Positions 1 to 64,000 of a stretch of DNA of 64,000 nt are shown in pieces; positions within the stretch are counted from its first letter, which is position 1; each line of letters begins with the position of its first letter. The stretch comes from the human T2T-CHM13v2.0 reference genome, Homo sapiens. A model generated the notes under the pieces. That model ran no database searches, had not been told where the DNA came from, and saw only the letters and a program-made list of their open reading frames with translations. The stretch lies in contig CP086569.2 in assembly GCA_009914755.4 (NCBI GenBank), forward strand, positions 21,056,001 to 21,120,000, given 5' to 3'. The position numbers and the translations under genes are program-made.

Positions 1-235
1 AATTTGTTATGTCCAGAGTTTGTTCGTTCAGATGTGTCCAGAGTTTCTTCCATCTGGTAGGTTCATGGTCTTGCTCACTTCAAGAATGATGTTGCAGAGC
101 TTTACGGTGAGTGTTACAGCACTTAAAGGTGTTATATCCAGAGTTAGTTCCTTCAGATGTGTCCAGAGTTTCTTCCTTCTGGCAAGTTCAAGGTCTTGCT
201 AACTTCAAGAATGAAGCTGCAGACCTTTACGCTGA

Positions 236-3200
236 GTGTTACAGTACGTAAATGTGTTATGTCCAGAGTTTGTTAATTCAGATTTGTCCAGAGTTTCTTC
301 CTTCTGCAGGTTCATGGTCCTGCTCACTTCAACAATGAAGCTGCAGACCTTTACGGTGAGTGTTACAGCACTTAAAAGTGTTATGTCCAGAGTTTGTTCC
401 TTCAGATGTGTCCAGAGTTTCTTTCTTCTGGCAGGTTCATGGTCTTCCTCACTTCAATAATGAAGCTCCAGTCCTTTACGGTGAGTGGTACAGCACTTAA
501 AGGTGTTATGTCCAGCGTTTGTTCCTTCAGATGTGTCCAGAATTTCTTCCTTCTGGCAGTTTCATGGTCTTGCTCCCTTCAAGAATGAAGCTGCAGACAT
601 TAGTGGTGAGTGTTACAGCACTTAAAGGTGTTATGTCCAGAGATTTTGCCTTCAGATGTGTCCAGAATTTCTTTCATCTGGCAGGTTCATGGTCTTGCTC
701 ACTTCAAGAGTGAAGCTGCAGAATTTAGTGGTGAGTGTTACAGCACTTAAAGGTGTTATGTCCAGAGTTTGTTCCTTCAGATGTGTCCATAGTTTCTTTC
801 TTCTGGCAGTTTCATGGTCTTGCTCACTTCAAGAAAGAATGAAGCTGCAGACTTTTACGGTGAGTTTTACAGCATATAAAGTTGTTATGTCCAGAGTTTG
901 TTCCTTCAGATGTGTATAGAGTTTCTTCCTTCTGGCAGGTTCATGGTCTTGCTCACTTCAAGAATGAAGCTGCAGACCTTTACGGTGAGTGTTACAGCAC
1001 TTAAAGGTGTTATATCCAGAGTTTGTTCCTTCAGATGTGTCCAGAGTTTCTTTCTTCTGGCAGGTTCATGGATTTGCTCACTTCAAGAATGAAGCTCCAG
1101 AGCTTTATGGTGAGTTTTTCATCACTTAAAAGTGTTATGTCCAGGGTCTGTTCCTTCAGTTGTGTCCAGAGTTTCTTCCTTCTGGCAGGTTCATGGTCGT
1201 GCTCACTTGAAGAATGAAACTGCAGACCTTTACGGTGAGTGTTACAACACTTAAAGGTATTATGTCCAGAGTTTGTTACTTCAGATGTGTCCAGAGTTTC
1301 TTCCTTCTGGCAGGTTCATGGTCTTGCTAGCTTCAAGAATGAAGCTGCAGACGTTTACGGTGAGTGTTACAGCACTTAATGTTGTTATTTCGAGAGTTTT
1401 TTCCTTTAGATGTGTCCAGAGTTTCTTCCTTCTGGCAGGTTCGTTGTCTTGCTCACTTCAAAAATGAAGCTGCAGACCTTAGTGGTGAGCGTTACAGCAC
1501 TTACGTTTTTATGTCCAGAGTTTGTTCCTTCAGATGTGTCCAGAGTTTCTTCCTTCTGGCAGGTTCATGGTCTTGCTGTCCTCAAGAATGAAGCTGCAGA
1601 CCTTTACGGTGAGTGTTACAGCATTTAAAGGTGTTATGTCCAGAGTTTTTTCCTTCAGATGTGTCCAGAATTTCTACCTTCTGGCAGGTTCATGGTCTTG
1701 CTCACTTTAAGAATGATGCTGCAGACCTTAGTGGTGAGGGTTACAGCACTTAAAGATGTTATGTCCACAGTTTTTTCCTTCAGATGTGTCCAGAGTTTCT
1801 TCCTTCTGGCAGGTTCATGGTCCTGCTCACGTCAAGAATGAAGCTGCAGACCTTATTGGTGAGTGTTACAGCACTTAAAGGTGTTATGTCCAGAGTTTGT
1901 TCCTTCAGATGTGTACAGAGTTTCTTCCCTCTGGCAGGTTCATGGTCTTGCTCACTTCAAGAATGAAGCTGCAGACCTTTGTGGTGAGTGTTACAGCACT
2001 TAAAGGTTTTGTTTCCAGAGTTTTTTCCTTCAGATGTGTCCAGAGGTTCTTCCATCTGGCAGGTTCATGGTCTTGCTCAGTTCAAGAGTGAAGCTGAAGA
2101 ATTTAGTGGTGAGTGTTACAGCACTTAAAGGTGTTATGTCCAGAGTTTGTTCCTTCAGATGTGGCCAGATATTCTTCCTTCTGGCAGGTTCATGGTGTTG
2201 CTCACTTCAACAAAGAATGAAGCTGCAGATCTTTACGTTGAGTGTTACAGCATATAAAGGTGTTATGTCCGGAGATTGATCCTTCAGATGTGTCCAGATA
2301 TTCTTCCTTCTGTCATGTACATGGTCTTGCTCACTTCCAGAAAGAATGAAGCTGCAGAGATTTACGGTGAGTGTTACAGCATATAAAGGTGTTATTTCCA
2401 GAGTGTGGTCCTTCAGATATGTCCAGAGTTTCTTTCTTCTGGCAGGTTCATGGACGTACTCACTTCAAGAATGAAGCTCCAGACATTTAGGGTGAGTGTT
2501 ACACCACGTAAAAGTGTTATGTCCAGAGTTTGTTCCTTCAGATGTGGCCAGAGTTTCTTCCTTCTGGCAGGTTCATTTGTCTTGCTCACTTCAAGAATGA
2601 AACTGTAGACATTTACGGTGAGTTTTACAGCACTGAAAAATGTTATGTCCAGAGTTTGTTCCTTCAGATGTGTCCAGAGTTTCGTCCTTCTGGCAAGTTC
2701 AAGGTCTTGCTAACTTCAAGAATGAAGCTGCAGACATTTACGCTGAGTGTTACAGTACGTAAAAGTGTTATGTCCAGAGTTTGTTAATTCAGATTTTTCC
2801 AGGGTTTCTTCCTTCTGCAGGTTCATGGTCCTGCTCACTTCAACAATGAAACTGCAGACCTTTACGGTGAGTGTTACAGCACTTAAAGGGGTTATGTCCA
2901 GAGTTTGTTCCTTCAGATGTGTCCAGAGTATCTTTCTTCTGGCAGGTTCATGGTCTTGGTCACTTCAATAATGAAGCTCCAGTCCTTTACGGTGAGTGTT
3001 ACAGCACTTAAAGGTGTTATGTCCGGAGTTTGTTCCTCCAGATGTGTACAGAGTTTCTTCCTTCTGGCAGGTTCATGGTCTTGCTCACTTCAAGAATGAA
3101 GCTGCAGACCTTAGTGGTGAGGGTTACAGCACTTAAAGGTGTTATGTCCAGAGTTTTTTCCTTCAGATGTGTCCAGAGTTTCTTCCTTCTGGCCGGTTCA

Positions 3201-3400
3201 TGGTCTTGCTCACTTCAAGAATGAAGCTGCAGACCTTAGTGTTGAGTGTTACAGCACTTAAAGTTGTTATGTCCAGAGTTTGTTCCTTCATATGTGGCCA
3301 GCATTTCTTCCTTCTGGCAGGTTCATGGTCTTGCTCACTTCAAGAATGAAGCTGCAGACCTTGGTGGTGAGTGTTACAGCACTTAAAGGTGTTATGTCCA
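236..3400. repeat. Diverged HOR copies of ~2511 bp (20 monomers) in the left domain
   Basis: Distinctive variant monomers recur at +2511 bp: 236 and 2747 (MLQYV[NK]VLCPEFVNSD...), 394 and 2905, 519 and 3030, 656 and 3167. The 'ggcaagttcaaggtcttgctaacttc' monomer sits at ~157, ~2667 and ~7307. Copies differ by several percent. Confidence 0.7.
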
Positions 3401-5048
3401 GAGTTTTTTCCATCAGATGTGTATAGAGTTTCTTCCTTCTGGCAGGTTCATGGTCTTGCTCATTTCAAGAATGAAGCTGCAGACCTTTAAGGTAAGTGTT
3501 ACAGCACATAAAGGTGTTATGTCCAGAGTTTTTTCCTTCAGATGTGTCCAGAGTTTCTTTCTTCTGGCAGGTTCAAGGTCTTTCTCACTTCAATAATGAA
3601 CCTCCAGTCCTTTACGGTGAGTGTTACAACACTTAAAGGTGTTATGTCCAGAGTTTTTTCCTTCATATGTGTCCAGAGTTTCTTCCTTCTGGCAGTTTCA
3701 TGGTCTTGCTCACTTCAAGAATGAAACTGCAGACCATTACGGTGAGTGTTACAGCACTGAAAGATGTTATGTCCAGAGTTTGTTCCTTCAGATGTGTCCA
3801 GAGTTTCTTCCTTCTGGCAGGTTCATGGTCTTGCTCAATTCAAGAATGAAGCTGCAGACCTTAGTGTTGAGTGTTACAGCACTTAAAGGTGTTACGTCCA
3901 GAGTTTATTCCTTCAGATGTGTCCAGAGTTTCTTCCATCTGGCAGTTTCATGTTCTTGCTAACTTCAAGCGTGAAGCTGCAGAATTTAGTGGTGAGTGTT
4001 ACAGCACATAAAGGTGTTATGTCCAGAGATTCTTTCTTCAGATGTGTCCAGATATTCTTCCTTCTGTCCTGTACATGGTCTTGCTCACTTCAAGAAAGAA
4101 TGAAACTGCAGACCTTTACAGTGAGTGTTACAGCATATAAAGGTGTTATGTGCAGAGTTTGGTCCTTCAGATGTGTCCAGAGTTTCTTCCTTCGGGCAGG
4201 TTCATGGTCTAGCTCACTTCAAGAATGAAGCTGCAGAGCTTGTTGGTGAGTGTTACAGCAGTTAAAGGTGTTATGTCCAGAGTTTCTTCCATCAGATGTG
4301 TATAGAGTTTCTTGCTACTGGCAGGTTCATGGTCTTGCTCACTTCAAGAATGAAGCTGCAGACCTAGGTGGTGAGTGTTACAGCACTTAAAGGTGTTATG
4401 TCCAGAGTTTGTTCCGTCAGATGTGTCTAGAGTTTCTTGCTTCTGGCAGGTTCATGGTCTTGCTCACTTCAAGAATCATGCTGCAGACCTTTACGGTGAG
4501 TTTTACAGCACTTAATGGTGTTATATCCTGTGTTCGTTCCTTCACATGTGTCCAGAGTTTCTTCCTTCGGGCAGGTTCATTGTCTTGCTCACTTCAAGAA
4601 TGAAGCTGCAGTCCTTACTGTTGAGTGTTACAGCACATAAAGTTGTTATGTCCAGAGTTTCTTCCTCCAGATGTGGCCAGAGTTTCTTCCTTCTGTCAGG
4701 TTCATGGTCTTACTCCCTTCAAGAATGAAGCTGCAGACCTAGGTGGTGAGTGTTACAGCACTTAAAGGAGTTATGTCCAGAGTTTGTTCCGTGAGATGTG
4801 TCCAGCGTTTCTTCCATCTGGCAGGTTCATGGTATTGCTCACTTCAAGAATGATGCTGCAGACCTTTACGGTGAGTGTTACAGCACTTAAAGGTGTTATA
4901 TCCAGAGTTGTTCCTTCAGATGTGTCCAGCGTTTCTTTCTTCTGGCAGGTTCATCGTCTTGCTCACTTCAAGAAAGAATGAAGCTGCAGACATTTACGGT
5001 GAGTTTTACAGCATATAAAGTTGTTATGTCCAGAGTTTTTTCCTTCAG

Positions 5049-8000
5049 ATGTGTCCAGAGTTTCTTCCTTCTGGCAGGTTCATGGTCTTGCTCACTTCAA
5101 GAATGAAGCTGCAGACCTTAGTGTTGAGTGTTACAGCACTGAAAGTTGTTATGTCTAGAGTTTGTTCCTTCATATGTGGCCAGAATTTCTTCCTTCTGGC
5201 AGGTTCATGGTCTTGCTCACTTCAAGAATGAAGCTGCAGACCTTGGTGGGGAGTGTCACAGCACTTAAAGGTGTTATGTCCAGAGTTTGTTCCATCAGAT
5301 GTGTATAGAGTTTCTTCCTTCTGGCAGGTTCATGGTCTTGCTCATTTCAAGAATGAAGCTGCAGACCTTTACGGTGAGTGTTACAGCACTTAAAGGTGTT
5401 ATATCCAGAGTTTGTTCCTTCAGATGTGTCCAGAGTTTCTTTCTTCTGGCAGGTTCATGGACTTGCTCACTTCAAGAATGAAGCTCCAGACCTTTACGGT
5501 GAATCTTACGTCACTTAAAGGTGTTATGTCCAGAGTTTCTTCCTTCAGTTGTGTCCAGAGTTTCTTCCTTCTGGCAGGTTCATGGTCTTGCTCACTTCAA
5601 GAATGAAACTGCAGACCTTTACGGTGAGTGTTACAGCACTTAAAGGTATTATGTCCAGAGTTTGTTCCTTCAGATGTGTCCAGAGTTTCTTCCTTCTGGC
5701 AGGTTCATGGTCTTGCTAGCTTCAAGAATGAAGCTGCAGACCTTTAAGGTTAGTGTTACAGCACTTAAAGGTGTTATGTCCAGAGTTTTTTCCTTCAGAT
5801 GTGTCCAGAGTTTCTTTCTTCTGGCAGGTTCATGGTCTTTCTCACTTCAATAATGAAGCTCCAGTCCTTTACGGTGAGTGTTACAACTCTTAAAGGTGTT
5901 ATGTCCAGAGATTGTTCCTTCATATGTGTCCAGACTTTCTTCCTTCTGGCAGTTTCACGGTCTTGCTTACTTCAAGAATGAAACTGCAGACCATTACGGT
6001 GAGCGTTACAGCACTGAAAGATGTTATGTCCAGAGTTTGTTCCTTCAGATGTGTCCAGAGTTTCTTCCTACTGGCAGGTTCATGGTCTTGCTCACTTCAA
6101 GAATGAAGCTGCAGATATTAGTGGTGAGTATTACAGCCCTTAAAGGTGTTATGTCCAGAGTTTTCTCCTTCAGATGTGTCCAGAGTTTCTTCCATCTGGC
6201 AGGTTCATGGTCTTGCTCACTTCAAGGGTGAAGCTGCAGAATTTAGTGGTGAGTGTTACAGCACTAAATGTGTTATGTCCAGAGTTTGTTTCTTCAGATG
6301 TTTCCAGATATTCTTCCTTCTGTCATGTACATGGTCTTGCTCACTTCAAGAAAGAATGAAGCTGCAGACCTTTACGGTGAGTGTTACAGCATATAAAGGT
6401 GTTATGTCCAGAGTTTGGTCCTTCAGATGTGTCCAGAGTTTCTTCCTTCGGGCAGGTTCATGGTCTAGCTCACTTAAAGAATGAAGCTGCAGACCTTGCT
6501 GGTGAGTGTTAGAGCAGTTAAAGGTGTTATGTCCAGAGTTTCTTCCATCAGATGTGTATAGAGTTTCTTCCTTCTGGCAGGTTCATGGTCTTGCTCACTT
6601 CAAGAATGAAACTGCAGACCATTACGGTGAGTGTTACAGCACTTAAAGGTATTATGTCCAGAGTTTGTTCCTTCAGATGTGTCCAGAATTTCTTCCTTCT
6701 GGCAGGTTCATGGTCTTGCTCCCTTCAAGAATGAAACTGCAGACCTTTACGCTGAGTGTTACAGCACTTAAAGGTATTATGTCCAGAGTTTGTTCCTTCA
6801 GATGGGTCCAGAGTTTCTTCCTTCTAGCAGGTTCATGGTCTTTCTACCTTCAAGAGTGAAGCTGCAGACCTTTAAGGTAAGTGTTACAGCACTTAAAGTT
6901 GTTATGTCCAGAGTTTGTTCTTTCAGATGTGTCCAGAGTTTCTTTCTACTGGCAGGTTCATGGTCTTGCTCACTTCAATAATGAAGCTCCAGTCCGTTAC
7001 GGTGAGTGTTACAGCACTTAAAGGTGTTATGTCCGGAGTTTGTTCCTCCAGATGTGTCCAGAGTTTCTTCCTTCTGGCAGGTTCATGGTCTTGCTCACTT
7101 CAAGAATGAAACTGCAGACCATTACGCTGAGTGTTACAGCATTTAAAGGTGTTATGTCCAGAGATTTTTCCTTCAGATGTGTCCAGTTTTTTCCTTCTGG
7201 CAGGTTCATTTGTCTTGCTCACTTCAAGAATGAAACTGTAGACATTTACGGTGAGTTTTACAGCACTGAAAAATGTTATGTCCAGAGTTTGTTCCTTCAG
7301 ATGTGTCCAGAGTTTCTTCCTTCTGGCAAGTTCAAGGTCTTGCTAACTTCAAGAATGAAGCTGCAGACCTTTACGGTGAGTGTTACAGTACGTAAAAGTG
7401 TTATGTCCAGAGTTTGTTTATTCAGATTTGTCCAGGGTTTCTTCCTTCTGCAGGTTCATGGTCCTGCTCACTTCAACAATGTAGCTGCAGACCTTTACGG
7501 TGAGTGTTACAGCACTTAAAGGGGTTATGTCCAGAGTTTGTTCCTTCAGATGTTTCCAGAGTATCTTTCTTCTGGCAGGTTCATGGTCTACCTCACTTCA
7601 ATAATGAAGCTCCAGTCCTTTACGGTGAGTGTTACAGTACTTAAAGGTGTTATGTCCGGAGTTTGTTCCTCCAGATGTGTCCAGAGTTTCTTCCTTCTGG
7701 CAGGTTCATGGTCTTGCTCACTTCAAGAATGAAGCTGCAGACCTTAGTGGTGAGGGTTACAGCATTTAAAGGTGTTATGTCCAGAGTTTTTTCCTTCAGA
7801 TGTGTCCAGAGTTTCTTCCTTCTGGCCGGTTCATGGTCTTGCTCACTTCAAGAATGAAGCTGCAGACCTTAGTGTTGAGTGTTACAGCACTTAACGTTGT
7901 TATGTCCAGAGTTTGTTCCTTCATATGTGGCCAGAATTTCTTCCTTCTGGCAGGTTCATGGTCTTGCTCACTTCAAGAATGAAGCTGCAGACCTTGGTGG

Positions 8001-9800
8001 TGAGTGTTACAGCACTTAAAGGTGTTATGTCCAGAGTTTGTTCCATCAGATGTGTATAGAGTTTCTTCCTTCTGGCAGGTTCATGGTCTTGCTCATTTCA
8101 AGAATGAAGCTGCAGACCTTTACGGTGAGTGTTACAGCACTTAAAGGTGTTATATCCAGAGTTTGTTCCTTCAGATGTGTCCAGAGTTTCTTTCTTCTGG
8201 CAGGTTCATGGGCTTGCTCACTTCAAGAATGAAGCTCCAGACCTTTAGGGTGGATTTTACGTCACTTAAAGGTGTTATGTCCAGAGTTTGTTCCTTCAGT
8301 TGTGTCCAGAGTTTCTTTCTTCTGGCAGGTTCATGGTCTTGCTCACTTCAAGAATGAAACTGCAGACATTTATGGTGCTTGTTACAGCACTTAAAGGTAT
8401 TATGTCCAGAGTTTGTTCCTTCAGATGTGTCCAGAGTTTCTTCCTTCTGGCAGGTTCATGGTCTTCCTAGCTTCAAGAATGAAGCTGCAGACCTTTAAGG
8501 TAAGTGTTACAGCACATAAAGGTGTTATGTCCAGAGTTTTTTCCTTCAGATGTGTCCAGAGTTTCTTTCTTCTGGCAGGTTCAAGGTCTTTCTCACTTCA
8601 ATAATGAAGCTCCAGTCCTTTACGGTGAGTGTTACAGCACTTAAAGGTGTTATGTCCAGAGTTTGTTCCTTCATATGTGTCCAGAGTTTCTTCCTTCTGG
8701 CAGTTTCATGGTCTTGCTCACTTCAAGAATGAAACTGCAGACCATTACGGTGAGTGTTACAGCACTGAAAGATGTTATGTCCAGAGTTTGTTCCTTCAGA
8801 TGTGTCCAGAGTTTCTTCCTTCTGGCAGGTTCATGGTCTTGCTCACTTCAAGAATGAAGCTGCAGACCTTAGTGTTGAGTGTTACAGCACTTAAAGGTGT
8901 TACGTCCAGAGTTTATTCCTTCAGATGTGTCCAGAGTTTCTTCCATCTGGCAGGTTCATGGTCTTGCTCACTTCATGCGTGAAGCTGCAGAATTTAGTGG
9001 TGAGTGTTACAGCACATAAAGGTGTTATGTCCAGAGTTTGTTTCTTCAGATGTGTCCAGATATTCTTCCTTCTGTCCTGTACATGGTCTTGCTCACTTCA
9101 AGAAAGAATGAAACTGCAGACCTTTACGGTGAGTGTTACAGCATATAAAGGTGTTATGTCCAGAGTTTGGTCCTTCAGATGTGTCCAGAGTTTCTTCCTT
9201 CGGCAGGTTCATGGTCTAGCTCACTTCAAGAATGAAGCTGCAGAGCTTGTTGGTGAGTGTTACAGCAGTTAAAGGTGTTATGTCCAGAGTTTCTTCCATC
9301 AGATGTGTATAGAGTTTCTTGCTTCTGACAGGTTCATGGTCTTGCTCACTTCAAGAATGAAGCTGCAGACCTTAGTGTTGAGTGTTACAGCACTTAAAGG
9401 TGTTATGTCCAGAGGTTGTTCCGTCAGATGTGTCTAGAGTTTCTTGCTTCTGGCAGGTTCATGGTCTTGCTCACTTCAAGAATCATGCTGCAGACCTTTA
9501 CGGTGAGTTTTACAGCACTTAATGGTGTTATATCCTGTGTTCGTTCCTTCACATGTGTCCAGAGTTTCTTCCTTCGGGCAGGTTCGTGGTCTTGCTCACT
9601 TCAAGAATGAAGCTGCAGTCCTTAGTGTTGAGTGTTACAGCACATAAGGTTGTTATGTCCAGAGTTTGTTCCTCCAGATGTGGCCAGAGTTTCTTCCTTC
9701 TGTCAGGTTCATGGTCTTACTGCCTTCAAGAATGAAGCTGCAGACCTAGGTGGTGAGTGTTACAGCACTTAAAGGTGTTATGTCCAGAGTTTGTTCCGTC
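5049..9800. repeat. Two tandem copies of a 2751 bp (22-monomer) HOR; a shorter 1882 bp relative lies upstream at 3167-5048
   Basis: ORF/variant pairs sit exactly 2751 bp apart: 5049/7800, 5287/8038, 5412/8163, 5662/8413, 5799/8550, 5878/8629, 5912/8663, 6174/8925. The distance 3167 to 5049 is 1882, and 3542 to 5799 is 2257, which is 1882 plus a 3-monomer insertion. Confidence 0.75.
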
Positions 9801-10165
9801 AGATGTGTGTAGAGTTTCTTTCTTCTGGCAGGTTCATGGTCTTGCTCACTTCAAGAATCATGCTGCAGACCTTTACGGTGAGTTTTACAGCACTTGATGG
9901 TGTTATATCCTGTGTTCGTTCCTTAACATGTGTCCAGAGTTTCTTCCTTCTGAGAGGTTCATGGTCTTGCTGACCTCAAGAATGGAGCTGCAGACATTTA
10001 CGGTGTGTGTTTCAGCACTTAAAGGTGTTATATAAAGAATATGTTCATTCAGATGTGTCCAGAATTTCTTCCTTCTGGCAGGTTTATGGTCTTCTCACTT
10101 CAAGAATGAAGCTGCAGTCCTTTACGGTGAGTGTTTCAGCACTTAAAGGTGTTATGTCTAGAGTT
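9416..10165. repeat. Local 375 bp (3-monomer) tandem duplication
   Basis: MFRQMCLEFLASGRF...-type monomers sit at 9416 and 9791, and again at 4409, which is 5007 bp upstream. The 'catgtgtccagagtttcttccttc' partner monomer follows each of them. Confidence 0.55.
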
Positions 10166-13100
10166 TTTTCCTTCAGATGTGTCCAGAGTTTCCTCCATCT
10201 GGCAGGCTCATGGTATTGCTCACTTCAAGAGTGAAGCTGCAGAATTCAGTGGTGAGTGTTACAGCACTTAAAGGTGTTATGTCCAGAGTTTGTTCCTTCA
10301 GAAGTGTCCAGAGTTTCTTCCTTCTGGCAGGTTCATGGTCTTGTTCACTTCAAGAATGAAGCTGCAGACATTAGTGGTGAGCGTTACAGCACATAAGTTT
10401 TTATGTCCAGAGTTTGTTCCTTCATATAAGTGCAGAGTTTCTTCCTTCTGGCAGATTCATGGTCTTGCTAGCTTCAAGAATGAAGCTGCAGACCTTTACG
10501 GTGAGTGTTACAGCACTTAAAGGTGTTATGTCCAGAGTTTGTTCCTTCAGATGTGTCCAGAGTTACTACCTTCCGGCAGGTTCATGATCTTGATCACTTC
10601 AAGAATGAAGCTGCAGACCTTTACGGTGGGTGTTACAGCACTTAAAGGTGTTATGTCCAGAGTTTGTTCATTCGGATGTGTCCAGAATTTCTTCCTTCTG
10701 GCAGGTTCATGGTCTTGCTCACTTCAAGAATGAAGCTGCAGACCTTTAGGGTGAGTGTTACAGCACTTAAAAGTGTTATGTCCACAGTTTGTTCCTTCAG
10801 ATGTGTCCAGAGTTTCTTTCTTCTGACAGGTTCATGGTCTAGCTCACTTCCAGAAAAATGAAGCTGCAGACCATTACGGTGGGTTTTACAGCACATACAG
10901 TGTTATGCCCAGAGTTTGGTCCTTCAGATGTGTCCAGAGTTTCTTCCTTCTGGCAGGTTCATGGTCTTGCTCACTTCAAGAATGAAGCTGCAGAATTTGA
11001 TGGTGAGTGTTACAGCACTTAATTGTGTTATGTCCAAAGTTTGTTCCTTCAGATGTGTCCAGAGTTTCTTCCTTCTGGCAGGTTCATGGTCTTGCTCATT
11101 TCAAGAATGAAACTGCAGACCATTACGGTGAGTGTTACAGCACTTTAAGGTGTTATGTCCAGAGTTTGTTAGTTCAGATGTGTCCAGTTTCTTCCTTCTG
11201 GCAGGTTCATGGTCTTGCTCTCTTCAACAATGAAACTGTAGACCTTTACGGTGAGTGTTACACAATGAAAGATGTTATGTCCAGAGTTTGTTCTTTCAGA
11301 TGTGTCCAGAGTTTCTTCCATCTGGCAGGCACATGGTCTTGCTCACTTCAAGAATGAAGCTGCAGACCTTAGTGGTGAGTGTTACAGCACTTAAATGTGT
11401 TATGTCCAGAGTTTGTTCCTCCAGATGTGTCCAGAGTTTCTTCCTTCTGGCAGGTTCATGGTCTTGCTCACTTCAAGAATCAAGCTGCAGACCTTAGTGG
11501 TGAGTGTTACAGCACTTATAGTTGTTATGTCCAGAGTTTGTTCCTTCAGATGTGTCCAGAATTTCTTCCTTCTGGCAGGTTCATGGTCTTGCTCACTTCA
11601 AGAATGAAGCTGCAGACCGTAGTGGTGACTGTTACAGCACTTAAAAGTGTTATGTTCAGAGTTTTTTCCTTGAGATGTGTCTAGAGTTTCTTCCATCTGG
11701 CAGGTTCATGGTCTTGCTCACTTCAAGAAAGAATGAAGCTGCAGACCTCTACGGTGAGTGTTACAGCATATAAAGGTGTTATGTCCAGAGTTTGGTCCTT
11801 CAGATATGTCCAGAGTTTCTTCCTTCGGGCAGGTTCATGGTCTTGCTCACTTCAAAAATGAAACTGTAGACCTTAGTGGTGAGTGTTACAGCACTTAAAG
11901 GTGTTAGGTCCAGAGTTTTTTCCTTCAGATGTGTCCAGAGTTTCTTCCATCTGGCAGGTTCTTGGTCTTGCTCACTTCAAGAGTGAACCTGCAGAATTTA
12001 GTAGTGAGTGTTACAGTACTTAAAGGTGTTATGTCCAGAGTTTGTTCCTTCAGATGTGTCCAGATATTCTTCCTTCTGGCATGTTCATGGTCTTGCTCAC
12101 TTCAAAAAAGAATGAAGCTGCAGACCTTTACGGTGAGTGTTACAGCATATAAAGGTGTTATGTCCTGAATTTGGTCCTTCAGATGTGTCCAGAGTTTCTT
12201 CCTTCGGGCAGGTTCATTGTCTTGCTCACTTCAAGAATGAAGCTGCAGACCTTGCTGGTGAGTGTTACAGCAGTTAAAGTGTTATGTCCATTGTTTCTTC
12301 CATCAGATGTGTATAGAGTTTCTTCCTTCTGGCAGGTTCATGGTCTTGCTCACTTCCAGAATGAAGCTGCAGACCTTTACGGTGAGTGTCACAGCACTTA
12401 AAGGTGTTATATCCATAGTTTGTTCATTCTGATGTGTCCAAAATTTCTTCCTTGTGGCAGGTTCATGGTCTTGCTCACTTCAAGAATGAAGCTGCAGACC
12501 TTTACGGTGAGTGTTACAGCACTTAAAGGTATTATGTCCAGAGTTTGTTCCTTCAGATGTGTCCAGAGTTTCTTCCTTCTGGCAGGTTCATGGTCTTGCT
12601 CACTTCAAGAATGAAACTGCAGACACTTACTGTGAGTGTTACAGCACTTAAAGGTGTTATGTCCAGAGTTTGTTCCTTCAGATGTGTCCAGTTTCTTCCT
12701 TGTGGCAGGTTCATGGTCTTGCTCATTTCAAGAATGAAACTGTAGACCTTTACGGTGAGTGTTACAGCACTGAAAGATGTTATGTCCAGAGTTTGTTCCT
12801 TCATATGTCTCCAGAGTTTCTTCCTTCTGGCAGGTTCATGGTCTTGCTGAACTCAAGAATGAAGCTGCAGACCTTTACGGTGAGTGTTACAGCACTTAAA
12901 GGTGTTATGTCCAGAGTTTGTTCCTTCAGATATGTCCAGAGTTTCTTCCTTCTGGAAGGTTCATGGTCTTGCTCACTTCAAGAATGTAGGTGCCGACCTT
13001 TACGCTGAGTGTTACAGCTCTTAAAACTGTTATGTCCAGAGTTTGTTCCTTCAGATGTGTCCAGAGTTTCTTCCTTCTGGCAGTTTCATGGTCTTGCTCA

Positions 13101-16100
13101 GTTCAAGAATGAAGCTGCAGACCTTTACGGTGAGTGTTACAGCATTTAAAGGTGTTATGTCCAGAGTTTTTTCCTTTAGATGTGTCCAGAGTTTCTACAT
13201 TCTGGCAGGTTCATTGTCTTGCTCACTTCAAGAATGAAGCTCCAGTCCTTTACGGTGAGTGTTACAGCACTTAAAGGTGTTATGTCCAGAGTTTGTTCCT
13301 TCAGGTGTGTCCACAGTTTCTTCCTTCTGGCAGGTTCATGGTCTTGCTCACTTCAAGAATGAAACTGCAGACCCTTACGGTGAGTGTTACAGCACTTAAA
13401 GGTTTTATGTCCAGAGTTTGTTCCTTCAGATATGTCCAGTTTGTTCCCTCTGGCAGGTTCATGGTCTTGCTTACTTCAAAATGGAAACTGTAGACCTTTA
13501 CGGTTAGTGTTACAGCACTGAAAGTTGTTATGTCCAGAGTTTGTTCCTTCAGATGTGTCCAGAGTTTCTTCCATCTGGCAGGTTCATGTCCTTGCTCACT
13601 TCAAGAATGAAGCTGCAGAACTTAGTGGTGAGTTTTACAACACTTAAGGGTGTTATGTCCAGAGTTTGTTCCCTCAGATGTGCCAGAGTTTCTTCCTTCT
13701 GGCAGGTTCATGGTCTTGCTCACTTTAGGAATGAAGCTGCAGACTTTACGGTGAGTGTTACAGCTCTTAACGGTATTATGTCCAGAGTTTGTTCCTTCAG
13801 ATGTGTCTCGAGTTTCTTCCTTCTGGCAGATTCATGGTCTTGCTAGCTTCAAGAATGAAGCTGCAGACCTTTACGGTGAGTGTTACAGCAATTAATGTTG
13901 TTATGTCCAGAGTTTGTTCCTTTAGATGTGTCCAGAGTTTCTTCCTTCTGGCTGGTTCATGATCTTCCTCACTTCAACAATGAAGCTGCAGACCTTAGTG
14001 GTGAGCGTTACAGCAATTAAGTTGTTATGTCCAGAGTTTGTTCCTTCAGATGTGTCCAGAGTTTCTTCCTTCTGGCAGATTCATGGTCTTGCTCACTTCA
14101 AGAATGAAACTGCAGACCCTTACGGTGAGTGTTACAGCACTGAAACATGTCATGTCCAGAGTTTGTTCCTTCAGATATGTCCAGAGTTTCTTCCTTCTGG
14201 CAGGTTCATGGTCTTGCTCACTTCAAGAATGAAGCTGCACACCTTTATGGTGAGTGTTACAGCATATAAAGCTGTTATGTCCAGAGTTTGGTCCTTCAGT
14301 TATATTCAGAGTTTCTTCCTTCGGGCAGGTTCATGGTCTTGCTGACTTCAAGAATGAAGCTGCAGTCCTTTACGGTGAGTTTTACAGCATTTAAAGGTGT
14401 TATGTCCAGAGTTTGTTCCTTCAGATGTGTCCAGAGTTTCTTCTTTCTGGCAGATTCATGGTCTTTCTCACTTCAAGAATGAAGCTGCAGACCTTACTGT
14501 TGAGTGTTAAAGCACTTAAAGTTGTTATGTTCAGAGTTTGTTCCTTCAGATGTATCCAGAGTTTCTTCCTTCTGGCAGGTTCATGGTCTTGCTCACTTCA
14601 AGAATGAAGCTGCAGACCTTTACGGTGAGTGTTACAGCATTTAAAGGTGTTATGTCCAGAGTTTGTTCCATCAGATGTGTCTAGAGTTCCTTAATTCTGG
14701 GAGGTTCAATGACTTGCTCATTTCAAGAATGAAGCTGCAGACCTTAGTGGTGAGTTTTACAGCACTAAAAGGTGTTATGTCAAGAGTTTGTTCCTTCAGA
14801 TGTGTTTAGATTGTCTTCCTTCTGGCAGGTTCATTGTCTTGCTGACCTCAAGAATGAAGTTGCAGACCTTTACGGTGAGTGTTACAGCACTTAAATGTGT
14901 TATGTCCAGAGTTTGTTCCTTCAGATGTGTCCAGAGTTTCTTCCTTCTGGCAGGTTCATGGTCTTGCTCACTTCAAGAATGAAGCTGCAGACATTTACGG
15001 TGAGTGTTACAGCATTTAAAGCTGTTATGTCCAGAGTTTTTTCCTTCAGATGTGTGCAGAGTTTCTTCCTTCTGGCAGGTTCATGGTATTGCTCACTTCA
15101 AGAATGAAGCTGCAGACCTTAGTGGTGAGTGTTACAGCACTTAAAGTTGTTAGGTCCAGAGTTTGTTCCTTCAGATGTGTGCAGACTTTCTTCCTTCTGG
15201 CAGGTTCTTGGTCTTGCTCACTTCAAGAATGAAGCTGCAGACCTTTACGTTGAGTGTTACAGCATTTAAATGTGTTATGTCTAGAGATTCTTACATCAGA
15301 AGTGGTTAGAGTTCCTTCCTTCTGGGGGATTCATGGACTTGCTCATTTCAAGAATGAAGCTGCAGACCTTAGTGGTGAGTTTTACAGCACTTAAAGGTGT
15401 TATGTCCAGAGTTTGTTCCTTCAGATGTGTCCAGAGTTTCTTCCTTCTGGCAGGTTCGTGGTCTTGCTCACTTCAAGAATGAAGCTGCAGACCTTAGTTG
15501 TGAGCGTTACAGCACTTAAGTTTTTATGTCCAGAGTTTGTTCCTTCAGATATATCCAGAGTTTCTTCCTTCTGGTAGGTTCATGGTCTTGCTCACTTCAA
15601 GAATGAAACTGCAGACCCTTACGGTGAGTGTTACAGCACTTAAAGGTGTTATATCTAGACTTTGTTCCTTCAGATGTGTCCAGTTTCTTCCTTCTGGAAG
15701 GTTCATGGTCTTGCTCACTTCAAGAATGAAACTGTAGACCTTTACGGTGAGTGTTACAGCACTGAAAAATATTATGTCCAGAGTTTGCTCCTTCAGATGT
15801 GTCCAGAGTTTCTTCCTTCTGGCAGGTTCATGGTCTTGCTCCCTTCAAGAATGTAGCTGCAGAAGTTAGTGGTGAGTTTTACAGCACTTAAAGGTGTTAT
15901 GTCCATAGTTTGTTCCTTCAGATGTGTGCAGAGTTTCTTCCTTCTGGCAGGTTCATGGTATTGCTCACTTCAAGAATAAAGCTGCAGACCTTAGTGGTGA
16001 GTGTTACAGCACTTAAAGTTGTTATGTCCAGAGTTTGTTCCTTCAGATGTGTCCAGAGTTTCCTCCTTCTGGCAGGTTCATTGTCTTGCTCACTTCAAGA

Positions 16101-19100
16101 ATGAAACTGCAGACCCTTACGGTGAGTGTTACAGCACTTAAAGGAGTTATGCCCAGAGTTTTTTCCTTCAGATGTGTCCAGAGTTTCTTCATTCTGGCAG
16201 GTTCAAGGTCTTGCTCACTTCAAGAATGACGCGGCAGACCTTTACGGTGAGTGTTACAGCATTTAAAGGTGTTATGTCCAGAGTTTGTTCCTTCAGATGT
16301 GTCCAGTTTCTTCCTTCTGGCAGGTTCATGTTATTGCTCACTTCAAGAATGAATCTGTAGACCTTTACGGTGAGTGTTTCAGAAATGAAAGATGCTATGT
16401 CCAGAGATTTTTCCTTCAGATGTGTCCAGAGTTTCTTCCTTCTGGCAGGTTCATGGACTTGCTCACTTCAAGAATGACGCGGCAGACCTTTACGGTGAGT
16501 GTTACAGCATTTAAAGGTGTTATGTCCAAAGTTTGTTACATCAGATGTGTCTAGAGTTCCTTCCTTCTGGGAGTTTCATGTACTTGCTCATTTCAAGAAT
16601 GAAGCTGCAGACATTAGCGGTGAGTTTTACAGCACTTAAAGGTGTTATGTCCAGAGTTTGTTCCTTCAGATGTGTCCAGAGTTTCTTCCTTCTGGCAGGT
16701 TCATGGTCTTGCTCACTTCAAGAATGAAGCTTCAGACCTTAGTGGTGAGCGATACAGCCCTTTAGTTTTTATGTCCACAGTTTGTTCCTTCAGATAAGTC
16801 CAGAGATTCTTCCTTCTGGCAGGTTCATGGTCTTGCTCACTTCAAGAATGAAACTGCAGACCCTTACGGTGAGTGTTACAGCACTTAAAGGGGTTATGTC
16901 TAGAGTTTGTTCCTTCATATGTGTCCAGTTTCTTCCTTCTGGAAGGTTCATGGTCTTGCTCACTTCAAGAATGAAACTGTAGACATTTACGGTGAGTGTT
17001 ACAGCACTGAAAGATGTTATGTCCAGAGTTTGTTCCTTCAGATGTGTCCAGAGTTTCTTCCTTCTGGCAGGATCATTGTCTTGCTCACTTCAAGAATGAA
17101 GCTGCAGAACTTAGTGGTGAGTTTTACAGCACTTAAAGGTGTTACGTCCAGGGTTTGTTCCTTCAGATGTGTCCAGAGTTTCTTCCTTCTGGCAGGTTCA
17201 TGGTATTGCTCATTTCAAGAATGAAGCTGCAGACCTTAGTGGTGAGTGTTACAACACTTAAAGTTGTTATGTCCAGAGTTTGTTCCTTCAGATGTGTCCA
17301 GAGTTTCTTCCTTCTGGCAGGTTCATGGTCTTGCTCACTTTAAGAATGAAGCTGCAGACCTTTACGGTCAGTGTTACAGCACTTAAAGGTGTTAAGTCCA
17401 GAGTTTGTTCCTTCAGATGTGTCCAGAGTTTCTTCCTTCTGGCAGGTTCTTGGTCTTGCTCACTTCAAGAATGAAGCTGCAGACCTTTACGGTCAGTGTT
17501 ACAGCACTTAAAGGTGTTATGTCCTTAGTTTGTTCCTTCAGTTGTTTGCAGAATTTCTTCCTTCTGGCAGGTTCATGGTATTGCTCACTTCAAGAATGAA
17601 GCTGCAGACCTCAGTGGTGAGTGTTACAGCACTTAAAGTTTTTATGTCCAGAGTTTGTTCCTTCAGGTGTGTCCAGAGTTTCTTCCTTCTGGCAGGTTCA
17701 TGGTCTTGCTCACTTCAAGAATGAAGCTGCAGACCTTTACGGTGTGTGTTACATCATTTAAAGGTGTTATGTCCAGAGTTTGTTACATCAGATATGTCTA
17801 GAGTTCCTTCCTTCTGGGAGGTTCATGTACTTGCTCATTTCAAGGATGAAGCTGCAGACTTTAGTGGTGAGTTTTACAGCACTTAAAGGTGTTATGTCCA
17901 GAGTTTGTCCCTTCAGATGTGTCCAGAGTGTCTTCTTTCTGGCAGGTTCATGGTCTTGCTCACTTCAAGAATGAAGCTGCAGACCGTAGTGGTGAGCGTT
18001 ACAGCAGTTAAGTTTTTATGTCCAGAGTTTGTTCCTTCAGATAAGTCCAGAGTTTCTTCCTTCTGACAGGTTCATGGTCTTGCTCACTTCAAGAATGAAG
18101 CTGCAGAACTTAGTGGTGAGTTTTACAGCACTTAAAGGTGTTATGTCCAGAGTTTGTTAATTCAGATGTGTCCAGAGTTTCTTCCTTCTGGCAGGTTCAT
18201 GGTCTTGCTCACTTCAAGAATGAAACTGCAGACCCTTACGGTGAGTGTTACAGCACTAAAAGGTGTTATGTCCAGAGTTTGTTCCTTCAGATGTGTCCAG
18301 AGTTTCTTCCTTCTGGCAGGTTCATGGTCTTGCTCACCTCAAGAATGACGCGGCAGACCTTTACGGTGAGTGTTACAGCATTTAAAGGTGTTATGTCCAG
18401 AGTTTGTTCCTTCAGATGTGTCCAGTTTCTTCCTTCTGGCAGGTTCATGGTCTTGCCCCCTTCAAGAATGAATCTGTAGACCTTTACGGTGAGTGTTACA
18501 GCAATGAAAGATGTTATGTCCAGAGTTTGTTCCTTCAGATGTGTCCAGTGTTTCTTCCTTCTGGCAGGTTCATGGTCTTGCTCTCTTCAAGAATGAAGCT
18601 GCAGACCTTTACGTTACGGCACTTAAAGGTGTTATGTCCAGAGTTTGTTCCTACAGATGTATCCAGAGTTTCTTACTTCTGGCAGGTTCTTGGTCTTGCT
18701 CACCTCAAGAATGAAGCTGCAGACCTTTACGGTGAGTGTTACAGCATTTAAAGGTGTTATGTCCAGAGTTTGTTCCTTCAGATGTGTGCAGAGTTTCTTC
18801 CTTCTGGCAGGTTCATGGACTTGCTCATTTCAAGAATGGAGCTGCAGACCTTAGTGGTGAGTTTTACAGCATTTAAAGGTGTTAGGTCCAGAGTTTGTTC
18901 CTTCAGATGTGTCCAGAGTTTCTTCCTTCTGGCAGCTTCATGGTCTTGCTCACTTCAAGAATGAAGCTGCAGACCTTAGTGGTGACCGTTACAGCACTTA
19001 AGTTTTTATGTCCAGAGTTTTTTCCTTTAGATATATCTAGAGTTTCTTCCTTCTGGCAGGTTCATGGTCTTGCTCAATTCAAGAATGAAACTGCAGACCC

Positions 19101-22100
19101 TTCCGGTGAGTGTTACAGCATTTAAAGGTGTTATGTCTAGACTTTGTTCCTTCAGATGTGTCCAGTTTCTTCTTTCTGGAAGGTTCATGGTCTTGCTCAC
19201 TTCAAGAATGAAACAGTAGACCTTTACGGTGAGTGTTACAGCACTTAAAGTTGTTATGTCCAGAGTTTGTTCCTTCAGATGTGTGCAGAGTTTCTTCCTT
19301 CTGGCAGGTTCTTGGTCTTGCTCACTTCAAGAATGAAGCTACAGACCTTTACGGTGAGTGTTACAGCATTTAAAACTGTTATGTCCAGAGTTTCTAACAT
19401 CAGATGTGTCTAGAGTTCCTTCCTTCTGGGAGATTCATGGACTTGCTCATTTCAAGAATGAAGCTGCAGACCTTAGTGGTGAGTTTTACAGCACTTAAAG
19501 GTGTTATGTCCAGAGTTTGTTCCTTCAGATGTGTCCAGAGTTTCTTCCTTCTTGCAGGTCGTGGTCTTGCTCACTTCCTTAATGAAGCTGCAGACCTTTA
19601 CGTTGAGCGTTACAGCACTTAAAGGTGTTATGTCCAGAGTTTGTTCCTTCAGATGTGTCCAGAGTTTCTTTCTTCTGGCAGGTTCATGGTCTTGCTCACT
19701 TCAAGAATGTAGCTCCAGTCCTTTACGGTGAGTGTTACAGCACTTAAAGGTGTTATATCCAGAGTTTGTTCCTTCAGATGTGTCCAGCATTTCTTCCTTC
19801 TGGCAGGTTCATGGTCTTGCTCACCTCCAGAATGAAAATGCAGAACTTTACGGTGAGGTTTACAGCATTTAAAAGTGTTATGTCCAGAGTTTTTTCCTTC
19901 AGATGTGTCCAGAGTTTCTTCCTTCTGACAGGTTTGTCGTCTTGCTCACTTCAAGAATGAAGCTGCACACCTTAGTGGTGAGCGTTACAGCACTTAAGTT
20001 TTTAAGTCCAGAGTTTGTTCCTTCAGATGTGTCCAGGGTTTCTTCCTTCTGGCAGGTTCATGGTCTTGCTGACCTCAAGAATGAAGCTGCAGACCTTTAC
20101 GGTGAGTGTTACAGCATTTAAATGTGTTATGTCCAGAGTTCGTTCATTCAGATGTGTCCAGTATTTCTTCCTTGTGGCAGGTTCATGGTCTTGCTCACTT
20201 CACGAATGAAGCTGCAGACCTTTACGCTGAGTTTTACAGCACTTAAAACTGTTAAGTCCAGAGTTTCTTCCTTCAGATGTGTCCAGAGTTTCTTCCTTCT
20301 GGCAGGTTCATCGTCTTGTTCACTTCAAGAATGAAGCTGCAGACATTTACGGTGACTGTTACAGCATTCAAATGTGTTATGCCCAGAGATTTTTCCTTCA
20401 GATGTGTCCAGAGTTTCTACCTTCTGGCAGGTTGATGGTCTTGCTCACTTGAAGAATGAAGCTGCAGACCTTTACGTTGAATGTTACAGCACTTAAAGGT
20501 GTTATGTCCAGAGTTTTTTCCTTCAGATGTGTCCAGAGTTTCTTTCTTCTGGTAGGTTCATGGTCTTGCTCACTTCAAGAATGAAACTGCAGACCTTACG
20601 TTGAGTGTTACAGCACTTAAAGGTGTTATGTCCAGAGTTTGTTCCTTCAGATGTGTCCACTTTCCTCCTTCTGGCAGGTTCATGGTCTTGCTCACTTCAA
20701 GAATGAATCTGTAGACTGTTACGGTGAGTGTTACAGCACTGAATCATGTTATGTCCAGAGTTTGTTCCTTCAGATGTGTCTAGAGTTTGTTCCATCTGTC
20801 AGGATCTTGTCCTTGCTCACTTCAAGAATGAAGCTGTAGAACTTAGTGGTGTGTTTTACACCACTTAAAGGTGTTATGTCCAGAGTTTCTTCCTTCAGAT
20901 ATGTCCAGAGTTTCTTCCTTCTGACAGGTTCATGGTCTTGCTGACCTCAAGAATGAAGTTGCAGACCTTTACGGTGAGTGTTACAGCACTTAAAGGTGTT
21001 ATGTCCAGTGTTTTTTCCTTCAGATGTGTCCAGAGTTTCTTCATTCTGGCAGTTTCATGGTCTTGCTCACTTCAAGAATGAAGCTGCAGAACGTAGTGGT
21101 GAGTTTTACAGCACTTAAAGGTGTTATGTCCAGAATTTGTTCCTTCAGATGTGTCCAGAGTTTCTTCCTTCTCGCCGGTTCATGCTCTTGCTCACTTCAA
21201 GAATGAAGCTGCAGACCTTAGTGGTGAGTGTTACAGCACTTAAAGATGTTATGTCCAGAGTTTGTTCCTTCAGATGTGTCCAGAGTTTCTTCCTTCTGGC
21301 AGGTTCATGGTCTTGCTCACTTCCAGAATGAAGCTGCAGACCTTTACGGTCAGTGTTAAAGCACTTAAAGGTGTTATGTCCAGAGTTTGTTCCTTCAGAT
21401 GTTTCCAGAGTTTCTTCCTTCTGGCAGGTTCATGGTCTTGCTCACTTCAAGAATGAAGCTGCAGACGATTACGGTGAGTGTTACAGCATTTAAAGGTGTT
21501 ATGTCCATAGTTTGTTCCTTCAGATGTGTGCAGAGTTTCTTCCTTCTGGCAGGTTCATGGTATTGCTCATTTCAAGAATGAACCTGCAGACCTTACTGGT
21601 GAGTGTTACAGCACTTAAAGTTTTTATGTCCAGAGTTTGTTCCTTCAGATGTGTCCAGAGTTTCTTCCTTCTGGCAGGTTCATGGTCTTGCTCACTTCAA
21701 GAATGAAGCTGCAGACCTTAGTGGTGAGCGTTACAGCACTTAAGTTTTTATGTCCAGGGTTTGTTCCTTCAGATAATTCCAGAGTTTCTTCCTTCTGGCA
21801 GGTTCATGGTCTTGCTCACTTCAAGAATGAAGCTGCAGACCTCAGTGGTGAGTTTTACAGCACTTAAAGTTGTTATGTCCAGAGTTTGTTCCTTCAGATG
21901 TGTCCAGAGTTTCTTCCTTCTGGCAGGTTCATGGTCTTGCTCAATTCAAGAATGACGCGGCAGAGCTTTACGGTGAGTGTTACAGCATTTAAAGGTGTTA
22001 TGTCCAGAGTTTGTTCCTTCAGATGTGTCCACTTTCTTCCTTCTGGCAGGTTCATGGTCTTGCTCACTTCAAGAATGAAACTGTAGACCTTTACGGTGAG

Positions 22101-25100
22101 TGTTACAGCAATGAAAGATGCTATGTCCAGAGTTTGTTCCTTCAGATGTGTCCAGAATTTCTTCCTTCTGGCATGTTCATGGTCTTGCTCACTTCAAGAA
22201 TGAAGCAGCAGATCTTTACGGTGAGTGTTACAGCATTTAAAGTTGTTATGTCCAGAGTTTGTTCCTTCAGATGTGTCCAGAGTTTCCTCTTTCTGGCAGG
22301 TTCATGGTCTTGCTCACTTCAAGAATGAAGCTGCAGACCTTAGTGGTGAGCGTTACAGCACTTAAGTTTTTATGTCCAGAGTTTGTTCCTTCAGATAAGT
22401 CCAGAGATTCTTCCTTCTGGCAGGTCCATGGTCTTGCTCACTTCAAGAATGGAACTGCAGACCCTTACGGTGAGTGTTACAGCACTTAAAATTGTTATGT
22501 CTAGAGTTTGTTCCTTCATATATGTCCAGTTTCTTCCTTCTGGAAGGTTCATGGTCTTGCTCACTTCAAGAATGAAACTGTAGACCTTTACGGTGAGTGT
22601 TACAGCACTGAAAGATGTTATTTCCAGAGTTTGTTCCTTCAGATGTGTCCAGAGTTTCTTCCTTCTGGCAGGTTCATGGTCTTGCTCACTTCAAGAAAGA
22701 AGCTGCAGAACTTAGTGGTGAGTTTTACAGCACTTAAAGGTGTTATGTCCAGAGTCTGTTCCTTCAGATGTGTCCAGAGTTTCTTCCTTCTGGCAGGTTC
22801 TTGGTCTTGCTCACTTCAAGAATGAAGCTGCAGACCTTAGTGGTGAGTGTTACAGCACTTAAAGGTGTTATGTCCAGAGTTTGTTCCTTCAGATGTGTCC
22901 AGAGTTTCTTCCTTCTGGCAGGTTCATGGTCTTCTTCACTTCAAGAATGAAGCTGCAGACCTTTACGGTGAGTGTTACATCATTTAAAGGTGTTATGTCC
23001 ATAGTTTGTTCCTTCAGATGTGTGCAGAGTTTCTTCCTTCTGGGAGGTTAAAGTACTTGCTCATTTCAAGAATGAAGCTGCAGAACTTAGTGGTGAGCAG
23101 TACAGCAGTTAATTTTTTATGTCCAGGGTTTGTTCCTTCAGATGAGTCCAGAGTTTCTTCCTTCTGGCAGGTTCATGGTCTTGCTCACTTCAAGAATGAA
23201 GCTGCAGAACTTAGTGGTGAGTTTTACAGCACTTAAAGGTGTTATGTCCAGAGTTTGTTCCTTCAGATGTGTCCAGAGTTTCTTCCTTCTGGCAGGTTCA
23301 TGGTCTTGCTCACTTCAAGAATGAAGCTGCAGAACTTAGTGGTGAGTGTTACAGCACTTAAAGGTGTTATGTCCAGAGATTGTTCCTTCAGATGTGTCCA
23401 GATTTTCTTCCTTCTGGCAGGTTCATGGTCTTGCTCACTTCAAGAATGAAGCTGCAGACCGTAGTGGTGGGTGTCACAACACTTAAAGATGTTATTTACA
23501 GAGTTTGTTCCTTCAGATGTGTCCAGAGTTTCTTCCTTCTGGCAGGTTCGTGGTCTTGCTCACTTCAAGAATGAAGCTGCAGACCTTTACGGTGAGTGTT
23601 ACAGCACATAAAGGTGTTATGTCCAGAGTTTGTTCCTTCAGATGTGTCCAGAGTTTCTTCCTTCTGGCAGGTACATGGTCTTGCTCACTTCAAGAATGAG
23701 GCGGCAGTCGTTTACGGTGAGTGTTACAGCATATAAACGTGTTATGTCCAGAGTTTGTTCCTTCAGATGTGTCCAGTTTCTTCCTTCTGGCAGGTTCATG
23801 GTCTTTCTCACTTCAAGAATGAAACTATAGAACTTTACGGTGAGCGTTACAGCAATGAAAGATGCTATATCCAGAGTTTGTTCCTTCAGATGTGTCCAGA
23901 GTTTCTTCCTTCTGGCAGATTCATGGTCTTGCTCACTTCAAGAATGAAGCTGCAGACCTTTACGGTGAGTGTTACAGCATTTAAATGTTTTATGTCCAGA
24001 GTTTGTTCCATCAGTTGTGTCTAGAGTTCCTTACTTCTGGGAGGTTCATGGACTTGCTCATTTCAAGAATGAAGCTGCATACCTTTACGGTGAGTGTTAT
24101 AGCACTTAAAGGTGTTATGTCCAGAGTTTGTTCCTTCAGATGTGTCCAGAGTTTCTTCCTTCTGGCAGGTTCATGGTCTTCCTCACTTCAAGAATGAAGC
24201 TGCAGAACTTAGTGGTGAGTTTTACACACTTAAAGGTGTTATGTCCAGAGTTTTTTCCTTCAGATGTGTCCAGAGTTTCTTCCTTCTGGCAGGTTCATGG
24301 TCTTGCTCACTTTAAGAATGAAGCTGCAGACCTTAGTGGTGAGTGTTACAACACTTAAAGATGTTATTTACAGAGTTTTTTCCTTCAGATGTGTCCAGAG
24401 TTTCTTCCTTCTGGCAGGTTCATGGTCTTGCTCACTTCAAGAATGAAGATGCAGACCTTTACGGTGAGTGTTACAGCACATAAAGGTGTTATATCCAGAG
24501 TTTGTTCCTTCAGATGTGTCCAGAGTTTCTTCCTTCTGGCAGGTTCATGGTCTTGCTCACTTCAAGAATGAAGCTGCAGTCCTTTACGGTGAGTGTTACA
24601 TCATTTAAAGGTGTTATGTCCAGAGTTTTTTACATCAGATTTGTCTAGATTTCCTTCCTTCTGGGAGTTTCATGGACTTGCTCATTTCAAGAATGAAGCT
24701 GCAGACCTTAGTGGTGAGTTTTACAGCACTTAAAGCTGTTATGTCCAGAGTTTGTTCCTTCAGATGTGTCCAGAGTTTCTTCCTTCTCCAGGTTCATGGT
24801 TTGCTCACTTCAAGAATGAAGCTGCAGACCTTAGTGGTGAGCGTTACAGCAGTTAAGTTTTTATGTCCAGAGTTTGTTCCTTCAGATAAGTCCAGAGTTT
24901 CTTCCTTCTGGCAGGTTCATGGTCTTGCTCACTTCAAGAATGAAGCTGCGGACCTTAGTGGTGAGCGTTACATCACTTAAGTTTTTATGTCCAGAGTTTG
25001 TTCCTTCAGATAAGTCCAGAGTTTCTTCCTTCTGGCAGGTTCATGGTCTTGCTCACTTCAAGAATGAAGCTGCAGACCTTTACGGTGAGTGTTACAGCAT

Positions 25101-26254
25101 TTAAAGGTGTTATGTCCATTGTTTGTTCCTTCAGATGTGTCCACTTTCTTCCTTCTGGCAGGTTCATGGTCTTGCTCAATTCAAGAATGAAACTGTAGAC
25201 CTTTACGGTGAGTGTTACAGCAATGAAAGATGCTATGTCCAGAGTTTGTTCCTTCAGATGTGTCCAGAGTTTCTTCCTTCTGGCAGGTTCATGGTCTAGC
25301 TCACTTCAAGAATGAAACTGCAGACCTTTACGGTGAGTGTTACGGCATTTAAAGGTGTTATGTCCAGAGTTTGTTCCTTCAGATGTGTCCAGAGTTTCCT
25401 CCTTCTGGCAGGTTCATGGTCTTGCTCACTTCAAGAATGAAGCTGCAGACCTTAGTGGTGAGCGTTACAGCACTTAAGTTTTTATGTCCAGAGTTTGTTC
25501 CTTCAGATAAGTCCAGAGATTCTTCCTTCTGGCACGTCCATGGTCTTGCTCACTTCAAGAATGAAACTGCAGACCCTTACGGTGAATGTTACAGCACTAA
25601 AAATTGTTATGTCTAGAGTTTCTTCCTTCATATGTGTCCAGTTTCTTCCTTCTGGAAGGTTCATGGTCTTGCTCACTTCAAGAATGAAACTGTAGACCTT
25701 TACGGTGAGTGTTACAGCACTGAAAGATGTTATTTCCAGAGTTTGTTCCTTCAGATGTGTCCAGTGTTTCTTCCTTCTGGCAGGTTCATGGTCTTGCTCA
25801 CTTCAAGAAAGAAGCTGCAGAACTTAGTGGTGAGTTTTACAGCACTTAAAGGTGTTATATCCAGAGTTTGTTCCTTCAGATGTGTCCAGAGTTTCTTCCT
25901 TCTGGCAGGTTCATGGTCTTGCTCACTTCAAGAATGAAGCTGCAGACCTTAGTGGTGAGTGTTACAACACTTAAAGATGTTATTTACAGAGTTTGTTCCT
26001 TCAGATGTGTCCAGAGTTTCTTCCTTCTGGCAGGTTCATGGTCTTGCTCACTTCAAGAATGAAGATGCAGACCTTTACGGTGAGTGTTACAGCACATAAA
26101 GGTGTTATGTCCAGAGTTTGTTCCTTCAGATGTGTCCAGAGTTTCTTCCTTCTGGCAGGTTCATGGTCTTGCTCACTTCAAGAATGAAGCTGCAGTCCTT
26201 TACGGTGAGTGTTACATCATTTAAAGGTGTTATGTCCAGAGTTTTTTACATCAG

Positions 26255-29200
26255 ATGTGTCTAGATTTCCTTCCTTCTGGGAGGTTCATGGACTTGCTCA
26301 TTTCAAGAATGAAGCTGCAGACCTTAGTGGTGAGATTTACAGCACTTAAAGCTGTTATGTCCAGAGTTTGTTCCTTCAGATGTGTCCAGAGTTTCTTCCT
26401 TCTCCAGGTTCATGGTCTTGCTCACTTCACGAATGAAGCTGCAGACCTTAGTGGTGAGCGTTACAGCAGTTAAGTTTTTATGTCCAGAGTTTGTTCCTTC
26501 AGATAAGTCCAGAGTTTCTTCCTTCTGGCGGGTTCATGGTCTTGCTCACTTCAAGAATGAAGCTGCGGACCTTAGTGGTGAGCGTTACAGCACTTAAGTT
26601 TTTATGTCCAGAGTTTGTCCCTTCAGATAAGTCCAGAGATTCTTCCTTCTGGCAGGTTCATGGTCTTGCTCACTTCAAGAATGAAGCTGCAGACCTTTAC
26701 GGTGAGTGTTACAGCACTTAAAGGTGTTATGTCCAGAGTTTGTTCCTTCAGATGTGTCCAGAGTTTCTTCCTTCTGACAAGTTCATGGTCTTGCTCACTT
26801 CAAGAATGAAGCTGCAGACCTTTACGGTGAGAGTTACAACATTAATGGTGTTATGTACAGAGTTTGTTCCTTCAGATGTGTGCAGAGTTTCTTCCTTCTG
26901 GCAGGTTCATGGTATTGCTCACTTCAAGAATGAAGCTGCAGACCTTAGTGGTGAGTGTTACAGCACTTAAAGTTGTTATGTCCAGAGTTTGTTCCTTCAG
27001 ATGTGTCCAGAGTTTCTTCCCTCTGGCTGGTTCTTGGTCTTGCTCACTTCAAGAATGAAGCTGCAGACCTTTACGGTGAGTGTTACAGCATTTAATGGAG
27101 ATATGTCCAGAGTTTCTTACATCAGATGTGTCTAGAGCTCCTTCCTTCTGGGAGGTTCATGGACTTGCTCATTTCAAGAATGAAGCTGAAGACCGTAGTG
27201 GTGAGTTTTACAACATTTAAAGGTGTTAGGTCCAGAGTTTGTTCCTTCAGATGTGTCCAGAGTTTCTTCCTTCTGGCAGGTTCATGGTCTTGCTCACTTC
27301 AAGAATGAAGCTGCAGACCTTAGTGGTGAGCGTTACAGCACTTATGTTTTTATGTCCAGGATTTGTTCCTTCAGATAAGTCCAGAGTTTCTTCCTTCTTG
27401 CAGGTTCATAGTCTTGCTCACTTCAAGAATGAAGCTGCAGAACTTAGTGGTGAGTTTTACAGCACTTAAAGGTGTTATGTCCAGAGTTTGTTCCTTCAGA
27501 TGTGTCCAGAGTTTCTTCCTTCTGGCAGGTTCATGGTCTTGCTCACTTCAAGAATGACGGGGCAGACCTTTACGGTGAGTGTTACAGCATTTAAATGTGT
27601 TATGTCCATTGTTTGTTCCTTCAGATGTGTCCACTTTCTTCCTTCTGGCAGGTTCATGGTCTTGCTCACTTCAAGAATGAAACTGTAGACCTTTACGGTG
27701 AGTGTTACAGCAATGAAAGATGCTATGTCCAGAGTTTTTTCCTTCAGATGTGTCCAGAGTTTCTTCCTTCTGGCAGGTTCATGGTCTAGCTCAATTCAAG
27801 AATGAAACTGCAGACCTTTACGGTGAGTGTTACAGCATTTAAAGGTGTTATGTCCAGAGTTTGTTCCTTCAGATGTGTCCAGAGTTTCCTCCTTCTGGCA
27901 GGTTCATGGTCTTGCTCACTTCAAGAATGAAGCTGCAGTCCTTTACGGTGAGTGTTACATCATTTAAAGGTGTTATGTCCAGAGTTTTTTACATCAGATG
28001 TGTCTAATTTTCCTTCCTTCTGGGAGGTTCATGGACTTGCTCATTTCAAGAATGAAGCTGCAGACCTTAGTGGTGAGTTTTACAGCACTTAAAGCTGTTA
28101 TGTCCAGAGTTTGTTCCTTCAGATGTGTCCAGAGTTTCTTCCTTCTCCAGGTTCATGGTCTTGCTCACTTCAAGAATGAAGCTGCAGACCTTAGTGGTGA
28201 GCGTTACAGCACTTAAGTTTTTATGTCCAGAGTGTGTTCCTTCAGATAAGTCCAGAGTTTCTTCCTTCTGGCAGGCTCATGGTCTTGCTCACTTCAAGAA
28301 TGAAGCAGCGGACCTTAGTGGTGAGCGTTACAGCACTTAAGTTTTTATGTCCAGAGTTTGTTCCTTCAGATAAGTCCAGAGTTTCTTCCTTGTGGCAGGT
28401 TCATGGTCTTGCTCACTTCAAGAATGAAGCTGCAGACCTTAGTGGTGAGCGTTACAGCACTTAAGTTTTTATGTCCAGAGTTTGTTCCTTCAGATAAGTC
28501 TAGAGATTCTTCCTTCTGGCAGGTCCATGGTCTTCCTCACTTCAAGAATGAAACTGCAGACCCTTACGGTGAATGTTACAGCACTTAAAATTGTTATGTC
28601 TAGAGTTTCTTCCTTCATATGTGTCCAGTTTCTTCCTTCTGGAAGGTTCATGGTCTTGCTCACTTCAAGAATGAAACTGTAGACCTTTACGGTGAGTGTT
28701 ACAGCACTGAAAGATGTTATTTCCAGAGTTTGTTCCTTGAGATGTGTCCAGAGTTTCTTCCTTCTGGCAGGCTCATGGTCTTGCTCACTTCAAGAAAGAA
28801 GCTGCAGAACTTAGTGGTGAGTTTTGCAGCACTTAAAGGTGTTATGTCCAGAGTTTGTTCCTTCAGATGTGTCCAGAGTTTCTTCCTTCTGGCAGGTTCA
28901 TGGTCTTGCTCACTTCAAGAATGAAGCTGCAGACCTTAGTGGTGAGTGTTACAACACTTAAAGGTGTTATTTACAGAGTTTGTTCCTTCAGATGTGTCCA
29001 GAGTTTCTTCCTTCTGGCAGGTTCATGGTCTTGCTCACTTCAAGAATGAAGATGGAGACCTTTACGGTGAGTGTTACAGCACATAAAGGTGTTATGTTCA
29101 GAGATTGTTCCTTCAGATGTGTCCAGAGTTTCTTCCTTCTGGCAGGTTCATGGTCTTGCTCACTTCAAGAATGAAGCTGCAGTCCTTTACGGTGAGTGTT

Positions 29201-30112
29201 ACATCATTTAAAGGTGTTATATCCAGAGTTTTTTACATCAGATGTGTCTAGATTTCCTTCCTTCTGGGAGGTTCACGGACTTGCTCATTTCAAGAATGAA
29301 GCTGCAGACCTTAGTGGTGAGTTTTACAACACTTAAAGCTGTTATGTCCAGAGTTTGTTCCTTCAGGTGTGTCCAGAGTTTCTTCCTTCTCCAGGTTCAT
29401 GGTCTTGCTCACTTCAAGAATGAAGCTGCAGACCTTAGTGGTGAGCGTTACAGCACTTAAGTTTTTATGTCCAGAGTTTGTTCCTTCAGATAAGTCCAGA
29501 GTTTCTTCCTTCTGGCAGGTTCATGGTCTTGCTCACTTCAAGAATGAAGCTGCGGACCTTAGTGGTGAGCGTTACAGCACTTAAGTTTTTATGTCCAGAG
29601 TTTGTTCCTTCAGATAAGTCCAGACTTTCTTCCTTCTGGCAGGTTCATGGTCTTGCTCACTTCAAGAATGAAGCTGCAGACCTTTACGGTGAGTGTTATA
29701 GCACTTAAAGGTGTTATGTCCAGAGTTTGTTCCTTCAGAAGTGTCCAGAGTTTCTTCCTTCTGACAAGTTCATGGTCTTGCTCACTTCAAGAATGAAGCT
29801 GCAGACCTTTACGGTGAGTGTTACAGCATTAATGGTGTTATGTACAGAGTTTGTTCCTTCAGATGTGTGCAGAGTTTCTTCCTTCTGGCAGGTTCATGGT
29901 ATTGCTCACTTCAAGAATGAAGCTGCAGACCTTAGTGGTGAGTGTTACAGCACTTAAAGTTGTTATGTCCAGGGTTTGTTCCTTCAGATGTGTACAGAGT
30001 TTCTTCCCTCTGGCTGGTTCTTGGTCTTGCTCACTTCAAGAATGAAGCTGCAGACCTTTACGGTGAGTGTTACAGCATTTAATGGAGTTATGTCCAGAGT
30101 TTCTTACATCAG
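26255..30112. repeat. HOR block with 2987 bp (24-monomer) periodicity; the 871 bp sub-block from the MCLD-type to the MCLELL-type monomer recurs
   Basis: Marker monomers recur at 26255 and 29242 ('gtctagatttccttccttctgggagg', MCLD type). The 'gtctagagctcc' MCLELL type recurs at 27126 and 30113. The 25371-26187 series matches 28358-29174 at +2987. Confidence 0.8.
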
Positions 30113-31109
30113 ATGTGTCTAGAACTCCTTCCTTCTGGGAGGTTCATGGACTTGCTCATTTCAAGAATGAAGCTGAAGACCTTAGTGGTGAGTTTTACAG
30201 CACTTAAAGGTGTTAGGTCCAGAGTTTGTTCCTTCAGATGTGTCCAGAGTTTCTTCCTTCTGGCAGGTTCATCGTGTTGCTCACTTCAAGAATGAAGCTG
30301 CAGACCTTAGTGGTGAGCGTTACAGCACTTAAGTTTTTATGTCCAGGGTTTGTTCCTTCAGATAAGTCCAGAGTTTCTTCCTTCTTGCAGGTTCATGGTC
30401 TTGCTCACTTCAAGAATGAAGCTGCAGAACTTAGTGGTGAGTTTTACAGCACATAAAGGTGTTATGTCCAGAGTTTGTTCCTTCAGATGTGTCCAGAGTT
30501 TCTTCCTTCTGGCAGGTTCATGGTCTTGCTCACTTCAAGAATGACGCGGCAGACCTTTACGGTGAGTGTTACAGCATTTAATAGTGTTATGTCCAGAGGT
30601 TGTTCCTTCAGATGTGTCCACTTTCTTCCTTCTGGCAGGTTCATGGTCTTGCTCACTTCAAGAATGAAACTGTAGACCTTTACGGTGAGTGTTACAGCAA
30701 TGAATGATGCTATGTCCAGAGTTTGTTCCTTCAGATGTGTCCAGAGTTTCTTCCTTCTGGCAGGTTCATGGTCTTGCTCACTTCAAGAATGAAGCTGCAG
30801 TCCTTTACGGTGAGTGTTACAGCATTTAAAGGTGTTATGTCCAGAGTTTGTTCCTTCAGATGTGTCCAGAGTTTCCTCCTTCTGGCAGGTTCATGGTCTT
30901 GCTCACTTCAAGAATGAAGCTGCAGACCTTAGTGGTGAGTGTTACAGCACTTAAATTTGTTATGTCCAGAGTTTGTTCCTTCAGATGTGTCCAGAGTTTC
31001 TTCCCTCTGGCTGGTTGTTGGTCTTCCTCACTTCAAGAATGAAGCTGCATACCTTTACGGTGAGTGTTACAGCATTTAATGGAGTTATGTCCAGAGTTTC
31101 TTACATCAG

Positions 31110-34100
31110 ATGTGTCTAGAGCTCCTTCCTTCTGGGAGGTTCATGGACTTGCTCATTTCAAGAATGAAGCTGAAGTCCTTAGTGGTGAGTATTACAACAC
31201 TTAAAGGTGTTAGGTCCAGAGTTTGTTCCTTCAGATGTGTCCAGAGTTTCTTCCTTCTGGCAGGTTCATGGTCTTGCTCACTTCAAGAATGAAGCTGCAG
31301 ACCTTAGTGCTGAGCGTTACAGCACTTAAGTTTTTATGTCCAGAGTTTGTTCCTTCAGATAAGTCCAGAGATTCTTCCTTCTGGCAGGTCCATGGTCTTG
31401 CTCACTTCAAGAATGAAACTGCAGACCCTTACGGTGAGTGTTACAGCACTTAAAATTGTTATGTCTAGAGTTTGTTCTTTCATATGTGTCCAGTTTCTTC
31501 CTTCTGGAAGGTTCATGGTCTTGCTCACTTCAAGAATGAAACTGTAGACCTTTACGGTGAGTGTTACAGCACTGAAAGATGTTATTTCCAGAGTTTGTTC
31601 CTTCAGATGTGTCCAGAGTTTCTTCCTTCTGTCAGGTTCATGGTCTTGCTCACTTCAAGAATGAAGCTGCAGAACTTAGTGGTGAGTTTTACAGCACTTA
31701 AAGGTGTTATATCCAGAGTTTGTTCCTTCAGATGTGTCCAGAGTTTCTTCCTTCTGGCAGGTTCATGGTCTTGCTCACTTCAAGAATGAAGCTGCAGACC
31801 TTAGTGGTGAGTGTTACAACAATTAAAGATGTTATTTACAGAGTTTGTTCCTTCAGATGTGTCCAGAGTTTCTTCCTTCTGGCAGGTTCATGGTCTTGCT
31901 CACTTCAAGAATGAAGATGCAGACCTTTACGGTGAGTGTTACAGCACATAAAGGTGTTATGTCCAGAGTTTGTTCCTTCAGATGTGTCCAGAGTTTCTTC
32001 CTTCTGGCAGGTTCATGGTCTTGCTCACTTCAAGAATGAAGCTGCAGTCCTTTACGGTGAGTGTTACATCATTTAAAGGTGTTATGTCCAGAGTTATTTA
32101 CATCAGATGTGTCTAATTTTCCTTCCTTCTGGGAGGTTCATGGACTTGCTCATTTCAAGAATGAAGCTGCAGACCTTAGTGGTGAGTTTTACAGCACTTA
32201 AAGCTGTTATGTCCAGAGTTTGTTCCTTCAGATGTGTCCAGAGTTTCTTCCTTCTCCAGGTTCATGGTCTTGCTCACTTCAAGAATGAAGCTGCAGACCT
32301 TAGTGGTGAGCGTTACAGCATTTAAGTTTTTATGTCCAGAGTTTGTTCCTTCAGATAAGTCCAGAGTTTCTTCCTTCTGGCAGGTTCATGGTCTTGCTCA
32401 CTTCAAGAATGAAGCTGCGGACCTTAGTGGTGAGCGTTACAGCACTTAAGTTTTTATGTCCAGAGTTTGTTCCTTCAGATAAGTCCAGAGATTCTTCCTT
32501 CCGGCAGGTCCATGGTCTTGCTCACTTCAAGAATGAAACTGCAGACCCTTACGGTGAATGTTACAGCACTTAAAATTGTTATGTCTAGAGTTTCTTCCTT
32601 CATATGTGTCCAGTTTCTTCCTTCTGGAAGGTTCATGGTCTTGCTCACTTCAAGAATGAACCTGTAGACCTTTACGGTGAGTGTTACAGCACTGAAAGAT
32701 GTTATTTCCAGAGTTTGTTCCTTCAGATGTGTCCAGAGTTTCTTCCTTCTGGCAGGCTCATGGTCTTGCTCACTTCAAGAAAGAAGCTGCAGAACTTAGT
32801 GGTGAGTTTTGCAGCACTTAAAGGTGTTATGTCCAGAGTTTGTTCCTTCAGATGTGTCCAGAGTTTCTTCCTTCTGGCAGGTTCATGGTCTTGCTCACTT
32901 CAAGAATGAAGCTGTAGACCTTAGTGGTGTGTGTTACAACACTTAAAGATGTTATTTACAGAGTTTGTTCCTTCAGATGTGTCCAGAGTTTCTTCCTTCT
33001 GGCAGGTTCATGGTCTTGCTCACTTCAAGAATGAAGATGCAGACCTTTACGGTGAGTGTTACAGCACATAAAGGTGTTATGTCCAGAGATTGTTCCTTCA
33101 GATGTGTCCAGAGTTTCTTCCTTCTGGCAGGTTCATGGTCTTGCTCACTTCAAGAATGAAGCTGCAGTCCTTTACGGTGAGTGTTACATCATTTAAAGGT
33201 GTTATATCCAGAGTTTTTTACATCAGACGTGTCTAGATTTCCTTCCTTCTGGGAGGTTCACGGACTTGCTCATTTCAAGAATGAAGCTGCAGACCTTAGT
33301 GGTGAGTTTTACAGCACTTAAAGCTGTTATGTCCAGAGTTTGTTCCTTCAGATGTGTCCAGAGTTTCTTCCTTCTCCAGGTTCATGGTCTTGCTCACTTC
33401 AAGAATGAAGCTGCAGACCTTAGTGGTGAGCGTTACAGCAGTTAAGTTTTTATGTCTAGAGTTTGTTCCTTCAGATAAGTCCAGAGTTTCGTCCTTCTGG
33501 CAGGTTCATGGTCTTGCTCACTTGAAGAATGAAGCTGCGGACCCTAGTGGTGAGCGTTACAGCACTTAAGTTTTTATGTCCAGAGTTTGTTCCTTCAGAT
33601 AAGTCCAGAGTTTCTTCCTTCTGGCAGGTTCATGGTCTTGCTCACTTCAAGAATGAAGCTGCAGACCTTAGTGGTGAGCGTTACAGCAGTTATGTTTTTA
33701 TGTCCAGAGTTTGTTCCTTCAGATAAGTCCAGACTTTCTTCCTTCTGGCAGGTTCATGGTCTTGCTCACTTCAAGAATGAAGCTGCAGACCTTTACGGTG
33801 AGTGTTACAGCACTTAAAGTGTTATGTCCAGAGTTTGTTCCTTCAGAAGTGTCCAGAGTTTCTTCCTTCTGACAAGTTCATGGTCTTGCTCACTTCAAGA
33901 ATGAAGCTGCAGACCTTTACGGTGAGTGTTACAGCATTAATGGTGTTATGTACAGAGTTTGTTCCTTCAGATGTGTGCAGAGTTTCTTCCTTCTGGCAGG
34001 TTCATGGTATTGCTCACTTCAAGAATGAAGCTGCAGACCTTAGTGGTGAGTGTTACAGCACTTAAAGTTGTTATGTCCAGGGTTTGTTCCTTCAGATGTG

Positions 34101-34220
34101 TACAGAGTTTCTTCCCTCTGGCTGGTTCTTGGTCTTGCTCACTTCAAGAATGAAGCTGCAGACCTTTACGGTGAGTGTTACAGCATTTAATGGAGTTATG
34201 TCCAGAGTTTCTTACATCAG
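31110..34220. repeat. 3111 bp HOR (25 monomers), copy 1
   Basis: All 17 ORF translations in this block recur at +3111 in 34221-37331. Fifteen are identical and two carry a single substitution each. Direct nucleotide comparison of several stretches is identical. Confidence 0.92.
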
Positions 34221-37200
34221 ATGTGTCTAGAGCTCCTTCCTTCTGGGAGGTTCATGGACTTGCTCATTTCAAGAATGAAGCTGAAGTCCTTAGTGGTGAG
34301 TATTACAACACTTAAAGGTGTTAGGTCCAGAGTTTGTTCCTTCAGATGTGTCCAGAGTTTCTTCCTTCTGGCAGGTTCATGGTCTTGCTCACTTCAAGAA
34401 TGAAGCTGCAGACCTTAGTGCTGAGCGTTACAGCACTTAAGTTTTTATGTCCAGAGTTTGTTCCTTCAGATAAGTCCAGAGATTCTTCCTTCTGGCAGGT
34501 CCATGGTCTTGCTCACTTCAAGAATGAAACTGCAGACCCTTACGGTGAGTGTTACAGCACTTAAAATTGTTATGTCTAGAGTTTGTTCTTTCATATGTGT
34601 CCAGTTTCTTCCTTCTGGAAGGTTCATGGTCTTGCTCACTTCAAGAATGAAACTGTAGACCTTTACGGTGAGTGTTACAGCACTGAAAGATGTTATTTCC
34701 AGAGTTTGTTCCTTCAGATGTGTCCAGAGTTTCTTCCTTCTGTCAGGTTCATGGTCTTGCTCACTTCAAGAATGAAGCTGCAGAACTTAGTGGTGAGTTT
34801 TACAGCACTTAAAGGTGTTATATCCAGAGTTTGTTCCTTCAGATGTGTCCAGAGTTTCTTCCTTCTGGCAGGTTCATGGTCTTGCTCACTTCAAGAATGA
34901 AGCTGCAGACCTTAGTGGTGAGTGTTACAACAATTAAAGATGTTATTTACAGAGTTTGTTCCTTCAGATGTGTCCAGAGTTTCTTCCTTCTGGCAGGTTC
35001 ATGGTCTTGCTCACTTCAAGAATGAAGATGCAGACCTTTACGGTGAGTGTTACAGCACATAAAGGTGTTATGTCCAGAGTTTGTTCCTTCAGATGTGTCC
35101 AGAGTTTCTTCCTTCTGGCAGGTTCATGGTCTTGCTCACTTCAAGAATGAAGCTGCAGTCCTTTACGGTGAGTGTTACATCATTTAAAGGTGTTATGTCC
35201 AGAGTTATTTACATCAGATGTGTCTAATTTTCCTTCCTTCTGGGAGGTTCATGGACTTGCTCATTTCAAGAATGAAGCTGCAGACCTTAGTGGTGAGTTT
35301 TACAGCACTTAAAGCTGTTATGTCCAGAGTTTGTTCCTTCAGATGTGTCCAGAGTTTCTTCCTTCTCCAGGTTCATGGTCTTGCTCACTTCAAGAATGAA
35401 GCTGCAGACCTTAGTGGTGAGCGTTACAGCATTTAAGTTTTTATGTCCAGAGTTTGTTCCTTCAGATAAGTCCAGAGTTTCTTCCTTCTGGCAGGTTCAT
35501 GGTCTTGCTCACTTCAAGAATGAAGCTGCGGACCTTAGTGGTGAGCGTTACAGCACTTAAGTTTTTATGTCCAGAATTTGTTCCTTCAGATAAGTCCAGA
35601 GATTCTTCCTTCCGGCAGGTCCATGGTCTTGCTCACTTCAAGAATGAAACTGCAGACCCTTACGGTGAATGTTACAGCACTTAAAATTGTTATGTCTAGA
35701 GTTTCTTCCTTCATATGTGTCCAGTTTCTTCCTTCTGGAAGGTTCATGGTCTTGCTCACTTCAAGAATGAACCTGTAGACCTTTACGGTGAGTGTTACAG
35801 CACTGAAAGATGTTATTTCCAGAGTTTGTTCCTTCAGATGTGTCCAGAGTTTCTTCCTTCTGGCAGGCTCATGGTCTTGCTCACTTCAAGAAAGAAGCTG
35901 CAGAACTTAGTGGTGAGTTTTGCAGCACTTAAAGGTGTTATGTCCAGAGTTTGTTCCTTCAGATGTGTCCAGAGTTTCTTCCTTCTGGCAGGTTCATGGT
36001 CTTGCTCACTTCAAGAATGAAGCTGTAGACCTTAGTGGTGTGTGTTACAACACTTAAAGATGTTATTTACAGAGTTTGTTCCTTCAGATGTGTCCAGAGT
36101 TTCTTCCTTCTGGCAGGTTCATGGTCTTGCTCACTTCAAGAATGAAGATGCAGACCTTTACGGTGAGTGTTACAGCACATAAAGGTGTTATGTCCAGAGA
36201 TTGTTCCTTCAGATGTGTCCAGAGTTTCTTCCTTCTGGCAGGTTCATGGTCTTGCTCACTTCAAGAATGAAGCTGCAGTCCTTTACGGTGAGTGTTACAT
36301 CATTTAAAGGTGTTATATCCAGAGTTTTTTACATCAGACGTGTCTAGATTTCCTTCCTTCTGGGAGGTTCACGGACTTGCTCATTTCAAGAATGAAGCTG
36401 CAGACCTTAGTGGTGAGTTTTACAGCACTTAAAGCTGTTATGTCCAGAGTTTGTTCCTTCAGATGTGTCCAGAGTTTCTTCCTTCTCCAGGTTCATGGTC
36501 TTGCTCACTTCAAGAATGAAGCTGCAGACCTTAGTGGTGAGCGTTACAGCAGTTAAGTTTTTATGTCTAGAGTTTGTTCCTTCAGATAAGTCCAGAGTTT
36601 CGTCCTTCTGGCAGGTTCATGGTCTTGCTCACTTGAAGAATGAAGCTGCGGACCCTAGTGGTGAGCGTTACAGCACTTAAGTTTTTATGTCCAGAGTTTG
36701 TTCCTTCAGATAAGTCCAGAGTTTCTTCCTTCTGGCAGGTTCATGGTCTTGCTCACTTCAAGAATGAAGCTGCAGACCTTAGTGGTGAGCGTTACAGCAG
36801 TTATGTTTTTATGTCCAGAGTTTGTTCCTTCAGATAAGTCCAGACTTTCTTCCTTCTGGCAGGTTCATGGTCTTGCTCACTTCAAGAATGAAGCTGCAGA
36901 CCTTTACGGTGAGTGTTACAGCACTTAAAGTGTTATGTCCAGAGTTTGTTCCTTCAGAAGTGTCCAGAGTTTCTTCCTTCTGACAAGTTCATGGTCTTGC
37001 TCACTTCAAGAATGAAGCTGCAGACCTTTACGGTGAGTGTTACAGCATTAATGGTGTTATGTACAGAGTTTGTTCCTTCAGATGTGTGCAGAGTTTCTTC
37101 CTTCTGGCAGGTTCATGGTATTGCTCACTTCAAGAATGAAGCTGCAGACCTTAGTGGTGAGTGTTACAGCACTTGAAGTTGTTATGTCCAGGGTTTGTTC

Positions 37201-37331
37201 CTTCAGATGTGTACAGAGTTTCTTCCCTCTGGCTGGTTCTTGGTCTTGCTCACTTCAAGAATGAAGCTGCAGACCTTTACGGTGAGTGTTACAGCATTTA
37301 ATGGAGTTATGTCCAGAGTTTCTTACATCAG
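34221..37331. repeat. 3111 bp HOR (25 monomers), copy 2, at least 99.9% identical to copy 1
   Basis: Same as copy 1. Spot checks found only 2 mismatches: 35571 a versus 32460 g, and 37171 g versus 34060 a. Confidence 0.92.
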
Positions 37332-40300
37332 ATGTGTCTAGAGCTCCTTCCTTCTGGGAGGTTCATGGACTTGCTCATTTCAAGAATGAAGCTGAAGACC
37401 TTAGTGGTGAGTTTTACAGCACTTAAAGGTGTTAGGTCCAGAGTTTGTTCCTTCAGATGTGTCCAGAGTTTCTTCCTTCTGGCAGGTTCATGGTGTTGCT
37501 CACTTCAAGAATGAAGCTGCAGACCTTAGTGGTGAGCGTTACAGCACTGAAGTTTTTATGTCCAGGGTTTGTTCCTTCAGATAAGTCCAGAGTTTCTTCC
37601 TTCTTGCAGGTTCATGGTCTTGCTCACTTCAAGAATGAAGCTGCAGAACTTAGTGGTGAGTTTTACAGCACATAAAGGTGTTATGTCCAGAGTTTGTTCC
37701 TTCAGATGTGTCCAGATTTTCTTCCTTCTGGCAGGTTCATGGTCTTGCTCACTTCAAGAATGACGCGGCAGACCTTTACGGTGAGTGTTACAGCATTTAA
37801 AAGTGTTATGTCCAGAGTTTGTTCCTTCAGATGTGTCCACTTTCTTCCTTCTGGCAGGTTCATGGTCTTGCTCACTTCAAGAATGAAACTGTAGACCTTT
37901 ACGGTGAGTGTTACAGCAATGAATGATGCTATGTCCAGAGTTCGTTCCTTCAGATGTGTCCAGAGTTTCTTCCTTCTGGCAGGTTCATGGTCTTGCTCAC
38001 TTCAAGAATGAAGCTGCAGTCCTTTACGGTGAGTGTTACAGCATTTAAAGGTGTTATGTCCAGAGTTTGTTCCTTCAGATGTGTCCAGAGTTTCCTCCTT
38101 CTGGCAGGTTCATGGTCTTGCTCACTTCAAGAATGAAGCTGCAGACCTTAGTGGTGAGTGTTACAGCACTTAAATTTGTTATGTCCAGAGTTTGTTCCTT
38201 CAGATGTGTCCAGAGTTTCTTCCCTCTGGCTGGTTCTTGGTCTTGCTCACTTCAAGAATGAAGCTGCATACCTTTACGGTGAGTGTTACAGCATTTAATG
38301 GAGTTATGTCCAGAGTTTGTTACATCAGATGTGTCTAGAGCTCCTTCCTTCTGGGAGGTTCATGGACTTGCTCATTTCAAGAATGAAGCTGAAGTCCTTA
38401 GTGGTGAGTTTTACAACACTTAAAGGTGTTAGGTCCAGAGTTTGTTCCTTCAGATGTGTCCAGAGTTTCTTCCTTCTGGCAGGTTCATGGTCTTGCTCAC
38501 TTCAAGAATGAAGCTGCAGACCTTAGTGCTGAGCGTTACAGCACTTAAGTTTTTATGTCCAGAGTTTGTTCCTTCAGATAAGTCCTGAGATTCTTCCTTC
38601 TGGCAGGTCCATGGTCTTGCTCACTTCAAGAATGAAACTGCAGACCCTTACGGTGAGTGTTACAGCACTTAAAATTGTTATGTCTAGAGTTTGTTCTTTC
38701 ATATGTGTCCAGTTTCTTCCTTCTGGAAGGTTCATGGTCTTGCTCACTTCAAGAATGAAACTGTAGACCTTTACGGTGAGTGTTACAGCACTGAAAGATG
38801 TTATTTCCAGAGTTTGTTCCTTCAGATGTGTCCAGAGTTTCTTCCTTCTGTCAGGTTCATGGTCTTGCTCACTTCAAGAAAGAAGCTGCAGAACTTAGTG
38901 GTGAGTTTTACAGCACTTAAAGGTGTTATATCCAGAGTTTGTTCCTTCAGATGTGTCCAGAGTTTCTTCCTTCTGGCAGGTTCATGGTCTTGCTCACTTC
39001 AAGAATGAAGCTGCAGACCTTAGTGGTGAGTGTTACAACACTTAAAGATGTTATTTACAGAGTTTGTTCCTTCAGATGTGTCCAGAGTTTCTTCCTTCTG
39101 GCAGGTTCATGGTCTTGCTCACTTCAAGAATGAAGATGCAGACCTTTACGGTGAGTGTTACAGCACATAAAGGTGTTATGTCCAGAGTTTGTTCCTTCAG
39201 ATGTGTCCAGAGTTTCTTCCTTCTGGCAGGTTCATGGTCTTGCTCACTTCAAGAATGAAGCTGCAGTCCTTTACGGTGAGTGTTACATCATTTAAAGGTG
39301 TTATGTCCAGAGTTTTTTACATCAGATGTGTCTAATTTTCCTTCCTTCTGGGAGGTTCATGGACTTGCTCATTTCAAGAATGAAGTTGCAGACCTTAGTG
39401 GTGAGTTTTACAGCACTTAAAGCTGTTATGTCCAGAGTTTGTTCCTTCAGATGTGTCCAGAGTTTCTTCCTTCTCCAGGTTCATGGTCTTGCTCACTTCA
39501 AGAATGAAGCTGCAGACCTTGGTGGTGAGCGTTACAGCACTTAAGTTTTTATGTCCAGAGTTTGTTCCTTCAGATAAGTCCAGAGTTTCTTCCTTCTGGC
39601 AGGTTCATGGTCTTGCTCACTTCAAGAATGAAGCTGCGGACCTTAGTGGTGAGCGTTACAGCACTTAAGTTTTTATGTCCAGAGTTTGTTCCTTCAGATA
39701 AGTCCAGAGTTTCTTCCTTGTGGCAGGTTCATGGTCTTGCTCACTTCAAGAATGAAGCTGCAGACCTTAGTGGTGAGCGTTACAGCACTTAAGTTTTTAT
39801 GTCCAGAGTTTGTTCCTTCAGATAAGTCCAGAGATTCTTCCTTCTGGCAGGTCCATGGTCTTGCTCACTTCAAGAATGAAACTGCAGACCCTTACGGTGA
39901 ATGTTACAGCACTTAAAATTGTTATGTCTAGAGTTTCTTCCTTCATATGTGTCCAGTTTCTTCCTTCTGGAAGGTTCATGGTCTTGCTCACTTCAAGAAT
40001 GAACCTGTAGACCTTTACGGTGAGTGTTACAGCACTGAAAGATGTTATTTCCAGAGTTTGTTCCTTCAGATGTGTCCAGAGTTTCTTCCTTCTGGCAGGC
40101 TCATGGTCTTGCTCACTTCAAGAAAGAAGCTGCAGAACTTAATGGTGAGTTTTGCAGCACTTAAAGGTGTTATGTCCAGAGTTTGTTCCTTCAGATGTGT
40201 CCAGAGTTTCTTCCTTCTGGCAGGTTCATGGTCTTGCTCACTTCAAGAATGAAGCTGCAGACCTTAGTGGTGTGTGTTACAACACTTAAAGATGTTATTT

Positions 40301-41564
40301 ACAGAGTTTGTTCCTTCAGATGTGTCCAGAGTTTCTTCCTTCTGGCAGGTTCATGGTCTTGCTCACTTCAAGAATGAAGATGCAGACCTTTACGGTGAGT
40401 GTTACAGCACATAAAGGTGTTATGTCCAGAGATTGTTCCTTCAGATGTGTCCAGAGTTTCTTCCTTCTGGCAGGTTCATGGTCTTGCTCACTTCAAGAAT
40501 GAAGCTGCAGTCCTTTACGGTGAGTGTTACATCATTTAAAGGTGTTATATCCAGAGTTTTTTACATCAGACGTGTCTAGATTTCCTTCCTTCTGGGAGGT
40601 TCACGGACTTGCTAATTTCAAGAATGAAGCTGCAGACCTTAGTGGTGAGTTTTACAGCACTTAAAGCTGTTATGTCCAGAGTTTGTTCCTTCAGATGTGT
40701 CCAGAGTTTCTTCCTTCTCCAGGTTCATGGTCTTGCTCACTTCAAGAATGAAGCTGCAGACCTTAGTGGTGAGCGTTACAGCAGTTAAGTTTTTATGTCC
40801 AGAGTTTGTTCCTTCAGATAAGTCCAGAGTTTCGTCCTTCTGGCAGGTTCATGGTCTTGCTCACTTGAAGAATGAAGCTGCGGACCCTAGTTGTGAGCGT
40901 TACAGCACTTAAGTTTTTATGTCCAGAGTTTGTTCCTTCAGATAAGTCCAGAGTTTCTTCCTTCTGGCAGGTTCATGGTCTTGCTCACTTCAAGAATGAA
41001 GCTGCAGACCTTAGTGGTGAGCGTTACAGCAGTTAAGTTTTTATGTCCAGAGTTTGTTCCTTCAGATAAGTCCAGACTTTCTTCCTTCTGGCAGGTTCAT
41101 GGTCTTGCTCACTTCAAGAATGAAGCTGCAGACCTTTACGGTGAGTGTTACAGCACTTAAAAGTGTTATGTCCAGAGTTTGTTCCTTCAGAAGTGTCCAG
41201 AGTTTCTTCCTTCTGACAAGTTCATGGTCTTGCTCACTTCAAGAATGAAGCTGCAGACCTTTACGGTGAGTGTTACAGCATTAATGGTGTTATGTACAGA
41301 GTTTGTTCCTTCAGATGTGTGCAGAGTTTCTTCCTTCTGGCAGGTTCATGGTATTGCTCACTTCAAGAATGAAGCTGCAGACCTTAGTGGTGAGTGTTAC
41401 AGCACTTAAAGTTGTTATGTCCAGGGTTTGTTCCTTCAGATGTGTACAGAGTTTCTTCCCTCTGGCTGGTTCTTGGTCTTGCTCACTTCAAGAATGAAGC
41501 TGCAGACCTTTACGGTGAGTGTTACAGCATTTAATGGAGTTATGTCCAGAGTTTCTTACATCAG
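37332..41564. repeat. 4233 bp composite HOR: a ~985 bp block related to 30113-31109, followed by a ~3248 bp variant of the 3111 bp unit carrying one extra monomer
   Basis: 37332-38316 parallels 30113-31109 in monomer order: MCLELL(KT), PGFVPSD, ISPEFLPSC, MTRQTF, CPLSS, and so on. 38317-41564 parallels 31110-34220 monomer for monomer. The next MCLELL-type monomer is at 41565. Confidence 0.8.
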
Positions 41565-42933
41565 ATGTGTCTAGAGCTCCTTCCTTCTGGGAGGTTCATG
41601 GACTTGCTCATTTCAAGAATGAAGCTGAAGACCTTAGTGGTGAGTTTTACAGCACTTAAAGGTGTTAGGTCCAGAGTTTGTTCCTTCAGATGTGTCCAGA
41701 GTTTCTTCCTTCTGGCAGGTTCATGGTGTTGCTCACTTCAAGAATGAAGCTGCAGACCTTAGTGGTGAGCGTTACAGCACTGAAGTTTTTATGTCCAGGG
41801 TTTGTTCCTTCAGATAAGTCCAGAGTTTCTTCCTTCTTGCAGGTTCATGGTCTTGCTCACTTCAAGAATGAAGCTGCAGAACTTAGTGGTGAGTTTTACA
41901 GCACATAAAGGTGTTATGTCCAGAGTTTGTTCCTTCAGATGTGTCCAGATTTTCTTCCTTCTGGCAGGTTCATGGTCTTGCTCACTTCAAGAATGACGCG
42001 GCAGACCTTTAGGGTGAGTGTTACAGCATTTAAAGGTGTTATGTCCAGAGTTTGTTCCTTCAGATGTGTCCACTTTCTTCCTTCTGGCAGGTTCATGGTC
42101 TTGCTCACTTCAAGAATGAAACTGTAGACCTTTACGGTGAGTGTTACAGTAACGAAAGATGCTATGTCCAGAGTTTGTTCCTTCAGATGTGTCCAGAGTT
42201 TCTTCCTTCTGGCAGGTTCATGGTCTTGCTCACTTCAAGAATGAAGCTGCAGACCTTTACGGTGAGTGTTACAGCATTTAAAGTTGATATGTCCAGAGTT
42301 TGTTCCTTCAGATGTGTCCAGAGTTTCCTCCTTCTGGCAGGTTCACGGTCTTGCTCACTTCAAGAATGAAGCTGCAGACCTTAGTGGTGAGCGTTACAGC
42401 ACTTAAGTTTTTATGTCCAGAGTTTGTTCCTTCAGATAAGTCCAGAGATTCTTCCTTCTGGCAGGTCCATGGTCTTGCTCACTTCAAGAATGAAACTGCA
42501 GACCCTTACGGTGAGTGTTACAGCACTTAAAATTGTTATGTCTAGAGTTTGTTCCTTCATATGTGTCCAGTTTCTTCCTTCTGGAAGGTTCATGGTCTTG
42601 CTCACTTCAAGAATGAAACTGTAGACCTTTACGGTGAGTGTTACAGCACTGAAAGATGTTATTTCCAGAGTTTGTTCCTTCAGATGTGTCCAGAGTTTCT
42701 TCCTTCTGGCAGGTTCATGGTCTTGCTCACTTCAAGAATGAAGCTGCAGACCTTTACGGTGAGTGTTACAGCACATAAAGGTGTTATGTCCACAGTTTGT
42801 TCCTTCAGATGTGTCCAGAGTTTCTTCCTTCTGGCAGGTTCATGGTCTTGCTCACTTCAAGAATGAAGCTGCAGTCCTTTACGGTGAGTGTTACATCATT
42901 TAAAGGTGTTATGTCCAGAGTTTTTTACATCAG

Positions 42934-45173
42934 ATGTGTCTAATATTCCTTCCTTCTGGGAGGTTCGTGGACTTGCTCATTTCAAGAATGAAGCTGCAGA
43001 CCTTAGTGGTGAGTTTTACAGCACTTAAAGCTGTTATGTCCAGAGTTTGTTCCTTCAGATGTGTCCAGAGTTTCTTCCTTCTCCAGGTTCATGGTCTTGC
43101 TCACTTCAAGAATGAAGCTGCAGACCTTAGTGGTGAGCGTTACAGCACTTAAGTTTTTATGTCCAGAGTTTGTTCCTTCAGATAAGTCCAGAGTTTCTTC
43201 CTTGTGGCAGGTTCATGGTCTTGCTCACTTCAAGAATGAAGCTGCAGACCTTAGTGGTGAGCGTTACAGCACTTAAGTTTTTATGTCCACAGTTTGTTCC
43301 TTCAGATATGTCCAGAAATTCTTCCTTCTGGCAGGTCCATGGTCTTGCTCACTTCAAGAATGAAACTGCAGACCCTTACGGTGAATGTTACAGCACTTAA
43401 AATTGTTATGTCTAGAGTTTCTTCCTTCATATGTGTCCAGTTTCTTCCTTCTGGAAGGTTCATGGTCTTGCTCACTTCAAGAATGAAACTGTAGACCTTT
43501 ACGGTGAGTGTTACAGCACTGAAAGATGTTATTTCCAGGGTTTGTTCCTTCAGATGTGTCCAGAGTTTCTTCCTTCTGGCAGGCTCATGGTCTTGCTCAC
43601 TTCAAGAAAGAAGCTGCAGAACTTAGTGGTGAGTTTTGCAGCACTTAAAGGTGTTATGTCCAGAGTTTGTTCCTTCCGATGTGTCCAGAGTTTCTTTCTT
43701 CTGGCAGGTTCATGGTCTTGCTCACTTCAAGAATGAAGCTGCAGACCTTAGTGGTGAGTGTTACAACACTTAAAGATGTTATTTACAGAGTTTGTTCCTT
43801 CACATGTGTACAGAGTTTCTTCCTTCTGGCAGGTTCATGGTCTTGCTCACTTCAAGAATGAAGCTGCAGACCTTTACGGTGAGTGTTACAGCACATAAAG
43901 GTGTTATGTCCAGAGTTTGTTCCTTCAGATGTGTCCAGAGTTTCTTCCTTCTGGCAGGTTCATGGTCTTGCTCACTTCAAGAATGAAGCTGCAGTCCTTT
44001 ACGGTGAGTGTTACATCATTTAAAGGTGTTATGTCCAGAGTTTTTTACATCAGATGTGTCTAATATTCCTTCCTTCTGGGAGGTTCATGGACTTGCTCAT
44101 TTCAAGAATGAAGCTGCAGACCTTAGTGGTGAGTTTTACAGCACTTAAAGCTGTTATGTCCAGAGTTTGTTCCTTCAGATGTGTCCAGAGTTTCTTCCTT
44201 CTCCAGGTTCATGGTCTTGCTCACTTCAAGAATGAAGCTGCAGACCTTAGTGGTGAGCGTTACAGCACTTAAGTTTTTATGTCCAGAGTTTGTTCCTTCA
44301 GATAAGTCCAGAGTTTCTTCCTTGTGGCAGGTTCATGGTCTTGCTCACTTCAAGAATGAAGCTGCAGACCTTAGTGGTGAGCGTTACAGCACTTAAGTTT
44401 TTATGTCCACAGTTTCTTCCTTCAGATAAGTCCAGAGATTCTTCCTTCTGGCAGGTCCATGGTCTTGCTCACTTCAAGAATGAAACTGCAGACCCTTACG
44501 GTGAATGTTACAGCACTTAAAATTGTTATGTCTAGAGTTTCTTCCTTCATATGTGTCCAGTTTCTTCCTTCTGGAAGGTTCATGGTCTTGCTCACTTCAA
44601 GAATGAAACTGTAGACCTTTACGGTGAGTGTTACAGCACTGAAAGATGTTATTTCCAGGGTTTGTTCCTTCAGATGTGTCCAGAGTTTCTTCCTTCTGGC
44701 AGGCTCATGGTCTTGCTCACTTCAAGAAAGAAGCTGCAGAACTTAGTGGTGAGTTTTGCAGCACTTAAAGGTGTTATGTCCAGAGTTTGTTCCTTCAGAT
44801 GTGTCCAGAGTTTCTTCCTTCTGGCAGGTTCATGGTCTTGCTCATTTCAAGAATGAAGCTGCAGACCTTAGTGGTGAGTGTTACAACACTTAAAGACGTT
44901 ATTTACAGAGTTTGTTCCTTCAGATGTGTCCAGAGTTTCTTCCTTCTGGCAGGTTCATGGTCTTGCTCACTTCAAGAATGAAGATGCAGACCTTTACGGT
45001 GAGTGTTACAGCACATAAAGGTGTTATGTCCAGAGATTGTTCCTTCAGATGTGTCCAGAGTTTCTTCCTTCTGGCAGGTTCATAGTCTTGTTCACTTCAA
45101 GAATGAAGCTGCAGTCCTTTACGGTGAGTGTTACATCATTTAAAGGTGTTATATCCAGAGTTTTTTACATCAG
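42934..45173. repeat. Two tandem copies of a 1120 bp (9-monomer) HOR; a third, rearranged unit starts at 45174
   Basis: MCLIF-type monomers sit at 42934 and 44054 and an MCLD type at 45174, each 1120 bp apart. The internal series 43061/44181, 43170/44290, 43431/44551, 43667/44787 and 43792/44912 match with a few substitutions. Confidence 0.85.
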
Positions 45174-45409
45174 ATGTGTCTAGATTTCCTTCCTTCTGGG
45201 AGGTTCACGGACTTGCTCATTTCAAGAATGAAGCTGCAGACCTTAGTGGTGAGTTTTACAGCACTTAAAGCTGTTATGTCCAGAGTTTGTTCCTTCAGAT
45301 GTGTCCAGAGTTTCTTCCTTCTCCAGGTTCATGGTCTTGCTCACTTCAAGAATGAAGCTGCAGACCTTAGTGGTGAGCGTTACAGCAGTTAAGTTTTTAT
45401 GTCCAGAGT

Positions 45410-46403
45410 TTGTTCCTTCAGATAAGTCCAGAGTTTCTTCCTTCTGGCAGGTTCATGGTCTTGCTCACTTCAAGAATGAAGCTGCGGACCTTAGTGGTGA
45501 GCGTTACAGCACTTAAGTTTTTATGTCCAGAGTTTGTTCCTTCAGATAAGTCCAGACTTTCTTCCTTCTGGCAGGTTCATGGTCTTGCTCACTTCAAGAA
45601 TGAAGCTGCAGACCTTTACGGTGAGTGTTACAGCACTTAAAGGTGTTATGTCCAGAGTTTGTTCCTTCAGAAGTGTCCAGAGTTTCTTCCTTCTGACAAG
45701 TTCATGGTCTTGCTCACTTCAAGAATGAAGCTGCAGACCTTTACGGTGAGTGTTACAGCATTAATGGTGTTATGTACAGAGTTTGTTCCTTCAGATGTGT
45801 GCAGAGTTTCTTCCTTCTGGCAGGTTCATAGTATTGCTCACTTCAAGAATGAAGCTGCAGACCTTAGTGGTGAGCGTTACAGCAGTTAAGTTTTTATGTC
45901 CAGAGTTTGTTCCTTCAGATAAGTCCAGAGTTTCTTCCTTCTGGCAGGTTCATGGTCTTGCTCACTTCAAGAATGAAGCTGCGGACCTTAGTGGTGAGCG
46001 TTACAGCACTTAAGTTTTTATGTCCAGAGTTTGTTCCTTCAGATAAGTCCAGACTTTCTTCCTTCTGGCAGGTTCATGGTCTTGCTCACTTCAAGAATGA
46101 AGCTGCAGACCTTTACGGTGAGTGTTACAGCACTTAAAGGTGTTATGTCCAGAGTTTGTTCCTTCAGAAGTGTCCAGAGTTTCTTCCTTCTGACAAGTTC
46201 ATGGTCTTGCTCACTTCAAGAATGAAGCTGCAGACCTTTACGGTGAGTGTTACAGCATTAATGGTGTTATGTACAGTGTTTGTTCCTTCAGATGTGTGCA
46301 GAGTTTCTTCCTTCTGGCAGGTTCATGGTATTGCTCACTTCAAGAATGAAGCTGCAGACCTTAGTGGTGAGTGTTACAGCACTTAAAGTTGTTATGTCCA
46401 GGG
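45410..46403. repeat. 497 bp (4-monomer) tandem duplication inside the HOR
   Basis: ORFs at 45410, 45534 and 45659 are repeated at 45907, 46031 and 46156, which is +497. The translations differ by about one residue across the set. Confidence 0.85.
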
Positions 46404-46892
46404 TTTGTTCCTTCAGATGTGTACAGACTTTCTTCCCTCTGGCTGGTTCTTGGTCTTGCTCACTTCAAGAATGAAGCTGCAGACCTTTACGGTGAGTGTT
46501 ACAGCATTTAATGGAGTTATGTCCAGAGTTTCTTACATCAGATGTGTCTAGAGCTCCTTCCTTCTGGGAGGTTCATGGACTTGCTCATTTCAAGAATGAA
46601 GCTGAAGACCTTAGTGGTGAGTTTTACAGCACTTAAAGGTGTTAGGTCCAGAGTTTGTTCCTTCAGATGTGTCCAGAGTTTCTTCCTTCTGGCAGGTTCA
46701 TGGTCTTGCTCACTTCAAGAATGAAGCTGCAGAACTTAGTGGTGAGTTTTACAGCACATAAAGGTGTTATGTCCAGAGTTTGTTCCTTCAGATGTGTCCA
46801 GAGTTTCTTCCTTCTGGCAGGTTCATGGTATTGCTCACTTCAAGAATGAAGCTGCAGACCTTAGTGGTGAGTGTTACAGCACTTAAAGTTGT

Positions 46893-47392
46893 TATGTCCA
46901 GAGTTTGTTCCTTCAGATGTTTCCAGAGTTTCTTCCCTCTGGCAGGTTCTTGGTCTTGCTCACTTCAAGAATGAAGCTGCAGACCTTTACGGTGAGTGTT
47001 ACAGCATTTAATGGAGTTATGTCCAGAGTTTCTTACATCAGATGTGTCTAGAGTTCCTTCCTTCTGGGAGGTTCATGGACTTGCTCATTTCAAGAATGAA
47101 GCTGAAGACCTTAGTGGTGAGTTTTACAGCACTTAAAGGTGTTAGGTCCAGAGTTTGTTCCTTCAGATGTGTCCAGAGTTTCTTCCCTCTGGCAGGTTCT
47201 TGGTCTTGCTCACTTCAAGAATGAAGCTGCAGACCTTTACGGTGAGTGTTACAGCATTTAATGGAGTTATGTCCAGAGTTTCTTACATCAGATATGTCTA
47301 GAGTCCCTTCCTTCTGGGAGGTTCATGGACTTGCTCATTTCAAGAATGAAGCTGAAGACCTTAGTGGTGAGTTTTACAGCACTTAAAGGTGT
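46893..47392. repeat. 250 bp dimeric unit, 2 copies: an 'FFPLAG'-type monomer plus an MCLE-type monomer
   Basis: MCLE-type ORFs sit at 47042 and ~47292, each preceded by a 'ttcttccctctggcaggttcttgg' monomer. The same dimer recurs at 49774-50273, with ORFs at 49911 and 50161. Confidence 0.75.
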
Positions 47393-48153
47393 TAGGTCCA
47401 GAGTTTGTTCCTTCAGATGTGTCCAGAGTTTCTTCCTTCTGGCAGGTCCATGGTCTTGCTCACTTCAAGAATGAAGCTGTAGACCTTAGTGGTGACCGTT
47501 ACAGCACTTAAGTTTTTATGTCCAGAGTTTTTTCCTTCAGATATGTTTAGAGTTTCTTCCTTCTGGCAGGTTCATGGTCCTGCTCACTTCAAAAATGAAG
47601 CTGCAGACCTTTACGGTGAGTGTTACAGCATTTAAATGTGTTATGTCCATAGTTTGTTCCTTCAGATGTGTGCAGAGTTTCTTCCTTCTGGCAGGACCAT
47701 GGTATTGCTCACCTCAACAATGAAGCTGCAGAACTTAGTGGTGAGTGTTACAGCACTTCAAGTTGTTATGTCCAGAGTTTGTTCCTTCAGATATGTCCAG
47801 AGTTTCTTCTTTCTGGCAGGTTCATGGTCTTGCTCACTTCAAAAATGAAGCTGCAGTCCTTTACGGTGAGTGTTACATCATTTAAAGGTGTTATGTCCAA
47901 AGTTTTTTTACCTCAGATGTGTCTAGAGTTCCTTCTTTCTGGGAGGTTCATGTAGTTGCTCATTTCAAGAATGAAGCTGCAGACATTAGTGGTGAGTTTT
48001 ACAGCACTTAAAGGTGTTATGTCCAGAGTTTGTTCCTTCAGATGTGTCCAGAGTTTCTTCCTTCTGGCAAGTTCATGGTCTTGCTCACTTCAAGAATGAA
48101 GCTGCAGATATTTACGGTGAGTGTTACAGCATTAATGGTGTTATGTACAGAGT

Positions 48154-51100
48154 TTGTTCCTTCAGATGTGTGCAGAGTTTCTTCCTTCTGGCAGGTTCAT
48201 GGTCTTGCTCACTTCAAGAATGAAGCTGCAGACCTTAGTGGTGAGCGTTACAGCACTTAAGTATTTATGTCCAGAGTTTGTTCCTTCACATAAGTCCAGA
48301 GTTTCTTCCTTCTGTCCGGTTCATGGTCTTGCTCACTTCAAGAATGAAGCTGCAGACCTTAGTGGTGAGTGTTACAACACTTAAAGATGTTATTTCCAGA
48401 GTTTGTTCCTTCAGATGTGTCCAGAGTTTCTTCCTTCTGGCAGGTTCATAGTCTTGCTCACTTCAAGAATGAAGCTGCAGACCTTTACGGTGAGTGTTCC
48501 AGCACATAAAGGTGTTATGTCCAGAGTTTGTTCCTTCAGATGTGTCCAGAGTTTCTTCCTTCTGGCAGGTTCATGGTCTTGCTCACTTCAAGAATGAGGC
48601 GGCAGACCTTTACGGTGAGTGTTATAGCATATAATGGTGTTATGTCCAGAGTTTGTTCCTTCAGATGTGTCCAGTTTCTTCCTTCTGCCAGGTTCATGGT
48701 CTTGCTCACTTCAAGAATGAAACTGTAGAACTTTACGGTGAGTGTTACAGCAATGAAAGATGCTATATCCAGAGTTTGTTCCTTCAGATGTGTCCAGAGT
48801 TTCTTCCTTCTGGCAGGTTCTTGGTCTTGCTCACTTCAAGAATGAAGCTGCAGACCATTACGGTGAGTGTTACAGCATTTAAATGTGTTATGTCCAGAGT
48901 TTGTTCCATCAGATGTGTCTAGAGTTCCTTACTTCTGGGAGGTTCATAGACTTGCTCATTTCAAGAATGAAGCTGCAGACCTTTACGGTGAGTGTTATAG
49001 CACTTAAAGGTGTTATGTCCAGAGTTTGTTCCTTCCGATGTGTCCAGAGTTTCTTCCTTCTGGCAGGTTCATTGTCTTGCTCACTTCAAGAATGAAGCTG
49101 CAGAACTTAGTGGTGAGTTTTACACACTTAAAGGTGTTATGTCCAGAGTTTTTTCCTTCAGATGTGTCCAGAGTTTCTTACTTCCGGCAGGTTCATGGTC
49201 TTGCTCACCTCAAGAATGAAGCTGCAGACCTTTACGGTGAGTGTTACAGCATTTAAAGGTGTTAGGTCCAGAGTTTGTTCCTTCAGATGTGTGCAGAGTT
49301 TCTTCCTTCTGGCAGGTTCATGGTATTGCTCACTTCAATAATAAAGCTGCAGACCTTAGTGGTGTGTTTTACAGCACTTAAATGTGTTATGTCCAGAGTT
49401 TCTTCCTTCAGATGTGTCCAGAGTTTCTTCCTTCTGGCTGGTTCATGGTCTTGCTCACCTCAAGAATGAAGCTGCAGACCTTTACGGTGAGTGTTACAGC
49501 ACTTAAAGGTGTTATGTCCCGAGTTTGTTCCTTTAGATGTGTCCAGAGTTTCTTCCTTCTGGCAAGATCATGGTCTTGCTCACTTCAAGAATGAAGCTGC
49601 AGACATTTACGGTGAGTGTTACAGCATTAATGGTGTTATGTACAGAGTTTGTTCCTTCAGATGTGTGCAGAGTTTCTTCCTTCTGGCAGGTTCATGGTAT
49701 TGCTCACTTCAAGAATGAAGCTGCAGACCTTAGTGGTGAGTGTTACAGCACTTAAAGTTGTTATGTCCAGAGTTTGTTCCTTCAGATGTTTCCAGAGTTT
49801 CTTCCCTCTGGCAGGTTCTTGGTCTTGCTCACTTCAAGAATGAAGCTGCAGACCTTTACGGTGAGTGTTACAGCATTTAATGGAGTTATGTCCAGAGTTT
49901 CTTACATCAGATGTGTCTAGAGTTCCTTCCTTCTGGGAGGTTCATGGACTTGCTCATTTCAAGAATGAAGCTGAAGACCTTAGTGGTGAGTTTTACAGCA
50001 CTTAAAGGTGTTAGGTCCAGAGTTTGTTCCTTCAGATGTGTCCAGAGTTTCTTCCCTCTGGCAGGTTCTTGGTCTTGCTCACTTCAAGAATGAAGCTGCA
50101 GACCTTTACGGTGAGTGTTACAGCATTTAATGGAGTTATGTCCAGAGTTTCTTACATCAGATGTGTCTAGAGTCCCTTCCTTCTGGGAGGTTCATGGACT
50201 TGCTCATTTCAAGAATGAAGCTGAAGACCTTGGTGGTGAGTTTTACAGCACTTAAAGGTGTTAGGTCCAGAGTTTGTTCCTTCAGATGTGTCCAGAGTTT
50301 CTTCCTTCTGGCAGGTCCATGGTCTTGCTCACTTCAAGAATGAAGCTGTAGACCTTAGTGGTGATCGTTACAGCACTTAAGTTTTTATGTCCAGAGTTTT
50401 TTCCTTCAGATATGTTTAGAGTTTCTTCCTTCTGGCAGGTTCATGGTCCTGCTCACTTCAAAAATGAAGCTGCAGACCTTTACGGTGAGTGTTACAGCAT
50501 TTAAATGTGTTATGTCCATAGTTTGTTCCTTCAGATGTGTGCAGAGTTTCTTCCTTCTGGCAGGACCATGGTATTGCTCACCTCAAGAATGAAGCTGCAG
50601 AACTTAGTGGTGAGTGTTACAGCACTTCAAGTTGTTATGTCCAGAGTTTGTTCCTTCAGATATGTCCAGAGTTTCTTCTTTCTGGCAGGTTCATGGTCTT
50701 GCTCACTTCAAAAATGAAGCTGCAGTCCTTTACGGTGAGTGTTACATCATTTAAAGGTGTTATGTCCAAAGTTTTTTTACCTCAGATGTGTCTAGAGTTC
50801 CTTCTTTCTGGGAGGTTCATGTAGTTGCTCATTTCAAGAATGAAGCTGCAGACATTAGTGGTGAGTTTTACAGCACTTAAAGGTGTTATGTCCAGAGTTT
50901 GTTCCTTCAGATGTGTCCAGAGTTTCTTCCTTCTGGCAGGTTCATGGGCTTGCTCACTTCAAGAATGAAGCTGCAGACCTTTACGGTGAGTGTTACAGCA
51001 CTTAAAGGTGTTATGTCCAGAGTTTGTTCCTTCAGATGTGTCCAGAGTTTCTTCCTTCTGGCAGTTTCATGGTCTTGCTCACTTCAAGAATGACGCAGCA

Positions 51101-54100
51101 GACCTTTACGGTGAGTGTTACAGCATTTAAAGGTGATATGTCCATAGTTTGTTCCTTCAGATGTGTGCAGAGTTTCTTCCTTCCGGCAGGTTCATGGTAT
51201 TGCTCACTTCAAGAATGAAGCTGCAGACCTTAGTGGTGAGTGTTACACCACTTAAAGTTGTTATGTCCAGAGTTTGTTCCTTCAGATGTGTCCAGAGTTT
51301 CTTCCTTCTGGCAGGTTCATGGTCTTGCTCACTTCAAGAATGAAGCTGCAGACCTTTACGGTGAGTGTTACAGCATTTAAAGGTGTTATGTCCAGAGTTT
51401 GTTCCTTCAGATGTGTGCAGAGTTTCTTCCTTCCGGCAGGTTCATGGTATTGCTCACTTCAAGAATGAAGCTGCAGACCTTAGTGGTGAGTGTTACACCA
51501 CTTAAAGTTGTTATGTCCAGAGTTTGTTCCTTCAGATGTGTCCAGAGTTTCTTCCTTCTGGCAGGTTCATGGTCTTGCTCACTTCAAGAATGAAGCTGCA
51601 GACCTTTACGGTGAGTGTTACAGCATTTAAAGGTGTTATGTCCAGAGTTTGTTCCTTCAGATGTGTGCAGAGTTTCTTCCTTCCGGCAGGCTCATGGTAT
51701 TGCTCACTTCAAGAATGAAGCTGCAGACCTTAGTGGTGAGTGTTACAGCATTTAAAGGTGTTATGTCCACAGTTTTTTCCAACAGATGTGTCTAGAATTC
51801 CTTACTTCTGGGAGTTTCATGGACTTCCTCATTTCAAGAATGAAGCTGCAAACCTTAGTGGTGAGTTTTACAGCATTTAAAGGTGTTATGTCCAGAGTTT
51901 GTTCCTTCAGATGTGTGCAGAGTTTTTTCCTTCCGGCAGGTTCATGGTATTTCTCACTTCAAGAATGAAGCTGCGGACCTTAGTGGTGAGCGTTACAGCA
52001 CTTAAGTTTTTACGTCCAGAGTTTGTTCCTTCAGATTAGTCCAGAGTTTCTTCCTTCTGGCAGGTTCATGGTCTTGCTCACTTCAAGAATGAAGCTGCAG
52101 ACCCTTACGGTGAGTGTTACAGCACTTAAAGGTGTTATGTCCAGAGTTTGTTCCTTCAGATGTGTCCAGAGTTTCTTCCTTCTGGCAGGTTCATGGTCTT
52201 GCTCATTTCAACAATGAAGCTGCAGACCTTTACTGTCAGTGTTACAGCATTTAAAGGTGTTATGTCCAGAGTTTGTTCCTTCAGATGTGTCAAGAGTTTC
52301 TTCTTTCTGGCAGGATCATGGTCTTGCTCACTTCAAGAATGAAGCTGCAGACCTTAGTGGTGAGCGTTACAGCACTTAAGTTTTTATGTCCAGAGTTTGT
52401 TCCTTCACATAAGTCCAGAGTTTCTTCCTTCTGTCCGGTTTATGGTCTTGCTCACTTCAAGAATGAAGCTGCAGACCTTAGTGGTGAGTGTTACAACACT
52501 TAAAGATGTTATTTCCAGAGTTTGTTCCTTCAGATGTGTCCAGAGTTTCTTCCTTCTGGCAGGTTCATAGCCTTGCTCACTTCAAGAATGAAGCTGCAGA
52601 CCTTTACGGTGAGTGTTACAGCACATAAAGGTGTTATGTCCAGAGTTTGTTCCTTCAGATGTGTCCAGAGTTTCTTCCTTCTGGCAGGTTCATGGTCTGG
52701 CTCACTTCAAGAATGAGGCGGTAGACCTTTACGGTGAGTGTTATAGCATATAAAGGTGTTATGTCCAGAGTTTGTTCCTTCAGATGTGTCCAGTTTCTTC
52801 CTTCTGGCAGGTTCATGGTCTTGCTCACTTCAAGAATGAAACTGTAGAACATTACGGTGAGTGTTACAGCAATGAAAGATGGTATATCCAGAGTTTGTTC
52901 CTTCAGATGTGTCCAGAGTTTCTTTCTTCTGGCAGGTTCATGGTCTTGCTCACTTCAAGAATGAAGCTGCAGACCATTACGGTGAGTGTTACAGCATTTA
53001 AATGTGTTATGTCCAGAGTTTGTTCCATCAGATGTGTCTAGAGTTCCTTACTTCTGGGAGGTTCATAGACTTGCTCATTTCAAGAATGAAGCTGCAGACC
53101 TTTACGGTGAGTGTTATAGCACTTAAAGGTGTTATGTCCAGAGTTTGTTCCTTCCGATGTGTCCAGAGTTTCTTCCTTCTGGCAGGTTCATGGTCTTGCT
53201 CACTTCAAGAATGAAGCTGCAGAACTTAGTGGTGAGTTTTACACACTTAAAGGTGTTATGTCCAGAGTTTTTTCCTTCAGATGTGTCCAGAGTTTCTTCC
53301 TTCTGGCAGGTTCATGGTCTTGCTCACCTCAAGAATGAAGCTGCAGACCTTTACGGTGAGTGTTACAGCATTTAAAGGTGTTAGGTCCAGAGTTTGTTCC
53401 TCCAGATGTGTGCAGAGTTTCTTCCTTCTGGCAGGTTCATGGTATTGCTCACTTCAACAATAAAGCTGCAGACCTTAGTGGTGTGTTTTACAGCACTTAA
53501 GTGTGTTATTTCCAGAGTTTCTTCCTTCAGATGTGTCCAGAGTTTCTTCCTTCTGGCTGGTTCATGGTCTTGCTCACCTCAAGAATGAAGCTGCAGACAT
53601 TTACGGTGAGTGTTACAGCACTTAAAGGTGTTATGTCCAGAGTTTGTTCCTTTAGATGTGTCCAGAGTTTCTCCGTTCTGGCAAGTTCATGGTCTTGCTC
53701 ACTTCAAGAGTGAAGCTGCAGACATTTACGGTGAGTGTTACAGCATTAATGGTGTTATGTACAGAGTTTGTTCCTTCAGATGTGTGCAGAGTTTCTTCCT
53801 TCTGGCAGGTTCATGGTATTGCTCACTTCAAGAATGAAGCTGCAGACCTTAGTGGTGAGTGTTACAGCACTTAAAGTTGTTAAGTCCAGAGTTTGTTCCT
53901 TCAGATGTGTCCAGAGCTTCTTCCCTCTGGCAGGTTCTTGGTCTTGCTCACTTCAAGAGTGAAGCTGCAGACCTTTACGGTGAGTGTTACAGCATTTAAT
54001 GGAGTTATGTCCAGAGTTTCTTACATAAGATGTGTCTAGAGTTCCTTCCTTCTGGGAGGTTCATGGACTTGCTCATTTCAAGAATGAAGCTGAAGACCTT

Positions 54101-54212
54101 AGTGGTGAGTTTTACAGCACTTAAAGGTGTTAGGTCCAGAGTTTGTTCCTTCAGATGTGTCCAGAGTTTCTTCCTTCTGGCAGGTTCATGGTCTTGCTCA
54201 CTTCAAGAATGA
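48154..54212. repeat. Right-hand HOR family with a 4119 bp (33-monomer) period; one full copy and one partial copy
   Basis: ORF pairs at +4119: 48154/52273, 48403/52522, 48653/52772, 48883/53002, 49010/53129, 49275/53394, 49382/53501, 49491/53610, 49537/53656, 49649/53768, 49911/54030. Related spacings are 2869 (47042/49911, 47636/50505), 3869 (50505/54374), 2495 (54374/56869, 53656/56151) and 4490 (53002/57493). Confidence 0.85.
51012..51761. repeat. 250 bp dimer repeated 3 times (A-type 'ggtcttgct...tttacgg' monomer plus B-type 'gtgtgcagag...ggtattgct...ttagtgg' monomer)
   Basis: ORFs at 51149 and 51399 are identical, as are those at 51274 and 51524. The ORF at 51024 is a diverged copy of the one at 51274. 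Confidence 0.88.
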
Positions 54213-57200
54213 AGCTGCAGACCTTAGTGATGATCGTTACAGCACTTAAGTTTTTATGTCCAGAGTTTTTTCCTTCAGATATGTTTAGAGTTTCTTCCTT
54301 CTGGCAGGTTCATGGTCGTGCTCACTTCAAAAATGAAGCTGCAGACCTTTACGGTGAGTGTTACAGCATTTAAATGTGTTATGTCCATAGTTTGTTCCTT
54401 CAGATGTGTGCAGAGTTTCTTCCTTCTGGCAGTACCATGGTATTGCTCACCTCAAGAATGAAGCTGCAGAACTTAGTGGTGAGTGTTACAGCACTTCAAG
54501 TTGTTATGTCCAGAGTTTGTTCCTTCAGATATGTCCAGAGTTTCTTCTTTCTGGCAGGTTCATGTTCTTGCTCACTTTAAGAATGAAGCTGCAGTCCTTT
54601 ACGGTGAGTGTTACATCATTTAAAGGTGTTATGTCCAAATTTTTTTAACTCAGATGTGTCTAGAGTTCCTTCCTTCTGGGAGGTTCATGTACTTGCTCAT
54701 TTCAAGAATGAAGCTGCAGACATTAGTGGTGAGTTTTACAGCACTTAAAGGTGTTATGTCCAGAGTTTGTTCCTTCAGATGTGTCCAGAGTTTCTTCCTT
54801 CTGGCAGGTTCATGGTCTTGCTCACTTCAAGAATGAAACTGCAGACCCTTACGGTGAGTGATACAGACCTTAAAGGTGTTATGTCCAGAGTTTGTTCCTT
54901 CTGATGTGTGCAGAGTTTCTTCCTTCTGGCAGGTTCATGGTATTGCTCACTTCAAGAATGAAGCTGCAGACCTTAGTGGTGAGTGTTGCAGCACTTAAAG
55001 TTGTTATGTCCAGAGTTTGTTCCTTCAGATGTGTCCATTTTCTTCCTTCTGGCTGGTTAATGGTCCTGCTCACTTCATGAATGAAACTGTAGACCTTTAC
55101 GGTGAGTGTTACAGCACTGAAACATGTCATGCCCAGAGTTTGTTCCTTCAGATAGGTCCAGAGTTTATTCTTTCTGGCAGGTTCATAGTCTTGCTCACTT
55201 CAAGGAAGAAGCTGCAGACCTTTACGTTGAGTGTTACAGCACTTAAAGGTGTTATGTCCAGAGTTTGTTCCTTCAGATGTTTCCAGAGTTTCTTTCTTCT
55301 GGCAGGTTCATGGTCTTGCTCACTTCAAGAATGAAGCTCCAGTCATTTACGGTGAGTGTTACAGCACTTAAAGGTGTTATATCCAGAGTTTGTTCCTTCA
55401 GATGTGTCCAGCATTTCTTCCTTCTGGCAGGTTCATGGTCTTGCTCCCCTCAAGAATGAAAATGCAGACCTTTACGGTGAGGGTTACAGCATTTAAAAGT
55501 GTTATGTCCAGAGTTTTTTCCTTCAGATGTGTCCAGAGTTTCTTCCTTCTGACAGGTTCGTCGTCTTGCTCACTTCAAAAATGAAGCTGCACACCTTAGT
55601 GGTGAGTGTTACAGCATTTAAAGGTGTTATGTCCAGAGTTTGTTCCTTCAGATGTGTGCAGAGTTTCTTCCTTCTGGCAGGTTCATGGTCTTGCTCACTT
55701 CAAGAATGAAGCTGCAGAACTTAGTGGTGAGTTTTACACACTTAAAGTTGTTATGTCCAGAGTTTTTTCCTTCAGATGTGTCCAGAGTTTCTTCCTTCTG
55801 GCAGGTTCATGGTCTTGCTCACCTCAAGAATGAAGCTGCAGACCTTTACGGTGAGTGTTACAGCATTTAAAGGTGTTAGGTCCAGAGTTTGTTCCTTCAG
55901 ATGTGAGCAGAGTTTCTTCCTTCTGGCAGGTTCATGGTATTGCTCACTTCAATAATAAAGCTGCAGACGTTAGTGGTGTGTTTTACAGCACTTAAATGTG
56001 TTATGTCCAGAGTTTCTTCCTTCAGATGTGTCCAGAGTTTCTTCCTTCTGGCTGGTTCATGGTCTTGCTCACCTCAAGAATGAAGCTGCAGACCTTTACG
56101 GTGAGTGTTACAGCACTTAAAGGTGTTATGTCCAGAGTTTGTTCCTTTAGATGTGTCCAGAGTTTCTTCCTTCTGGCAAGTTCATGGTCTTGCTCACTTC
56201 AAGAATGAAGCTGCAGACATTTACGGTGAGTGTTACAGCATTAATGGTGTTATGTACAGAGTTTGTTCCTTCAGATGTGTGCAGAGTTTCTTCCTTCTGG
56301 CAGGTTCATGGTATTGCTCACTTCAAGAATGAAGCTGCAGACCTTAGTGGTGAGTGTTACAGCACTTAAAGTTGTTATGTCCAGAGTTTGTTCCTTCAGA
56401 TGTGTCCAGAGTTTCTTCCCTCTGGCAGGTTCTTGGTCTTGCTCACTTCAAGAATGAAGCTGCAGACATTTACGGTGAGTGTTACAGCATTTAATGGAGT
56501 TATGTCCAGAGTTTCTTACATCAGATATGTCTAGAGTTCCTTCCTTCTGGGAGGTTCATGGACTTGCTCATTTCAAGAATGAAGCTGAATACCTTAGTGG
56601 TGAGTTTTACAGCACTTAAAGGTGTTAGGTCCAGAGTTTGTTCCTTCAGATGTGTCCAGAGTTTCTTCCTTCTGGCAGGTTAATGGTCTTGCTCACTTCA
56701 AGAATGAAGCTGCAGACCATAGTGGTGATCGTTACAGCACTTAAGTTTTTATGTCCAGAGTTTTTTCCTTCAGATATGTTTAGAGTTTCTTCCTTCTGGC
56801 AGGTTCATGGTCCTGCTCACTTCAAAAATGAAGCTGCAGACCTTTACGGTGAGTGTTACAGCATTTAAATGTGTTATGTCCATAGTTTGTTCCTTCAGAT
56901 GTGTGCAGAGTTTCTTCCTCCTGGCAGGACCATGGTATTGCTCATCTCAAGAATGAAGCTGCAGAACTTAGTGGTGAGTGTTACAGCACTTCAAGTTGTT
57001 ATGTCCAGACTTTGTTCCTTCAGATATGTCCAGAGTTTCTTCTTTCTTGCTGGTTCATGGTCTTGCTCACTTCAAGAATGAAGCTGCAGTCCTTTACGGT
57101 GAGTGTTACATCATTTAAAGGTGTTATGTCCAAAGTTTTTTTACCTCAGATGTGTCCAGAGTTTCTTCCTTCTGGCAGGTTCATGGTCTTGCTCACTTCA

Positions 57201-60200
57201 AGAATGAGGCGGCAGACCTTTACGGTGAGTGTTACAGCATATAAAGGTGTTATGTCCAGAGTTTGTTCCTTCAGATGTGTCCAGTTTCTTCCTTCTGGCA
57301 GTTTCATGGTCTTGCTCAGTTCAAGAATGAAACTGTAGAACTTTACGGTGAGTGTTACAGCAATGAAAGATGCTATATCCAGAGTTTGTTCCTTCAGATG
57401 TGTCCAGAGTTTCTTCCTTCTGGCAGGTTCATGGTCTTGCTCACTTCAAGAATGAAGCTGCAAACCATTACGGTGAGTGTTACAGCATTTAAATGTGTTG
57501 TGTCCAGAGTTTGTTCCATCAGATGTGTCTAGAGTTCCTTACTTCTGGGAGGTTCATAGACTTGCTCATTTCAAGAATGAAGCTGCAGACCTTTACGGTG
57601 AGTGTTATAGCACTTAAAGGTGTTATGTCCAGAGTTTGTTCCTTCCGATGTGTCCAGAGTTTCTTCCTTCTGGCAGGTTCATGGTCTTGCTCACTTCAAG
57701 AATGAAGCTGCAGAACTTAGTGGTGAGTTTTACACTCTTAAAGGTGTTATGTCCAGAGTTTTTCCTTCAGATGTGTCCAGAGTTTCTTCCTTCTGGCAGG
57801 TTCATGGTCTTGCTCACCTCAAGAATGAAGCTGCAGACATTTACGGTGTGTGTTACAGCATTTAAAGGTGTTAGGTCCAGAGTTTGTTCCTTCAGATGTG
57901 TGCAGAGTTTCTTCCTTCTGGCAGGTTCATGGTATTGCTCACTTCAATAATAAAGCTGCAGACCTTAGTGGTGTGTTTTACAGCACTTAAATGTGTTATG
58001 TCCAGAGTTTCTTCCTTCAGATGTGTCCAGAGTTTCTTCCTTCTGGCTGGTTCATGGTCTTGCTCACCTCAAGAATGAAGCTGCAGACATTTACGGTGAG
58101 TGTTACAGCATTAGTGGTGTTATGTACAGAGTTTGTTCCTTCAGATGTGTGCAGAGTTTCTTCCTTCTGGCAGGTTCATGGTATTGCTCACTTCAAGAAT
58201 GAAGCTGCAGACCTTAGTCGTGAGTGTTACAGCACTTAAAGTTGTTATGTCCAGAGTTTGTTCCTTCAGATGTTTCCAGAGTTTCTTCCCTCTGGCAGGT
58301 TCTTGGTCTTGCTCACTTCAAGAATGAAGCTGCAGACCTTTACGGTGAGTGTTACAGCATTTAATGGAGTTATGTCCAGAGTTTCTTACATCAGATGTGT
58401 CTAGAGTTCCTTCCTTCTGGGAGGTTCATGGACTTGCTCATTTCAAGAATGAAGCTGCAGACCTTAGTGGTGAGTTTTACAGCACTTAAAGGTGTTATGC
58501 CCAGGGTTTGTTCCTTCAGATCTGTCCAGAGATTCTTCCTCCTGGCAGGTTCATTGTCTTGCTCACTTCAAGAATGAAGCTGCAGACCTTAGTGGTGAGC
58601 GTTACAGCACTTACGTTTTTATGTCCAGAGTTTGTTCCTTCAGATAAGTCCAGAGATTCTTCCCTCTGGCAGGTTCATGGTCTTGCTCACTTCAAGAATG
58701 AAACTGCAGACCCTTACGATGAGTGTTACAGCACTTCAAGGGGTTATGTCTAGAGTTTGTTCCTTTCTATGTGTCCAGTTTCTTCCTTCTGGAAGGTTCA
58801 TGGTCTTGCTCACTTCAAGAATGAAACTGTAGACATTTACGGTGAGTGTTACAGCATTGAAAGATGTTATGTCCAGAGTTTGTTCCTCCAGATGTGTCCA
58901 GAGTTTCTTCTTTCTGGCAGGTTCATCGTCTTGCTCACTTCAAGAATGAAGCTGCAGAACTTAGTGGTGAGTTTTACAGCATTTAAAGGTGTTATGTCCA
59001 GAGTTTGTTCCTTCAGATGTGTCCAGAGTTTCTTCCTTCTGGCAGGTTCATGGTCTTGCTCACTTCAAGAATGAAGCTGCAGACCTTAGTGGTGAGTGTT
59101 GCAGCACTTAAAGATGTTATGTCCAGAGATTGTTCCTTCAGATGTGTCCAGAGTTTCTTCCTTCTGGCAGTTTCATGGTCTTGCTCACTTCAAGAATGAA
59201 GCTGCAGACCTTTACGGTCAGTGTTACAGCATTTAAAGGTGTTATGTCCATAGTTTGTTCCTTCAGATGTGTGCAGAGTTTCTTCCTTCTGACAGGTTCA
59301 TGGTATTGCTCACTTCAAGAATGAAGCTGCAGACCTTAGTGGTGAGTGTTACAGCACTTAAAGTTGTTATGTCCAGAGTTTGTTCCTTCAGATGTGTCCA
59401 TTTTCTTTCTTCTGGCTGGTTCATGGTCCTGCTCACTTCAAGAATGAAACAGTAGACCTTTACGGTGAGTGTTACAGCACTGAAACATGTCATGTCCAGA
59501 GTTTGTTCCTTCAGATAGGTCCAGAGTTTCTTCTTTCTGGAAGGTTCATGGTCTTGCTCACTTCAAGAATGAAGCTGCAGACCTTTACGTTGAGTGTTAC
59601 AACACTTAAAGGTGTTATGTCCAGAGTTTTTTCCTTCAGATGTGTCCAGAGTTTCTTTCTTCTGGCACGTTCATGGTCTTGCTCACTTCAAGAATGAAGC
59701 TCCAGTCCTTTACGGGGAGTTTTACAGCACTTAAAGGTGTTATATCCAGAGTTTGTTCCTTCAGATGTGTCCAGAATTTCTTCCTTCTGGCAGGTTCATG
59801 GTCTTGCTCACCTCAAGAATGAAAATGCAGACCTTTACGGTGAGGTTTACAGCATTTAAAAGTGTTATGTCCAGAGTTTTTTCCTTCAGATGTGTATAGA
59901 GTTTCTTCCTTCTGACAGGTTCGTCGTCTTGCTCACTTCAAGAATGAAGCTGCACACCTTAGTGGTGAGTGTTACAGCATTTAAAGGTGTTATGTCCAGA
60001 GTTTGTTCCTTCAGATGTGTGCAGAGTTTCTTCCTTCTGGCAGGTTCATGGTATTGCTCACTTCAAGAATGAAGCTGCAGACCTTAGTGGTGAGTGTTAC
60101 AACACTTAATGTTATTATGTCCAGAGTTTGTTCCTTCAGATGTTTGCAGAGTTTCTTCCTTCTGGCAGGTTCTTGGTCTTGCTCACTTCAAGAATGAAGC

Positions 60201-63200
60201 TGCAGACCTTTACGGTGAGTGTTACAGCATTTAAAGGTGTTATGTCCAGAGTTTCTTACATCAGATGTGTCTAGAGTTCCTTCCTTCTGGGAGGTTCATG
60301 GACTTGCTCATTTCAAGAATGAAGCTGCAGACCTTAGTGGTGAGTTTTACAGCACTTAAAGGTGTTATATCCATGGTTTGTTCCTTCAGATCTGTCCAGA
60401 GATTCTTCTTTCTGGCAGGTTCATTGTCTTGCTCACTTCAAGAATGAAGCTGCAGACCTTAGTGGTGAGCGTTACAGCACTTAAGTTTTTATGTCCAGAG
60501 TTTGTTCCTTCAGATAAGTCCAGAGATTTTTCCTTCTGGCAGGTTCATGGTCTTGCTCACTTCAGGATTGAAACTGTAGACCTTTACGGTGAGTGTTACA
60601 GCAATGAAAGATGCTATATCCAGCGTTTGTTCCTTCAGATGTGTCCAGAGTTTCTTCCTTCTGGCTGGTTCATGGTCTTGCTCACTTCAAGAATGAAGCT
60701 GCAGACCTTTACGGTGAGTGTTACAGCATTTAAAGGTGTTATGTCCAGAGTTTGTTCCTTCAGATGTGTCCAGAGTTTCCTCCTTCTGGCAGGTTCATGG
60801 TCGTGCTCACTTCAAGAATGAAGCTGCAGACCTTAGTGGTGAACGTTACAGCACTTAAGTTTTTATGTCCAGAGTTTGTTCCTTCAGATAAGTCCAGAGA
60901 TTCTTCCTTCTGGCATGTTCATGGTCTTGCTCACTTCAAGAATGAAACTGCAGACCCTTAGGGTGAGCGTTACAGCACTTAAGGGTGTTATGTCTAGAGA
61001 TTGTTCCTTCATATGTGTCCAGTTTCTTCCTTCTGGAAGTTTCATGGTCTTGCTCACTGCAAGAATGAAACTGTAGACCTTTACGGTGAGTGTTACAGCA
61101 CTGAAAGATGTTATGTCCAGAGTTTGTTACTTCAGATATGTCCAGAGTTTCTTCCTTCTGGCAGGTTCATCGTCTTGCTCACTTCAAGAAAGAAGCTGCA
61201 GAACTTAGTGGTGAGTTTTACAGCACTTAAAGGTGTTATGTCCACAGTTTGTTCCTTCAGATGTGTCCAGAGTTTCTTCCTTCTGGCAGGTTCATGGTAT
61301 TGCTCACTTCAAGAATGAAGCTGCAGACCTTAGTGTTTAGTTTTACAGCACTTAAAGGTGTTATGTCCAGAGTTTGTTCCTTCAGATGTGTCCAGAGTTT
61401 CTTCCTTCTGGCAGGTTCCTGGTCTTGCTCACTTCAAGAATGAAGCTGCAGTCCTTTACGTTGAGTGTTACATCATTTAAATGTGTTATGTCCATAGTTT
61501 GTTCCTTCAGATGTGTGCAGAGTTTCTTCCTTCTGGGATGTTCATCTACTTGCTCATTTGAAGAATGAAGCTGCAGACCTTAGTGGTGAGTTTTACAGCA
61601 CTTAAAGGTGTTATGTCCAGAGTTTGTTCCTTCAGATACGTCCAGAGTTTCTTCCTTCTGGCAGGTTCATGGTCTTGCTCACTTCAAGAATGAAGCTGCA
61701 GACCTTTACGGTGAGTGTTACAGCATTTAAAGGTGTTATGTCCAGAGTTTTTTCCATCAGATGTGTCTAGAGTTCCTTACTTCTGGGAGGTTCATGGACT
61801 TGCTCATTTCAAGAATGAAGCTGCAGACCGTAGTGGTGAGTTTTACAGCACTTAAAGGGGTTATGTCCAGAGTTTGTTCCTTCAGATGTGTCCAGAGTTT
61901 CTTCCTTCTGGCAGGTTCATGGTCTTGCTCACTTCAAGAATGAAGCTGCATACCTTAGTGGTGAGCGTTACAGCAGTTAAGTTTTTATGTCCAAAGTTTG
62001 TTCCTTCAGATATGTCCAGAGTTTCTTCCTTCTGGCTGGTTCATGGTCTTGCTCACTTCAAGAATGAAGCTGCAGACCTTTACGGTGAGTGTTACATCAT
62101 TTAAAGGTGTTATGTCCAGAGTTTTTTACATCAGATGTGTCTAGAGTTCCTTCCTTCTGGGAGGTTCATGGATTTGCTCATTTCAAGAATGAAGCTGCAG
62201 ACCTTAGTGGTGAGTTTTACAGCAACGTAAAGGTGTTATGTCCAGAGTTTGTTCCTTCAGATGTGTCCAGAGTTTCTTCCTTCTGGCAGGTTCATGGTCT
62301 TGGTCACTTCAAGAATGAAGCTGCAGAACTTAGTGGTGAGTTTTACAGCACTTAAAGGTGTTATGTCCAGAGTTTGTTCCTTCAGATGTGTCCAGAGTTT
62401 CTTCCTTCTGGCAGGTTCATGGTCTTGCTCACTTCAAGAATGAAGCTGCAGACCTTTACGTTGAGTGTTACAGCACTTAAAGGTGTTATGTCCAGAGATT
62501 GTTCCTTCAGATGTGTCCAGAGTTTCTTCCTTCTGGCAGGTTCATTGTCTTGCTCACTTCAAGAATGAAGCTGCGGACCTTAGTGGTGAGCGTTACAGCA
62601 CTTAAGTTTTTATGTCCACAGTTTGTTCCTTCAGATAAGTCCAGAGTTTCTTCCTTCTGGCAGGTTCATGGTCTTGCTCAATTCAAGAATGAAGCTGCAG
62701 ACCTTTACGGTGAGTGCTACAGCACTTAAAGGTGTTATGTCCATAGATTGTTCCTTCAGATGTGTCCAGTTTCTTCCTTCTGGCAGGTTCATGGACTTGC
62801 TCACTTCAAGAATGAAACTGTAGACCTTTACGGTGAGTGTTACAGCAAAGAAGGATGCTATGTCCAGAGTTTGTTCCTTCAGATGTGTCCAGAGTTTCTT
62901 CCTTCTGGCAGGTTCATGGTCTTCCTCACTTCAAGAATGAAGCTGCAGACCTTTTCGGTGAGTGTTACAGCATTTAAAGGTGTTCTGTCCATAGTTTGTT
63001 CCTTCAGATGTGTGCAGAGTTTCTTCCTTCTGGCAGTTCGTGGTATTGCTCACTTCAAGAATGATGCTGCAGTCCTTAGTGGTGAGTGTTACAGCACTTA
63101 AAGTTGTTATGTCCAGAGTTTGTTCCTTCAGATGTGTCCAGAGTTTCTTCCTGCTGGCAGGTTCATGGTCTTGCTCACTTCAAGAATGAAGCTGCAGACC

Positions 63201-64000
63201 TTAGTGTTGAGCGTTACAGCAGTTAAGTTTTTATGTCCAGAGTTTGTTCCTGCAGATAAGTCCGGAGTTACTTCCTTCTGGCAGGTTCATGGTCTTGCTC
63301 ACTTCAAGAATGAAGCTGCAGACCTTTACGGTGAGTGTTATAGCACTTAAACGTGTTATGTCCAGAGTTTGTTCCTTCAGATGTATCCAGAGTTTCTTCC
63401 TTCTGGCAGGTTCATGGTCTTGCTCACTTCAAGAATGACGCAGCAGTCCTTTACGGTGAGTGTTACAGCATTTAACGGTGTTATGTCCAGAGTTTGTTCC
63501 TTCAGATGTGTCCAGTTTCTTCCTTCTGGCAGGTTCATGGTCTTGCTCACTTCAAGAATGAAACTGTAGACTTTTACGGTGAGTGTTACAGCAATGAAAG
63601 ATGCTATGTCCAGAGTTTGTTCCTTCAGATGTGTCCAGAGTTTCTTCCTTCTGGCAGGTTCATGGTCTTGCTCACTTCAAGAATGAAGCTGCAGACCTTT
63701 AAGGTGAGTGTTACAGCATTTAAAGGTGTTATGTCCAGAGTTTTTTCCAACAGATGTGTCTAGAATTCCTTACTTCTGGGAGGTTCATGGACTTGCTCAT
63801 TTCAAGAATGAAGCTGCAGACCTTAGTGGTGAGTTTTACAGCACTTAAAGGTGTTATGTCCAGAGTTTGCTCCTTCAGATGTGTCCAGAGTTTCTTCCTT
63901 CTGGCAGGTTCATGGTCTTGCTCACTTCAAGAATGAAGTTGCAGACCTTAGTGGTGATCATTACAGCACTTAAGTTTTTATATCCAGAGTTTGTTCTTTC

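What the first reader, a model, noticed from the sequence alone, without database searches (positions are those of the whole stretch)
21500..47400. Mosaic 'super-HOR' architecture built from reusable sub-blocks (periods 871/872, 997, 1120, 2987, 3111, 4109, 4233 bp)
A small set of diagnostic monomers punctuates this domain. The MCLELL type is 'gtctagagctccttcc...gaagctgaag'. The MCLIF type is 'gtctaattttcc'. The MCLD type is 'gtctagatttcc'. There is also the 124 bp 'cagataagtccag' type. MCLELL monomers sit at 27126, 30113, 31110, 34221, 37332, 41565 and 46542. MCLIF monomers sit at 27998, 32107, 35218, 39326, 42934 and 44054. MCLD monomers sit at 26255, 29242, ~33229, ~36340, ~40572 and 45174. 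The same ordered sub-blocks, roughly 7-9 monomers each, are recombined into units of different length. This looks like repeated unequal exchange in register at the sub-block level, not simple amplification of one HOR. Identity rises from left, where 22-26 kb copies are noticeably diverged, to right.
Basis: seen in the sequence. Interest (0 to 1): 0.5.

Follow-up and report, generated by a model that had tools for sequence, protein, structure and literature searches.

The report
Nested repeat units in 125-bp satellite
The whole window is one 125-bp satellite DNA array, almost certainly the known human Y-chromosome satellite DYZ19, and the reported mosaic of repeat blocks is real but is the ordinary footprint of repeated unequal crossing-over inside a satellite.

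Summary
All 64 kb form one head-to-tail, single-orientation array of 513 monomers of about 125 bp.

Monomer typing gives a clear grammar at 25.4-47.4 kb. A 9-mer (CDEFGHIJK, 1120 bp) occurs in two versions, alpha and beta. It sits inside a 25/26-mer (B-alpha-[K]-beta-K-LMNOP, 3111/3236 bp). That unit alternates with an 8-mer (BQRAHSOP, 997 bp) to give 33/34-mer periods of 4108/4233 bp. Deletion and duplication variants also occur.

Ordered runs far exceed chance: 61 diagonals of at least 5 monomers against 0.025 in shuffles.

One 9-mer (43294-44413) is a clean beta-5'/alpha-3' hybrid lying between an alpha and a beta copy. This is the textbook product of unequal crossover.

Identity peaks in the centre (99.94% at 31-37 kb) and decays on both sides. 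It does not simply rise from left to right.

The monomer is homologous to the ERV-9/LTR12 LTR. Together with the 125-bp period, this matches published descriptions of DYZ19 (Yq11).

There are no genes, RNA families or inverted repeats.

The parts
1..64000 (+). Uninterrupted head-to-tail array of 513 monomers of about 125 bp, all in one orientation. It runs off both ends of the window.
   Evidence: TRF gives period 125, 513.2 copies and 88% matches. There are 513 anchors spaced 125 (348), 124 (109) and 123 (38) bp apart. No inverted repeats, no Rfam hit, CpG o/e 0.17.
21637..25370 (+). Diverged left fringe of the mosaic domain: B.RA.BCDESH.ESFG.ZabcFGHIJK.A. It holds partial copies of the same blocks, 2-5 differences per monomer from their nearest relatives.
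25371..27238 (+). 15-monomer unit: B, a single 9-mer (CDEFGHIJK), then LMNOP. This is an older copy.
   Evidence: The 9-mer shows mixed alpha/beta states and differs from all other copies by 16-24 positions per 1120 bp.
27239..30225 (+). 24-monomer unit (2987 bp): B Q . A . H I J K K, then beta0 9-mer, then LMNOP. Its closest relative is the unit at 42300-46654.
   Evidence: (best-match lags +128/+132)
30226..31222 (+). 8-monomer block BQRAHSOP (997 bp), first copy.
   Evidence: lag 58 to the copy at 37445
31223..34333 (+). 25-monomer unit (3111 bp): B, alpha 9-mer, beta 9-mer, K, LMNOP. First copy of the youngest duplication.
   Evidence: In phase 31098-34208 versus 34209-37319 there are 2 mismatches in 3111 bp.
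34334..37444 (+). 25-monomer unit, second copy, in tandem with the first.
   Evidence: lag 3111 has 2787 shared 150-mers
37445..38441 (+). 8-monomer block BQRAHSOP, second copy.
38442..41677 (+). 26-monomer variant unit (3236 bp): B, alpha, K, beta, K, LMNOP. It has an extra K monomer between alpha and beta.
   Evidence: alpha and beta are 6-8 differences per 1120 bp from the central copies; lag 34, 99.1%
41678..42299 (+). Truncated block BQRAH (5 monomers).
42300..46654 (+). 35-monomer unit: B; alpha 9-mer lacking E and F (CD-GHIJK); hybrid 9-mer; beta0 9-mer; LMT; KLMNOP.
43294..44413 (+). Recombinant 9-mer. Its 5' part is beta0-type: monomers D and E are identical to the downstream copy. 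Its 3' part is alpha-type: monomers H-K differ at only 1 position in total from the upstream copy. The switch lies in monomers F-G.
   Evidence: At 18 fixed alpha/beta sites the genotype is bbbabbbb|aaaaaaaaaa.
46655..58400 (+). Right-hand mosaic domain built from other blocks: NOP(OP)B-UVWX and (G.)Zabcdef-Y. Units are 23, 33, 20 and 15 monomers long. Identity between copies is 98.2-99.6%.
   Evidence: lags 2869, 4119, 250
2000..10000 (+). Separate, older higher-order repeat (blocks jk.mno.pqi.rs.t; lags of 37 and 40 monomers). It is unrelated to the central block set.
   Evidence: 2.5-3.2 differences per monomer internally, 10-12 to all other regions

Best explanation
The window is an internal piece of a long non-coding satellite array. 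Its 125-bp monomer derives from the tandem-repeat region of an ERV-9/LTR12 LTR. It is most probably the human Y-chromosome satellite DYZ19 (Yq11.22) or a close ortholog.

The super-HOR is a nested, layered higher-order repeat. A 9-monomer block duplicated into alpha and beta versions. These sit inside a 25/26-monomer unit, which alternates with an 8-monomer block to give a 33/34-monomer period.

Length variants arose by homology-driven unequal exchange between misaligned copies. If the array lies on the male-specific Y, the partners would be sister chromatids or the same chromatid. The exchanges always kept monomer register and used near-identical monomers that occur in more than one context (B/J/K, G/H/L, O-P) as recombination substrates.

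The newest events lie in the middle (31-37 kb) and pushed older copies outward.

Shown: the grammar, the register, the nested identity levels, the centre-peaked identity profile and one recombinant block with both parents adjacent. Inferred: the molecular pathway (sister-chromatid exchange versus replication-based template switching), neutrality, and the chromosomal location.
For: Array and monomer: TRF and anchor spacing.

Monomer typing and grammar. The succession graph is deterministic except at B, K, H and P.

Shuffle control: 61 observed diagonals against a mean of 0.025.

Nested identity levels: 99.94% (lag 3111), 99.2% (lag 7220), 99.1% (lag 4232), 97.7% (lag 2987). Median divergence between monomer types is about 11%.

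Alpha and beta 9-mers differ at 18 fixed sites. The copy at 43294 is a single-switch hybrid whose 5' monomers equal the downstream beta0 and whose 3' monomers equal the upstream alpha.

Layering: the 24-30 kb and 42-46 kb units are each other's closest relatives around a younger core. Zabc blocks at 23.7 kb and 48.7 kb flank those.

ERV-9 LTR homology: 7 of 14 published ERV-9 LTR probes (PMC5416847) match the consensus at 14-18 of 20 positions, all on one strand, stacked at two monomer positions.

Literature. DYZ19 is a head-to-tail array of 125-bp units that are a fragment of LTR12B, 63.5-428 kb long. It shows rounds of expansion homogenising its central and distal parts, and tandem duplications are visible in dot plots.
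Against: No reference human sequence or Repbase/Dfam consensus could be searched, so identity with DYZ19 rests on period, LTR homology and array size, not on a direct alignment. The window has no flanks, so chromosome and species are unproven.

Only one clean recombinant block was found. Other junctions (H to B at 42300, D to G at 42672, P to E at 46655) show no convincing homology at the breakpoint and could be non-homologous deletions.

Branch points falling at similar monomers is partly built in by the clustering. Copy numbers of near-identical units depend on assembly accuracy.
Confidence: 0.85

Rival explanations
1. The same nested structure arose not by crossover between sister chromatids but by replication-based mechanisms within one chromatid: fork slippage, template switching or break-induced replication, plus gene conversion.
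For: Perfect tandem duplicates (3111 bp with 2 mismatches; 1120-bp, 497-bp and 250-bp local repeats) and small in-register gains such as K to KK are equally expected from slippage or template switching. A beta/alpha hybrid between its parents is also produced by a template switch between misaligned repeats.
Against: Nothing in a single haplotype separates the two pathways. Unequal exchange predicts reciprocal deletion products in the population, which cannot be examined here.
Confidence: 0.3
2. The variable unit lengths are assembly artefacts, that is, collapsed or expanded near-identical repeats in a hard-to-assemble satellite.
For: The youngest copies are 99.94% identical over 3.1 kb. The GRCh38 version of DYZ19 is reported to be incomplete and rearranged relative to T2T-Y.
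Against: Variants are supported by consistent, nested substitution patterns: 18 fixed alpha/beta sites, a single-switch hybrid and lineage-specific beta versus beta0 states. Older variants differ by 1-2%, which is enough for unambiguous assembly. There are no truncated monomers or phase breaks at junctions.
Confidence: 0.05
3. The region is one regular HOR amplified once, and the apparent mosaic is only random decay by point mutations and scattered indels.
For: A dominant lag of 3111 bp exists.
Against: Only two exact copies of the 25-mer exist. Units of 15, 24, 8, 25, 25, 8, 26, 5 and 35 monomers follow each other. Length differences are whole blocks, not scattered indels. Multiple strong lags coexist (1120, 4108, 4233, 7219, 7343).
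Confidence: 0.02
4. The block structure is maintained by selection for a function, for example a transcribed LTR-derived RNA array or spaced protein-binding sites.
For: The monomer descends from an ERV-9 LTR region that is transcribed in other contexts.
Against: No ORF exceeds 159 aa. No Rfam family matches and there is no CENP-B box. CpG is strongly depleted. Monomer divergence from the consensus is uniform across the window. DYZ19 size varies 6.7-fold among men, including a deletion of about 200 kb.
Confidence: 0.03

Closest known systems
DYZ19, the 125-bp LTR12B-derived satellite of human Yq11.22
   Same: The unit is 125 bp, head-to-tail and in one orientation. The array is over 64 kb with no interspersed elements. 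The monomer is homologous to the ERV-9/LTR12 LTR. Identity is higher in a central zone, with recent tandem duplications.
   Different: Nothing observed contradicts membership. However, direct alignment to a reference DYZ19 and the chromosomal flanks could not be checked. The papers I could search describe the array by identity heat maps and dot plots, not by a monomer-type grammar.
Alpha-satellite HOR arrays with structural variants, and 'cascading' HORs (Gluncic/Paar, PMC11050224)
   Same: Diverged monomers form ordered units whose copies are nearly identical. The same monomer type recurs within a unit. Sub-fragment periods coexist with the main period, and a limited set of variant units recurs.
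   Different: The monomer is 125 bp rather than 171 bp and is unrelated in sequence. There is no CENP-B box. Only 2-3 copies of each unit occur in the window rather than hundreds. Monomer types differ by about 11% rather than 20-40%.
Layered expansion model of satellite arrays (Altemose et al., bioRxiv 10.1101/2021.07.12.452052)
   Same: The youngest, most homogeneous copies lie in the core, with progressively older related layers on both sides.
   Different: Here the array is non-centromeric, so no kinetochore can be invoked. The symmetry is seen over about 40 kb, not megabases.
Classical unequal crossover model of tandem-repeat evolution (Smith 1976; from my own knowledge)
   Same: In-register misalignment between similar repeats generates duplications and deletions, and hybrid repeats at the exchange point. 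The hybrid 9-mer at 43294 lying between its parents is the predicted product.
   Different: If the array is on the male-specific Y, the exchange partner must be the sister chromatid or the same chromatid, not a homologue.

Membership tests
DYZ19 (human Y 125-bp satellite) | Head-to-tail tandem array with a 125-bp unit | tested here: met
   TRF period 125, 513 copies. Anchor spacing is 125/124/123 bp. Single orientation.
DYZ19 (human Y 125-bp satellite) | Monomer derived from the internal tandem repeat of an LTR12B (ERV-9) LTR | tested here: met
   Seven of 14 published ERV-9 LTR probes match the consensus at 14-18 of 20 positions on one strand. Three probes stack at positions 55-60 and three at 82-88; shuffle maxima were 14-16. 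Homology is shown at the ERV-9/LTR12 family level only. Subfamily B could not be checked, because no Repbase/Dfam consensus was available.
DYZ19 (human Y 125-bp satellite) | Array of tens to hundreds of kb (63.5-428 kb) without other interspersed repeats | tested here: met
   All 64,000 bases are satellite and the array runs off both ends. This is a lower bound only.
DYZ19 (human Y 125-bp satellite) | Direct sequence identity to reference DYZ19 (for example CP086569.2 or chrY_KI270740v1_random) | not testable with these tools
   No human genome collection is available. Scans of genome and viral contigs found nothing. The metagenome scan found only a dispersed 2-copy fragment.
DYZ19 (human Y 125-bp satellite) | Location in Yq11.22 flanked by X-degenerate sequence | not testable with these tools
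   The window contains no flanking sequence.
DYZ19 (human Y 125-bp satellite) | Internal zones of recent expansion and homogenisation | tested here: met
   Centre-peaked identity profile and layered relatives, compared with the description.
Higher-order repeat (HOR) satellite, nested or 'cascading' type | Monomers within a unit are clearly diverged while unit copies are nearly identical | tested here: met
   Median between-type distance is 14 of 125 positions (about 11%). Unit copies are 97.7-99.94% identical.
Higher-order repeat (HOR) satellite, nested or 'cascading' type | The same monomer type recurs within one unit, giving sub-fragment periods | tested here: met
   The 25/26-mer contains two 9-mers. 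Lags 1120, 3111, 4108 and 4233 coexist.
Higher-order repeat (HOR) satellite, nested or 'cascading' type | Many tandem iterations of a canonical unit | tested here: inconclusive
   The window holds only 2 exact 25-mers and 2-3 copies of the 33/34-mer. The rest of the array was not seen.
Centromeric alpha satellite | Monomer of about 171 bp, with a CENP-B box in a subset of monomers | tested here: not met
   The period is 125 bp. There is no match to TTCGNNNNANNCGGG.

The most novel reading that the evidence does not exclude
This may be the first monomer-resolved grammar of the DYZ19-type satellite. It would show that a non-centromeric array, which would be non-recombining if it lies on the male-specific Y, evolves by the same nested-HOR and centre-out layered expansion seen in centromeres, without a kinetochore. 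It also preserves an identifiable crossover product. The alpha/beta/hybrid blocks could serve as markers to count and date sister-chromatid exchange events on the Y phylogeny.
Probability: 0.35. Interest if true: 0.35.

Novelty: already known. Interest (0 to 1): 0.17.

Why it matters
The main value is as a correct annotation. The window is non-coding satellite, so the MCL... peptide-like names and the many periods need no further gene-level follow-up.

The locus does offer a compact, fully readable example of how satellite arrays grow: nested units, register-preserving exchange, a preserved recombinant and youngest-in-the-centre layering. Because it lies outside a centromere, it supports the view that layered expansion can be a neutral property of tandem arrays and need not depend on a kinetochore.

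If the block variants are polymorphic among Y haplogroups, they could be used to time intrachromosomal exchange events.

Tried and rejected
1. Pure-Python edit-distance clustering timed out. It was replaced by a MAFFT alignment with Hamming distances.

2. A global lag profile of monomer distances shows only shallow dips, because several periods coexist. Diagonal-run and nearest-neighbour analyses were needed.

3. Literature searches found nothing useful: a printed DYZ19 or LTR12B consensus, a GRM/HOR analysis of the 125-bp Y repeat, and DYZ19 in the ape sex-chromosome paper.

4. Scans of the bacterial/archaeal genome and viral collections for the monomer core found nothing. The metagenome scan gave only one dispersed 2-copy fragment.

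5. Chimera fitting of odd monomers at junctions gave a few suggestive hybrids, for example monomer 374 at 46655. With about 30 types and free breakpoints it is over-fitted, so I do not rely on it.

6. Coding, structured-RNA, inverted-repeat and CENP-B-box readings were checked and rejected.

7. I considered dating the duplications from a Y mutation rate. I rejected this as unreliable because of satellite mutation and conversion rates and the unverified species.
Full report
**What is in the window**

Tandem Repeats Finder reports one array from base 5 to 64000, with period 125, 513 copies and 88% matches. A fuzzy anchor (CACTTCAAGAATGAA) occurs 513 times, spaced 125 (348 times), 124 (109) or 123 (38) bp apart. 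Only one spacing falls outside 120-130 bp. Base composition is flat. All copies lie on one strand. No ORF exceeds 159 aa, no Rfam family matches, and CpG is strongly depleted (o/e 0.17). The finding's region is therefore an internal part of a much larger satellite, not a bounded element.

**Check of the observation**

- MCLIF and MCLD are two alleles of one type (I).

I cut the array into 512 monomers, aligned them and clustered them by average linkage at 5 differences. From 25.4 to 47.4 kb the type string reads:

- B CDEFGHIJK LMNOP
- B Q.A.HIJK K CDEFGHIJK LMNOP
- BQRAHSOP
- B CDEFGHIJK CDEFGHIJK K LMNOP (twice)
- BQRAHSOP
- B CDEFGHIJK K CDEFGHIJK K LMNOP
- BQRAH
- B CD-GHIJK CDEFGHIJK CDEFGHIJK LMT KLMNOP
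- E NOP OP B ...

Each type has a fixed length.

Runs of at least 5 consecutive matching monomers number 61, with the longest at 29. In 200 shuffles of monomer order the mean was 0.025 and the longest run was 5.

**Corrections to the observation**

- Shared exact 150-mers show the true duplication lags: 3111 (dominant), 4108/4109, 4232/4233, 1120, 7219/7220, 7343/7344 and 497.
- The lag 2987 is an older duplication at 97.7% identity.
- The values 871/872 and 997 are distances between different marker monomers, with no self-similarity at those lags.
- Identity is not a left-to-right ramp. Nearest-neighbour distance per monomer is about 5.7 at 20 kb, 0 at 32-36 kb, about 1 at 42-50 kb and 3-4 beyond 54 kb.
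- The mosaic continues to about 58.4 kb with another block set, NOP(OP)B-UVWX and Zabcdef-Y, in units of 23, 33, 20 and 15 monomers.
- A separate older HOR occupies 2-10 kb.

**Anatomy and history**

The ten complete 9-mers fall into two versions. Alpha copies lie at 31347, 34458 and 38566. Beta copies lie at 32467, 35578 and 39810. The two versions differ at 18 fixed sites, about 25 differences per 1120 bp in total. An older beta form (beta0) occurs at 28482 and 44414.

Identity is nested:

| Comparison | Identity |
|---|---|
| Two 25-mers at 31-37 kb | 99.94% (2 mismatches in 3111 bp) |
| Lag 58 monomers | 99.2% |
| Lag 34 monomers | 99.1% |
| Lag 24 monomers (25.4 vs 28.4 kb) | 97.7% |
| Between different monomer types | about 89% (median 11% divergence) |

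The units at 27.2-30.2 kb and 42.3-46.7 kb are each other's closest relatives (best-match lags +128/+132). They bracket the younger core. Zabc blocks at 23.7 and 48.7 kb bracket those in turn. Regions at 14-18 kb and 58-62 kb are weakly related, at 5-7 differences per monomer. This is a centre-out layered pattern.

**Mechanism**

The monomer succession graph is deterministic, for example C to D in 11 of 11 cases, I to J in 12 of 12 and O to P in 10 of 10. The exceptions are at B, K, H and P. Types B, J and K differ from each other by only 4-6 bases, and G, H and L by 5-6. All junctions keep the monomer phase.

The decisive item is the 9-mer at 43294-44413.

- At the 18 diagnostic sites it reads bbbabbbb then aaaaaaaaaa.
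- Its D and E monomers are identical to the next copy downstream (beta0).
- Its H-K monomers differ at only 1 position in total from the copy upstream (alpha).
- The switch lies in monomers F-G.

An arrangement of alpha, then a beta-5'/alpha-3' hybrid, then beta is exactly what a crossover gives when the beta of one chromatid pairs with the alpha of a partner misaligned by nine monomers. So homologous, in-register unequal exchange at the sub-block level is shown at least once. It is the most economical explanation for the K/KK, H-H and 9-mer copy-number variants.

A single haplotype cannot show whether the pathway was sister-chromatid crossover or replication-based template switching. Three junctions show no obvious homology and may be simple deletions: H to B at 42300, D to G at 42672 and P to E at 46655.

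**Identity of the satellite**

The literature describes DYZ19 as a head-to-tail array of 125-bp units that are a fragment of LTR12B.

- It is 265 kb in T2T-Y and 63.5-428 kb across 43 men.
- It shows at least two rounds of expansion homogenising its central and distal parts.
- Tandem duplications are visible in dot plots.
- The LTR12B consensus itself contains three tandem units of about 125 bp.

I could not align to a human reference. As a substitute I compared the window consensus with 14 published ERV-9 LTR probe sequences (PMC5416847). Seven match at 14-18 of 20 positions, all on the same strand. Three different probes stack at monomer positions 55-60 and three at 82-88. That stacking is what a tandem repeat inside the LTR predicts; shuffle maxima were 14-16.

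A metagenome contig (L001) carries a dispersed 2.1-copy fragment, 94% identical to the consensus, next to L1-like sequence. Period, origin, size and internal organisation all fit DYZ19. Chromosome, species and exact identity remain unverified.

**Comparison with known systems and verdict**

The architecture corresponds to HOR structural variants and 'cascading' HORs described for alpha satellite. It also fits the layered-expansion model, whose authors already note similar patterns in non-centromeric satellites. It is not alpha satellite: the period is 125 bp and there is no CENP-B box.

In the searchable literature I found no monomer-level grammar of DYZ19, so the grammar and the recombinant block are a descriptive refinement. 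The array, its LTR origin and its zonal expansions are published.

Noticed in passing
window 769-12170: A 129-bp monomer variant carries a 4-bp AAGA duplication inside the CAAGAATGAA core. It occurs 8 times, only in the leftmost 12 kb.
   Followed up: partly
window 2000-10000: A separate, older higher-order repeat with lags of 37 and 40 monomers (4633 and 5008 bp) and 2.5-3.2 differences per monomer. It shares no block types with the central domain.
   Followed up: partly
window 10000-14000 and 18000-20000: These stretches have no higher-order partner anywhere in the window (at least 9-10 differences per monomer to everything). They are purely monomeric, diverged satellite.
   Followed up: no
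window 51149-51648; 46905-47404; 49774-50273: Local dimeric repeats: NHNH (exact at lag 2 monomers) and OPOP (250-bp period).
   Followed up: partly
every monomer, e.g. window 27230-27280: Each 125-bp monomer contains an internal 25-bp direct duplication (GTCCAGAGTTTgTTCCTTCaGatgt / GTCCAGAGTTTcTTCCTTCtGgcag). TRF picks it up as many 25-bp, 2-copy rows.
   Followed up: no
L001 154-412 (metagenome contig OOKJ01005318.1): A dispersed 2.1-copy fragment of the same 125-bp unit, 94% identical to the window consensus, followed by L1-like sequence and a CA-rich tract. It is probably host primate DNA in a metagenome and a non-array relative of the satellite.
   Followed up: partly
window 25495-26614: The single 9-mer of the 15-monomer unit has mixed alpha/beta character states (bbbabaaaaaaabbaaaa). 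It may be a pre-duplication ancestor or a recombinant; this is unresolved.
   Followed up: partly
window, whole: All 40 mechanical ORFs of at least 90 aa lie on the + strand. This is a consequence of the repeat's strand-asymmetric composition (AT skew -0.23), not evidence of coding.
   Followed up: no
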